From Chiloscyllium plagiosum (lineage: Eukaryota): DNA of 64,000 nucleotides. The position numbers were made by a program, and so were the translations under genes. Under the pieces are notes generated by a model. That model worked only from the letters and a program-made list of their open reading frames with translations, was not told where the DNA came from and made no database searches. The stretch's first letter is position 1, and each line of letters starts with the position of its first letter. Of this stretch, positions 1 through 64,000 are shown one piece after another. The stretch covers positions 41,526,677 through 41,590,676 of the forward strand of contig NC_057731.1 of assembly GCF_004010195.1 (NCBI RefSeq), read 5' to 3'.

Positions 1-252
1 AGACGGAGAATGTGAAGCCCAGACTAATCGGAAACAGAATTAGGCCAAGATCACCAGGGTAAGGAGGGGGAGGGAAAACTCAGGGAGAGGGTTAACATCA
101 GGGCTCCCATTGGCATTGGGTGCTTGAACAGGAGACACTCTCCTTAGTGTTGTCTGACAGGGAATTACAACTCACCAGTGACCAGAAGAATAACCAGACA
201 TGCAAGGGTATTATCATGGTCATCAGTACAGGTTGTGTATCTGCAGACCCTA

Positions 253-1453
253 GGAACATAAGAAATAAGAGAAGGGTAGGCTCGTCAGCCCCTCAAGCCT
301 GCCCCTTCATTCCACAAAACCATGGCCCCAACTCCTGTTTTGTACCATCTCTTCAGAGCTCTCAACTCAATATTTGAAAAATATGTCTACCTCCTCTGAA
401 TACTTTCAATGATCCACCTTTCTTGGGTGGAGAATTCCAGACTTTCACTCTCCTCAGATAGAAAGAAATTTCTTATGTCTTAGTTTTCAGTCAGTACCCC
501 CTTATTCTGTAACTGCATCCCTTAGTTTGCAATTCTCTGACTTGTGGGAATATCTTCTCAACATCTACCTTGTCAATCCCCTCCCCCCCACCAGAATCTT
601 TTATGTTTCAAGATCACCCCTCAATCTTCTAAACTCTAATGAATAAAAGCCTAAACTGTCTACTCAAACTAGTAAAGCAAACCTTTCAAACCAAGAATTA
701 GCCCAGTGAATCTCTTTTGAATTGTCTCCAATGCCAATAAATTCCTTCTTGAAAATGAGGCCCAAAACTGTGCACAGGACTCAAGATGCGACCTCACACA
801 CGCCCGATTCACTTTGTAACAAGACATCCTTATTTTTAAATTCCAACCCCAGCAAAATAAAGGCCAAAATTTGATCTGTTTTCTTAATTATTTGCTGCAC
901 CTGCATGCTGGCTTTTGATGTCACACCGAAGAACAGTGAGAATTCTCTGAACTACACGTTTTCAGTCTCTTTCAACTTAAATATTAGTCTGCCCTTTGCT
1001 TCTTCCTACAAAAATACATGACCTCCAATGTTCATACATTAAACTCCATCTGCCAACGTTTTTCCTACTCATCCAACCCATCAATATCGCCTCGCAGATT
1101 CCTTATGACCTCATCACAGTAAGGTCTCACACCTACTTTTGTATTGTCAGTAAACTTGGATATATTACATTCCAACTCCAACTCCAAGGCATTACTAGAG
1201 ATAGTAAATAATTGAGGCCCTGGGACTGATCCTGAGAGTGCTCCACTAGTTAGCCTTTCTAATCTAAAGCAGACGCATCAACCCCAAGTCTCTGTTTTCT
1301 GTGTGTTAACCAATCCTCAAATCTTGCTAGTGTATTATCCACAATACCAGGATATCCCATTTTGTGCAGTAATCTTTTAAGTCACTCCTTATAGAGTGCC
1401 TTCTAGAAATCCAAACACACTACATTTACTGGTTCCTCTTTATCAACTCTGCT
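253..1453 (-). mobile_element. Old, decayed CR1-type LINE 3' portion (host of the nested young CR1)
   Basis: Begins with a typical shark CR1 3' tail on the minus strand (ggaacataagaaataagagaagggtagg...gcccctcaagcctgccc). Degenerate RT motifs follow, including a VVCLDFxKAL-like segment at about 1395-1425. Confidence 0.7.
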
Positions 1454-1458
1454 GAGAG

Positions 1459-4150
1459 TCATAGAGTCATAGAGATGTACAGCATAGAAACAGAACATTT
1501 GGTCCAGCCCGTCCATGCCGACCAGATCTCCAAACCTAATCCCTCCAAACCCTTCCTATTCATATACCTATCCAGATGTCTTTTAAATGCTGCAATTGTA
1601 CCAGCCTCCACCACTTCCTCTGAGAGCTCATTCCATACACGCACCACCCTTTGTGCAAAAAGGTTGCCGCTTAGGTCCCTCTTATAACTTTCCCGTCTCA
1701 CCCTAAACCTATGGCCTCTAGTTCTGGACTCCCCCAGGGAAAAGACTTTGTCTATTTATCCTATCCATGCCCCTCATGATTTTATAAACCTCTATAAGGT
1801 CACCCCTCAGCCTCATATGCTCCACGGAAAACAGCCCCAGCCTATTCAGCCTCTCCCTATAGCTCAAATCCTCCAACTCTGGCAATATCCTTGTAAATCT
1901 TTTCTGAACCCTTTCAAGTTTCACAACATCTTTCTGATAGGATGGAGACCATAATTGCACACAATATTCCACAAGTGGCTAAAAGCAGCATCATGATCTC
2001 CCAACTCCTGTACTCAATACTTTGACCAATAAAGGAAAGCATACCAAATACCGCCTTCACTATCCACTTTAAAGGATCTATGAACCTGTACTCCAAGGTC
2101 TCTTTGTTCAGCAACACTCCCTCGGACCTTACCATTAGGTGTATAAGTCCTGCGAAGATTTGCTTTCCCAAAATGTAGCACCTCGCATTTATCTAAATTA
2201 AACTCCATCTGCCACCTTTCAGCCCATTGGTCCATCTGATCATGATCCCATTGTAATCTGAGGTAACCTTCTTCGCTGTCCACTACACTTCCAATTTTGG
2301 TGTCATCTGCAAACTTACTAACTGTACCTCTTAAGCTCACATCCAAATCATTTATGTAAATGATGAAAAGTAGTGGACCCTGCACCAATCCTTGTGGCAC
2401 TCCACTGGTCACAGGCCTCCAGTCTGAAAAGCAACCCTCCACCACCACCCTCTGTCATCTACCTTTGAGCCAGTTCTGTATCCAAATGGCTAGTTCTCCC
2501 TGTATTCCGTGAGATCTAACCTTGCTAATCAGTCTCCCATGGGAACCTTGTCAACGCCTTACTGAAGTCCATATAGATCACATCTACCACTCTGCCCTCA
2601 TCAATCCTCTTTATTACTTCTTCAAAAAACTCAATAAAGTTTGTTATACATGATTTCCCATGCACAAAGCCATGTTGACTATCCCTAATCAGTCCTTGCC
2701 TTTCCAAATACATGTACATCCTGTTCCTCAGGATTCCCTCCAACAACTTGCCCACCACTGATGTCAGGCTCACTGGTCTATAGTTCCCTGGCTTGTCCTT
2801 ACCACCTTACAGTAATAATGTTAGCCAACCTCCAATCTTCTGGCACCTCACCTATGGCTATCGATGTTGCAAATATCTCAGCAAGGGGCCCAGCAATCAC
2901 TTCTCTAGCTTCCCACAGAGTTCTTGGGTACACCTGATCAGGTCCTGGGGATTTATCTACCTTTTTCATTTCAAGACATCCAGCGCTTTCTCCTCTGTAA
3001 TATGGACATTTTTCAAGATGCCACCATCTATTTCCCTACATTCTATATCTTCCATGTCCTTTTCCACAGTAAACACTGATGCAAAATACTCGTTTAGTAT
3101 CTCCCCCCATCTCCTGTGACTCTACACAAAGGTTGCCTTGCTAATCTTTGAGGGGCCCTATTCACTCCCTTATTACCCTTTTGTCCTTAATGTATTTGTA
3201 AAAACCCTTCGGATACTCATTAACCCAATTTGCCAAAACTATCTGATGTCCCCTTTCTGTCCTCCTAATTTTCCTCTTAAATATACTCCTACTGCCTTTA
3301 TACTCTTCTAAGGATTCACTTATCTATCTTACCTGTATCTGACACATGCTTCCTTCTTTTCCTTAATCAAACCCTCAATTTCTCTGGTCATCCAGTATTC
3401 CCTGCACCTTCCAGCCTTTCCTTTCACCCAAACAGAAATATACTGTCTCTGGGCTCTCGTTAGTTCTTGCCAGATACTGTCAAAATTAGCCTTTTTCCAA
3501 TTTAGAACTTCAACTTTTAGGTCTGGACTATCCTTTCCATTACTATTTTAAAACTAATAGAATTATGGTCGCTTGCCCCAAAGTGCTCCCCCACTGACAC
3601 CTCAGTCACCTGCCTTATTTCCAAGGGTAGGTCAAGTTTTACACCTTCTCTAGTAGGTACATCCACATACTGAATCAGAAAAATTTCTTGCACAGTCTTA
3701 ACCAATTCCTCTCCATGTAAACGCTTAACACTATGGCAGTCCCAGTCTATGTTTGGAAGGTTAAAATCCCCTACCATAACCACCCTATTATTCTTACAGA
3801 TAACTGAAATCTTGTTACAAATTTGTTTCTCAATTTCCTTCTGACTATTAGGGTGTCTATAATACAATCCCAATAAGGTGATCATCCTTTCTTATTTCTC
3901 AGTTCCACACAAATAACTTCCCTGGTTGTATTTCTGGGAATATTCTCCCTCAGTACAGCTGTAATGCTTTCCCTTCTCAAAAATGCCACTCCCCCTCCTC
4001 TCTTTCCTCCCTTTCTGTCCTTCCTGCAGCATTTGTATCCTGGAACATTAAGCTGCCAGTCCTGTCCATCCCTGAGCCAGGTTTCTGTAATTGCTATGAT
4101 ATCCTAGTCCCACCTTGTTCTCTGCTTTGTCCCTGCCTGCCCTGACTGCT
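1459..4150 (-). pseudogene. CR1 ORF2 remnant (APE endonuclease and reverse transcriptase)
   Basis: ORF-track pieces 3517-3885, 2525-2773, 2014-2448, 1718-1972 and 1459-1701 are collinear with CR1 ORF2. Confidence 0.9.
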
Positions 4151-4199
4151 TGACTCGCTTTTGTTCTCAACTGTACCAGTCTCAGATTGACCTCTTGCC

Positions 4200-5134
4200 T
4201 CACTATCTCCATGGGTCTCACCCCCTCCACCTCCTGAGCAGCTCTAGAAGATCTCCCTGCCAGTATATTAGTCCCCTTCCAATTCAGATGTAATCCGTCC
4301 TTCTTGTACAGGTCACTTCTACCCCAGAAGAGATTTAATGATCCAAAACTGTGAATCCTTCTCCTATACACCAGCTCCTTAGTCATGCATTCATCTGCTC
4401 TATCCTCCTATTCCTAAACTCATTAGCTCGTAGCAACTGGAGTAATCCAGATATTAATACCCTCGAAGACCACCTTTTTGAATTCCTGCCTAACTCTCTA
4501 TATCCTCCCTTCAGAATCTCAACCTTTTCCCTACCTATGTGTACAATGACATCCTGCTGGTCTCTCTCCCATTTGATAACATCCTGCACCCTCTCAGAGA
4601 CATGCTTGATTCTGGCACTAGAGAGGCAACACACAATTCTGATTTTTCACTGCTGGCCACAGAAACATCTGTCTGTGCCCTTGACTAGAGAGTCCCCTGA
4701 CACAATCTATCACTTGGAACCCAATGTACCCCTCATTACTTACAGCTAGTCCTGATACCAGAAACTTGGCTGTTTGTGCTACTTCCCCTGAAAGTCCATC
4801 ACCCCCTACATTTTTCAAAATAGCATACTTGCTTGAAATAGGGATAGCCACAGAAGACTCCTGTACCACTGCCTACCTCTCCTACCTTTCTTGGAACTAA
4901 CCCATTTACTTGACTGTATCTGTGGCTTTTCTCCCTTCCTATAACTGCCATCCATCGCATCCCCTTCCTCTTGTAAATTCCTCATTACCTCTAACTGTCG
5001 GTCCAATCGATCCATTTGATATGACAGGATTTGCAACCAATGACATTTATTGCAGATATAATCCTCAGTAACCCTAAACTCTCCCAAATCTCCCACATCC
5101 GACAAGAAGAGTATATCACTCTAATAAAGGCCAT
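4200..5134 (-). pseudogene. CR1 ORF1 remnant: N-terminal Cys finger, coiled coil and SGNH/GDSL esterase
   Basis: ATG at 5134 reads MAFIRVIYSSCRMWE. Later fragments read YICNKCHWLQIL..RLDRQLEVMRNLQE, CCLSSARIKHVSERVQ and LYKKDGLHLNWKGTNILAGR (DxxH block). Multiple frameshifts. Confidence 0.85.
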
Positions 5135-5759
5135 TTTTCTCCTTCTAATCTACAGGCCCAGAAAATAGCACCATCTTATTGCTCTACAAAACATTGCTCC
5201 AGGCTAGCTTAATACTTATGGTGTATATTTTTAAAATTTAATCAAGAGACAGATCCCAATAAAAACATATAATCAAGAAAGAACCCACTCTACTCATTCA
5301 TGTATATTTACAGCAAGGCTATACTTGAAACTATTTACTTATCTGTTTCTGTGGTGTGACCTCTCCCAAACAGGTTCCTCTCAGATCAATTGTGAATTTC
5401 GCTGTTTGTTAAGTTTTCCTAGACATACTCCGATATCCAGCAATACATGAATTCAAACAGCAAAGGCAGTAACTGTGCAGATTCACTGCTGTGTCAGTTA
5501 GCAGTGTAGGTTTCTTTCTCTCTCTCCCTTACATAGCATGAGTTTGCTGCCTTTGTCTGTCTCTCCCCATTTTAAAAGATTAGAAGTTTTGACTTTTTTT
5601 CCTCCAAAGTTCCAAAACAATGCAACAGCATTTAAAACAGTAATTGCTGCTCCTCGATTTCGAGGAAATTATCTCCAACACCTAAAATACGTCAAAAAAA
5701 GGAGCAGCTTGTTACAGCCAGAAATTTTTCCCATACTCCATTTTGGATTACCCAGAATG

Positions 5760-5826
5760 CAAGTTTGTTATGATCTCAAAAAATTCTAAAACATAATTTC
5801 CCTTTCATGCAACCATGTTGAATCTG
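5760..5826 (-). mobile_element. Continuation of the older CR1 interrupted at 1453
   Basis: cctttcatgcaaccatgttgaatc read in reverse complement encodes a QHGxMKG-like motif, which lies immediately upstream of the DFxKA segment left at about 1400-1450. Confidence 0.6.
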
Positions 5827-6329
5827 TTTAATTGGATTAAGCTCCTGGTAGTCACCTATTTACTGTAACTGGTTGATATTCAAAAAAATGAAACTCAACT
5901 CGAGGAAATATGCTAAAGGATGAAAAGCTAAAATAAACCATAGACTGCCGTAGAAATAACAAATAAAGAACAGATATTAAGTATGAGCATTTAGTTGGTT
6001 ATGCTGCTGGTGTACTGACAATGTCACTTATAAGAACATGATAATGACTGCTTTATAACCTCTGAAACACATTGGCACAGGTAACAATACCCCAATATAA
6101 TCTTGGCACCTTAAAGCCTGATTAATTTAAACTCTTTGCTGAAAGGTATGTATGAATTTTATACCAGTATAAAAGAATTGCTAAGTTTTTAGTCTGACTG
6201 GATAACCTACAAGTACGGAGTTCACCCATATAGGATTTGTAATTCCTTTAGGATATGGACAGCAAGAAGACTGCTTGAGATTCTGTGCTGCCATGCTTAG
6301 CTCATTGACAATGATTGATTTATTTGATT

Positions 6330-7000
6330 TGTTCATTTTCATGTGTATTTTGTTACGAGATACAGTCAAAAGTGTTGTATAATGTGTCACCACTCTCCAA
6401 TACCATCTTAAAACACAGAAAAATAAATCAAAACATAGAATATAAAATCAGTAAAATAAAGAAATAAAGAAAGTGTTCAACTTTGTTGTCATTCTTATGA
6501 AGTGCTCCGTCATGGTCCATGGGTCCATGGGTCCTTCACCATGTCACTGCTGCTGAAACAAGAGTCACTACTCTTCGGTGCCATCTCACCTTCACCAATG
6601 CCTTCACGCTATGACTCCTCGATGGATCTCACCAATGCAGATATGACCGATGCCACCACGTAGCGCATCGGCCCGAACTCCCCTTTGCCACTGCCTCCCT
6701 CAATCTGAGCTGGACGCAGACACCATTAGGAACCCAAGTTCCCCTCTGCATCAGCGGCCAATAGTCAGCGCTAACACTGCCTCACCAATGCATAAGCTGC
6801 CAGAGCCAAAACTCCCTCCGACGCAGCCACCCTGCATTGCTGGGCCAACTCATTGCCAATGATGCATCACCACGACCAACCTTATCAACAAGAAGTAAGT
6901 AAAACAAAAGACAGAAAAAGGGAGAAAACAAATGAAAAGAAAAGTGAACTGAGGGGACAAGCCCCAGGCTCAGAAACCCTACTCCACTACCATCTTACCG
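6330..7000 (-). mobile_element. Probable non-autonomous LINE derivative (Rex/Babar-like ends)
   Basis: Minus-strand 5' start aagatggtagtggagtaggg near 6995, a GC-rich body, and a gatacagtcaaaagtgttgt-type end near 6360. Recognised by resemblance only. Confidence 0.35.
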
Positions 7001-7799
7001 AAACATGTATAAAATGCATGTGTAAATAGATGTAGAACTTTCTTATAACCCAATGTAGCTCTGTACATTTAAACTGTGTTTCCAATTTGTATGACACCTA
7101 CCATCCTGCTCCCAAGCATCTAAAACAGTTAGCCAACCATATTGTCTTTACTGATTGTAGATCATTTATACATGGAATCCTATCCTTTAATATTGACAGC
7201 ACTGTGATGTACTAGTCATCTGTAACTATCACACTGTGGTTCTTATCTTAATACCAGTAACATAAGGGTAGGACTTAGGGTTATATTGTACTTGAGAATG
7301 TAATGGCTGTTTGTTACAGCTCCTGGTATTTACATATGTATGTCACAATCACAGGCACTTGTGTTTTTAGGCTCATGCAAAGCAATTTGGATATACTGCA
7401 GCATGTTTCTGTCAGTATGCCATGCTCCAAGAGGACAGAGCAGTAAGATGGAGTCTGAGAGGTTTATACCATTAGCTCACATGCACTGATATGGTGATGG
7501 CATCATGAGCATGCCCCTTAGTGGTATTCCACACATCTGCTACGAGATAAACCACAACAGGCAGTTGACCTGAAAGGGTTAATACTGAATGTACTATAGC
7601 TCCACCCACTGATATGGTAGTCTCTGGGTGGATCTAGTCAGACTACAGTTTGACTTTAGTTTGCAATCATGTGGTTTAGATCTAGCTATTATCTCGTAGA
7701 AGACAACAGTATCTCATACTAACAGCAAAATAAGCTGATAGGTGTTAGCTTATTTCTTACTATTACGTAAAGGTTTATTTCCTGTTTCACAAGAATGTG

Positions 7800-8750
7800 C
7801 TTCTTCTGTTGAAACTTCCACGTACTCACCTGTTAATATACAATATTAGTAAAGCCTTAGATGAATCCTCGAAGACAAATGGCTGGCAGCTTTCGATCCA
7901 TGGCTTTCATACACTTTTGAGGTGCATGTCTAGCAAAGTGCCCCTTTACAACAAGGTGCCTGCTGTGGGCATCTCTTTCAACATTGATAATGGATAATGG
8001 AGCTGGAATCATCCTGAGCTACAGCTGATGGCATTCTATAGCTTACAAGTGCAACATTTTTCCAAAGTGTCTGTGAGGCTGTTCTGCAGCAAGGGATGCT
8101 GAATTTAGTATTCTCATTGGCTTGCAGGCAAAAGCCAACTGCTACCTCAGTTATACAGTGATGAATCACAAACTTCTGATCTCTACAGTAATGGATTAGA
8201 TTCCCTACAGTGTGGAAGCAGGCCATTTGGCCCAACACGTCCACACCGACCTTCCAAAGAGTAACCCACCTCCCTCCAACAAATGCATCTAATATTATGG
8301 GCAATTTAGCATGGCCAATTCAGCTAACCTGCACATTTTTGGACTGTGGGGGGAATCCATAGCAAACCCACACAGACACAGGGAGAATGTGCAAACTCCA
8401 AACAGGCAGTCACCCAAGGCTGGAATCGAACCCAGGTCCCTAGCACTATGAGGCACTATGTGCTAGCCATTGAGCCGCCGTGCCACCCCAATGCAATGCA
8501 ACCTACAAGATAAAGGTGTACTCTCGCTACTTTTAGTGGCTGCAATACTGCCTCCAGGAGATGCCACTGTCTACCACATTCTGTTGAGGTAAAGGCTTCT
8601 GTTCAAGAACAGACTTGATTTCATGGTTGCAATATTGCTTCTTCAAACATTGTGTTTTGTGCCCCATCTGGGCACATAATGTAGGCTGAAATTTCATTTC
8701 CCAATCAGAGCTCTGGTCTAATATTTCAGTCATCCCTCTGTCCATTCTGG
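7800..8750 (+). mobile_element. Highly decayed Gypsy/Ty3 pol (RNase H region), interrupted by an HE1 SINE
   Basis: EAVLQQ (GAVLxQ-like), MLNLVFS and TVMNHKLLI (TDHKPL-like) occur before the SINE, and LPP...HILLR occurs after it. Confidence 0.45.
8193..8488 (-). mobile_element. HE1-type tRNA-derived SINE
   Basis: Reverse complement begins gggtggcacggcggctcaatgg (box A) and contains gggttcgattcc (box B), the V-domain core tagcatggccaattca, and a LINE-shared tail ending aatctaatc. Confidence 0.9.
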
Positions 8751-9763
8751 AGAATTAAAAACACATCAGGAAAGAAGAGGTGGGCAGCTCTCCTAATGCT
8801 TAAGTTAACATTCTTTCCCTCAACTTGCTCCAATAGGACAGATTATTTGGTTGTCTAAATTATAGTTTGTGCAATCTTGCTGTCCACAAAATGTCGGCTG
8901 GATTACAACAATGACTGGACCTCAAAAATACTTAACTAACTGTGGAAATTACTGAGACGTGACATGAAAGTTGCCATAAGAATACGAATTGTTAGGATTT
9001 TGAAAATTATTTGATGGCGCATTGAGATTTTGTTTTCTGCTGGTCAAGAAATTGAGGACAAAAGAACATTAAAATCTGAGCCAAGTCATTGAAGAGAGAA
9101 GTTCGAAGTCTATTCTTTACAGAGAAAGGGAAGGTAAAACACTGCTTCCACAAAAAGCAGTAGATACTACTAGTTGAATTTGTAATGTTAAATTTGAGAA
9201 AAATTGATTTTTGTTAATTGAGGTTATTACAAGCTTTGGCAGCCAAATGGACTTAGGAACAGCATTCAATGACAGTAAAAGCTTAAGGAGCTAAATCCCA
9301 CAAACCTTTTTCCTATTTCACTTCCAGTTCTGTCTTTCTTACAAACATTATCTTTGACACTGACAAGAATATGTTGCTGGCAGCTACTGGCGATCTCCCT
9401 TCCTTTCCTGACAGTACAGAAGATCTGGTGGTGAATCCCGACTGAGGCTTGTGAATACATTCGCGCTACTCCATATTCAAACAATACTTTATTAACTCAA
9501 ACATACAAAGGATTTTCAACCCCTCAACCTTTTCATAATGTGCTGCATGCCATCCAGCTCATCACATTCCACAACAGCTAAATAAAAACCCAAGGGACAA
9601 CCTCTTGGGTCCAGCTTTAGAAATGCCTGTTCCCTGCAGTGACCCAAACTGAACCCCCTGACCATATATACTGTGAAATTATCAGCAATATCCTTGTGGG
9701 CTCTTAGTATTTACAGTTGGCAAACAGGGATCCAAGTAATTGCAATCCTTCAGAAAATGTACG

Positions 9764-9976
9764 AAGTTAAAAATCACACATCACCAGGTTATAGTCCAAC
9801 AGGTTTATTTGGAAGCACTTGCTTTCGGAGCGCTGCTCTTTCATCAGTATCACTGCACAACCATCTGATGAAGGAGCAGCGCTCCGAAAGCTAGTGCTTC
9901 CAGCTAAACCTGTTGGACTATAACCTGGTGTTGTGTGATTTTTAACTTTGTCCACCCCAATCCAACTCCAAATCAT
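9764..9976. mobile_element. Palindromic PLE-end derivative (84-bp inverted arms 9764-9847 and 9865-9948)
   Basis: Directly visible inverted repeat with a 17-bp spacer; the arms contain a hammerhead motif. Confidence 0.85.
9862..9896 (+). ncRNA. Minimal type-I hammerhead ribozyme motif (CUA cleavage triplet)
   Basis: cat-CTGATGA-a-ggagc-agc-gctcc-GAAA-G/C-TA-gtg. Stem I is cat/gtg, stem II has 5 bp, and stem III is the palindrome AGCT. Confidence 0.7.
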
Positions 9977-11034
9977 TCAAAACATGAGCTCTCATGACAA
10001 AGAAACTGCATACAGCCTATTTTAAAAAACAAATTAACAATATTCTCTTTTCTAGAAATAACAGGAAAATATTGGTCTGTGAGTGATGAAAAAAAAAGCT
10101 TTTTCCATCAAAACGTTTTCAAATTGTAAGAAATGTTGATAAATAGTCATCACCATGACACTTTACTAACAATGTGTTGCTTTAGAATTTACTTGGGGAG
10201 CAATTTTGGTCAATGGAATAACAACACAGGGTCATTTTTGAAATGAACAACTACAGTCAATTCAATACTGCTCCTCAGTGCTGTCAATCTGATTGCCCCC
10301 AATGCAGCAAGATGTGTTTTGCATTGATTATGCCATTGCATTGTTTGCAACTAACGTTCTGAACATTAGTCTGTAAAATATAGCTAGTGTTTTATAAAAT
10401 GAATGACAAAGCATTAAGTTAAAGTATGCAAAAAATACACACAAGAAGCAAGGGAATCTGCTCCTTCCTCCTCTCATTTCTCCTTCAGTGATTAATTTGT
10501 TCTTTTGCCACCTTCAGTAACAACTCATGTTCAAATTGGTCACTGATACATTTTTCAATGCTTCTTAGCAAGTCTCCTCATTTTTATTAATATATTGCTT
10601 TTTCAACAGCACTTTAGTCCAGGTATTTTAACAGTAAACAATGATGGGTAATTTAGCTTTGGAATCCATAAGCTATGCCATTCTCACAAGGCGTTATTCA
10701 GTGAAGTGTTAAACTCACACGAATGCCTCATTCACAGTCTAATTTTGTAATACTGTTTCCACCATTTTCCATTACTATGCAATAAGTCAGTCATTAACAA
10801 AGGGCAAATGCTCATTTTCACTTGATGAGCCATTTTAGTTTGTCACCAAGCAATTCACTTGCAATTTGTGCAGTATAGGCTTCTTTTGGTGCACTGGTAG
10901 TGTAACCTTGGAGCTAGAAGACCCACCCACTCTAGAGCTGTGTTGCAAGGTATCCGAACAGGTTGATGAAAATATCTGCAATTTGTGACATGAATTAATT
11001 GGCTGCAGAGCCTTGCTCAGGAGGGTAAGTCACT

Positions 11035-11390
11035 TTTTTCAATTCTCTCGTGGGATGTGAGCATTGCAGGCAAGACCAGCATTCATTCCCCTTCCCCAGA
11101 TGGTATCTAATGTAGGTACACCATGCTGTTAGATATGCATTTCCGAGATTTTGACCGTGTGGCCGTAAAGACAGGGTATACCACTCCAATCCATCAGGGG
11201 AGGGAGCTTGCAGAAGATGGTGCACCCACCTTTGTTTCCTTTGTACTTTTCAATGGGAGAGCTCACAGATTTGGAAGGTGCTGTCAAAGAGGCTGGGATA
11301 GTTCCTGTAATGTACCTTGTAGATAAGTACACACTGCTGCCACTGTATCCCAGAATTGCATGTTTCGGATGGTGGATGGGGTGAGGATTA
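11035..11390 (-). mobile_element. 3' fragment of an L2/CR1-like LINE family (same family as 26720-27455)
   Basis: ttctctcgtgggatgtgagcattgcaggcaagaccagcatt is the reverse complement of the family 3' end (cacatcccacgagtgaataaaaaa). Confidence 0.6.
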
Positions 11391-11399
11391 AACAGGAGG

Positions 11400-12565
11400 C
11401 TTAGGCTTGTAAGGAGAGCTACATAGTCCACACGAATGATACTGGAAGTAAAAATGATTAAACTATGTGTCAACTTGCCATGAGTTTCATAAGTTGAAAG
11501 TTTGAAGGATATTCGAATTAAAGTGTCTATAATGATAGGGGGACTATAGGGTCAAAAAGGACAACGAGAAACTATAGTTTCTGTTGGTGATTCCAGAACG
11601 TAGGGCATAATCTTAAAACCAAAGCAAGAGATATTTAGGAGTAAACTGAGGAAACCCTTTTTCACAGAAAAAGAAATAGTGAGAATCTATAACTCTTTTC
11701 CCCAAAGAATGTGAACATTGGATCCAAATGAAATGGATCCAAATTGGATCCAAGAATAAGACTGATATATTTTTGTTAAGTATCAAGGGATATGGAGGCA
11801 AATGGGAGCTATCTTTGTCAATGTATTTTCCTTTAAGGATCTACACTTTGTGCATCTCTATCAGACCCCTCCTTAGCCTTCTCTGCTCAAAGGAAAACAA
11901 CCCCAGCATTTTAGTCTCTCCTAACAGCTGAGTCACTGCAGCTCAAGCAACATCCTGGTGGATCTCTTCTGCATCCTCTCTAGTGTGATCACATCCTTCT
12001 TATTGTCCCTCTGATCCTCCGTACTTACTGGATCCTTCAAGTCTATCCTTCCAAAAAGGAACCTTACACTTTTCAGGATTGAATTCCATTTACCGCTGTT
12101 CAGCCGTTTATATTAACCAGTTGTCTAAGGTTCGTCTCCTGCTACTTACAATACCACTAATTTTTGTGCCATCTGAAAGTTTACAGATCATACCTCCTGC
12201 ATTCATATCAAGATCATTAATGTACACTGCAAACAGCAAGAGACACAGCACTGTTTCCAGTCCAAAATCACCTTTCAACCATCACCATCTACTTCCTGCC
12301 ACTAAGCCAATTTTGAATCCAATTTGCCGAACTGCCCTGGATCCAATGGGCTCTTGGTTTCTTAATCTGTCTGCTATGCAAGACCTTGTCAAAAGCCTTA
12401 TTGAAGCCCATGTAAACTACATCAACTGCATTATCCCCATCTACACACCTAGGCACCTCCTCAAAAATTTTACATTTGCTAGACATGATCTCTCCCTTAC
12501 AAAACCGTACTGATTATTCTTGATAAATCATTGCCTGTCCAAGTGGAAGTCAATGCTGTCCCTCA
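11400..12565. mobile_element. Decayed CR1 fragments in both orientations
   Basis: Plus-strand 3' fragment at 11400-11810. Minus-strand RT fragment reads VDVVYMGFNKAFDKV..NWIQNWLSGRK. Confidence 0.7.
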
Positions 12566-12599
12566 GAATTAAATTTCACCCAATCCAAGACTTTAAACT

Positions 12600-12830
12600 G
12601 GGAGTCAGCTCATTTAATGATGTTGTGGTACATGACAACTGCTCTTTCTGCACCCGGTCTGATGAGAGTGCTATTGGCATTGCTGCCAATTGCATTCAGC
12701 AGTACATTAAACTGGTGTTTGTCTGGCTTTTGCCTGAGGCCTGAGGCAACATGGCATCTGCTAAAGTAATGGTGCCAGACGATCCAATCCACATTCTGGC
12801 CTGGGTACTATGTAAGATCCAGGGGCGCCA
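12600..12830 (-). mobile_element. Gypsy-type gag N-terminal remnant
   Basis: WIVWHHYFSRCHVASGLRQKPDKHQFNVLLNAIG resembles the WxxWxxRFxRYxxASGL..QVxTLLYxMG pattern of vertebrate Gypsy gag. Confidence 0.55.
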
Positions 12831-13317
12831 GGAAAGGCAAAGCTTTCTCCAATATCAGGTATGACTTATGGCAGCCGAAAGCATTTCACTTTGCTGTACC
12901 TTGTTAGTGCTGCACAGATATCTTCCCCATCCATGTTCCAGTTACTTGATTTTTCACACAGTCCTGCTGCTCCTAGTTGCTGCTTGGTTTCTCTTTGGGT
13001 TTATTCTCTTTTTCTGCAACCAAATTACAGGACTGGCTTTGTCTGTCATCACTACTGTCCAGTCTCGGGGCTTCACTTCAGGTGCTCACTTGATGCTAGT
13101 TCTGTCTGGTCACCGCTTGCCATCACGGAGAAAGATTTAGGTCTGGACCGCTGATAGAAGGTAGTCCATTCAGTGAACAACAACAGCCTTTTTTAAGAAT
13201 AGACACTCAGTCCAGGAGATGGTAACAGATGTTATCTCTGAAACACTCTATTTCCAGTTCCATGTGATTTCATATCATTATGACAAAGCTCCTTACACAC
13301 ATTACTATTATTAAAGT

Positions 13318-13440
13318 AGAAGAAAGTGAGGTTTGCAGTTGCTGGAGATCAGAGTGGAGAGTGTGGTGTTGGAAAAGCACAGCAGGTAAGACAGCATCCG
13401 AGGAGCAGAAGAATCGACGTTTCAAGCATAAGCGCTTTAC
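13318..13440 (-). mobile_element. PLE terminal fragment (gaggagaaagtgagg...aatcgacgtttc family)
   Basis: Same sequence family as the copies at 22408, 36393, 52480 and 55930; hammerhead truncated or degenerate. Confidence 0.75.
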
Positions 13441-14011
13441 TCCACAGTAAGTACCTTTGACAACTTTCCTTTGGCATGGCATTGATAAATCTGTCTAGAT
13501 TATGCTCCTTTTCTGTGCCACCATCAACTGTACATCTGTGGGAATACCGTACCTTTCTGTTAGAGCAGAAAGCTGGTGCTGCTGCGGTGCTATCATAATT
13601 GGGTTCAGACACATGCTGAAAGGGATGGCAGTCCCTGCAAACTAATTCCTCCCACCATACAAATGGACACAGAAACCCTCACACACCCCAAAGCACACTA
13701 CCCAAGGACAGCTTTATCCTGTACCCCTGCAAGAAGGTGGTGCTGAAATGGCCCATGATCCTGAAGCAGCCCAACCATACAATTCTTCAAGTCAGTAAAA
13801 TGAGTTTAAAATGAGCGACACAATCACTTAATGTCACATTTGGCCATGTCCAACCCACTTTGAACTAGGGTGGCAGGTGAGATACAGGCCAAGCATTTCT
13901 CTGGGCTGCAGAAATTGATAGCAAAATTGTTTTTAATGCCATCAAAAGAGAGAGAAAAATAATAATCTAGTTAAATGTGCCATTTGAGCATTTGTTCCTC
14001 ATTAGTTTAGA

Positions 14012-14025
14012 GCGCCATCTGCTCT
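14012..14025 (-). promoter_or_regulatory. Candidate CTCF motif
   Basis: Reverse complement agagcagatggcgc matches 12 of 14 positions of the CCASYAGRKGGCRC core, in repeat-free sequence. Confidence 0.3.
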
Positions 14026-15271
14026 GATTCCAAATGCTGCCTTTTCTCTTGCCAATTTAACCTGCACACTATGCTATTGTCCATAATATGAAGGACAATT
14101 GACTCTCCTGATAAGTCAAGATAACAAACAGGAAAGGTTTTCACAATGTGTAGCAAAATCATAAATGGATTCTTTATAAAATACATTCATACGTTTGTCA
14201 CATTGCACAGATGAGATATTCCTTGCCTGTTGTTAAAAAAAGATAACAGGAAAAATATGCATTCAACATTGATATTTTGCGCCAGCTGTTTTCACAAATC
14301 ATATTCTACATTATTGTAAAATCTTGAACAACTGTGTGTTGCCCACTTGTTCTGGGTAGAGTATGTTAAGAAAGATGACAAATTTCCACAGTAATATGTA
14401 ACAAAGCTCCACGGGTTCTTCTTGAGGAAGGAGAAACTGAGTAATTTATCTGGAATAAGCACAAATATTTTAGTCATGGGAAAGGAGCGATTTCACAACA
14501 TCCTTTTTTTTATTTTGATGGATCACCATTCAGCAAGGGTCCAAATTTATCATAACATATACAGACTAACCAAAGAGGCAGCAGGGACTCGGTGGATCAA
14601 GTGGGCTCCTGTGCTGTAACCTTCTGTAATGTTCCCTTCCTAACAGCACTGTGTTGTACCTGTATCACTGAGACTGCAACAGTTCAAGAAAGAGGTTCCC
14701 CACACGAACTTGAGAACAATTAGAGATGGACTATAACATGGTAGCCTAGACAGCAAATGTCCATATCACATGAACCAATTTTTAAAGTTCTATGATTCTA
14801 CATAATGGACTTTGCAGCTAATTTCCAACATAGTTTCTCTGAGTCATCCAGTCTCATCTATATGTAACTCCAGACTCACAATGATCTGATTGACTTTTAA
14901 CTATCCCCTGAAACATCCCTACAAGGCCAGTTAAGTACAGTTAGGCCTGGGCCTGGCCAGTGGAGTGAGTCAGTGAGTGCGCCATGCAAATAGTTGATAG
15001 AGACTGATTCAAACAAGTCTTGATAAACTGAAGGAATCAAACAAATAACTTGAATATAGTTCTATATGAATGATGTGCCTTAATTAAATCCCAGACACTA
15101 CAGGACCAAGTTGCTTGATGGAGCAATTATTCACTCTTATCCATCCTGGGCAGAAATAGGGTGTGATTCTATGAAGCCAGTCTCCAATCCTTCAGATCAT
15201 CGATTCTGTGACAATACTGGATACTAAGGATAAAATATAGTTAAGCTTGTTTTATAAGCCACTGCAGCTCG

Positions 15272-16490
15272 TAGAGTCATGGAGATCTACAGAAATAGGC
15301 CCTTCACCCCATGGTATCCATACAAAAACAACCACCTAATTATTTTACTTCCATTTGCTGGCCTTACCCATAGCCTTGTATGCCTTGACATTTGGAGTAT
15401 ACATCTAAATACTTTTTAAATGTTATGAAGGTTTCTGCCTCCACCACCCTTACAGACAGTGAGTTCCAGATTCTTTCCACTGTCTGGGTGAAAATGAGGT
15501 CCTGTGCTGTCACATTCTGTACCACTCGCTAACAGTACTGTGGTGTAACTCTATCGTATAGGTGACAGCCCTTCAGAGAGCACATCCTCTGAATGAAAAG
15601 GGTTTTCTTACATCCCCTCTAAACCTCCTGCCCCTTACCTTAAATCTATGCCTCCTAGTCATTGATTCCTCTATCTATGCCCCTGATCATTTTAAACATC
15701 TCAATGATGTCTCTTCCTAATCTCCTCTGCTCTAAGGAAAACAATCCCACCTGTCGAATCTCTCTTCATAACTGAACCTCTCCTGGTAAATCTATCACAT
15801 CCCCCTATAATGTGGATTCCAGACACAGTACTCTAGCTGAAGCCTAACCAATGTTTAAAATAGTTCCAGCAGAAGCTTCCCACTCTTAAACTCTATGCCT
15901 TGGTAAATAAAACCAATTATCTTTTTGTCTTCTTAACCTCTTCATCCAACTGTTCTGATAATTAAGGTGACTGGTGGACATGCACACCAAGGTCCTTCGG
16001 ATCCTCAGTGCTTCCCAGAGTCTTGCCAATCATCATCTATTCCTTTGCCCTGTTTGTCCAGCTCATGTGTATCACCTCACTCTTATTCAGATTGAATTTC
16101 ATTTGCCACTGATTAGACCATCTGACCAGCCTGTCTACATCCTTCAGTAATCTAAGGCAGTCCCCCTTACTACTTATCACCTCACCCACGAACTTGCTGA
16201 TCAACCCTCCCACATTCAAGTCATCTATATAAACTACAAACAGCAAGGGTACCACCACTGACCTTAACAGGTCCTACTCTCTCTTTCATTGTATTTTTAG
16301 CCTTAACGTCCCCATAAAACAACTTCGGATTTTCTTTCCTTGCCTGCCAACATCCTTTCATGTCTCTTTTTGGCTCTCCTATTGTCCTCTTTAAGTTCCC
16401 TCTTGCACATTTTATGCCTATAGATTCTGCTGTTTTGAGCCCTTAGTACCTCCCATAAGTCTTCCCGTTTCTCTTAATCCAATGTTCTGG
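15272..16490 (-). mobile_element. Decayed CR1 fragments
   Basis: Tail tagagtcatggagatctacag at about 15272; PLLFVVYIDDL..SKF, WQMKFN and ENPKLFY motifs on the minus strand. Confidence 0.75.
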
Positions 16491-18620
16491 AGCCCATGAT
16501 ATGCAATTATGATGCGATTAGGCAAGATTTAGGATGCATAGTTTGGGGAAGAAAACTGCAGGGAATGGACAAACTGGAAATGTGGAGCTTATTCAAGGAA
16601 TAGCTATTGTGGGTCCTTGGTAAAGTATATACCTATCAGGCAGGGAGGTAATTGTTGAGAGAGGGAGCCATGCTTTACTAAAGAAGTTGAAACTCTTGTC
16701 AAGATGAAGAAGAAGGCTTATGTGAGGACGATGCGTGAAGGGGGCTTTGAGAGTTATAAGTTAGCCAGAAAAGATCTAAAGAGAGGGCTAAGAAGAGCCA
16801 GGTGGGGACATGAGAAGTTGTTGGCGGATAGGATCAAGGAAAACCCTAAGGCCTTCTATCGGTATATCAGGAATAAAAGAATGACCAGAGTAAGATTACA
16901 GCCAATCAAAGATTGTGGTGGGAAGTTATGTGTGGAATCTGAGGACATAGAGGAAGCACTTAATACATACTTTTCGTCAGCTTTCACATTGGAAAAGGGC
17001 AATGTTAGTGAGCATACAGAGATACAAGCTACTAGATTAGATGGGATTGCGGTTTTCAAAGAGTAGGTTTTAGCAATTTTGGAAGATCTGAAAATAGATA
17101 AGATCTCTGGGCTGGATGGGATTTATCCTCGGATTCTCTGGGAAGCCAGAGAGGAGATTTCATGGCCTTTGGCTTTGATCTTTATGTCATCATTGTCAAC
17201 AGGAATAGTGCCAGAAGACTGGAGAATAACAAATGTTGTTCCCTTATTTAAGAAGGGGAGTCGGGACAACCCTGGAAATTATAGGCCAGTGAGCTTTACT
17301 TCGGTTGTGGGTAAGGTGTTGGAAAAGGTTATAAGAGAGAGGATTTATAATCATCTGGAAAGGAATAATTTGATTAGGGATAGTCAACACGGTTTTATGA
17401 AGGGTGGGTTTTGCCTCACTAACTTTATTGAGTTCTTTGAGAAGGTGACAGATCAGGTGGATGAAGGTAAAACAGTTGATGTGGTGTATATGGGCTTCAG
17501 TAAGGCGTTTGATAAGGTTCCACAAGGTAGGCTATTGCACAAAATACAGAGTTTTGGGATTGAAGGTGATTTAGTGGTTTGGATCAGAAATTGGCTCGCT
17601 GAAAGAAGACAGAGGGTGGTGGTTGATGGGAAATGTTCACCCTGAAGCTCAGTTGCCAGTGAGGTGCCGCAAGCATCTGTTTTGGGGCCACTGCTGTTTG
17701 TTATCTTTATAAATGATCTGGATGTGGGCATAGAAGGATGGGTTAGTAGATTTGTAGATGACACTAAGGTAGGCAGATTTGTGGATAGTGCCGAAGGATG
17801 TGGTGGGTTACAGAGGGAAATAGATAAGATGCAGAGCTGGGCTGAGAAGTAGCAAATGGAGTTTGAAGTGGAAAAGAGTGAGGTAATTCCCTTCAGAAGA
17901 AGTAACAGGAATGCAGATTACTGGGCTATTGGTAAAATTCTTGACAGTATAGATGAACAGAGAGATCTCAGTGTCCTGGTGCATAAGTTCCTGAAAGTTG
18001 CCACCCAGGTTGATACGGTTATTAAAAAGGCATATGGTGTTTGGCGTTTATTGATAGAAGGATTGAGTTTTGGAACCACGAGGTCATGCTTCAGCTATAC
18101 AAGACATTGGTAAGGCTGCACCTAGGTATTACTTACGGTTCTGGTCACCGCATTATAGGAATGATGTGGAAACTTTGGAAAAGGTTCAGAGAAGCTTTAC
18201 TAGGATATTGTGTGGTACGGAAAGAAGGTCGTGTGAGGAAAAGCTGAGAGAACTGAGGCTGTTTTCATTGGAGAGAAGAAAGTTGAGAGGCGACCTAATT
18301 GAGACGTAGAGTAGTAGAGGCATAGAATGGCCTGCTTGTAACAGTAGTAGACTCGCCGACGTTAAGGGCATTTAAATGGGCATTGGACATACATATGGAT
18401 AATAATGGAACTATGTAGGTTAGATTGGCTTCAGATTGGTTCCACAGGTCGGCACAACATCGAGGGCCGAAGGGCCTGTACTGCGCTGTAACATCCTATG
18501 TTCTATGCTCTGTGTTCTTTGTTCTATGTTCTGTGTTCTATGTTCTGTGTTCTATGTTTCTATGTTCTATGTTCTGTGTCCTATGTTTCTATGTTTCTAT
18601 GTTCTGTGTTCTATGTTCTA
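16491..18620 (+). mobile_element. 5'-truncated CR1/HER1-like LINE (ORF2 RT region) with expanded tail
   Basis: IKENPKAFYRYI, PEDWRITNVVPLFKKG, GNYRPVS, SQHGF, FSKAFDKV, LGPLLF, FVDDTK and RGDLIET motifs, with stops and frameshifts. Confidence 0.93.
18497..18620 (+). repeat. (TATGTTC)n-like 7-8 bp tandem tail of the CR1
   Basis: Visible tandem tatgttc/tgtgttc/tatgtttc units. Confidence 0.9.
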
Positions 18621-20534
18621 TATCCAGAGTTTGCAGGAATTTATGGTCCCATCCTTTTTCTTCATTGGAATGTGGTGGCCTTGTACTCGTCATATTTTGT
18701 TCCTGAAAGTATCGCACTGCTCTGAGATAGGTTTACCAGAGAGTATCTGCTCCCAGTCCACTCTGGCCAACTCATATCTAAATTGATTATTATCAGCCTT
18801 CCCCCCGCTATTTGAGAACTCAGATTTCAGGCCCATGCTGGCATTGCATGAATATTTTTCCCTAAATGAAGTTTTCAATTTTAAAAAGTTCTTGGCCTTC
18901 AGGAAAAGCATTTGACATTGTAGAAATGCTTCTCTATGGGTTTATACAAACTATGATTTGAAAGAAGTAGGTTTTTTTTTAAGCTTCTGTGACTGTATTG
19001 TCATCAAACCTTGATGTATGATGGGCTGTATACATTGTTGATAACTAATGGCCTTTGCTTGGTTGACAGCATCCAGGACTCACTCTTTTCTGAGTCTTTA
19101 GATCTATTGAAAATACTGCTACCCACACAACCTTCCACACCCCCAACAGGGTTAGCACAGTGAGCCAGATCACCTTGTTTTCCATTAGAATACAGAATTA
19201 CATAAAGGTGTGGCTTCTGCTGAGACGTTTTAAACAGGAACCAAGGAACATGTAATCCTATATTACCAAGCACCCTTCTCTACTACAGTGGCACTGACTA
19301 GATTATTCTATGGAAAGCCAGCTTAGACTCAGTGAGCCAAATGGCCTCCTTCCGCACCTGAATGATGCTACAACTCCACTCTGTGACTTGTTTAATTTTG
19401 AAAAATGGAGACTCTGAAATCCTATTAAAAAGTTTTACACATATTCACAGCTGCTGGAAAAGTGATTTAACAATTTCAGAACAAAGTTTCATCATCCCAA
19501 TAAACCATCCCTCACTTTGAACCCCACAAAATATTATATTTCGGCACTGCTCCCGCAAGGAGAGAAATTCCTCTTCCTCTGATTGTTAGGCATTTGTTTC
19601 CATTCAATCATTTTCTTTTGCCATTCTTCTGGCTGCCAGAAACGGGAATTGATAACATGATAAAACTTATTATGTCTGTTGCTTTCAATTTATTCAAAAC
19701 TGCCCCTATATTTAAAACCATTTTTTGAAAATCGCTGACCTTTGGAATGGTAGGGTAATTGTTCATGCCCAAATATTTTAACAAGAAAATTCAACTCTCA
19801 GACATCATTGGCATACAGGTATTCTAAGAACAATCTCACTGTGGGGAAATGATCACACACTGTGCATAGGTAATGAAGACTGCCTTTGTGCAATCCTTCT
19901 GGAAGGTGATAAATGGAATTTATTTTGGAAAAGGAGGTGATCATGATATATGGAAGCTAAAAATCACTTTGCCGAAAAATAACTAGTGGCTCCAAACCAG
20001 CTGTGACTCACCTGATTGTGGCTAAAGGATCAGAGAGGCATTTTAGCCTAGGACGTCTGAATTAACCTCTCTCAGAAGGTAAGGAGATGGGTGGCTGATG
20101 TAGAGAGATGAGATTGCATTAAAAATGTGACAAACTCATTTGAGCCTGATAGCTTTTTCTTGTGCTTTGGATGTAATGTAATGGAACATAACAGAAAGAA
20201 TCTATCCAAAGTGTAGTAGAAAAGGAGACAGGAGATGGAGATAGAGGTCGGGGGGGAGGTGGTAATTGCAATTAACAGACCTAAAAGACAGAGGCACTGG
20301 TTTATAATTCTCCGTCACTGCCAGACAAGAAATACTGAAGCAGAGGGTTCACACTGTTGCAACAGTATTAAATATTAACTAACGAATGTTAATTTCTATC
20401 ACCAATACCTGAGACATTTAATTGTCTGAAATGTTAATTGAAAAGGAAGAAAAATGCTCTTAAAATGACAACAGTGATCATCTGTCCACATAGGACCCAT
20501 GAAGAATAAACAAAAATGTCTTGTGGCACAGACT

Positions 20535-21430
20535 GTGTGACATTTCTTACAATGCCATTTGCAGTTTAAATTTTTGAATTTTGAATTGTTGACGTATGGG
20601 TTTTTTTATGTTTCTGGTGAGTTTAATGATTAGTTTTTAGGTATTTCTGTAGCCATGGTGATTTATTTAAAACAGCATGAGAATGTTAGCTTTCAGGATT
20701 AATATGTTTTTATTTACATTAAGAGGATTTACTAATGAGATATGCATCAAGATTTCTGGTAGGGAATTCTGGAATTGTTGATTTTCTGCTAAAAGAAAGC
20801 ACCCACAGTTTGTTTTTTAGTTTAGGGCTGTCTGGTGAAGTCTTTGGATGAAGATGGATGTATAAAGCAGTACAACTGAGAAAGGGAGAAGGAATTGAAA
20901 CTAAATTACATTATAGTAAGGAATGTAGTGACTGTCCCTCAACAGAAGTGTTTGGATAAAACCCTAAAGATGTTATTTGAAACTGAGAACTTTTAAATTC
21001 TAGTGTATGAAAGTTCCAGGAAAATGCTACTAAATTTCCCTGACTAGGAGTTGAAGTCACAGTATACTTAAGTTTATTGATCTGTAAGAAAAAGACATTT
21101 TGTTCTCTGGTGTGAGTAGTGTGCTTTTCAACACCATAAAATGGTATTTTGGAGAATTGTAAAGGAGAATTTTGGGATTAATGACATTATATTTTTACTG
21201 TGTGTTTCAAAACCTTTCAGGGCATATTATGTGTAAGTGGTTTACATTTAATCTTCATTGTTTTTGTTTAATAAACTTTAGTTTGATTGTTAAAACCAAA
21301 GCAACATTGAGTGTTTACATTTCAGTAAGATATGAACTCATTAAAACCAAACCAAAATAAAATATGATCATCAAGCCAGACTTCAAACTGGGATCTGATT
21401 TGACTAATAATAAAATCTGCTGGATCAGAT
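20535..21430 (+). mobile_element. Probable solo LTR
   Basis: TGT start, AT-rich body, AATAAA near 21270 and a gggatctgatttg...ctgctggatca end resembling shark LTR ends. Resemblance only. Confidence 0.35.
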
Positions 21431-21504
21431 CTGTCTGCAGCGAAACTGTTATTTTTGATTAAAGACATTGAGACCAGACAACCAAGTCAGCATCATAAAT
21501 TCAT

Positions 21505-22330
21505 ACTTGTATGATAATGACGCATGGGGCAGATGAAGGAATGATCTGCCAGTTAGCTAGCTTGAAAAGACAATGGTGCCAGCCTCAGGAACGCAGACAG
21601 AGCTATATTTATCAGCTGCTTTTAAGCTGCAGTGCAGAAAGAAGGAAATTTTTTTAAAAACAGAAACTCTCTCCCTCTCTCTCTCTCTCTGTAGGTTTTC
21701 ATCACCATCTCAAAGAGAAAACCCAGTGAAAAAACTAATGGGGAAATGGTCATTTATCAAGAACTCAAGCATATTGACAAACTTCACCACCAGGATATGA
21801 GTCAACAATTAAACAACTGTCATCTCATTAAAAATCTGGAACAACTCCATAGCTTTTGTTTTTACTTCAGCTCATTTTAAGGTGAGAGGAGAGAGACACG
21901 AGGGGCAATTTCTTTACACAGAGGGTGGTTCACATGTGGAATAACCTTCCTGAGGAAGTGGTGGGTGTGAGGACAATTATAACATTTAGAAGACAATTGG
22001 AACAAGAACATGAACAGGAAAGGTTGAGAGGGATATGAGCCAGGAGCAGGTGCGACTGGTTTAGATTGGGATTATGATCAGCCTGGACTAGTTTCCGTGC
22101 TATATGACTCTGACTCTACGACTCTATATTACTCTATATTGTGTGTGTTAAATATTGCACTTTATCATTTTTTCTTGGTGTTAGTAGGTAATAAAATTCT
22201 TCTTTCTTTTACTCAAAAAAAAGTGGTAACTAGCTTCTTCATTTTGATCCAATTATGTTTTAATTGATGTGTGTAAGAAGTGATGAAACTATTTGTAGTG
22301 ACAAACCTCCTCCTCACTTGATCATAATCC
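21505..22330 (+). mobile_element. Second probable solo LTR containing a CR1 3' fragment (about 21875-22125)
   Basis: (CT)n tract, AATAAA at about 22190 and a cctcacttgatcataa end. The inserted fragment has RGNFFTQRVV-type sequence and a gactcta tail. Confidence 0.35.
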
Positions 22331-22407
22331 CAAAAATAAATGAGATAGCAGTTGAGAAAAGCCATCTTGAATAATGGGAATGAAAGTCAGTTAAGATGTG
22401 AAAAGGA

Positions 22408-22798
22408 GAAAGTGATGACTGTGGATGCTGGAGATCAGTCGAAAAGTGCGGTGCTGGAAAAGCACAGCAGGTCAAGCACCATCCGAGGAGCATGAGAGTC
22501 GACATTTCGAGCATAAGCCCTTCATCAGGAATGAGGAAGGGGAAGGGGGATGAGAGATAAATACAGGGGTAGGGTGGTGGTGGCGGTTGGGGGAGGATCT
22601 AACGAGGGATTCACAGAGGGAATGATCTCTGCGGAATGCAGATCAGGGTTGGAAGGGAAATATATCTCTAGTGGTGGGTCTGTCTGTAGGTGGCAGAAAT
22701 GGCAGAAGCTAATGCACTGTGTGCTGGAAACATCAACTCTCCTGCTCCTCAGATGCTGCCTGGCCTGCTGTGCTTTTCCAGCACCACAATTGTCAACC
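22408..22798. mobile_element. PLE insert with inverted ends, an internal ORF fragment and an imperfect TSD
   Basis: Inverted terminal segments. Internal minus-strand FCHLQTDP..IFPS-like PLE ORF piece. Flanks are aagatgtgaaaagga (22393-22407) and aagatgtgataaagga (22799-22814). A hammerhead core lies on the minus strand at about 22496-22532. Confidence 0.8.
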
Positions 22799-23236
22799 AA
22801 GATGTGATAAAGGACAACTGATTCACAGTCGCCTAATTTGCCTCAATGCTAAAGTCCATTTCCATCTCGGAATTTACAATTACATCTATGAGACAACTAC
22901 CTTTTTAAAAAGTACAAAAAATCCCATGAAGACAAGACCTATAAGTCAGCTCCACTTTTGTACCAAAACTCCTGATCCTTCTCTCTCTAGAAATACATGT
23001 ATTTTCTTATTGAATTGAATTGATTTCTCTCTCAGTAGTGTTCACTAATCAGTTTATCCATAAACTGATTGTCATTTGAGTGGATGAAACAACACAGGAG
23101 GTGGTGAGAGAAGACCAAGTACACTTCTAAAGGGAAGGAACTAAGACTGATATGTTTTTGTTTGCACAATAGATTAAATTCACTAACAGAGTGGAAACAG
23201 ACCTTTTGACCCAACAAGGGCAGTCACTCTCACCTC

Positions 23237-24285
23237 AGGGTGGTGGTAGAGGGTTGTTTTTCAGACTGGAGGCCTGTGACCAGTGGAGTGCCACAAGGAT
23301 CGGTGCTGGGTCCTCTACGTTTTGTCATTTATATAAAGGATTTGGATGTGAACATAAGAGGTATAGTTAGTAAGTTTGCAGATGACACCAAAATTGGAGG
23401 TGTAATGGATAGCGAAGAAGGTTACCTCAGATTACAATGGGATCATGATCAGATGGGCCAATGGGCTGAGGAGTGGCAGATGGAGTTTAATTTAGATAAA
23501 TGGGTGGTGCTGCATTTTGGGAAAGCAAATCTTAGCAGGACTTATACACCTAATGGCTGTTGCTGAACAAAGAGACCTTGGAGTGCAGGTTCGTAGCCCC
23601 TTGAAAGTGGAGTTGCAGATAGATAGGATAGTGAAGATGGCGTTTGGTATGCTTTCCTTTATTGGTCAGAGTATTGAGTATAGGAGTTGGGAGGTCATGT
23701 TGCGTTTGTACAGGGCGTGGGTTAGGCCACTATTGGAATATCGCATGCAATTCTGGTCTCCTTCCTATCAAAAGGATGCTGTGAAATTTGAAAGGGTTCA
23801 GAAAAGATTTATCGGGATGTTGCCAGGGTTGGAGGATTTGAGCTATAGAGAGAGGCTGAACAGGCTGGGGCTGTTTTCTCTGGAACATCGGAGGCTGAGG
23901 GGTGACCTTCTAGAGGTTTATAAAATCATGAGGGGCATGGATATGATAAATAGACAAAGTCTTTTTCTCTGGAGTGGGGGAGTCCAGAACTAGAGGGCAT
24001 AGGTTTAGGGTGAGAGCAGAAAGATAGAAAAGAGACCTTGGGGCAACTTTTTCACACAGTGGGTGGTGTGTGTATGGACTGAGTTGCCAGAGGAAGTGAT
24101 GGAGGCTGGTACAATTGCAACACTTAAAAGACATCTGGATGGGTATATTAATAGGAAGGGTTTGGAGGGATATGGGTCGGGTACTGGCAGGTGGGACTAG
24201 ATTAGGTTGGGATATCTGGTCAGCTTGGACGAGTTGGACTGAAGGGTCTGTTTCCAAGCTGTAAATCTCTATGACTGTATGACTT
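23237..24285 (+). mobile_element. 5'-truncated young CR1/HER1-like LINE, same subfamily as 1454-5757
   Basis: VVVEGCFSDWRPVTSGVPQGSVLGP, KFADDTK and LRGDLLEVYK motifs; tail ctctatgactgtatgact. Confidence 0.93.
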
Positions 24286-24774
24286 TAAGTTAAACTTTTT
24301 TAAATTACCCAGGCTTTCAGAATCGTAGACATTCCTGCATCAATTAAAACTTCTGTTATAGTGCCATCTCTTTACTCTTGAAAACTTTTGTCACAGAAGA
24401 GCATTTAATAAACCCAACAAAAGACACACAATGGGATTTTACAGGGCTCTGAATGACATGGACTATGTCAAAATCTCATCTTTTATACTTTGCTGAGTGA
24501 TGAGCCACAAAGTGTGGCAATTGACACTTTGCCAAAACAATCATAAGATTTGGCCCATAGACATTGGATTACTTCAGTTTTATCCAAAACTAACTCTTGC
24601 TTCTAGTTTGGAATGGCATTTTAAATTCTTTATCCATTTGCTAATTTAACCTTATTTTAGCAATAAATATAGCAAAGGAAGGTTGGCTTTTGATTCTTAA
24701 AGTGAGTCTATTAGAACTGCTGCATCAAACAAGCTTGTCTTGCTGGAAGGTTCTTCCAAGGATGCACTTAAATG

Positions 24775-25320
24775 TCAGCTTGACTCAGCGGCAGAGTCCT
24801 GTCCTCTGAATAAGAAGGTTGTGAGTTACAATCTTGTAAGTTCTGTGGATATTTCAAAGCAGTTCTAAGAATATGTAGTGTTGTCTTTTAACATAAGCTG
24901 CGAAACTATCTAGTGGGGATAATTTTAATCTTACCTCATGCTAGATCAGATCCTGTTTTCCACACAACCTCATTTCACTTTTGACTGATATCAGTAGGAT
25001 GTAAATTTGAACACTCTGTACAACATACATTCCCCTATCTTAACCACCACTTTCCAAACTCTGCACTCCTGTCTGCCACTATAGGTGACTGTATAAAATG
25101 TGTCCATACTATGGAAGAAGTGCAAAGGGAGGGCTTTGAATATCTTCTTGACCAATATTTATCACAACGAATAACACAGAAATTTGCTGGTCATTTTCTT
25201 TCGTTTGCTTGTCGGATGTTTTGATGCACATTTGTCGACACAGCAGCATCTACTCTTCAAAGGTATTTCATTGGCTGCAAAGGGCACTTTGAGAACATGA
25301 AAACTATTTTATTTTTTTTC
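24775..25320 (+). mobile_element. Decayed SacSINE1/Deu-domain SINE, interrupted
   Basis: tRNA-like head (gactcagcggcagagtcc..aaggttgtgagttacaatc) and an L2-type tail (cttcaaaggtatttcattggctgcaaag). Confidence 0.5.
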
Positions 25321-25662
25321 TTTTTAAAGCAATTCCCTGCAATGTCATACATTATTCTGACTGTTAATTTGCAATGAACAATAGAACCATGCAACACACA
25401 TCATTGAAAGAAGCCATTTGTCCAATGTGTCTCTACAGCTCTCTGTTGGAGCAATCCAAAACCAATCCCATTAGTTCATATTCTCCCTCTAATAATTGTC
25501 CAACTTTCCCTCGATAGAGTCTATCCTATTTTAACTAATCATCGAGACAAATTCCCACCTCTACCAGCCTTCTATATATTTCTCCTATTCTCTCTCAACT
25601 ATTTTGTGATCATTTAAAACTGATGATCCCTGAACACTAGCTATCGAACCAGAGAAATTGTC

Positions 25663-25805
25663 GGAAAATCCAAGAAACTGTGGATGCTGGAACTCATAAC
25701 TCTTCTGAAGAAGGTTCACTGGACTCGAAACGTTAATTCTGCTTTATCTCTACAGATTCTGCTAGACCTGCTGGGTTTTTCCAGCAATTTCTGTTTTTGT
25801 TTAGA
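25663..25805. mobile_element. Short PLE-end insert within a minus-strand CR1 fragment
   Basis: Hammerhead-like ctgaagaaggttcactggactcgaaacgtt; flanks agaaattgtc and agaaactgtc. Confidence 0.65.
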
Positions 25806-26199
25806 AGAAACTGTCTTTCCTTTCTGACTGCTTCAGAACTCAGCATACTTGTAAAAAGCTTTACTAAATTTCCATTGGTCGTCTCTGATTCAGTGGAAGT
25901 AAGTCCATCATCACAACTGTAGTGTCTTAATCCTAACATTATTCTGGTAAATTGTTATTGGATATTCTAAAAATGGCTTAATGCTTTCTCAAGAGCACGG
26001 TTGACAAAACGACATACATTACCCTAACTCAGACCTACCCAATATTTTGTGTTGATTCATAATTAATTCTTAAATGTGTGGACTTTATACTTCTCCTTAA
26101 AAATTCTAACCTTCTATTAGTTTTTTAATGGGATGATACAAAAAATATTTTGAGTTACCAGAAGTGTTATGGGCTTCTGATCAAATAAAACAATCTATT

Positions 26200-26700
26200 T
26201 CCACTTTTGCAATATCACCTTACTCATCTACTGCTGAATATCTCTTTCTGCCTTTCTTACCTGTAGATTTGACTATCCCAAAACAGTCCTGATTGACTTC
26301 TCCCATTCTTCATTCTCCAAACTTGAGGGTATTCCAAATTCTGCTGCATGAGTTCTCTGCAAGTCCCATTCCTTGTCACCCCTGTGCTCACTGACCAATA
26401 TTAACTCCTAATTATGCAATGTCTCAATTTTAAAATTCTCATCCCTGTTTACAAATCATCTGCATCTGGACTTTCCTTATCTCTGGAATCTCTTCAAGCC
26501 CTTCAAGTATCAAAATTTGTGCATTCTTCCAACTCTAGTCTTGTGCATCCATGGTTTTAACTGTTCCACCACTGGTGGCCATGCCTTCAGTTGCCATTGC
26601 TCTAAGATCTTCATTTCCTTCCCTAAGCCTTTCTATCTCCTCCTTTTCAGATGTGCCTTTAACCTTCCTCCTAGACCACCTGACCTAATGACTCCTTCTG
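26200..26700 (+). mobile_element. L2 LINE 3' remnant
   Basis: TPVLTDQY*LLIMQCLNFKILIPVYKS resembles the L2 C-terminal TPVLADLHWLPV.QRIDFKIL..V.K motif. Confidence 0.6.
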
Positions 26701-26719
26701 TGACTCAGTATCACATTTG

Positions 26720-27455
26720 GTTTTGATAAAAGTCTCCAATGGGAGACAATCTAATCACTGCCCCTTGACATTCGATGGTGTTACCATCTCTAAGTTCCCC
26801 ATTAACAACACCCTTAAAGTTACCATTGATCAGAAACCCAATTGGACTCACCACAAAAACATATTGACTACAAGAGCAGGTCAGAGGCAAGGAATTCTAT
26901 GGTGAGTAACTCACCGTCTGACTCCCCACAGCCTGTCCACCTCTGTAAGGCACAAGTCAGGAGTGTGATGGAATACTCCCCACTTGCCTGGATGAGTGCA
27001 GCTCCAACAACACTCAGGAAACTTGACACCATCCAGGACAAAACAGCCCACTTGATTGACACCATATCCACAACATCCACACCCTCCACCACCGACGCTC
27101 AGCAGCAGCAGTGCATGCTATCTACAAGTTGCTCTGCGTAAATCTACCACAAAGATCCTCAGACAGCACCTTTCAAACTCATGACCACTTCCATCTAGAA
27201 GGACAAGGGCAGCAGATACATGGGAACACTACCACCTGCAAATTCTCCTCCAAGCCCACTTACCATTCTGATTTGGTTCCTTCAGTGTTGCTAGGTCCAA
27301 ATCCTGGAATTCCCTCCCTAAGGACATTGTGGGTCAACCTGCAGCATGTGGACTTCTGTGGTTCAAGAAGGAAGCTCACCATCACCTTCTCAAGGGCAAC
27401 CAGGGACAGGCACTATCAGCCAGCGATTTGCACATCCCACGAGTGAATAAAAAAG
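26720..27455 (+). mobile_element. L2/CR1-like LINE 3' portion
   Basis: CKAQVRSVMEYSPLAWMSAAPTTLRKLDTIQDK; ends cacatcccacgagtgaataaaaaa. Confidence 0.8.
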
Positions 27456-28709
27456 ATTAGTTCACTAGTTTACCATGACATTCTTAACGCTCAACGAGCT
27501 GGACAAGCATATTCATGGTTGGACAAGCAGCTGGATCCTTCCCAATGCCCCCTCTTGCTAAGCCGTGCAGTTTTCACTGGTCAGTCTCCAGCAGCGCTCC
27601 TACTCATACCTGGATCACTTAATCTAGATTCTATCAACAAGAGTGTAAGCACTTTCGACTTCCTCGAGTAGTTTGTGTCCCAACTGTGAGAAAGACATAA
27701 AATCTCCATCTGCACAGATTTTTCAGTGACTAAGTTTTGAGAATCCTAAGCATGAATAACCTCAAAGAAAGCCTTTTACATCTTATGTCTTCAGACATTG
27801 TCTAGATTGTGATTCAAGAAAGCGATTAAGTTCCGCCAAGGATACTCCTTCTCTCAATCCCTCTCCCTCCCCTCAATCAAATTTCTGTATAATGAATTGA
27901 GTATGGTACATGCTGACAGTATATCACACTCAGCTGAACAAAAGAAGATATACTCATTTGAATATCTTGGCTGGCACATATTCTTCCTCTTGAATGACTG
28001 TGCTGCCCAGTTAAATAAAAGCTATAGCAACATTGACAATTTTTTTTTCTTGATTAACCTGTTGAAAGATATTATTACACATCTCTGGAGTAGGTCGGAC
28101 TTGAACTCTGGCCCAAAAATTACCACTGCACCATGAGAGTCATACACTTTTATTCACTCATGGAATGTGGATATCGCGGGCTGGCCAGTTTTTATTGACT
28201 ACATTAATCTGCATTAACATTACCACTGCACCAAGAGAGTCATACACTGACACACTTAATCTGCAGTCTAACTACACACCAATATCTTCATAACAGCACT
28301 ACCTATGACAAAGCAGCTTTTTATACCTCCAAATATACCCTAATGAATGAAGTTACCAAGTTATGAGCAATAAGTAGATTTTCTACTGTAAATCAATCCA
28401 ACCTGACTGACTAGGATTTAAATATTTCTTATTTAAGAACTAGTGCTTTGCCTAGTATTATAAGCTACTCTGTATTGGCTACTAAGTTTTAGAGGTTTCC
28501 TAGTTCTGTAGCTTTCTACAGTAAGTGCTGAAAGATAGCCACTTACATCTATCTGATAGAGTGGGTTCCTTTGATACTGTTGGATGCCAGGCTAAGTGAG
28601 AGCTGAAATCTATGTTTGATTGGGTGAATGCTCTTTTCCAATCCGTTTATATTTCGGATGATGTTTGTTTCCTTTCATGACAGTGACTCATTCAGTCTAA
28701 GACTGTTAT

Positions 28710-28990
28710 CTTCCAAACCCACCACTTCTATTTACAAGGACCAGATCAGCAGTTACATGGGAACACCAACACCTGCGCGTTCCCCTCGAAACCACTCACC
28801 ACCTTACTTGGAAATATAGCACCATTCCTTCAGTGTCCATGGGTCAAAATCCTGAAATTCCCTTTCTAAAGGCATTCTGGGTCTGCATGCAGCAGATGGC
28901 TCACCACTGTCTTCTCAAGGACAACTTGGAATGGGTAAGAAATGCTGATCAGCCAGCAACACCCACATCCCATGAGTGAATTTAAAAAAA
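28710..28990 (+). mobile_element. 3' fragment of the same LINE family as 26720-27455
   Basis: catgggaacaccaacacctgc...cacatcccatgagtgaatttaaaaaaa. Confidence 0.7.
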
Positions 28991-30554
28991 ATTCACCAAC
29001 TACTGTGTGGACTCCATTTTATATTGCTGCATTCATTGTTCCAAATTAATTTCTATCTATCATTGATTATTCCTTGCTCTCATTCGACTGTAGTAGCTTC
29101 TTTTAAATGCATGTGGAGCTTTTATGAAGATTCTGTATTACTCCTGCCCCTGTGTGAGCCATTCATACTTTTATTAAGTCAAATGTCAATGGAAGCCCTT
29201 AAAGAGCTATCATGTCTCTTTGATCAATATGGTTGCCGTATTTGGGACGGAGTGAACAAGGAGCAGGAACTATTTAATTCAATGATGTTCCATGTTTATG
29301 GGTAAGTCAAGTGCCTGTTAAACTTAAGAGCCTGGTGCACACTTAAATCTGGGATCACTGTTGAAAAGTAAGAGGTCACCCATTTAAAACAGCAATGAGA
29401 ACATTTTTCTCACAGAGAGTCATGAATCTTTGGAACTCTTTTTCTCAAAAGACAGTAGAAGCAGTGTCTTTAAATTTTTGTAAGGCAGAGGTGGATAGAT
29501 TCTTGATAAAGTAAGGGTGAAATGTTATCAAGGGTGAGTGGAATGTGGAATGATCTGACCAGAGTTAATTGAATGGCAGAGAAAGCTCAAGGGCCCTACT
29601 CCTGCTCCTAATTCTTTGAGTTGCATGTATTAATTATAACTCAAAGGGGCTCAACAAAACAGGGGTTTGAGGAGCAGCATGGTAAGGTGAAGGGTCATTG
29701 GGGAAACAAGGTAAAGGTTCATTGGGGAAACAAGAATCATGTGGGAAGACATAGTGAGTAATCTCGTTATGCCTCGTAGTGAGAATCCCTCCAAAAACAC
29801 AACAAATCTGACAGTCAGAATAAAAATGTAAGATTCAGCCCGATGTGACCTTGATATGTTCAGGCGAAGAGAGGTAATTGCTCCTTTCTCAGGCGGTTGC
29901 TACAAATATTTTTCATTTTATTCTTAAGATGTAGTGATCACACTTCAACTAAAACATAATTAACAAGGCTAAAGTAAAGGAGCTAAATTGAAAAACATTT
30001 TAAAACGTGCCCTCTCTTTCTTGAGTCTTGTACAAGCTTGAACAGTTTCAGCCTATCCACTCAGGCCCCTCATGATTTTGAAAACGACTACATAATCTGC
30101 CCTCAGCCTATTCCGCTCCATAGAAAATAGTCTCAAATTCTCCAATGTGTCCTCACAACTGAATTTTCTCATCCCTGGAACCATTCTTGTAACCTCACTT
30201 CAATGCCTTCATATCAAGTGGCTGCATTTGACTTCAGGCATCTTCAAGTATCTCTTATTTTTTGTTCAGCTTCATGTGAGCACTCTTTCAGCAGTGACAC
30301 TAATTTCTGATCATAGTCTGTAATGGCATCTTCGACTGAGCGAGAGAATATTCACAGTGGTTTCCTCTCCAGGAAGGCCATTGACTCTCTCTGTTGCCTG
30401 TGACAATACTCTTCTGGAGAAGTGAAGATATCAAACGGCATGTGCAACTGTCTTTATCTTGCAGAATATCAGCTAGAATATCGTTGGAAAAGGTCAGGCT
30501 CCCTCCACTCCAGATGCAGACCCAGGGAGTACACCATGGCATTGTAGGATTGAG

Positions 30555-31814
30555 AGGTCTGACCAGATAATGACAGCAGTTTCCTCCCTTAACGGGCATT
30601 TTTGTGTTTTCCCTTACAATTCACAATGGCTCACAGTCACAATTAGATGCTATTTCCAGATATATATTGAATTCAACCTAGGTCCCCAGGATCTCTGGAT
30701 GAATAATCTTATGATAATACAACCAGGCCAGCACCTCTCCATTGTGTACAGACATATTGAGGGCACTTGGGTATTTACACTTCCATAAGTCTTCATCCAA
30801 ACCACCTACTTATTCCTACCCCTGTGTAACCTTCCCAACCAGCCTCTGGCAATGGAGCTGACCATGCCTGGTGCTCCCCACTGAAGCCAGGTACTTCTGA
30901 CTGTGAATGACACCACATCCCTCCTACATTGCACCCTTCTCCCCCTACCCCTTACTTTTCAAAATCCCTGCATTCCAGCTTTTCTGCTCCACAGTGAAAT
31001 CTCAGCTACAACCCAAGGAGTGCTCTTTCCCTAACCCTGGCAGCAGGATGCTACCCTTACTTGCTCAGTTTTCTCGCAAAATATCTAATAGCATCTTTGA
31101 ATCATGGGTAACATTATCATGTTTTTGGATTAAATCCAAAAGGGCAAGAGATCACAGAATCAAAACTGCGTGTCTTTAGAAAGTTAAAGCTCGCTCAATC
31201 TTTCAGCCATCAGGTACTGTATTGGTAGGTTTACAGTACCTAGACTGAGAGGAGGAAGTCCTGTCTGCCAAGATGTGGCAGCTCCAGCACTCAGCAACTC
31301 CATCACAGAGGGTGACAAGTGTTCTCCTGGTACTACAACCTCTTCCCCCTCATCTTCAAACTACCAGGCGATAGATTGACCTCAGAAAAGGTCAATGGTA
31401 CCATTTGGGAGCATCTCATGGGCTAGGAGTCACCAGGAGATGGAGCAGAGAAGTGAGGGTCATATACCTCCGTACTCAATGTCTAGTCCCTCGATTGTGT
31501 TTTTATTCATTCACAGGATGTGGGCGTCACTGGTCTGGCCAGCATTTATTATCCATCCCTAACTCACCAAAGGGCAAGTAAAAGTCAACTGCATTGTTGC
31601 ACTTCTGGAGTTACAAGTAGGTCTGACCAGATAATGACAGCAGTTTCCTCTCCTAACGGGCATTTTTGTGTTTTCCCTTACAATTCACAATGGCTCACAG
31701 TCACAATTAGATGCTATTTCCAGATCTATATTGAATTCAACCTAGGTCCCCAGGATCTCTGGATGAATAATCTTATGATAATACAACCAGGCCAGCACCT
31801 CTCCATTGTGTACA
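30555..31814 (+). repeat. 196-bp near-identical direct duplication (30555-30750 and 31619-31814)
   Basis: Direct sequence comparison shows only a few mismatches; the offset is 1064 bp. Confidence 0.9.
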
Positions 31815-31849
31815 TATTAGTGCAAAGGTCCTCCATCAACCTGGTCTGG

Positions 31850-32694
31850 AATTATGGATCAAACCCTTGATGACTGAGCTCCACAGGGAGGCCTTAGAGA
31901 ACGTTGAGCACTTCCAATACCTTGGAAGTATTCGGTCGGCCAAAGCAGTATTAATAAAGAGATCCTGCACTGCCTGCAGTGTGCTAGTTTAGTCTTCGGC
32001 CGCCTGACAGAAAGGGTGTTTGAGAACAACAACATCAGATCCGACACCAAGCTTGATGGTACAGAGAGCTATGGTGGTTCCCACCCTCCTTTGCAGCTGT
32101 GAGATAAGATCTGTCCACAGCAGACACCTCAAGGTGCTGGAGCAGTCCCCCCAACACTGTGAATCTGCTGGGAAGAGACACACCAACACCACCTTCCTCG
32201 AAAAGGCCAATATTCCCAGCATCAAGACACTGAACCCCACTCCACCCCCTTGTTCGGCTACGATGGGCTGAGAACATCTGCATGACTGACACAAGAGTCC
32301 CCAAGTAGGTGTTCTATTCCCAGCTCCGAATCGGCAGGCGAGCCCCAGGTGGACACAAGAAATGCTTCAGGAATACCCTCGAGGCCTCACTGCTGAAGTG
32401 CAGCATTCCCATAGACACCTGGGAATCACTGACACAAGTGCGTCCAAAGTGGATGAGGAGCATTGTGAAGGCATCAAGCTCCTCGAGACTTGCTGTTGGG
32501 AAAAAAACGGAAGCCAGGCAAAAACAGCACATCGAGCGCGCTGCTACACCAATGCCCTACCCACCCCTTCCCATGACCACAACCTGATCCAAGTATATTG
32601 GACAGTACAACCACCGACGGACTCACTCTGAGAGAAGAAGAGAGTCACCCTCATGTGTGAGGGACCACCAATGATGATGATGATGATGATGATG
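31850..32694 (+). mobile_element. RTE-clade LINE 3' portion with (ATG)n tail
   Basis: LENVEHFQYLGSI, AMVVPTLLCSCE and FYSQLRIGRRAPGGHKKCFRNTLEASL..WESL motifs; atgatg tail at 32670-32694. Confidence 0.85.
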
Positions 32695-33369
32695 ACAGAT
32701 TAATGCAGATTGAGGAACCACTCTCCTGAACAGTATTCCCCACTTTGGTAGACTGGTATATTTAGGTAGACTGAATCTTTCTTGCCTCACCTGAAGCTGA
32801 AATAATAGCATCCAGGAGAGACGAAACCCTTCAGTGGCCACTAATTAATCACTTAATGGCATCAGTTGGTCGTTGGGCAGGAAGATGGGAGTTTGGTTCT
32901 TCCTGTCTAGAACTCAATTCAGCTGAAGGTGGGAATTTTACAAAGTTCTGGATCACTCTAAACCCAGAAGATTCTGTAAAATGTCAAGATGTTTCTATAA
33001 AAGATCTACAGAAAGAAAATACTTGCTCTCATGTAGAGGGAAAAACTAGAGGCCATCATCGTGAGATAACAAGGAATTGGGACATCAGGAGAAATAAGTC
33101 TTTACGCAAAGAGTGGTGGGAATGTGGTGTTCGTCACCCCTGGGTATGGCTGAAGTGAATAGTAAAAATGAAATGAAGAGAAAATTAGACAAACATTTCA
33201 GGGAAAGCATTGGGGTCAGTTTAGATTAAGAAAAACAAGAAGCTAGGGTGGACCAGTTGGGCCAAATGGCCTGTTCTGTGCCTTATATTCTATATGATGC
33301 TATGTAAACTCAGCAGTAATTAGAAGCTGGGACTTTCCTAGTCTGCATAGCTCAGTAACATTGAAACTG

Positions 33370-33570
33370 AAGAACAGGACTGCAGGTGCTGGCAATCTGA
33401 AATAACAACAGGAAACGCTGGAGAAACTCAGCTGATCTACCAGCATCGGTGGTGAAAGAATGAGTGAACGTTTCGACTCATATTCAACTGAAAACATTAA
33501 CGCTGTTTTTTTCTCTGTCTACAGATGCCAGACTTGCTGGGTTTCTCCAGCACTTTCTGCTTTGAATTTC
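33370..33570. mobile_element. Older palindromic PLE-end insert
   Basis: Inverted arms (gctggagaaactcagc and gctgggtttctccagc); gctcagta is repeated at 33350 and 33571. Confidence 0.65.
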
Positions 33571-34344
33571 GCTCAGTACGTCTGAGACAGGAGAAGGTTC
33601 TGATTTATGAGTGAAATTAGCATTGCAGCATCTGCAGCAGAATGAAAAACTGGTTCCTTTTCCACATAGCCATCTATCATTGGTTGAAGAAAAACTGAAA
33701 CAGCATTTAAAAAGTGCAAGAATAATATGGTTTGACTGTGATCGGCTCTGATGAGAAAAGGAGGGGCTTCAGTCTAAAAAAGAATGGTTTCAGACATTTG
33801 AGAATTACTGTCCACGTGCAACTCATTAGGTAGAAGAGAAAATGCTGGTCTTAAATCACCTTAATAAAGTAAAGTTGCTTCTTATCAAAGCCTGGGGTCT
33901 GGATGAGTTCTACATCTTGAAAAAATTTACAATGTTGAGTTTCAACTACACGGCGAGGTCAGCCACAGCTAAAGTCAGTCCTTGTTCATTAGATTTGAGA
34001 ATATTATTGGCCACAAGGCAGAAAGGAAGTGGATTACTTCCTCAGTACTTGCAATAAATACTTAAAAGACATCCTGCAATAAACAAAAATATAGCCCTGC
34101 ATCTAGATAGGCTGTACTGGAGTAGAGTTAACGAACACTTACTAGGGACTAACATGTGAAAATCACAGCACATTGTATACACTTCTTTTGCTTTTAAATT
34201 GCGATTTTGCCAAATGTTCTTTCTGTTCTCATTTATTAACTAAATTTGAATTATCATGGGATTCCTAAATATTTTAACAGCTCGTCCTATCAGAACTCGC
34301 AGAAGAAATTCTATAGTATGTTCAAAAGTGAGATAGCTAAAAGC

Positions 34345-35573
34345 TTTGCAGAGCATTTACATTCTGCCCCCTAAAAAGACCCTGGGTTTCCAGTTGCCAG
34401 CCAGCCACCCATCCCCGAATCTCTTTCCAGTCCCTCCTCCTCCCATCCATCCATCTGACCGATCTCTCCTCCCATCGACCAACCAGGTCATACCAACCAC
34501 CCGTGTTCACCTGTCAGTACCTCACCGCCCCATCCCTCTCCCCATCCATAACCCTTCACCGCCACCCCCCCTCCACCTTTATCTCCAGCTTCCCCTACCC
34601 CCACTTCCATTCCTAAAGAAGGGTTATACCAAAAACGTTGACTTCTCCACCTCTTGATGCTGCCTGGCTTGCTGTGTTCTTCCAGCCTCCTGCTTGTCTA
34701 CTTTGGATTCCAGCATCTGCAGTTTCTTTTTATCTTTAACTTTAACACATCACCCTGCTCCCTGGCCAACATCTCTGTCTCAGGTTTGCTGCAATGTTCC
34801 AGCGAAGTTTGGCACAAGCTGGAAGAACAACACCTCATTATCCGCTTGGAGACCCTGCAGCCCTATCGAGTTCAATAACTTTAGGGCCTAAACTCCCCCA
34901 TGTTCTAGCCCCCTACCACACATTGCAGGTCTTGCTAGCACTTAGTGATGGTGGCTCATTGGGTAGCAAAGCTGCCTCACTGTGCTAGGGACCTGGGTTC
35001 AATTCCCAGCTCAGGTGACTGTCGGTGTGGAGTTTGCACGTTCTCCCTGTGCCTGTGTAGGTTTTCTCCCACAATCCAAAGATGTGCAGGATAGGTGAAT
35101 TGGCCATGCTAAATTGCCATTGTGTTAAGGGATATGTAGGTTAGGTACATTAATCAGGGGTAAATGTAGGGGAATGTGTCTGGGTGGGTTACTCTTCAGG
35201 GGGTTGGTATGGACTTGTTGGGCCAAATGGCCTGTTTCCATAACGTAGGGATTTTCTTCTATGGTCATTCATTCATGTCTGCCATTACACACTGCCTATT
35301 GTTAGCCACTAATAGTCTCCGTTAACAACTCTTCACCCCCCTAACCAGATCATTCCCCACTCCTTTTCTGTCCAACCGTTGTTCTATCTCTTGGGGCTCT
35401 ATCCCTCCCTATCATTTACTCCTTACACCCCTCCTATCTCCTGCACATAAACCAACATTTTTCTAGCTATCATCATTTCTGGGGAAGGGTCATCAGACCC
35501 AAAACATTAACTCTGATTTCTCTGCACAGATGCTGCCAGACCTGCTGAGCTTTTCCAGCAACTTCTGTTTCTT
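34345..35573 (+). mobile_element. Composite PLE 3' fragment(s) with GIY-YIG C-terminus, nested HE1 SINE and an 11-bp flanking repeat
   Basis: HKLEEQHLIIRLETLQP; pyrimidine-rich 3' region; degenerate hammerheads at about 34612 and about 35478; tagctaaaagc at 34334-34344 and 35574-35584. Confidence 0.8.
34945..35255 (+). mobile_element. HE1-type SINE nested in the PLE
   Basis: Box A gtggctcattgg, box B gggttcaattcc and core tgaattggccatgctaaattg. Confidence 0.88.
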
Positions 35574-36392
35574 TAGCTAAAAGCCAGGCTTCCTCTGACA
35601 CTGAGTCTTTCAGATCACTCTTTGCCTCACAGAGATCGATTTAGTACTGCGACACATGATATATCAAAGCACAATCATCACTGTGGAGATTATTTACTTG
35701 CCCTTTTTAGACATTTACATTGCACTGTAGGAGCTATGGAAAAATGACGGTCATGTTACATTTTGTCCATAGCATGCTTAACAGAGATTTATTTTGAACT
35801 TAATGGAGGTGAAATTGGCCGTTGTCAGCAGCACTAAGTGGATTTATAGGGAACCAGCTGCCTGTTGTACAGTTTGATTTTTCTTTTCTATTGGAGCATG
35901 CTTGAACTTCAGGGAGCCTGCCCTCATTCTGAGGTTGAATTGAATATCCATGTCATATTCCTATCCTGTTACTCTCCCGTAGGAATTTTGAGATACATTT
36001 GTTAATACCCTACTGTTTGTGTGCCAGGATATGAAGGGGTTGCATATAGAATTAGAAAGGATGATGGACTATATTAATCTTTATCATATTGCTCTCAACA
36101 GAATATTAGCCCAATTGTGTTAATCTATCCCAGCTACGGGGAAAGTTTCTGCTTGTTTGAGGATTCTGGTCTTATGTGTGCGTGGTTGGATCCTGGTCTG
36201 AGCTGGATTGACAACCGTTGGCTGAGGTGTCCAGAATGAAGGACACGTTCTTTACTTTGTTAGAACCCAGTCTACATCCTGAGATCTCATCACATTCCCT
36301 GAGGTGAGAAATTGGGCGTTTTGATGTTGGCAGAGGCATGTGAGCAATGAGCAACTTCCAGAACAATGCAGAGTAGGCAGATTAGGAATTCA

Positions 36393-36488
36393 GTGTTGAA
36401 ACTTTATTGCTGGAACAGCACAGCAGGTCAGGCAGCATCCAGGGAACAGGAGATTCGACGTTTCGGGCACAGGCCCTTCTTCAGGAAT
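36393..36488 (-). mobile_element. 96-bp PLE-end mini-insert with a perfect 15-bp TSD
   Basis: cagattaggaattca at 36378-36392 and 36489-36503. Confidence 0.88.
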
Positions 36489-36489
36489 C
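36452..36489 (-). ncRNA. Intact minimal type-I hammerhead ribozyme motif (GUC triplet)
   Basis: Reverse complement reads gattc-CTGAAGA-a-gggc-ctgt-gccc-GAAA-C/G-TC-gaatc. Stem I has 5 bp, stem II has 4 bp, and stem III is the palindrome ACGT. Confidence 0.8.
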
Positions 36490-38011
36490 AGATTAGGAAT
36501 TCAATCAACACGCCATCAGCCCTGTCATTGTGGAGCTTAACACTTCAGCGAATGCTCTCTCTTAACCTCACTCAGCTGAACACATGCTCAGTCTCAGGAA
36601 GGGCCCTCCACCAATGTTGCTTTCAAAAACCATCAGCTACTTGTAGGTTATTTGCTGGTCAATTTCCTCTAGATGTTGCTATGATTCTACAATTTAACAG
36701 GGTTGTTTCAAAATGTCATTTAGAGGGATGAAGGAAGTTTGCTGAATTCTGCACAAGCCAGACATGAGTTCATTCCTGGGCACTCCAGCTGGAAGAAAGC
36801 ATGGCTTGGAGAGTGAACAGAAAGCACAGAACAAGCTGCTATAACAGGGACGAGGAGGAAAAGGAGATGCTGTTATACCAGGAGGTCATTCCCATGTAAA
36901 TAATTTGAGGAGAATTTGTCCCCCCTCAGTGACAAAAAATGTGTGAGCTATCAGCATTGAAGTCCGTCACCTGTTCCAGACACAATTACAACGTGGGCAA
37001 TGAAAGTGACTCTGGTAGTGAATTGTTTTGTGGCTGGATCTTTTCAGTCTTGAGTTTGAGATAGTTACCATCCCCAGTTGCATAAAGGAGGTCACTGGAG
37101 CTCTCCACTGAGCAAGTGTAAACTATACTGTATTCTCTTTTGATGGATTGAGCACTTCCACTATTCTTGCAAGCTAATATGTTGGCTAATATGTGGTGAT
37201 TACTGAGTAAGCCATTATTCTTTTCCATTCTTCTCTGTTAATGGGACTCTGACTTGCAACTCCAGGTTACAGTGTAAGAGTTTGAATGCTGGTGAAATTC
37301 AAAAATGGTGAGGAGATTTCACTAAAAAAAAGCTTTTCGGACGGTAGGCATATTCCTCTTTGACAGAACATATTTGCAGATATTAGGGAGCTTGGAGATT
37401 GTAAGTTAACATCCAAAAGCTGAAAGCTAGCATATCTGCTCTGCCTCATGGCTTGCCAAGAGGGGAAACAGGGACAGAATTGCAGAGATTCCAAGATGCA
37501 GACGTATGCAAATATTTCATTAATTGTGGTTAGGTCAGAGAATCATTTGCCATCTGCTTTCTTTAATTGCCATGATTGTTCTGCATTGCACTTGAGTATT
37601 TAGGATGCAGAAGTGATTTTGCCTTGTTTTCATTGTGCACTGTTTTACCTTATTACGCTCAAATTGCTTTACCACAGCTGTTGAAAGCAGATTGTTTGGC
37701 TCTTTAGAATCCTTTGGGTGTTTTCTGATAGACACCTCCTGTGCTGAGTGTCCAACTCTCCCACTCATTGTCTCCATCCCTTTGGGATTTCAACACCTCG
37801 CAGTTCCTGACAGCAGCATCTGTGGCTTCAGAGGAAAGGCTTGGCACTGTCACATACCTGTAATGTTTTCTAAACACCTAGGATTTCACTGTGAAATAAA
37901 CTGCTACAGAAGAAAGTAAAATAATTCCATAAATTCTATTTAAAAACAGTCTAGTTATGAAAACATTACAGGAATTAACATTACTCCTGTTTTGCTCATT
38001 CTCAACAAGAA

Positions 38012-38118
38012 TCATAGAACATAAAACATTACAGCGCAGTACAGACCCTTCGGCCCTTGATGTTGCACCGAATTGTGAAACCAATCTGAAACCCATCTAA
38101 CCTAAACTATTCCATTTT
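38012..38118 (-). mobile_element. CR1 3' tail fragment (subfamily of 16491-18620)
   Basis: Reverse complement matches about 18405-18505. Confidence 0.8.
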
Positions 38119-39320
38119 CAAATCCTGGGCATCTTATAAACTCAACGACTTTTTAAAATTTGTTCTTTGGATATGATTTCACTGGAGCATAAAATCTGAC
38201 AGGGTCACAGACAAACCAGGTACAATCCGAATTTATGGTTTAGCATAATGTCTCTCTGCAGCTGCAGTTATATGACAGAGCGTTCTCTGAGCAATAACAA
38301 TATAATTTGTTGCTGCCTGGCCTGAGTTTTACTAAAGCAGACTGTTCCTTTTACGGATCCTAGTGACAACGGAACTCGAGGCTTTGATCCTTAGAATTGG
38401 GTTCCCTGGTTTGCAGCAGCTCTTGTCTCAAAACATTAAGGAAACTTTTAAAATGTGACTTTGGACTGAGCTGGAGCTATGCTGCTCTGGGGGACAATCC
38501 AATGCATAGTGGGATGCTACAATCAGTCATAAACGTCCCAGGGTTCATTGTACACAGGTGGAAGAAGCTTAACATGATTGAGCTGTTTTTCTGTTTAATT
38601 TCCAATTGCAAAAAGTCATTGGTGAAGGATGGTACAGGAGCAACCTTTATTCAGTTTTACATTTATTACAGAATAAACCATTACAAGTCTATCATGTCAA
38701 TCTCAACCCCACATAGCTTTAACAACTGGCCCTTTGCTTGTTCTCAAATGAAATCCCAATTAGTGTTCATATAGCTCTTGGGGACTCAGGATTCTTCAGT
38801 AGATGTTACCTAATTGCAGAGTCACATCTAACAGGAGACATTTTGCTTTGGAATTTGAAGCAGCGGCTGGTTAAGTCAGGTCTGCACTTTCCCCATTATG
38901 GACGACGGAAGGAATGTATTATTTGATACAATCAGCCAACTCTAGGGGTATACAGGCTAATAGATACAATAACAACCAATTTAGGTTAATTAGCTGAGCA
39001 TGTATTTACATTTTCTGAAACATAAGTACAAACATTCACAGGAAGCTGTTCTCTGCAAACAAAAGGAATATGTTCAAGCCTTGTGTCTTTTCTAAATACC
39101 TAGGGACTAGAGCCTACTACTTTGTACATGCTGCTGTGTCAGAGGCAACTTGCTCATCAATCAGCATCATTGCCCCTGCACTATAAATCATTGGCAAAAT
39201 TTTAAATTGTTTTTTCTTGTGTTTGTCCTGATGACTGCAAGATATAAAGCTTCAAAAGCATGTCTCTTCAAAAATAATGTTTATGTTCTGTACTATCAAG
39301 TAACTGTTTGTTCCCACCTA

Positions 39321-39634
39321 TTAGATTAGATTACATTACAGTGTGGAAACAGGCCCTTCGGCCCAACAAGTCCACACCGACCCGCCGAAGCGAAACCCAC
39401 CCATACCCCTACATTTACCCCTACCTAACACTACGGGCAATTTAGCATGGCCAATTCACCTGACCCTGCACATCTTTTGGACTGTGGGAGGAAACCGGAG
39501 CACCCGGAGGAAACCCACGCAGACACGGGGAGAACGTGCAAACTCCACACAGTCAGTCGCCTGAGGCGGGAATTGAACCCAGGTCTCAGGCGCTGTGAGG
39601 CAGCAGTGCTAACCACTGTGCCACCGTGCCGCCC
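39321..39634 (-). mobile_element. Young, CpG-rich HE1-type SINE with a short TSD
   Basis: Intact boxes A and B, core and tail; cccacctat at 39313-39321 and 39632-39640. Confidence 0.93.
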
Positions 39635-40084
39635 ACCTATGTAGTGTTAATTTCTGTCCCTGTTTACTTACATACTTTATGAGGAATTTCACAACACCAG
39701 ATTAAGTCATTCTCAGAAATAAATAGCTACTGTACAAGTTTACAGATCCAAAGACACTTATCTAATCAGAGTTCCACAAAAACATCTAGGAAAGAAATTA
39801 ATGTTTCATTGTTGCATGACAAAATTGCACTTACAGCCTAAACAATTACCACATAAAATGAAATAAATGTTGGCACAGGTCTATAATTCTGAAATGCACA
39901 TTATGGGGAGAAACGTAATTTGCACCAAAATAGTCATTCCATGTGTTGCTGCATGTCAGCTTTGGGCCCAAACCACATCAAACTTCGGACCTAACTTTCA
40001 TGCACTAAAGTTTTCTTTTTCACTTCTTTTTCTCTCTTTTCCCAGTTTTTTCTCTTTTATTTTACTTAACACTTGTTAAAGAGC

Positions 40085-42020
40085 TCAGTCACAGCGACAG
40101 CATCGGTGGGCAGCGAGTAGGCCCAGCACAGGCTTGTAGTGGTCAGCAATTAGGCCCAGAATGGACATATGGCGGCGAGCGAATACGCCCAGCGTGGGTT
40201 TGTGGCGGTCAACAGGTAGGCTCAGTGCAGGCTTGTGATGGTCAGTGAGTAGTCCCAGCGCAGACACATGATGGTCAGTGAGTAGGCCCAGCGCAGACAC
40301 ATGATGGTCAGTGAGTAGACCCAGTGCGGACATGTGATGGTCAGCGAGTAGACCCACCGAGGACACGTGATGGTCAGTGAGTAGTCCCAGAGCGGACACA
40401 TAATGGTCAGTGAGTAGTCCCAGAGCGGACACGTGATGGTCAGTGAGTAGGCCAAGCACGGACACATGGTGGTCAGTGAGTAAGCCCACCGAGGACACGT
40501 GATGGTCAGTGAGTAAGCCCACTGAGGACACGTGATGGTCAGTGAGTAGGCCCACCGTGGACACGTGATGGTCAGCGAATAGTCCCAGTGTGGACACGTG
40601 ATAGTCAGTGAGTAGGCCCAGCACGGACACGTGATGGTCACCGAGTAGGCCCACCGTGGACACGTGATGGACAGTGAATAGTCCCAGCATGAACATGTGA
40701 TGGTCAGTGAGTAGGCCCAGCGCAGACACGAGATGGTTAGCGAGTAGCCCCAGTGCAGATACGTGATGGTCAGATATCAGGCACAGCGCGGACATATTAT
40801 GGTCAGCGAGTAGGCTCACCGCGGACACATGGTGGTCAGTGGGTAGTCCCACCGTGAACAAGTGATGGTCAGCGAGTAGTCCCAGCATGGACACATGATG
40901 GTCAGTGAGTAGTCTCAGTGCAGACACATAATGGTCAGTGAGTAGGCCCAACACGGACACGTGATGGTCAGCGAGTAGTCCCAGTGCAGACACGTGATGG
41001 TCAGTGAGTAGGCCAAGCGCGGACACATGATGGTCAGTTATCAGGCACAGCGCAAACACATTATGGTCAGCGAGTAGGCCCAGCACGGACATGTGGTGGT
41101 CAGTGAGTAGGCCAAGCACGGACACGTAATGGTCAGCGAGTAGTCTCAGCGCGGACACATGATGGTCAGTGAGTAGGCCCACCACGGATATGTGATAGTC
41201 AGCGTGTAGACCCACCACGGACACATGATGGTCAGCGAGTAGGCCCACCGAGGACACGTGATGGTCAGTGAGTAGTCCTAGCGCGGACACGTGATGGTCA
41301 GTGAGTAGGCCAAGCACAGACACGTGATGGTAAGCGAGTAGGCCAAGCACGGACACATGATGGTCAGTGAGTAAGTCCACTGAGGACACGTGATGGTCAG
41401 CGAGTCGGCCAAGCATGGACACGTGATGGTCAGTGAGTAGGCCCAGCGCAGACACGAGATGGTCAGCAAGTAGTCCCAGTGCAGATATGTGATGGTCAGT
41501 TATCAGGCACAGCGCGGACAAATTATGGTCAGTGAGTAGGCTCACCGCGGACACATGGTGGTCAGTGGGTAGGCCCACCATGAACACGTGATGGTCAGCG
41601 AGTAGTCCCAGCGTGGACACATGATGGTCAGTGAGTAGTCTCAGCGCAGACACATAATGGTCAGTGAGTAGGCCCAGCACGGACACGTGATGGTCAGCGA
41701 GTAGGCCCAGTGCAGACACGTGATGGTCAGTTATCAGGCCCAGCGCAGACACATTGTGGTCAGCGAATAGGCTCAGCGCAGACTTATGATGGTTAGCGAG
41801 CAGGCTTAGTGTGGACACATGGTGGTCAGTGAGTGGGCCCAGTGCAGGCTTGTGGTGGTCAGTGAGTATGCCCAGCATGGACACGTGACGGTCAGCGAGT
41901 ATGCCCAGTGCGGACATCTGGTGGTCAGTGAGTAGGCCCAGTGGGAGCTTATGGCAGTCAGTGAGTAAACTCAGCGCAGGCTTGTGGTGGTCAGCAAGTA
42001 GGACCAGCGCGGACATGTGA
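40085..42020. repeat. 33-bp GC-rich minisatellite, about 58 units (consensus gtgatggtcagtgagtaggcccagcgcggacac)
   Basis: Visible 33-nt period. The minus frame stays open for 643 aa as (VSALGLLTDHH)n, so there is no net frameshifting indel. Confidence 0.95.
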
Positions 42021-42139
42021 TGTCTCCCTCAATTTCTGACATTTCTTCATTGCTTGGCAGCCATGTCCAATGGCAGAAAATGCCCCAATCTCTTCATTAC
42101 TGAAGGAGATAAGGCTTCATTCTGCAGTCTCATCAACAA

Positions 42140-42371
42140 TCAGAGATTTGGCTTTGAAAGACAAGTAACCGTAGACCCACAGGACTGCTCTCTCATTAGA
42201 GAGAGAGAGACAACCAGTGGTGGTTTAACCCTAAGGTACACCACACCTCAGTCAAAGGGAGAGGTTGAGGAGAAGAGTCTTCATGGTAACCTCAGCCATT
42301 GCAGGAATTAAACCCACACTGTTGGCATCACTCTGCCTCATAGACCTGCCATCTAGCCAACTGAGCTAACT
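42140..42371 (-). mobile_element. tRNA-derived SINE (non-HE1 family)
   Basis: Reverse complement gttagctcagttggctag (box A) followed by gggtttaattcc (box B). Confidence 0.65.
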
Positions 42372-42399
42372 GTAGAGATGCTCAATGCTAGCAGAATGC

Positions 42400-42830
42400 A
42401 ATTAAGGAATAATAGATAAACAGGATAAATTTGTTTTTTAAAATGGCGAGTAATTTAGAATTTTGACAATTTAGAAGAATGAGAAATGATCTCAGTGAAA
42501 CATGTAGGATCCTGAGAGGACTTAATAGTGTAGATACTGAGAGGTTATTTATCCCAGGATGAAGAAGTCTAGAACTAGTGACCACAGTCTCATGTTAAGG
42601 GGTTAGCCATTAAGTTCTAAGGTGAAAAGAAGCTTCTCCTCTTAGAGAATTGTGAATCTTTGGTATCCTATATCCCAGGGCCTTTGGATGCTCAGTCATC
42701 AAGCGTTTCTAAAGCTGAGATTCACAGACCTTTAGGATTCAAAAGAATCAAAGAATTTGCTGAATATCAGAACACGTTCAAGGGGCCAATATGCTGGCAT
42801 GCAATTTCAGTTCCTTGGTACTTTGTTCAA
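42400..42830 (+). mobile_element. Decayed CR1 3' fragment
   Basis: RRMRNDLSETCRILRGL and SRTSDHSL-type motifs. Confidence 0.6.
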
Positions 42831-42969
42831 GTGACCATCCTTCATCTGTAACCATGGATAGCAGAAGTTGCCTAACCTTCTCTTAGTTTGATGTCTAAGT
42901 ACGTGCTGTTCCAGAAGGAATTAATGGGTAATAATGTGGAATAGACACAAAACAAAATACTTCATCATA

Positions 42970-43390
42970 GTCTCAGCTATGGCTCAGTTGGTAACACTCT
43001 TGCCTTTGAATCTCTGTTGGATCAATCCCACTGCTGAGCTTGAAAATAAATATCAGAGTTGCACTCTGGTACTGAGGGAGTGCAGTCTTTGGATGAGAGG
43101 TTGCTCTGAGGGATGTAAAAGGTCCCATGGCACTGTTTCGAGAAAGTGTCGGTCAGTTATTAACAGTGCCCTGACCATTATTTATCCCTCAATCAATATC
43201 TCTGAAGTGATGATTTGTTCATTACCACTTTGTTGCTTGTGAGAGCTTGATGTGTACAAATTGGCCATTCTGTTTCTTACATTTACAGCAGTGACAATAC
43301 TTCAAACAGTACTTTGTTGGCGATGAAGTGCCTCAAGTTGTCAGGTGGTAATAAAAGGCATTATATATAAATGTAAATCTTTCAAGCCTT
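42970..43390 (+). mobile_element. SacSINE1/Deu-domain SINE
   Basis: tggctcagttggtaacactcttgcc head, gtactgagggagtgc and ggatgtaaaaggtcccatggcact core, and an L2-like tail ending ataaatgtaaatctttc. Confidence 0.75.
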
Positions 43391-46300
43391 TCTTTTATGC
43401 AGTGGCTTTTCACTAAATCCAGTATTGTCATGGAGGGGAATTAATGAACATTCACAAATTGACTGGACACTGAAATTATCTCTGTTTACGTTTCTTTACT
43501 GTCATTAAAATAAACATCAATTCCATATTCAGTTAGCATTGCAGTTATTATGCTTTGATATGCAAAAAGAATTAAAGGAATTTTAAAATTGTATCAATTT
43601 GAATAATCTATTTGAACGCTTCAGAAGTTAAATGAGTAATTATCATTTTGTTATATGCAACTGTGTTTGCAGTAATCCAGACCATTCTTAAATGATTGTA
43701 CCCAGAATTACTTAATTTTTAAATAAAGGAGAAATGGTCTTTTGTTTTCAAACCGTCTGTATAGTCAGTTGACACAGATATTTTCACTAACGTGGTCATG
43801 CTGAGTTGCATTAATGCTTCCTCATTACACAAAGAACAAAATCATCTTTGATCTTTTATTCATCTGCAAATGACCTCTCGTTAAAATCGACTTTTTGAAA
43901 CTGCTTACTCTATAAGTACAAGGCATTTATACATTCCTTGCGACCACAGAGTGCTTTGCTCTGTTAGTGGTAATATGAAGTGACACATTCCTACTGAAAT
44001 CTGTCTTCTGAGAACCAAACTTTTCCACTTACTTGCCATCTTCAATCAGAGAGTATATTAAAATTATTGGCACACGGCACTGACTTTTTATACAAAAAAA
44101 AAACCAATTGCAATTGACAAAATGTGTATTTGAAAGTACTTTTAAAGATAAGAGTTGATTCTTTACTGACCAAAGAGCAGCAGAGAAGATTGCTCAGAAA
44201 ATCACAGGTCTCTACCCTTGAATTTCCATTCACTTACTTAAAAAGTTGGGAAATAAGATTGGTGCTATAGGCTAGTGATCTTACAAAAGCAGTGCTCCTG
44301 CTGACTGCTCTTCCTCAGAGGATCTACAATCTAAATCTATTGTGGATGTAGCAAGATGGACCCAGAGGTACATCATGAGAAACTGAGACTGACAGGCGGG
44401 AAAATCAACCACATGTAGGAGGTGACAGATTAAAAGAGTTCGGTTTTAGAGGAGGTTTTGATGGTGAAAAGTGGGGATGTAGGGAGATGGTGGATTCCGA
44501 AGAAAAATTGCAGATAGCAGGACCATTGTTAGGATTTTAAACAGGGTTTCAATTTTTCAAAAAAATTGTGAACAGGTGGAGGAGGTGGGGGGTTTCAATT
44601 TTCTAAAGCTGTGACTGCCCTGAGGGCAATTCCACAGTTTAAAGAGGGGCTTTGTGGAAATTTACAGATGATGCAGGAACATTTTTAAAACGTCTGTAGA
44701 TTCCTTTCTTTTTCTTACACTTCTGAAGCTGTTTCCTCTCATCTCACTTCCAGCCCCACTTGCGTTGCTATTTTCAGACTACTTGATTTGTTTGAAGCCA
44801 AAGTCTCATGTGACAGTGGCTCAGAAGAGGCCTGACCTCGCCTAAAGCATCTTGAAAAATAGGAGAGATCCTGGCAATTAAAAGAAATATGAGTGACATT
44901 TAAGAATGTGAAAAGTTGAAGCCTGAAGACACACACAAGACAGAACAACACACTCCCAATGTGCATCAATCTCAATGTGAAAACATAGAAGCCTATAGAA
45001 ATTGCAAACAATATTTAACAAATTGCATTCAGAAACAAACACGTGTATCTAATACATGGTGATAATAGTTAGCCCGATGTTAGAAGCAGACAGACATTTC
45101 AGGTTAGCATTATTATATATGGGTCTGAAAGGATTGATAAAGATTAATACTTGATTGAATTCAGTAAGCACCAGCCACTGTAATGATTGCATTGGGACTT
45201 GGTCAGAGTAAAGAAAGAGCTTATAGGGGATAAACTTGGGGCAAGAGTGCTGCTAACAGTCCCTGTATTAATGCCGAACTGATTCATGTAACCTGTAAAT
45301 ATTTACAGTAATTGAATAAATTTAAATTCCATGATATAGGGCCAGAAAAAGGTCATTAAGACGGCTATGAGAAAACCTGCATATTGTAGGGACAGAAAGC
45401 TGGGAAAATTGTAAACCAAACCATGTAAAGCAAATGAGAGTTATGCAATTGCCATGATGATCTCTCAAGGACATGTTGAAATTTTAATTGCAAGATTTCT
45501 TTTTTAAATGAGGACATACAACAAAAGCATGACTGAGATTTTAATTTCTAAACAACGAAATTGAGTGATTGTCAGGAAGATCTTGCAGATTACTTTCAGC
45601 CTGAAGGAAGACACTGGAATGCCTCACCTGATGAAGGTAAAATAAGCTTCAAAGAGAAGGACTTCAATAGTAAAAATGACTGCAAACAGAACTGTCATCT
45701 CATATGAGTTATCACAGACTGTGAACATAATGACAGAAAAGACAGCAGTCTATGAGAACCACATGCTTGTGTTTTCCCTTTTCAAGAACGCACAAGGAAA
45801 GGGGTCAAAAGCCAGTTTCAAACCCGGTGTACCTGTACTAGTGGGCGAAGGTGTGTGCTTAAAAATCAGCTAAGAACAGATCTAGCCACACTAGTGTTGT
45901 AGGTAAAAAGAAAAAAATCTTTTCTCTCTCTTTGCTAGAAGTCAGAAAGCATGTAAAATCACCGCAGAAATGAAACAGGACAAAGGCCTTTCAGCTAACC
46001 TGCAAAACCAAGTATCGTGAAATCAACTGCTCAATTACTAACATCAGTATCACCCAGAGGAACAGCTGCAACATCCCTTTGTGTACTGGTTAAATTGGGT
46101 CATTTTTGAAGAAAATGAACTCAATGTTTTCCTCAGGGAAATCATTGACCAAGGCTCGATGATTTTGGGATGCAGACATTGATGTCAATGGGCATCTCTC
46201 AAATGTCAAGTTAGCCCAATATCATCAGTGAAGAAAACATGGGTAACAGCCAACAAACGTTCAGGTAAATGGCACACCTAATGTTAAAGGTGTGCTACAA

Positions 46301-46973
46301 GTAGTTGTCCAACATATGGAACAACAGATACTTGAAAAAACTTGAAATGTTTATACACTTCACAACCATGGATGATCAACCATGACCATACTGAATGGCA
46401 GAGCAGGCTCAAAGGTCTGATTGGCCTATCCTGTTCCTATTTTCAAAAACCAAGAATTCGCTCTAAGTGAAAAGGAATTGTTGTCTACAATTTCATTCCA
46501 AAGGCGGAAGGCACGAACAACAAAATGTAAAGGCAAAGCATTTTTCTTGGCTCCATAAGCACATGATGGAATGTAAAGAAAAAGCAGAATTTCCTGAGGT
46601 TAGTTACATCAGGATAGAAAAATTGGTTCATACCCTAAATGCGATGAAAAACGGTGACTGTAGCATTTTGACTGAAATGTTTTCCAGTGTCATCAAAACA
46701 GAAGCAAGCTCAATTTCCAGGTGGCAACAGAGATCAAGATTGAAAGCAAACAAAGAGGCATTAACTGAACCATTTATACCAGTTGTGTGCATCATAACAG
46801 ACAGGCACTGAAAGCATTTCCTACTGAATTGAGTCACATTGCCACAGCAGAATGAACAACTATCTATTCCAAATTCAAGCTTGTCAATAGGGACTGAGAT
46901 GATTGGGAAGGGACAACTTTAGTCAAAATATCTAACCTCTCCAACTTCCAAAGGAGAGTCCTCATCACCTATA

Positions 46974-47277
46974 GGGTGGCACGGTGGTTCAGTGGTTAGC
47001 ACTGCTACCTCACAGCACCAGGGTCCCAGGTTCCATTCCAGCCTCGGGTGACTGTCTATATGGAGTTTGCACATTCTCCCTGTGTCTGCGTGGGTTTCCT
47101 CCGGGTGCTCCAGTTTCCTCCTACAGTCCAAAGATGTGCAGGTCAGGTGAATTGGCCATGCTAAATTGCCCATAGTGGTTGGTGCATTAGTCAGAGGGAA
47201 ATAGGTCTGGATGGGTTACTCTTCGGAGGGTCGGTGTGGACTGGTTGGGCCGAAGGGCCTGTAGGGAATCTAATCTA
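46974..47277 (+). mobile_element. HE1-type SINE
   Basis: gggtggcacggtggttcagtgg head, core and aatctaatct tail. Confidence 0.92.
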
Positions 47278-50106
47278 TTATAGCTTTCAGATCAAAGAAC
47301 AATGAATCTCCAGCTAACAAAATTGAGGCAGTGAACTAGCTGGCTTCACTGAATATTCACAGCTGCGAGGGAAGAAGAAAGTGCAACATATACAAGCAAC
47401 TGAAGTCATGAGTTTGCCTATTTCAACACAAAGTCATGTGTGGAATGAACAAAATATTCCACTGACACAGTTTAAAATGTGGTGAATACAAATCCGCAAA
47501 TACGCCACCAAGAAGAGATAAATGATGCACAATGATCCAGATTCTTCACAAAATAAAGATAAGAGGTCAAAAATCTTTCAAATCAAGAAGAAAATCACAG
47601 AACTCAGACTATCAGGAAAACAATCCAAGTCAACTAATTCTACCCAATACACCAGCATTCTTCGCGATTGAAGAGACCACATTTAGGGACAAAGGTATCC
47701 AAGTAAAATGCATTTTCCAAAGATTATGTGGTCTCTCCATTCCTTCTACTGGAAAGCATAACATTGCACTTACATTGAAGTCTACCTGCCGATTATCTAT
47801 ATTCATTCTGCAGACTCACTCATGTCTGTCATGGTCCTCCTCTATAGAGGTCGTGAATCTTTGGAGCTGTCTTCCCTGGAAAGCAGTGGAGGCAAAATTA
47901 TTGAATATTTTTAAAGCAGGGGTAGATATCAGCCATCATCTTATTGAGGGGAGGAGCACGTTTGAAGGGACAAATGACTTACTCATGCTGCTAATTCGTA
48001 TGTTTATATGTATTAATTATAACCTCTGATTTGCAATTTTTAAAACTTAACTTTCAATTCCTTGTAACCAAATTGGTTTTATAAATGTCGAATAACAGTG
48101 GTCCCGGTATTGATGCAAAATCACTTCCTGCCTTTAGTCTATCTGAGTAAGGATTCTGTATGTTTTTTATTTTGTCACCAACTTGCTATCCATTCTGCTA
48201 CTTATTTTCTGAATCCACATGTTCTGACCTTGTTCTCGAATATATTATGCATTGCCCATTGAAAATCCAAATATAGTAGTGTTTCCTAATTGATTCTTTC
48301 AATGTCAACATACTTTAAAAAAGTACTCCATTGACTGTAAAGCACTTTGGATCATCCGAGGTTGCAAAAAGTGCTGTATAAATGCAGGGCTTTCTGTCTC
48401 TTTCTTTAATGCAAATGTTTCCCCTACTACTTCGCATCACTTAAGTTTTCAGATTCAAAAAGGTATCCAGTGAAGCAGGACTGGCATTTACTCCACCTCA
48501 GTGAACCCCTAGAAATGCTAATAAAGTTCTAGCCTGGCAGACATGAATGCTACCAGTAAACAGGTTTGTTAATTTTCCATCTGGTATCCCTGAGAGCTAA
48601 TTACAGCTCAGGAAGAAGGGAAGGAGCCTGGCTTGTCCATAATTACCATCCAATGAAGAAACACTTCCCATAGCAGACATGTAAAATGTTACTGGTTTTA
48701 TCTGCTGCCTACTCCTGCGTGTGGAGGGAGCAGGGTGATAAAAGAGAAGCTGTAATGCAGATGCAGAAACGCAAATTAAAAACCGTCCTGGAGACCGCAG
48801 AAGGTTGGAGTAACTCAAACCTGGGCATTATGTGATTTGATATGGGGTCTTCTGCTTTTTCCCATTTCTAACACAGACTCCCTGTACAATATTTACCAAC
48901 TTACTTCAGTGCGACCAGTAAATAATTGGCATTCAGAATGTAGGCAAGCAGATGGGTGGCTTGGCTCCCACGTGTTTGTAGCATTTGCTGAGAGCAAGAC
49001 ACTCACAACCCAGCTGTTGAGTGTCTCTGATGTTCTCCAGAAAAGAGTTTAGCCTTTGGCTTTGCTGCGCAGCAGTTAGAGCTAATACCCCAGCCAGCCA
49101 ATGACACAGATTGGACTTAACAGATCATCCAAAGAGAACAGCTGCACTCCAGAGGCAGAGAACTGTTAACTTTGAAACATCACTCAGTTTCGCAAAAGTG
49201 AACTGATCCATGAGGAAAGAACAGGGGAGTAGACTTTTATCTAGTGAATGCAGGCTGGACTCGGCTTAATTATTGAATCATACTCCTGACTTCTGTTTAT
49301 AGCACAGGGTGGCTTGGTTTCAAACTTGGTCCAGTACTGCCAGATGATTACAATCAGTGCAAAATGTTGCTTCAAAAATAAGTCATGTACCAGTCTCTAA
49401 CAGCACAGCACACATTTAGAATCATTATTAACAGCTGTCACATGGACTGCCGTGGGGCCCTGTATGGCGTGTACTGTTCATCTGGCTTCTATTCCTCTCT
49501 CGCAATTGAAATCAAACAAAATGCAGAGCATAGCTTTCTCTTGAAACAATAATTATAGATGAAAAATGTCAAAGATCCTGCTAACAATGCGACATTCAGC
49601 TTGCAATGGAGGCTGATGTTTGGTGAGGAAGGTAATTATACTCTCAACAAAATATCAAATTTTTTTCATAGTGCAAAGGACTAGTTTGCTACTATCAACA
49701 CTCTCATTTATAGCATGGTCTAGGGATATATATAGGTCCACAAGTCCCCCACTGAAGATTATTAAAAATATTATTACTCTACAAAAACTTTTAAAGAAAG
49801 CCCCAGTATCAATGTTCTATTTCACGTTATTGGTTACCAAAGATTGAAAATACTGGAACAAGAGATTTTCTCTGAAATTTGCACCAATCATAAACAAAAT
49901 CTTTGTAGATCCTATTTTCAAATGTAATTATGATTTGTGTGCAAATATACAAAGTAAATTGGAGAATTATGTCATTATTATATGAATTAAACAGCTCGTT
50001 CTCAACGACTCTGAGTGTGATGTTTTTGAGGCATAACAAAAGCAAAGACTTTAAGGAAAGTTTATCTGAAAATTAATGATGTAAAAATAATATTAATTAC
50101 TTTTAC

Positions 50107-50471
50107 AGGAGCTGTTTTCTCTGGAGCATTGGAGGTTGAGGGGTGACCTTACAGAGGTTCATAAAATCATGAGGGGGCATGGATAGGATAAATAGACAAA
50201 GTCTCTTCCCTGGGGTGGGAGAGTCCAGAGCTAGAGGGCAAAGGTTTAGGGTGAGAGGGGAAAGATATAAAAGAGGCCTAAGGGGCAACATTTGGGCAAC
50301 ATAAGGGGCAAAAGGCATTTGGATGGGTATATGAATAGGATGGGTTTGGAGGAATAAGGGGTGGGTGCTGACAGGTGGGACGAGATTGGGTCGGGATATC
50401 TAGTCGGAATGGATGAGCTGGACTGAAGGGTTTGTTTCCCTGCTGTACATCTCTATGACTCTATGACTCTA
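50107..50471 (+). mobile_element. CR1 3' fragment with an internal deletion
   Basis: LRGDLTEVHKIMRG motif and a ctctatgactctatgactcta tail. Confidence 0.88.
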
Positions 50472-51129
50472 AGAAACTTGTGCTGGAGCTGGTAAGGGCA
50501 ATCATAATGCAATGTCAACTTTCTCCAATGTTAAATATGTTGCTCACTTTGAAACAATCAGGCAAAAAAAAGGCGATGTTTGGCAGACAAGGTACAGCCT
50601 TATTTCCTATAATGTAGTGGGTGGGTAGCCAATATTGATTCACTTATTTTAGTTAAGGACCAGCTGCAGAGATTAATTAATTTGTTCCTCAATACACCGT
50701 TGCAGATTGATAAAAAGATGTTTACAGAAAATAAATGCATGCTATGAACAGAGGAAATTTGAACTAACTCAGGAAGTGTGCTCACTGAAGGCTTTAACCG
50801 ATCGTGGGCATTTTTGTCTTGTTTGCAAAATGTGTACATTATTTATTTATTGTACTTTTCATATTGATTATTTCTTACAGTCCATATTGTGACCTGGTCG
50901 ATATATAATTATACACCTCAATCAACATCATTGAAACAGATTTTCAGATTATTAACATATTGTTTTTATGAGTTTGCTGTGCTCAAATTAGCTGTGATGT
51001 TTCCATATTATAATAGTGACTGCCTTTGTTGGCTGTGAAACATCTTGAGTCAACCTTAGGTCATGAAAGGCATTGTATAAATGCAATTTCTGTTTTTATT
51101 TCCATAAATAACATTTTTTGTGAATTTTC

Positions 51130-51272
51130 CCACATGTCCAGGGATGTTTAGGTTAGGTGGATTAGCCATGGGAAATGCAGGGTTACAGGATAGGGTGAGG
51201 GGGTGGATCCAGGTAGGATACTGTTGGGAGGCTGAATGGCCGGCTTCCACATTGTAGGGATTCTATGATTCT
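51130..51272 (+). mobile_element. HE1-like SINE 3' half
   Basis: ggttaggtggattagccatggg...gtagggattctatgattcta. Confidence 0.65.
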
Positions 51273-52479
51273 ACTGTCTGTAAGACTTTGGTCTCATATC
51301 ACATCGTATAAAATATTGCTTTGAAGAGATTTTGGCAATGTTGCTCAGGAAAGCCTTGGGTGGAGAATTAGGCAGTCTAGAATGAGGTCCTAATGGAGAA
51401 AAACATGTCATTGCTGGCTTCTGCTTGCCCTTGTAATTATGCCTAACCAAGCAATGCAATATATATGTATTGCTATCATGAATTAAACAGCACCTTGTTG
51501 CTAAGACAAGTGCCTCTTCTTGTTACGACTCAACACAGTAGAATCTGAATTCAATGAAAATCTGGAATTAAGCCTCCAATGATGATCATAAAACATTATT
51601 GGAAAAAACTCATTTGATCATTAATATCCTATGGGAAAGAAACTGCCATCTTTACTGGTCTGGCCGATATGTGACTCCAGACCCACTGCAATATGATTGA
51701 CCTCTTAACCGCCCTCTGAGTAATTAAGAATGGGTGATAAATGTTGGCCCAGCCAGAGGTGCCCTCATCCTGTAAAAAGCCCCTTAAACTCAGCATAGTA
51801 AAGAGGACTGATGACAGCCAGTCAAGTACAAGCCAACTACACCCCAACCACATGCTGCCAACGATTGGTGACTAACCCAAAATCCAGTATGACATGATCA
51901 AGTAAAAAGACTGCACTTTCAAGAGAAATATCACATCAGTTTTATTACACATCATTGCAAAGTTAACCAGAGGTAACCAAGGGTAACTATAGGAAAAGTT
52001 GCAATGTGTATTCTCTGGCCTGCGTCCAGTAAGATGGGAGCCAGTGATGTTGTGCATTGCACACCAAAAAATGCAAATATATAAGTAGGATCGTGAGCCA
52101 GTAAAATGGGAAGGTAACTTAGCAGGAAGAGAAGGGACAGATGAGAAAATATTAGATGTCGCTTAAGTGAAAATCCTGAGGTTATTATGTGTGTAAGGCT
52201 GTTGAGAGGAAATTGTGGGATTTCTCAATATCTGAGAGGTCAGAAAACATTTTGTCTGACTTAAACTTGCATTCGGGAAAATGGATTTGTAAGAACCAGA
52301 AGTGGTTAGTTATTTTCTGTAAGGATGAAAGTACCATAGAGTGTGACATTGTGACTCACCAAACAGAATGTTATAATTCCAATTTCATATTAATTTAGCA
52401 GATTTTGTCTCAACATATTAGAATTAGTCTCAGTGCACTAGAATTAATCTCAGAGCTCTTGGGACAAGAGAGGGAAGGG

Positions 52480-52799
52480 CTGAAAGTGTGTTGCTGGAAA
52501 AGCGTAGCAGGTCAGGCAGCATCCAGGGAACAGGAGAATCGACGTTTCGGGCATAAGCCCTTCTTCAGGAATGAGGAAAGCCTTTCCAGTTTAGTTCTAT
52601 CCCTCCTATAGCAGGGCAACCAGAATTGTACACAGTGCTCCAAAAATGGCCTTACCAATATTTTTTACAGCTGCAACATGTTCCCTGGATGCTGCCTGAG
52701 ATTAAGTCATGTTCCCTGGATGCTGCCTGACCTGCTGCGCTTTTCCAGCAACACATTTTCAGCTCTGATCTCCAGCATCTGCAGACCTCACTTTCTCCT
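52480..52799. mobile_element. Palindromic PLE-end insert with a 15-bp TSD, a hammerhead and a captured inverted copy of the flank
   Basis: caagagagggaaggg at 52465-52479 and 52800-52814. Hammerhead on the minus strand at 52537-52572. Segment 52582-52681 is the reverse complement of 52909-53008. Confidence 0.88.
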
Positions 52800-52854
52800 C
52801 AAGAGAGGGAAGGGGGCAAATATATTCAACTTGTTTACTGGTCAAAGATATCTG

Positions 52855-53467
52855 CATAAGGATGCTTTGCTTTTATTGGTCAGAGCATTGAGTATAGGAG
52901 TTGGGCTGACATGTTGCAGCTGTAAAAAGTATTGGTAAGGCCATTTTTGGAGCACTGTGTACAATTCTGGTTGCCCTGCTATAGGAGGGATATAACTAAA
53001 CTGGAAAGACTGTGGAAAAAAAATCACAATTCTGGAGGATTTAAGAGATTGGATTGGCTCGGTCTTTTTCCCCGCAGTGTAGGAGGCTGACGGGTGACCT
53101 TATGGAGATTTGTAACATCATGAAAGGCATAGTTAAAGTGAATAGCCAAGGTCTTTTCCACAGGGTAGGGGAGTCCAAAACCAGAGGGCACAGGTTTAAG
53201 GTAAGAGAGGAAAGATTTAAAAGAGATCTGAGGGGCAATCTTTTCACACAGAAGGTGGTGCAGATATGGAATGAACTGCCAAAGGAAATGGTAGAGGCAA
53301 GCATAATTACAACATTTAAAAGATATTTGGACAGGTACATGGATAGGAAAAGTTTAGAAAGAGCAGGGCCAAATGCAGGCAAAAGGAACTAATTCAGTTT
53401 CGGAAACCTGATCAGCGTGGACGAGTTGGACCAATGGGTCTGTTTCTGTGCTGTATGACTCTATGAC
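52855..53467 (+). mobile_element. CR1 3' fragment
   Basis: VRPFLEHCVQFWLP, LTGDLMEI and RGNLFTQKVV motifs; tail tatgactctatgac. Confidence 0.88.
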
Positions 53468-55334
53468 ACAATCAATAAGGAAAAGATGAGGCTAAGCCTG
53501 ACCATAAAGAGCTTACAGCTCTTTGGCCTGTCAGCACTTGTGGTTAAGGCACAGGTAATAAATAGCTACTCAGTTGTTGTATCAGAGGATTGTCAGCTGT
53601 CAAGGAACATTTGGAGTTAAGAAAAAGGTGGTGTCACTTTGAGAAAGGTACGAGGAGAATGAGAATGTAGAATAGGGGGCATCAAGAATGAAAGGTAGAC
53701 CCAGCTGAGAAAGGAATAATTCTGATTAGAAACATGAGGCATCATTATAACTGGTCGAGATCATTGTTTGGAAGAGGAAAGTGCAACGTGCGTTAATTTA
53801 GTAACAGCAAAGCCATGATTATTATGCCTGACTAGAAACAAAAATGAAAAGGCATTATGATCAGTTTGAGTTATGCCTGTTCTATGAGGCATTTGTTAAA
53901 TAGACTAAAGGAGCAGGACATTCTGGGCCTTGGGAAGGGAGACTTGGTGCTGGGAGTGAGGTTGAGAAAATAACTGAGAGTCACTTCAGGATGCTCCTAA
54001 TACAGCGTCACCACGGCTCAAGTTCCTCAGAGACTGGACCTGAGCAGCTGTCAGGGAAGTCAGCCTCCACTGCCCTAGTGGGCTCTCCAGAAGGCCAGCC
54101 TACCTATCAGTCTGATACTAAAGACCCTTCTTCTTCTCCGAGAGCACCTCCATGTTAAGGAACACTCTGGATTCCTAATCAGCTATAGTGCCCTCTCCTT
54201 CTGATTGGCCCAGTCTCATCTACATACCACTCACTATCCTAGATTGGATTCTGCGGGATGTACGGGACTGGAGCTGCAAGAAAAATACTGAGATTAAAGA
54301 AACACATAGGAACATGGTGTCTGCATAAAATGGCACTGAATTGGATATGGACAGCAAAATGCAATTGATGTATGAATTTTCTCACAAGAATACAATAACT
54401 CCAACAACACTCCAGCCAAAAACATTCAATCAGTCCCACACAATGACTCTCTTGAATCTATATGACAATAAATTAATGAGATTTTCTCCTAAGAAGCATA
54501 TCATGACAATGATTTAATGCTATGCACTGCTGTTGACATGATCTAATGTTTAAATATCAACAGTGCCAAACATTCTCTTCATTAATTGTCAAAGAGGCAG
54601 ATTCACCCTAAATGAGTCAATTGGATACATTTTAAAGTTCAACACCTGAATTGTTTGGGGTGTGCACAGCTCTTTATAAAGCATTTTATATCTCTGTCAA
54701 ATTCATAATGTATATGAAATTAAATATTAGTGCTCAAGAGTAAAAATGTTCAGTGACAGAAAATACAGCTGAAAGAATTTACTCTCTCCAATGTTCTCCC
54801 CTTCCCTTCCCTGATGTACAGATGCTGGAGTACATTTCAATGGTTGCCCTCTTGTACATCATCGAACTTTCAATAGAGAATCTTAACCCAACCCTAAACC
54901 TATCACATGGCTCATTCTACTCTCTATATTTGTGTTTGGGAGACCTTAATCTTACAGAAGGTGGAGCATAGCAGTACAGCCATGTGCAATTGTCGATGCT
55001 AGAGAGAATGAAGTCAAAGATGAGAATGTTTGTCGTAGATACGTGAGGCAGATGAAAAATCAGCTGATGCTACAAAAGTGGAAATAGGTATCGTTGATGA
55101 TAACTCGGATAAGGAGCAAAAAAAACTCAACCTAAGGTCAGACATGACAACAAAGCTGCAATAAATCTGGTTCTGCCTCCAATTGTTATCAGGAAGAGAT
55201 GGATTTGGAGCTAGTGAACGTGGTATATGGCGACAATGACCTAATTCTTCCGAATGTTTAGTTGGAAAATATTCCTGCTCACCTAGCAGTCTGACAATTT
55301 GGAGATAGTGGAGCAAGTAAGGAATAATGACTTG

Positions 55335-55605
55335 AAAGGCTTGTTTTTCTGATTGAGAGAGAAATATTGGCTCGGACACCAGTGATATCTCCTCTCCTCT
55401 TCTTGGAAATATTGCCATGGGTTTTGTTTTACATTCACCTGCGGAGGGCAGACAGAGATTCATTTCATCGTCTCCTCTGGATGATAGCATATTAATGCCC
55501 TGCTGTGTATACCTTGGTGTTTATGCTTCTAAAGTCTAAAGCAAAATTTAAACACACAACTTTCTTACCCAGAGGCAAATGTGCTACCACTTGAGTCACA
55601 GCCAG
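55335..55605 (-). mobile_element. SacSINE1/Deu-domain SINE remnant
   Basis: tgccatgggttttgttttacattcacctg core and gtgctaccacttgagtcacagc head in reverse complement. Confidence 0.65.
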
Positions 55606-55929
55606 CCCACTATGCTTCGGAGGTACAGTATGGTAATGTTTGCATTTGATATCTCTGAAAGACAGCAAGTGTGATTCTCTGATCACAATGAGATAGAGAA
55701 GAATGGAATTAGATGAGTGCCTGGTTTCTCCTTCTGTTTCTATTCAATTGATGCTTGAGTATACTCTTGGAGGCTTACTAGCTATTGTATATTTTTTAGG
55801 CATTTTTACAAACTTTTAAATGCCTCTACAGTCACAAAATGTTTGCATCATGTTTAACCTTGCTCAGTGTCTCGTACCTTCTGTGGTATTTGTTTACTTT
55901 GCTTTGAGTCAACAGACATTCTTAACTAG

Positions 55930-56296
55930 GAGGAGAAAGTGAGGGCTGCAGATGCTGGAGATCAGAGCTGAAAATGTGTTGCTGGAAAAGCGCAGCAGGT
56001 CAGGCAGCATCCAAGGAACAAGNNNNNNNNNNNNNNNNNNNNNNNNNNNNNNNNNNNNNNNNNNNNNNNNNNNNNNNNNNNNNNNNNNNNNNNNNNNNNN
56101 NNNNNNNNNNNNNNNNNNNNNNNNNNNNNNNNNNNNNNNNNNNNNNNNNNNNNNNNNNNNNNNNNNNNNNNNNNNNNNNNNNNNNNNNNNNNNNNNNNNN
56201 NNNNNNNNNNNNNNNNNNNNNNNNNNNNNNNNCAATTCTCCTGTTCCTTGGATGCTGCCTGACCTGCTGTGCTTTTCCAGCAATACATTTTCAGCT
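55930..56296. mobile_element. Palindromic PLE-end insert with a perfect 17-bp TSD spanning an assembly gap
   Basis: cagacattcttaactag at 55913-55929 and 56297-56313; inverted arms flank the Ns. Confidence 0.85.
56023..56232. other. Assembly gap (210 N)
   Basis: Run of N characters. Confidence 1.
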
Positions 56297-57964
56297 CAGA
56301 CATTCTTAACTAGTCAAGCACAGTGAACATAGATCAGTGACCAGACTCTCATCATTGAACACACTACAATCAACACTGCACTAACTACTTGAGTATCAGT
56401 GAGTGATCACAGCACAGAATACTGCTGTACTTTAAATGTTCATAAAAATATTACGGGGGGTCCCCTATTTTAAAAAGTCTGACTTAAGAGCAGTTGCACT
56501 TACGATTACGACTCCATACCTGGGCAAAGTTTTAAAGAACCAACATACAAACACTTCCTGAGCTTATGAAGGGCTACTTTATATTGTCCTGCAGAGTGCT
56601 CCAACTTTTGAACAGACTCAGGAAACAGAACTCGTACGTACAAACTATACAACTACAAATATACAAATCTGTGCCCAGCAGAAAGGATATTTCTATGAGA
56701 ATGATCCTTGAGGTTTTCAATGGTTTTACAGACACCTTTCTTTGGCGTCTTTATCTTTCAGGATATAGGATGCAAAAACTTTAGTGGTTGGGATATTCCC
56801 ACAAAGAAATGTCAGGTATCAAATGTCTATTTCATTCACTACCTGGCTGTTGCAGGGGCACCAGATCACACTGGTCTGGGCATTATGCACTAACCTATCA
56901 CCAACAGTACACACGCACAACTGCTCAGCCACTGTTAGCAAACAGAAATAAATTTAAAAATCCCCTCAGCACTCAGTTAATGTTTCAATGCAATGTTATC
57001 TCTCTGGGTTTAATATAATGCTGTGACACACTATTGATTTCATATCCCTCTATCTACTAATTAACCATTGTATTTATTGTCATTGTAGTATATATGAGGT
57101 ATAGATCTGGAAATTATGTGTTCTGCTTGGCAAGCCAATAAAAATACACTGAAAGCAGCCTTCAATGTCACAAGTAGTATATATCACCATGTACCATACA
57201 TCAGCACAGTTGATGGCTCACTACCTCAGTTAACAATTCTTTATTTTAAGCATAGTTGCACTGATGAAATAAGACAAGCAACCTCTCTCCTAATATGCTG
57301 AAACTTTACAGATACGGTGACCTTCGTGTCCTCGGGCAGGCCTTTTCTTATAATGTGAAATAAAACTATCAGCGCCCAGTCATCACAAATCATCTGTGGG
57401 ATTTTCCTTCTTGTCAGTAAGGTATTCCTGCAGAAGGATAAAATGTCACTGGGTGTGTCGTTTTACGCCGGCTTTTGTAAAACACAGGGGTCTTTCAAAC
57501 TCTCACATTCATACAAACAGAAAAGGGATTGTAACAGCAGCCATACTTGGGATTAATCTAAACTCTCTGAGGAATGCAGAACGTCCACAGGTAGGAGAAA
57601 GGGTGGGGGAAGGGATGTGGAAGGTCAGACTAAGAATTTATAGCAAACATACTCAGGAAAGGGTTTCTAAAATGGCACCTTAAACAGATACTGGAGAAAA
57701 ATCACCAGTTGACTTCAGATGCATCCTCAAAAGCTTTAAGCATGTTTTTCAGGGAGGAAACCAGATTTTGGAATTTGAATGCAGGGACTGGATCTTGAAA
57801 TGTAACATTAAAATGTTCATCGAGTTTAGATTTCAAAGTTTCAAGGATTTTAGTTTTGCAAACCCATGAAATGGCTGTTCAAGACACTCCTCATGTTCAG
57901 CAACAGTAATAGGAAGCACAATGTTGCGATATTCTTTCACAGAGACAGGAATTAGTTCAACATA

Positions 57965-58420
57965 AAAGCATGGATTGCTGGAAAGCTAAAATTAAAAAAA
58001 CAGAAAATGTTGGAAATACGTCAGACAAGAGAAAGGGACAGCCTTAATATGTCAGAAACTGGGAAAGTCGGAAATATAATAGGGTTCATCAAAGTACAGA
58101 GGCAGGAAAAGTGAGGTTAAAAAGGGGAAAGAGAAAAGGATTAGGTGGAAAGCAGGTGAGATTAAATGACAAGAGTTTGATAGTTTTCCAGGCAAAAGGA
58201 AGTGGGGCAGGGCAATTAAGAGGTACGTGCAAATGAGAAAACGGATTTATGAACAACATAAATTAACTTAAAAATCTAAAGGAAAGTGCACACAGAAATG
58301 AATATCAGGATGGAGGCTATGATCTGACATTTGAACTCAATATCGAATGTGGCAGGCTGTAAAGGATTCTGCTGAAATAGGACTGTAGGAGGCTTAGGAC
58401 AATGAGGTCAGAGAGCAACT
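57965..58420 (-). mobile_element. Old PLE 3' fragment
   Basis: gattgctggaaagctaaaattaaaaaaacagaaaatgttggaaatac end, a purine-rich body, and ttgaactcaatatcgaatgtggcaggctgtaa (reverse complement of an LQP..NIEF-like GIY-YIG C-terminus). Confidence 0.55.
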
Positions 58421-59984
58421 GGAAATGAATGTAACACTGAATATTCACCCCAGGGCCTGTTTCAGTCCTCATTTACTACCTTAAACAACTACACTTTTTG
58501 TAAGAGTTAATAGATGGCCAATTATTGCAGGACCAATAACTAAGACCTCAACTGCCACAGCCAGCCTAACTATAAGCACAGGCACAATTTTCTCTCTTTT
58601 GCTTTCGAAGAGAATTACTCCTGCAGGGGTAAATATAATTTCACAGAGTAACAGCAATGCTCAGGTGCACTGTTCAGTTGTGTCAACCTTGACAATGAGT
58701 TGCAGCAACCATTACAATTGAACTCACCCCTATTATCACCCAAAGTCCACAAATGTTTATTTTCCAGCACAGGGACTTGGGGGAGGGAGGTGAGAATCTC
58801 ATTCAGGTGCCTGGCTGGAGAGGTGGTGGGAGACCCTTGATCTGCCTCTTTTTGAGAAGGCCTGATGAAGCCCAGCCAGTGAGTGGGGGGACCAGCTATG
58901 GGTTCTCACTTGAAATAAAGACCCTGAGGCAGAGATCTCACCTACTGAGAACTGCTGCCAATCACAGGCCAGCTGCTCTTGAGCTTGGCACTACCACCAG
59001 CAAGTCATGGCTGCTTCAGAAGGATAAGCTCTGGAATGTTGTATGAGTCATGTTGAGTCTGTGGCAGGTGGTTGTCATGTGTTCAAGGGCTGGTAAGAGG
59101 GAGAGAAAAATTACTCTCCCAAGGCCTCCTTTATTTCCCAAAGTCCAGTCCCTCGATCAGGCCCTGAGTGACAAGCTGGCTGCACAGCTTTAGCAGCTAT
59201 ACGTGTCACATGACCACAGGCTTACCTGCAGCTGGATTAACAATGGGATGAGATCCTGAGGTGGTCTTTCATTGGAAACTAAGGAAGTCAGTTCATGACA
59301 GGAAGGGAAGCTTGCCCATCGATCTTTAAGCCTCTGAACTCTGGCAGAGTCGGGAAGGCCATGGGGGTTCAGATCCTGTCCTTCCCATCACCATGCTCAC
59401 CCCCAAAAGGACAGAATATTCCACCTTTCCACTGGGAGATACTTCCCTGCTTGGGGTTTTGTGGCATTCCACTGTTGGCCTAGCTGACAACGGGACAGAT
59501 CAGAGATTGAACTGTGACTGTAGTCTCCATCTTAGATTATTATCTGATATGGAATACCTAGTGGGAATAACTGAATTCAGAATGACGACAGCTTCATGTT
59601 CAGCAGTCAGTCTCGAGCGATTTAGTCAGCACCTTGCTGTAGCTCATTTCAGACTGTGACCATACATAAAACACCACTGCTTATCAGAGATTAGTAAATA
59701 CATTATAGATGTGCAATATCTTGCAGTTAAATGTAGTAAGTTGGGTTTAACATAGTGCCTTTTTGCCAAGTAATTTATAATGTGGATTAAAGGCTAATTC
59801 CTCAAGGTTTGTCTAGCTATCTTTTCTTTAATGTATACATTATAAACAATATATACATTACATGAGCCTAATACATACATTCTTTAAATTGTGACTCCTG
59901 AAGTCAAATAGAAGTAACTTTCCACCAGTTGTGAAGTCCATTGCACATTGAAAATTATTAGATGTCTTACACCATTTTATAGTT

Positions 59985-60605
59985 TCTGTCACATTCCAAC
60001 ATATTGCCACACTGTCATCTATTAGTAAGGACAAGGTTACACTGGAGGTTGTTGGTAGCTTCACATATCTAGGCTTCACAATCACTTGCAATCTGCTGAA
60101 GTCAACATACACATTACAAAAGTGAGTTTTGAGAAAATCTGTGGCTCAGGTTGAGTTTTGGATGTAGATTTGCTCGCTGAGCTGGAAGGTTCATTTCCAG
60201 ACATTTCGTCACCCTACTAGGTAACATCTTCAGTGGGCCTCCAGTGGGTAAAGCGCTGTTGCTGATTCCTGCTTTTTATTTGTATGTTTGGGTTGACATC
60301 ACCAATGCAAAGAAACCCATTTGTAGCAGTGCTTCACCTGGAGGCCCACTGAAGATGTTACCTAGTAGGGTGACAAAACGTCTGGAAATGAACCTTCCAG
60401 CTCAGCAAGCAAACCTACATCCACATTACAAAAGCTCAGTGCTATGTCCAAGTTGACAAAGAGAGTTTGGAACAACAACAGTCTGAGAACACAAATGCAG
60501 GTTAACAAAGCTGTGTCCTCTGCACGTTCCTCTACAATGGTGAGACCTGAACAACATAAACTGGGCAGGAGAACAACTCCAACAATTTACACCTTCACTA
60601 CTTCA
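59985..60605 (+). mobile_element. Decayed RTE LINE fragment split by a PLE insert
   Basis: LEVVGSFTYLGFTI before the insert; AMSKLTKRVWNNN and FLYNGET after it. Confidence 0.7.
60123..60421. mobile_element. Palindromic PLE-end insert (distinct family) with a 13-bp TSD and paired hammerheads
   Basis: Arms at about 60159-60244 and 60338-60423. cacattacaaaag at 60110-60122 and 60422-60434. Motif cca-CTGAAGA-t-gttacc-tagtag-ggtgac-GAAA-(c/t)GTC-tgg. Confidence 0.85.
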
Positions 60606-60671
60606 AACTATTAAGAGATTGTGGGAAGAAATTTACATGTCAGCAAAACAGCTGCAATGAACTTAGCCACT

Positions 60672-60810
60672 ACAATTCTGAAGAAGTGTCATTGAACCCA
60701 AAATTTTGACTTTGATTTCTCTCCACAGATGCTGGTAGACCTGCTGAGCTTTACTAACAAGTTCTGTTTTTGTTTCTGATTTCTAGCATCAGCAGTTCTT
60801 CTGATTTTTA
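60672..60810 (+). mobile_element. Degenerate PLE terminal fragment
   Basis: ttctgaagaagtgtcattgaacccaaaa...cagatgctggtagacctgctgagc. Confidence 0.6.
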
Positions 60811-63800
60811 TCGACAACAGTTATGGATGAAATCAAGTATGTTAGAGATGTATGAACCAAGAGTTTGATGTGATGGATAGAATGAGGTCACATGTTTTAT
60901 TTTATAACTTTTAGTCATTTTTTGACATTGTTCAGTTTGTATGTTAACTTAATTAAATTTTACAGAGCAAGTTCCATATTGCTGTCCATATTTATGCAGA
61001 AACTTCAAATCAGTGATTTTGTTTCCTTTAACCATAGAGCCCAATATTCACCTCACCAGTAACAAAGCAGGCCATTTACCTATTAAACTATCAAGATATG
61101 GTAACATGACAAAGAATGCTTGGCTTAGAACTGTTTATTTGATTGCAGATGTTTAATTTATAATTTCAGATAATTAAAGGAAACAAACCTAATGATTAGA
61201 GATTTAAACTGGTGTCACTTTCTCCTCAAAAATGTATAATGGTTAAATGATAAAGTGCCAAATACATTTGTCAGTCTTCAGTTTAAAAATGCCTTTAGAC
61301 TATTTCTACTTAACACTATATAATTCCACATAGTTATATAAAGAGAGATAGGTTTAATCTACAAATGCACATACACTATAAGTGATCTACATGGAACAAA
61401 ATATATTTATTGTGTTTAAGAGAGTGATAGGACAGAGAAAAAAAAAGAAAATATTAGTTTTTTTAGTTACTAACTGACAGAATATAAGTTAGCATGGATG
61501 GATTCACAGAGGTGTGTTTCTGTCTTGTAACATAAAGATTAGTCTGAGGGTATGTTTTTTATCCCCAAGTATACATGAAGTCTAAGAAACCATATTTGTG
61601 ATTCAATGCTGTTAATCTCCAACAATTTACTTTTAATAAATTCTTCAAACAAAGGTTTATGACACATATCAGGATAAACTTATTTTATAATGCATTAGAT
61701 CTTAGTTTGCTGCTGATTGCCATGCTTTACATCCGAGAGTATTAGCTATGATTGTTTAATGAAATGTTGCCAACAAAACAGAATAAATTTTAATAAATAT
61801 ATGTTGTAAATTTAAAATAAAACAATTGTAAACAGAATTATCTCAATAGTGTAATGTCATGGCAACAAATTTCAAAAGAGTTGCAGACTGCACAAGGTCA
61901 TTTGCCATCTTTGTTTATGCCACAATTTATTCTCTGGAGAGTTTTCATTTCTGAGATATTGTGTTTTAATAACTTTGCAAGGGATAGACCAACATTAAAA
62001 TTGGGGTGAAAGTGTTTTGGGGGCAAAACACCACACTAAATTTGTGATCACATTCTAAATTCCTTCTCTCCAACCACATTTGAGCTGCAGCATTCTGCAA
62101 AGGAGGACATTATATTGTTGCCATGCCCTGAGGTGCTTCATCCAATAACAGTTTATTACATTTCAAGTGACGCGTCCACAATGACCACTGGAATAAAACG
62201 TATTCCATGGAGAAATTAATTTTGCAACCAAAAACAACACATTCTTTCTTTCTGTATTTTATCTTGACTCAAGCTTTAAAGTAAATTTAGCTTATTTTAT
62301 CAGAAACATGATAAACATAAGATAAGATTCATCTAAGGCTGTACCATAAAAACGCTGGATCACTTAAAGCAAAGTTGTATGCATTCAAATGAGCAACTTC
62401 ACTTTGGCAATATGAAACAATCTATGCTCCTGAAATATGCAAGTCAGTCATTACACAGTAAGCAGCCATGAACACCCATGTACAGACAAATTCAATCCTT
62501 TTGTGCAAATCCTCAGTTGTTTCTCTGCTTCACTTCCCCATATTTCTTTCCATTTCTATGTTCACATTGTTTCTTGTTCCAATCCACAGACTTATGTGTC
62601 AATGGTATGGAGCAGTTCTGACCTCTCTGAAGCAGCTTCAAAGGGAATTGCTACAGTGGAAATTAAAAAAAAACTACAAAGGATTTGTGGGATTTGAAGC
62701 ATTGAATGTGAGCACCTGATTTACTGACTTCTAATGTATAATGAAATGCATCAATCTTTGTTCAAAAGACATGCTGTACACACGAGGAACTGAATACATT
62801 GCGTAGAGAAATACATTCAGTAACAGAAGTGTGCATGCACTCTGTAGTGAGACTAATCAAATCGACATCACAATATTAAGGGATAGGAAATTGAAATATT
62901 AAGTGGTTTTCTTGAGGAACAATATTGCGTAAAACACAAAGCTGCACAATCTGGAGACAAACATTGGCCATTCTTACTTTAGAGAGAAAGCTGCACTGTA
63001 ATTAAAAAAATCCATTAGCTCAATAGTGTTTGATGTCTTTGAGTTGGAAATATCAATATATTGCATATTGATTCCATGTCCTATATATTTTATATAATTA
63101 TTCATGAAAATTCCTTGGATATTCATCTTTGGCTTTTTTTTTCAGGTCTCAATGTGAATGTTGATGATCAGAATGCTCCATGCTGCTCCTGCACAATAGC
63201 AATGACAGGCAGAATATGCTGGCAATCTGATTACTTCCAACTTTCCAAAAAATAAGCAAGTCAAATAAGGGAAACAAAATGCTGACAATATATTGCATTC
63301 TAAAAGAAGAAAGAATTGAGAATAAGACATGACAGCAGCCTTAAACCCCTTCCATAATAAAGAGGTGCTGTTGCTATTTTGCAACAATAAAGCCAATTCA
63401 ATTCAATTCAATTTAAGTATTTGATACAATATTTAATATTTCTTTTTGTTTTGGCACTTAATCTTCATTTTCTCATTAATATGGTATTAACAACAAACAT
63501 ACTCTACATGATTATGGATCTTCACCCACAGGGCAATGGCTGAAGTCATTAGAGAAAGCGGGGTGTTTTACAGAAAATGGTTTTATCATTATGATATAAC
63601 ATTTGATCTTTCGTTGGGAGCAGATACTTTTGCTAAAAAAAAGATCTTGAGGGCATCCTCAGTGCTTAGTACTTCCATTGAATGAAAAGGGAAACACTAC
63701 AACAGTTGCTAGCACTCTAGACTAAGGACAAAGAGCCACATTGCAGTTCCCTGATTTTGGTGACCAGGAACAGTTGTGTGACATTTCTGATTGCTGATGT

Positions 63801-64000
63801 TGCTACAACTGGTGGAGGGTTGTGTGATTGGTGCTCCCATCTAGTCCCTCCTAAGGATCATCTATGATGGATTCTATAACTAGGCAATTACTCCCACTCC
63901 TTTTGAGTGGGCGACTCTTTAAGCAGCATTCCAGCATATTAGTAAAGACATGAGCAGGCCCCTTTAACCTTCTGATATCTAGTTCAAAGCCTTGCTCAAA

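Follow-up and report, generated by a model that had tools for sequence, protein, structure and literature searches.

Twelve inserts in a 64-kb window of Chiloscyllium plagiosum DNA (the whole stretch analysed, 64,000 nt) are very probably dead, extremely 5′-truncated 3′ ends (pLTRs) of EN+ Penelope-like retrotransposons (PLEs) from three or more lineages; each probably formed anew at a double-nick insertion. An initial annotation had placed 11 loci in the window, and all 11 are present at roughly the coordinates that it gave; a twelfth, related to its family A and absent from it, lies at about 34560-34735, which gives 12 loci in 64 kb, or about one per 5 kb. The annotation's reading of these loci as hammerhead-bearing ends of PLE type is supported; minimal hammerhead, inverted arms, one-sided tail and flanking duplication (TSD) are present. 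Each of these four features is already published for PLEs, and the inserts reveal neither a new element class nor a host function; their layout is most likely one already described, not that of a new kind of mobile element.

Hammerhead motifs

We scanned both strands with a strict hammerhead descriptor (CTGANGA, one extra nucleotide, a stem II of at least 4 bp, and GAAA) and obtained 6 matches in the window versus 0.2 ± 0.4 (maximum 1) in 15 dinucleotide shuffles. Five of the six fall inside loci of the initial annotation; the sixth, at 2731 on the minus strand, lacks U16.1 and is taken as a chance match. A complete core is present in 6 of the 11 earlier-listed loci, and these cores share features that lie outside the descriptor: U16.1-H17 and G10.1-C11.1 in all six and, in five, no fewer than 3 of the 4 pairs that open stem I. 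The claim that all copies keep CTGANGA through GAAA holds for these six loci but not for 13318 and 33370, which are truncated within the hammerhead, for 35478 and 60672, which have broken core bases, or for 55930, which has no visible core because an N gap (56023-56232) covers the place where it would lie.

Stem III is ACGT in families A, C and D and AGCT in family B; it is a perfect 4-nt palindrome in 4/6 complete cores, as had been proposed for the least-decayed copies, and is CpG-decayed in the other two. Also in agreement with the initial annotation, the core persists across lineages whose stems differ: the first stem I pair is C-G in family A, U-A in C, A-U in D and U·G in B; pair 15.2-16.2 is C-G or G-C across families; and stem II, of 4-7 bp, differs in sequence between families. 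These differences come from three independent lineages only, too few for a statistical test of covariation. In the complete cores, 40-103 nt separate N17 from the outer end. Mismatches number 2/44 in the core versus 30/208 downstream in family A, and 2/33 versus 14/168 in family C, comparisons that carry a selection bias and are a poor test for dead copies.

The main text of PMC4209133 describes minimal hammerheads of metazoan PLEs as forming families with covarying stems, an extra nucleotide that separates position 9 from 10.1, G10.1-C11.1 and a palindromic 15.2-16.2; because all four features described there are present here, we assign the motifs to this minimal PLE type. They are predicted to self-cleave as a dimer or with protein assistance. 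Searched up to E = 5, the window gives no match to an Rfam hammerhead family, despite roughly one element end every 5 kb, and repeats of this class are often missed by annotation pipelines. The Rfam match to MIR825 at 9790-9924 (46.9 bits, gathering threshold 160) reflects the hairpin alone.

Families and lineages

The initial annotation had distinguished four sequence-distinct families. Families A and C share a block of about 30 nt with 84-94% identity, and a single profile made from A and C arms aligns all arms of both; we therefore regard A and C as homologous and count three lineages, not four. Families B and D match only themselves.

Insertion architecture

The head-to-head arrangement reported earlier is found in 7 of the 11 earlier-listed loci (9764, 22408, 25663, 33370, 52480, 55930 and 60123), and 5 of all 12 loci are single arms. 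The inverted units are 143-394 nt long and consist of arms that are usually stumps of 40-170 nt. Five of the seven carry a one-sided extension, or tail (32, 41, 37, 36 and 37 nt), a diagnostic trait that the initial annotation did not mention. We scored TSD support at each of the 12 loci against 150 random controls: duplications of 12-18 bp are well supported at five loci (0-1/150 controls reach the score), three are marginal (33370, 5/150; 9764 and 25663, 11/150 each), and at four loci no flanking duplication is supported in this comparison. The initial annotation's account of 11-17 bp flanking duplications in many copies is in this respect overstated.

In family A, the unit at 22393..22810 (22408) has a 12-bp TSD with 1 mismatch (22393-22404 / 22799-22810); its left arm, on the minus strand, bears the 32-nt tail and a complete core with C3 at 22528, and its right arm begins at about GAAA. 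An arm of this unit appears to be internally deleted. The unit at 52480-52799 has a perfect 15-bp TSD (52465-52479 / 52800-52814), an intact hammerhead in the left arm (minus strand, C3 at 52568) and a 37-nt tail on the right arm; the TSD is proven by the empty site in a contig of a related species (organism B), where 52464 is joined to 52800. The unit at 55913..56313 (55930) has a perfect 17-bp TSD (55913-55929 / 56297-56313), a 36-nt tail on the left arm, and the N gap as its centre. For 52480 and for 55930 alike, independent contigs of organism A pass from unique flanking sequence into the unit. The single arm at 13318..13440 (minus strand, with tail) is 5′-truncated within the hammerhead, has no CTGANGA, and yielded no TSD, and that at 36378..36503 (minus strand, without tail; 36393) keeps an intact hammerhead with C3 at 36484, has its 5′ end 4 nt upstream of C3, and is flanked by a perfect 15-bp TSD (36378-36392 / 36489-36503). 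The A-related single arm at 34560..34735 (plus strand, with tail) has two broken core bases and no supported TSD.

In family C, the unit at 25653..25815 (25663) has a weak 10-bp TSD with 1 mismatch, a left arm that is nearly the tail alone, and a right arm with a complete core (plus strand, C3 at 25705); in the unit at 33350..33578 (33370), both arms are truncated within the hammerhead, the left arm is longer by 41 nt, and the perfect 8-bp TSD is marginal. The single arms of this family lie on the plus strand at 35470..35573 (35478; without tail, two core bases broken, no supported TSD) and 60667..60810 (60672; with tail, G12 changed, no TSD found). An apparent 12-bp duplication at 35478 was dismissed, as 27/150 controls match it and the upstream sequence resembles the element interior. 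The family B unit at 9760..9970, whose outer boundaries and TSD are uncertain, has a right arm with a complete core (plus strand, C3 at 9865) and about 18 extra nt, and a left arm whose core lacks U16.1 and G10.1; the two arms meet almost precisely at the core. The family D unit at 60123-60422 (60105..60434 with its 18-bp TSD, 1 mismatch) has a 37-nt tail on the left arm and a 7-bp stem II; its left-arm core is complete (minus strand, C3 at 60233), and G12 is changed in its right arm.

The centres of 22408 and 52480 differ, and that of 55930 is masked by the gap. The centre of 52480 holds an inverted copy (52579..52681, minus strand, 100/103 identical) of the downstream flank at 52909-53011, after which 21 nt of the arm are copied again (52679-52699); the two arms of the unit differ at 3/56 positions, and the right one matches the left arm of 55930 with 98% identity. 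Since the centres vary, and one of them contains captured flanking DNA, each fold-back was probably assembled as it inserted and not propagated as a mini-element. An arm identity of 157/160 for 55930 was set aside, as the figure counts Ns.

Copies elsewhere

In each sequencing run, 430-657 contigs terminate at 52799 or 55931, beyond which the flanks are AT-rich and unrelated, and this fixed outer end is common to hundreds of other copies in three species. Joints in other copies also recur at the short end, 55966-55967; both outer ends are thus seen repeatedly. Among the 15 joints listed of 2741, nine connect a left arm whose end lies at 52560-52575 with an arm of opposite orientation that is entered at varying points. 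Joints with their end at 56234-56239 resemble cut-site starts but were dismissed because Ns in the reference lie just upstream. Family A patterns matched neither metagenome contigs (0) nor viral contigs (0), and these collections gave no parent copy of the partial-tandem pLTR-ORF-pLTR form.

Coding remnants

A candidate remnant of the Neptune linker between RT thumb and Zn finger, containing a stop and a frameshift, lies in one arm of the 22408 unit at 22583..22708 on the minus strand and adjoins the 3′ non-coding sequence directly. Its translation is identical to the Neptune1_Ap row of the PMC8557442 supplement at 13/29 positions, ungapped and by eye, and it is likely a remnant of a Neptune ORF on the strength of this by-eye match; neither of two database searches, a protein search (no match among 2 candidates) and HMMER, gave a homologue to add to it, and Pfam gave no match. 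The sole HMMER match, P0001, is a repetitive secreted-type protein, and we consider it spurious because it gave no local alignment. Across 179 of the window's 185 ORFs that reach 70 aa, Pfam detected no PLE RT or GIY-YIG domain; its only matches are to RVT_1 and endonuclease-phosphatase outside the elements, and low-complexity matches in a 33-bp array. With 12 loci and a near-total absence of coding sequence, the elements are abundant and mostly non-coding, as the initial annotation held.

Discussion

The inserts resemble the insertion units of EN+ PLEs (Penelope/Poseidon, Neptune; PMC3846280, PMC8557442) in their head-to-head inverted ends, a 30-40 bp extension at one end, a TSD, heavy 5′ truncation, and a hammerhead about 100-200 nt from the 3′ end: PMC8557442 describes PLE units with a 30-40 bp tail and an adjacent inverted truncated copy, and PMC3846280 describes an inverted pLTR with a 31-bp tail and an 8-10 bp TSD in Adineta. 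They differ in that both arms are usually 40-170 nt stumps, in their density of about one per 5 kb, and in their supported TSDs (12-18 bp here versus 8-10 bp in Adineta, with one paper as the length reference). Like the minimal hammerheads of Xena, Poseidon and Neptune described in the main text of PMC4209133, those studied here have a short stem I, fall into several families per genome, are mostly solo copies, and include opposite-strand pairs 100-700 bp apart; that main text, however, names cases from fishes, coelacanth, Xenopus and reptiles, and not the present families. To a large extent the copies fit the ordinary PLE truncations that the initial annotation had named as counting against its reading, except that their truncation points do not look random.

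The transposition cycle of PLEs is still described as not understood (PMC8557442, PMC11167929). In the Poseidon element of Anolis carolinensis (PAc), two adjacent internal RT start sites define the tail, targets are AT-rich, and uncleaved RNA is the dominant template (PMC11167929). Following this biochemistry, we propose that the element protein would nick both DNA strands 12-18 bp apart and that the RNA end would be copied from one nick or from both; the two alternative outer ends would correspond to two internal reverse-transcription start sites, and copying would begin 40-103 nt downstream of the predicted cut site and pass back through the uncleaved hammerhead, usually stalling nearby. The PAc start sites were shown in vitro, whereas those proposed here are read from insertion ends. 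To judge from the anatomy of the units, priming at both nicks would produce two inward cDNAs that end-joining repair could unite into a head-to-head unit, and the same repair may leave templated filler, of which the 103-nt copy of flank at 52579 would be an example. In the present copies the hammerhead would be a passenger; selection would have kept it in the parent elements, in which it is predicted to act with the aid of protein or as a dimer joined by the palindromic stem III, and the copies in the genome would then decay, mostly at CpG. As material the inserts are of modest value: insertions that are young, confined to one species and matched by an empty site in a relative are many, and could show where reverse transcription starts, where it stops and how the inverted arm forms.

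The initial annotation had suggested a distinct fold-back class. Such units would be non-autonomous, MITE-like mini-elements, transcribed and copied as entire palindromes with a PLE protein acting in trans; the 12 loci in 64 kb with almost no coding sequence, the similar sizes of the inverted units (143-394 nt), the apparent internal deletion in 22408, and the sufficiency of pLTR sequence for trans-mobilisation (PMC3846280) fit this reading. We nevertheless consider it improbable: the layout matches the published EN+ PLE insertion unit, within a family, units vary in their centres and in the length of their arms, the centre of 52480 copies its own flank, the listed joints in other copies vary, and 5/12 loci are single arms. 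Highly improbable is an origin from non-LTR retrozymes, in which hammerhead-processed circular RNAs are put back into the genome. No head-to-tail hammerhead repeat of the kind that feeds retrozyme circRNA is found in the window (7 tandem rows and profile matches), where the ends are solo or head-to-head with a tail; the motifs are minimal, not canonical; and the ends lie 40-103 nt from the cut site, with sequence kept on both sides of it. These observations stand against real likenesses to metazoan retrozymes, which are non-coding and PLE-related and share type I hammerheads, low GC and long TSDs (PMC7229834), and which a 2026 preprint derives from PLE pLTRs and finds in one chondrichthyan genome (bioRxiv 10.64898/2026.07.22.740005).

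Self-priming or template switching of a single cDNA would leave the element identity unchanged and alter only the joining step. Palindromes at inverted junctions led to this proposal for rotifer PLEs (PMC3846280), and the family B arms do meet almost precisely at the core; yet in 5/7 units the arms begin at different outer ends, with the tail on one, the 52480 arms differ at 3/56 positions while the right one is nearly identical to the left arm of 55930, and the PAc protein cuts both strands and extends them in vitro, so that we hold this route to be doubtful, if a serious candidate. That the inserts are chance motifs or assembly artefacts has a negligible probability: one strict match does arise by chance, one unit contains an N gap, and 4/12 loci have no TSD, but the shuffle comparison (6 matches versus 0.2 expected) and the contig evidence (independent organism A contigs into 52480 and 55930, and the empty site in organism B) refute it.

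Taking the inserts as PLE ends made at double-nick insertions, we tentatively raise the possibility that these genomes preserve a very large natural record of PLE integration, that the 5′ edge of hammerhead stem I, and not the cut site, is where cDNAs preferentially stop, and that unrelated lineages place both RT start sites by a common RNA geometry: a 6-7 bp stem whose 3′ strand falls within the tail, some 11 nt past the short end and 20-21 nt ahead of the long end. When the 3′ module was folded, z-scores across 9 arms were weak (+0.7 to −2.3), and no compensatory change was found in its 14 predicted pairs (7 A/C arms). If the idea is true, the hammerhead region would mark the start of the copied RNA or an RT stall, and the tail stem would be a general PLE start signal. 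The 5′ ends lie near the upstream edge of the hammerhead, away from the cut site.

Hammerhead cores and lineages

All 11 hammerhead loci reported in the initial annotation are present in the window (family A at 13318, 22408, 36393, 52480 and 55930; B at 9764; C at 25663, 33370, 35478 and 60672; D at 60123), and we found a twelfth locus absent from that list, an A-related arm with a tail and a core broken twice (~34560–34735). The claim that every copy keeps the CTGANGA..GAAA core holds for 6 of the 11: copy-by-copy inspection finds complete cores at 22528, 36484, 52568, 9865, 25705 and 60233; the motif is truncated internally at 13318 and 33370; core bases are broken at 35478 and 60672; and the expected core position of 55930 falls in an N gap. 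A strict descriptor, requiring CTGANGA plus a single additional base, a stem II no shorter than 4 bp and then GAAA, gave six matches vs. 0.2 ± 0.4 in 15 dinucleotide shuffles; five of the six lie inside listed elements, and tolerating one stem mismatch added 25705. The match at 2731 lacks U16.1 and was dismissed as chance. Further hammerhead features, not required by the descriptor, are also present: U16.1 is followed by C, A or U in all six complete cores, and at least three of the first four stem I pairs are formed in five of them. The proposed 4-nt stem III palindrome is perfect in four complete cores and CpG-decayed in two. An Rfam search of the window returned no hammerhead match.

The four families proposed as sequence-distinct reduce to three independent lineages, because A and C are homologous (a common block of ~30 nt at 84–94% identity, alignable across the whole end) and B and D match only themselves in the window comparison. 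The core is indeed constant while the stems differ between lineages (first stem I pair C-G in A, U-A in C, A-U in D and U·G in the B copy; stem II lengths of 4, 5, 5 and 7 bp, the longest in D), but the lineages are too few for covariation statistics. Across seven A and C arms, mismatches to the majority number 5/77 in core columns vs. 76/379 downstream; within C alone they number 2/33 vs. 14/168, no clear difference. This comparison, set beforehand as one that could refute the proposal, is a weak test, since dead copies need not keep the core and copies were chosen for having one.

The hammerhead-bearing ends are real and ordinary for their class. The accessible text of PMC4209133 describes minimal hammerheads in Penelope-like elements (PLEs) of fish, coelacanth, frog and reptile, with several families per genome and copies mostly solo or in opposite-strand pairs 100–700 bp apart; these metazoan hammerheads have the same four features as those found here. 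Retrozymes derived from PLE ends (pLTRs) appear in one chondrichthyan genome in the available portion of bioRxiv 10.64898/2026.07.22.740005, and are defined as tandem repeats in that of PMC7229834. Our literature search, judged from listings and without Repbase/Dfam, found no publication devoted to these particular families, which does not establish their absence from print.

Arm architecture and insertion sites

Head-to-head inverted ends were confirmed at 7 of the 11 loci, with the strand that carries the hammerhead running outward in both arms. Missing from the earlier description is a one-sided extension: in five of the seven inverted units the outer end of one arm extends past that of the other, by 32, 41, 37, 36 and 37 nt; in B the extension is ~18 nt with an uncertain boundary, and at 25663 the left arm is hardly more than the extension. 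Extracts of PMC8557442 and PMC3846280 include an inverted truncated copy, a one-sided tail and target-site duplications, and the tail is explained, for PAc, in those of PMC11167929. The flanking duplications claimed for many copies are well supported at 5 of 12 loci, marginal at three and unsupported at four. The supported ones are 15 bp (36393), 15 bp (52480) and 17 bp (55930), all perfect, and 18 bp (60123) and 12 bp (22408), each with one mismatch; each score was reached by 0–1 of 150 random controls. The sole N gap of the window (56023–56232) sits mid-palindrome in the 55930 unit, a position in keeping with assemblies breaking at such hairpins.

Several 5′ ends lie just upstream of the core C (C3): at −4 in 36393, ~−10 in the 52480 left arm and ~−1 in the B left arm. 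Among the joints listed, the commonest left-arm ends of other copies are −3 and −4, a count limited by the reference arm, which reaches only −10. A and D have no common sequence, yet the tail of each (52763–52799 and 55930–55966 in A; 60123–60159 in D) has a 6–7 nt strand complementary to the body, 10–11 nt past the short (tail-less) end and 20–21 nt before the long end. Shuffles equalled this pairing 16–31 times in 2000 for two young A arms and 133 times for D; it was not significant in six of seven other arms and showed no covariation. Support for the tail-stem geometry common to A and D is statistically weak.

The centre of 52480 (52579–52699) consists of an inverted copy, 100/103 identical, of DNA ~95–197 nt past the right duplication, after which 21 nt of the arm are copied again; no further window sequence matches over that length. 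It is a locus-specific junction created during or after insertion, a repair-type templated insertion, probably typical of end-joining repair. The 22408 left arm continues for ~300 nt and contains a broken reading frame (22583–22708), whose translation matches the Neptune1_Ap linker that separates the RT thumb from the Zn finger, with 13 identities in 29 positions (ungapped, by eye, with no E-value; available part of the PMC8557442 supplement); neither Pfam nor either of two database searches corroborated this remnant. None of the 179 window ORFs searched yielded a PLE domain (185 are at least 70 aa; the six omitted span the N gap).

Copies in other samples

For the region 52200–56600, 4 of 24 listed runs were compared: three DNA runs (organisms A, B and C; coded X1, X12 and X13) and one RNA run, which placed no reads and is left out of account. 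Organism A contigs pass from unique flank into both 52480 and 55930. In organism B, one 473-nt contig fuses 52464 straight to 52800, lacking the 320-nt element and carrying the 15-mer once; this empty site establishes that the 52480 duplication arose on insertion. X13 record 16 ends at 52464 and X12 record 14 at 55929, stops that are compatible with empty sites and seen as end points only. A single organism C contig (X13 record 22) links 54335 to 56455, so the 2.1-kb stretch 54336–56454, including 55930, is absent there.

Each DNA run contributes 120,111–169,086 records to this region, part of them on an adjoining LINE-like repeat. Summed depth, ~10^6 on arms vs. ~10 on unique flank, is no copy number, and we read it as saying only that these arms are very abundant in three species. 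At the long end, 460–657 loose contig ends per run occur at 52799 and 430–625 at 55931, with unrelated, AT-rich flanks; recurrent joints in other copies mark the short end (55966–55967). The majority sequence of the loose ends upstream of 56235 reads, in each of the three DNA runs, as an intact family A hammerhead. In nine of the 15 joints listed, out of 2741, a left arm ending at 52560–52575 meets an arm facing the other way, at points that vary. In each run, tens of contigs connect the 52799 long end with an outer end of another copy (55931 or 55966–55967) across a short unknown spacer; such tail-to-tail neighbours may reflect re-insertion next to an existing end.

Proposed insertion mechanism

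The anatomy of the units and their target-site duplications are direct observations, around which a mechanism can be proposed. An endonuclease-positive PLE protein, bound to element RNA, would nick both strands 12–18 bp apart; reverse transcription would begin at either of two internal sites ~36 nt apart and run back through the uncleaved hammerhead, mostly halting soon after. For the pair of start sites, the action on both strands and the uncleaved RNA template, the model borrows from in vitro work on PAc, which would apply here by analogy. A single cDNA would give a solo arm, and two cDNAs would probably be joined into a head-to-head unit closed by repair; self-priming is a published alternative to this joining (accessible text of PMC3846280).

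Other features of the window

Decayed LINE-type copies, presumably CR1-like, lie at 1450–4100, 16659–18100 and 23210–24290, with Pfam matches to RVT_1 (2017–2454, 2528–2806, 17067–17642 and 23210–23563) and endonuclease-phosphatase (3520–4103). A tandem array at 40040–42100 (33-bp unit, 54 copies, 78% matches) has a frame of 647 codons without a stop on its minus strand, with no credible Pfam match. A second dispersed repeat family, unrelated to the hammerhead ends, has at least four copies at ~80–87% identity (8191–8455, 34950–35262, 39337–39634 and 46974–47262).

What the first reader, a model, noticed from the sequence alone, without database searches (positions are those of the whole stretch)
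36378..36503. A 96-bp mobile unit that is essentially a hammerhead ribozyme plus PLE tail, with a perfect 15-bp TSD
Seen: the minus strand reads gattc CTGAAGA a gggc ctgt gccc GAAAC GTC gaatc, with all catalytic core residues and perfect stems I and II. Stem III is loopless and palindromic (ACGT). The insert boundary falls at the 5' edge of stem I, and the duplication cagattaggaattca flanks it exactly. Known: Penelope-like elements carry minimal type-I hammerheads thought to cleave as dimers. Inference: this is a recent ribozyme-bounded micro-element, either a SINE-like PLE parasite or a preferred truncation at the ribozyme structure.
Basis: partly seen in the sequence, partly recalled or inferred. 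Interest (0 to 1): 0.75.

Follow-up and report, generated by a model that had tools for sequence, protein, structure and literature searches.

The report
Penelope retrotransposon stub with hammerhead
This short insert is one of thousands of stubs of a young Penelope-like jumping gene; it begins exactly at the front edge of a small hammerhead ribozyme motif, likely because the element's capped RNA starts there and was copied right to its first base.

Summary
The hammerhead motif and the perfect 15-bp duplication are real. The insert is not a separate SINE: 94 of its 96 bases are the terminal repeat (pLTR) of a young Neptune-like Penelope element with RT and GIY-YIG domains; 9,656 places carry the exact front 21-mer. 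It lacks the PLE 'tail', and native stem I is 4 bp (the fifth pair is a host base). 3' ends fall at two sites 35-37 nt apart; 74 of 77 head-to-head insertions pair one of each. 5' ends pile up at the first bases of stem I (0.16 per base) and not at the cleavage site (0.004), although about half the copies read through. Beyond the earlier notes: an extra G precedes that end in 21 of 29 host junctions against 5 of 21 at shorter ends, and a TATA-like motif sits about 30 nt upstream. This is the signature expected of a capped transcription start. Best reading: cDNA started internally near the RNA's 5' end ran off the cap and was integrated. RNA data did not test the start. The scan had noted the pile-up before on other DNA of this genome.

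The parts
36489..36503 (-). Target-site duplication, copy at the element's 5' side; its last base (36489, G on the minus strand) is the apparent fifth pair of stem I
   Evidence: the element has C at this position
36378..36392 (-). Target-site duplication, copy at the element's 3' side
   Evidence: 15 of 15 identical
36395..36488 (-). 94-bp tail-less pLTR segment (element positions -94 to 0) of a young Neptune-like Penelope element
   Evidence: 40 scored genome matches are 100% identical over the 96-mer; contiguous with a GIY-YIG ORF in L074 and L111
36485..36488 (-). Stem I 5' strand AUUC; the A at 36488 is the modal 5' end of the family and the inferred transcription start
36478..36484 (-). 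Hammerhead core CUGAAGA
36465..36477 (-). Unpaired A plus stem II GGGC-CUGU-GCCC
36457..36464 (-). GAAA core and palindromic loopless helix III (ACGU) ending in GUC; predicted cleavage between 36457 and 36456
   Evidence: cleavage position from established hammerhead chemistry, not tested
36453..36456 (-). Stem I 3' strand GAAU
36395..36452 (-). pLTR body ending at the tail-less 3' end (...TTTCAAC), the inferred first RT initiation site; holds AATAAA at 36408-36403
36393..36394 (-). 'AC': not element sequence; target-derived or untemplated

Best explanation
The insert is a solo 94-bp stub of the hammerhead-bearing terminal repeat of a young Neptune-like Penelope retrotransposon, likely made when the element's RT started inside the RNA close to its 5' end and ran off the capped first base, which is likely the A that opens stem I. 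Shown: the family, the two fixed 3' ends (0/+1 and +35 to +37), the pile-up of 5' ends at -91 to -96, the G excess before -94, and the upstream motif. Inferred: (1) Pol II starts at the C|A step at -94, so the hammerhead occupies nt 1-36 of the mRNA; (2) the GIY-YIG domain nicks both strands 10-17 nt apart and each 3' end can prime at one of two internal sites, as shown in vitro for the anole element; (3) copying from the 5' pLTR of the mRNA ends after 94 or about 130 nt, like a strong-stop product; (4) two such cDNAs joined head to head give the common palindromes, and one joined to the other target end gives this solo insert; (5) long copies come from the 3' pLTR of long transcripts or from template jumps. 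The template was uncleaved, so ribozyme cleavage is not part of this insertion step.
For: Family: RVT_1 E=2.5e-8 and GIY-YIG E=2.9e-4, the latter below Pfam's cut-off; CX4CX2C linker in L074. 3' ends: 135 of 244 segments at 0/+1 and 71 at +35 to +37 (the sample was anchored on these ends, but one search shows the same 0/+1 end without the AC requirement). 74 of 77 head-to-head pairs are tailed plus tail-less and none tail plus tail. 5' ends: 102 of 244 at -91 to -96, 0.16 per base at risk, against 0.004 at -60 to -64 and 0.007 at -65 to -84. Genome-wide, 9,656 places reach -94, 4,635 reach -104, and 1,840 have a non-element base at -95 (a lower bound). Cap-like G: 21 of 29 host junctions without microhomology at -94, against 5 of 21 at -84 to -93, Fisher p=8e-4. 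G in 9 of 12 junctions with untemplated bases, p=4e-4 against 25%. Microhomology 10 of 39 against 21 of 42, p=0.02. L1 full-length insertions show the same pattern of extra G and little microhomology (PMC11702581, passage). A TTTATC motif lies 29-33 nt upstream of the A in most long copies of diverged subfamilies whose spacers differ, and a second hammerhead family has TATAAA 38-40 nt upstream of its core with 17 of 39 cores ending within 14 nt of it. In tandem copies the outermost unit starts at -92 to -94 while inner units run through (L193, L194, L244, L210). Internal initiation at two sites, extension of both strands and no need for HHR cleavage are reported for the anole PLE (PMC11167929). 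The start site of D. virilis Penelope lies in the pLTR (PMC2377424 and PMC8557442, passages).
Against: No RNA evidence for the start site. Up to 48% of copies that reach -94 continue to -104, more than my sample suggested (about a third), so -94 is not an absolute stop. Ends scatter from -85 to -96 and microhomology blurs single junctions by 1-5 nt. The direct gap-only comparison of G (9 of 12 against 3 of 6) is not significant, p=0.29. The loci for the G test were picked by eye from the first 100 listings. In the window copy the G belongs to the duplication, so it cannot be assigned to a cap. TTTATC is not a canonical TATA box, and 2 of the listed long older copies place it differently or have a variant. 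In family B the ends are broader (1-14 nt before the core). Two segments of one palindromic insertion are not independent. No intact full-length copy was found among the loci fetched.
Confidence: 0.7

Rival explanations
1. The RNA starts further upstream, and the -94 end is set by the folded ribozyme or the bound protein: a 5'-3' exonuclease trims to the base of stem I, or RT stalls there.
For: The modal end is exactly the first paired base of stem I; ends precede the hammerhead in a second family too.
Against: RT meets the 3' arms of stems I and II first, where ends are rare (0.004-0.007 per base). Trimmed ends carry no cap, yet G is in excess. About half of the copies pass the site. Family B ends reach up to 14 nt before the core, beyond its 3-4 bp stem I. 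A TATA-like motif lies at start-site distance in both families.
Confidence: 0.12
2. The end and the extra G come from the cDNA itself: its 3' end GAAT snaps back onto ATTC (stem I mirrored in the cDNA), is extended by a base and is released or joined.
For: The base that such an extension would add reads G on the sense strand; fold-back junctions are frequent. Self-priming was proposed for PLE palindromes (PMC3846280, passage).
Against: The second templated base would be A: only 7 of 24 G junctions read AG, a background rate (by eye), and no longer templated run was seen. It does not explain the upstream motif or the lower microhomology.
Confidence: 0.08
3. The stub is a copy of a non-autonomous, SINE- or retrozyme-like short RNA that parasitises the PLE enzymes.
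For: Internally deleted tandem derivatives recur at several loci: a 224-bp unit (L193, L194, L222, L244) and a +161/-160 junction (L195, L212, L213, L219, L227, L230, L233, L241, L242). Such arrays are described as non-LTR retrozymes (bioRxiv 10.64898/2026.07.22.740005). They could donate templates, which is compatible with the best explanation.
Against: The solo stub has no diagnostic changes against long copies. Its ends are ragged, not fixed. It lacks the upstream motif and everything downstream of the RT start, which the anole enzyme needs (PMC11167929), so it is predicted to be dead on arrival.
Confidence: 0.08
4. The unit is bounded by hammerhead self-cleavage.
For: An intact minimal hammerhead lies at the 5' end.
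Against: Cleavage would give ends at -62; 4 of 244 segments end at -60 to -64, not above neighbouring positions. This copy holds the whole uncleaved motif.
Confidence: 0.02

Closest known systems
EN+ Penelope-like elements, Neptune type (pLTR, optional 30-40 bp tail, inverted 5'-truncated copy; PMC8557442, PMC3846280)
   Same: RT plus C-terminal GIY-YIG, CX2-5CxxC linker, hammerhead in the pLTR, 35-37 nt tail on one end only, inverted pLTR, duplications of about 10-17 bp, partial tandems.
   Different: The passages read describe 5' truncation as variable; here it is concentrated at one site with a cap-like G. No phylogeny was run.
Minimal type-I hammerheads of metazoan PLEs (Cervera and de la Pena 2014, PMC4209133)
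   Same: Core CUGANGA/GAAA, extra base before helix II, G-C first pair of helix II, 4-bp helix I, palindromic loopless helix III; mostly solo copies ascribed to truncated PLEs.
   Different: Helix II is 4 bp (7-8 in the Schistosoma motifs). That paper proposes cleavage of precursors; here copy ends avoid the cleavage site, and the motif is inferred to open the mRNA.
Poseidon element PAc of Anolis carolinensis (Frangieh et al. 2024, PMC11167929)
   Same: Two internal RT start sites that delimit the tail, both strands extended, uncleaved RNA as template.
   Different: Different clade; there the ORF starts within the hammerhead, here about 73 nt after the first RT start. In the parts read, 5' ends of genomic copies and the start site are not mapped.
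Non-LTR retrozymes (bioRxiv 10.64898/2026.07.22.740005)
   Same: pLTR-derived, hammerhead-bearing, non-coding; this family has tandem derivatives that fit the definition.
   Different: The window copy is a single stub, not a tandem, and is not cut at the cleavage site.
Full-length LINE-1 insertions (extra G from the cap; PMC11702581) and retroviral minus-strand strong-stop DNA (recalled, no call)
   Same: RT runs to the capped 5' end; extra G and little microhomology at the junction.
   Different: L1 starts at the RNA's 3' end, so run-off gives a full-length copy. Strong-stop DNA is transferred, not integrated. Here run-off is inferred to give 94-130 bp stubs that are integrated directly.

Membership tests
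EN+ Penelope-like element | RT domain in the parent element | tested here: met
   RVT_1 E=2.5e-8, above cut-off, on L064; an RT fragment lies inside the TSD-flanked insert L022 that ends in the same 96-mer
EN+ Penelope-like element | C-terminal GIY-YIG endonuclease directly before the pLTR | tested here: met
   PF01541 E=2.9e-4, 21.5 bits, just under the 22.6 cut-off; IY..LLYIG motif contiguous with the pLTR in L074 and L111
EN+ Penelope-like element | pLTR with optional 30-40 bp tail and inverted 5' copy | tested here: met
   35-37 nt tail; 74 of 77 head-to-head pairs have it on one side only
EN+ Penelope-like element | Single intact ORF (autonomous copy) | tested here: inconclusive
   Only pieces were found (N-terminal 382 aa in L226, RT, EN); long copies are broken by N runs
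Neptune clade | CX2-5CxxC linker before the endonuclease | tested here: met
   CARRRCNTC in L074; motif as given in PMC8557442. The paper gives a linker motif for Nematis too
Neptune clade | RT phylogeny | not tested
   no tree was built
Minimal type-I hammerhead | Core residues, helix II, helix I, palindromic 15.2-16.2 | tested here: met
   Descriptor hit; other families in the loci keep pairing with changed sequence (GGGC/GCCC, GGAGC/GCTCC, GTTACC/GGTGAC; ACGT, AGCT)
Minimal type-I hammerhead | Self-cleavage (dimer or protein-assisted) | not testable with these tools
   needs an in vitro assay
Rfam hammerhead families | Covariance-model match | tested here: not met
   no hammerhead hit
SINE / non-autonomous family | Fixed ends and own lineage distinct from the autonomous element | tested here: not met
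   ragged 5' ends, sequence identical to the pLTR of long copies; no full tree was built
Non-LTR retrozyme | Tandem of two or more hammerhead-bearing units | tested here: not met
   single unit in the window; met by relatives L193, L194, L244

The most novel reading that the evidence does not exclude
In these vertebrate Penelope elements the hammerhead is the first 36 nt of the capped mRNA. Internal RT initiation on the 5' pLTR turns most transposition events into strong-stop-like stubs and head-to-head palindromes. The ribozyme is then not a precursor-processing device but a conditional self-decapping switch: cleavage, in a dimer or with protein bound, would remove a 32-nt capped leader and take that RNA out of translation.
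Probability: 0.35. Interest if true: 0.75.

Novelty: new member of a known kind. Interest (0 to 1): 0.45.

Why it matters
The single insert is ordinary: thousands exist in this genome and the architecture is described for PLEs. The population matters. How PLEs form their inverted repeats and what their hammerheads do are called unresolved in the papers read (PMC8557442, PMC11167929). A very young, very abundant family records both: two RT start sites used asymmetrically (74 of 77), run-off at one position, and a cap-like G. If the start site is the first base of the ribozyme, one CAGE experiment and one capped-template assay would test the transposition model and give the hammerhead a concrete role. 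Six literature searches turned up no paper placing a PLE start site at helix I; subscription papers, the figures of PMC11167929 and its unreadable supplementary figures may hold it.

Tried and rejected
Rfam gave no hammerhead hit; MIR825 at 9790-9924 is a palindrome artefact. The MFE fold was uninformative. RNA runs: no RNA holder listed. Laying two raw-read runs and two contig sets gave no place where many molecules begin or end; X19 had 736 reads, on both strands and mostly from diverged copies, and X20 had 0, so the start site was not tested. A search for a paralogous empty site with the 3' flank found only 70-94% partial matches, none covering the site; no related genome is held. The -91 control listing is confounded by G templated from the element's own GGGCC, so I moved to fetched loci. 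A 3' splice site at -94, as at helix I in D. virilis, was rejected because there is no AG at -96/-95. The bacterial promoter scan is irrelevant here. 'AC' as a conserved or telomerase-like addition was rejected. Twenty fetched regions held no intact full-length ORF. Supplements 1 and 2 of PMC11167929 gave only figure lettering; supplement 3 was not read. The sequence look-up in earlier findings returned nothing.

Full report
Observation. On the minus strand, 36488-36453 reads ATTC CTGAAGA A GGGC CTGT GCCC GAAA CGTC GAAT, and a perfect 15-bp direct repeat encloses 96 bp (about 0.02 expected by chance). A minimal-hammerhead descriptor hits it, and 138 distinct sites in the loci held, against 0 in five shuffles; other families keep the pairing with different sequence. 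Rfam does not match it, and a plain fold shows only stem II. Three details need correction. The G that makes stem I five pairs is the last base of the duplication; the element has C. The element ends at TTTCAAC, so it contributes 94 bp; the final AC occurs in 5 of 100 listed ends and is target DNA in 41 of 77 AC-ended copies. The PLE 'tail' is a further 35-37 nt that this copy lacks. Positions below are counted from the end of TTTCAAC (0); the insert starts at -94 and cleavage would leave an end at -62.

What it belongs to. All 40 scored genome matches were 100% identical over the 96-mer; 285 places carry its last 27 bases, 10,472 a tail-bearing 35-mer and 9,656 the front 21-mer. Longer copies continue upstream into a GIY-YIG frame (PF01541, E=2.9e-4, just under cut-off) with a CX4CX2C linker, and RT sequence (RVT_1, E=2.5e-8) lies in inserts of the same family. 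Downstream of the tail an ORF begins near +73. This is a young EN+ Penelope-like element of Neptune type by its linker; no tree was built and no intact copy was found.

3' ends. Of 244 usable segments (249 found, 5 dropped for N at the junction), 135 end at 0/+1 and 71 at +35 to +37. The sample was anchored on these ends, but, which did not require AC, shows the same 0/+1 end. Of 77 head-to-head insertions, 74 have one tailed and one tail-less arm, 3 two tail-less, none two tailed. Duplications at host-joined stubs are 8-18 bp, mode 14. This matches the two internal RT start sites, the extension of both strands and the predicted dimer reported for the anole element (PMC11167929; parts 1-2 of 4 read).

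5' ends. 102 of 244 segments end at -91 to -96 and 42 at -85 to -90. The rate per base at risk is 0.16 at -91 to -96, 0.004 at the cleavage site, 0.003-0.007 downstream and 0.007-0.02 upstream. Tailed, tail-less, solo and inverted arms all show the peak. Genome-wide, 4,635 of the 9,656 places that reach -94 also reach -104; the loss of 52% includes some point changes and is smaller than in my sample, so read-through is common. 1,840 places have a non-element base right at -95. In tandem copies inner hammerheads are passed and the outermost unit starts at -92 to -94, and some copies jump from -92 to -96 onto ORF sequence. The boundary therefore lies at the ribozyme's front edge, 32 nt from the cleavage site, on uncleaved template.

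Why there. Three tests favour the RNA's capped start. First, a G excess. By eye, 30 of 54 junctions not explained by an inverted partner have G at -95 (25% expected; 21 of 45 after dropping 9 possibly templated ones). In fetched host-joined copies, G precedes the end in 21 of 29 junctions without microhomology at -94, against 5 of 21 at -84 to -93 (p=8e-4), and in 9 of 12 with untemplated bases. The gap-only comparison with controls (3 of 6) is not significant. These loci were 57 picked by eye plus those already held. Second, microhomology is rarer at -94 (10 of 39) than at shorter ends (21 of 42). Both features are described for full-length L1 insertions (PMC11702581, passages). Third, TTTATC sits 29-33 nt before the A in most long copies of diverged subfamilies whose spacers differ, and a second family has TATAAA 38-40 nt before its core with 17 of 39 cores ending within 14 nt of it (about 42 of 100 by eye). 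CTCATTC fits an initiator consensus that I recall and did not test. A pLTR start site is reported for D. virilis Penelope and for a Chlamys element (PMC2377424, PMC8557442; passages). The RNA lay did not test the start.

Mechanism. Inferred: the endonuclease makes staggered nicks; each 3' end primes at one of two internal sites in the 5' pLTR of the mRNA; RT runs 94 or about 130 nt to the cap; two cDNAs join head to head, often through the self-complementary AT at their ends (the frequent CAGGAATTCCTG junction), or one cDNA joins the other target end, as in this window. Long copies need the 3' pLTR of a long transcript or a template jump. Confidence 0.7 for this chain; that the insert is a PLE stub is near certain. 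Rivals are exonuclease or RT arrest at the structure (0.12), cDNA snap-back (0.08; only 7 of 24 G junctions continue with the predicted A, by eye), a SINE-like short RNA (0.08; tandem deletion derivatives do exist) and cleavage-defined ends (0.02).

Comparison and novelty. Minimal hammerheads in PLE pLTRs, mostly as solo copies, are described (PMC4209133, parts 1-2 of 4), as are inverted pLTRs with a one-sided tail (PMC3846280, PMC8557442, passages) and tandem retrozymes derived from pLTRs (bioRxiv 10.64898/2026.07.22.740005, parts 1-3 of 5). The insert is a new member of a known kind. Earlier notes of this scan on the same genome report the same pile-up and suspect the RNA start; I had stated this reading before seeing them, and they are not independent support. 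Searches found no paper placing a PLE start site at helix I. If it holds, cleavage would remove a 32-nt capped leader, a testable role for a ribozyme whose function the papers read leave open. Interest 0.45.

Noticed in passing
window 9758-9954: Head-to-head palindrome of a second hammerhead-bearing PLE family (core CTGATGA, helix III AGCT), joined just upstream of the core; it causes the spurious Rfam MIR825 hit. 14,651 genome matches to a pattern around its core.
   Followed up: partly
window 60159-60423: Palindrome of a third hammerhead family, with arms reaching 60-70 nt upstream of the core.
   Followed up: no
window 52476-52800: Older subfamily insertion with an inverted tailed arm; between the arms lies an inverted 97% copy of about 100 bp of nearby host DNA (52579-52681 against 52909-53011).
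   Followed up: no
L193, L194, L222, L244; L195, L212, L213, L219, L227, L230, L233, L241, L242: Internally deleted tandem derivatives recurring at several loci: a 224-bp unit (+114 joined to -108) and a +161/-160 junction; retrozyme-like non-autonomous forms.
   Followed up: partly
L003, L012, L022, L192: Shared captured stretch resembling another PLE's endonuclease region, joined to this pLTR at -101 to -113; a multi-copy chimeric derivative.
   Followed up: no
listing, e.g. L133: 7 of 100 listed 3' ends continue into one shared non-element sequence; probably a derived multi-copy element or a transduced flank.
   Followed up: no
L269: An inverted arm of the older family-A repeat is joined to a family-B arm across the hammerhead core start that both share.
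   Followed up: no
L226, ORF 5' part: The element's N-terminal frame runs into a tandem 12-residue proline-rich repeat.
   Followed up: no
window 36403-36408: AATAAA 8-13 nt before the first 3' end in this young subfamily; older window copies lack it.
   Followed up: no
window 40085-42028: Tandem repeat of about 33-bp period with a 647-codon open frame on the minus strand; probably a minisatellite.
   Followed up: no
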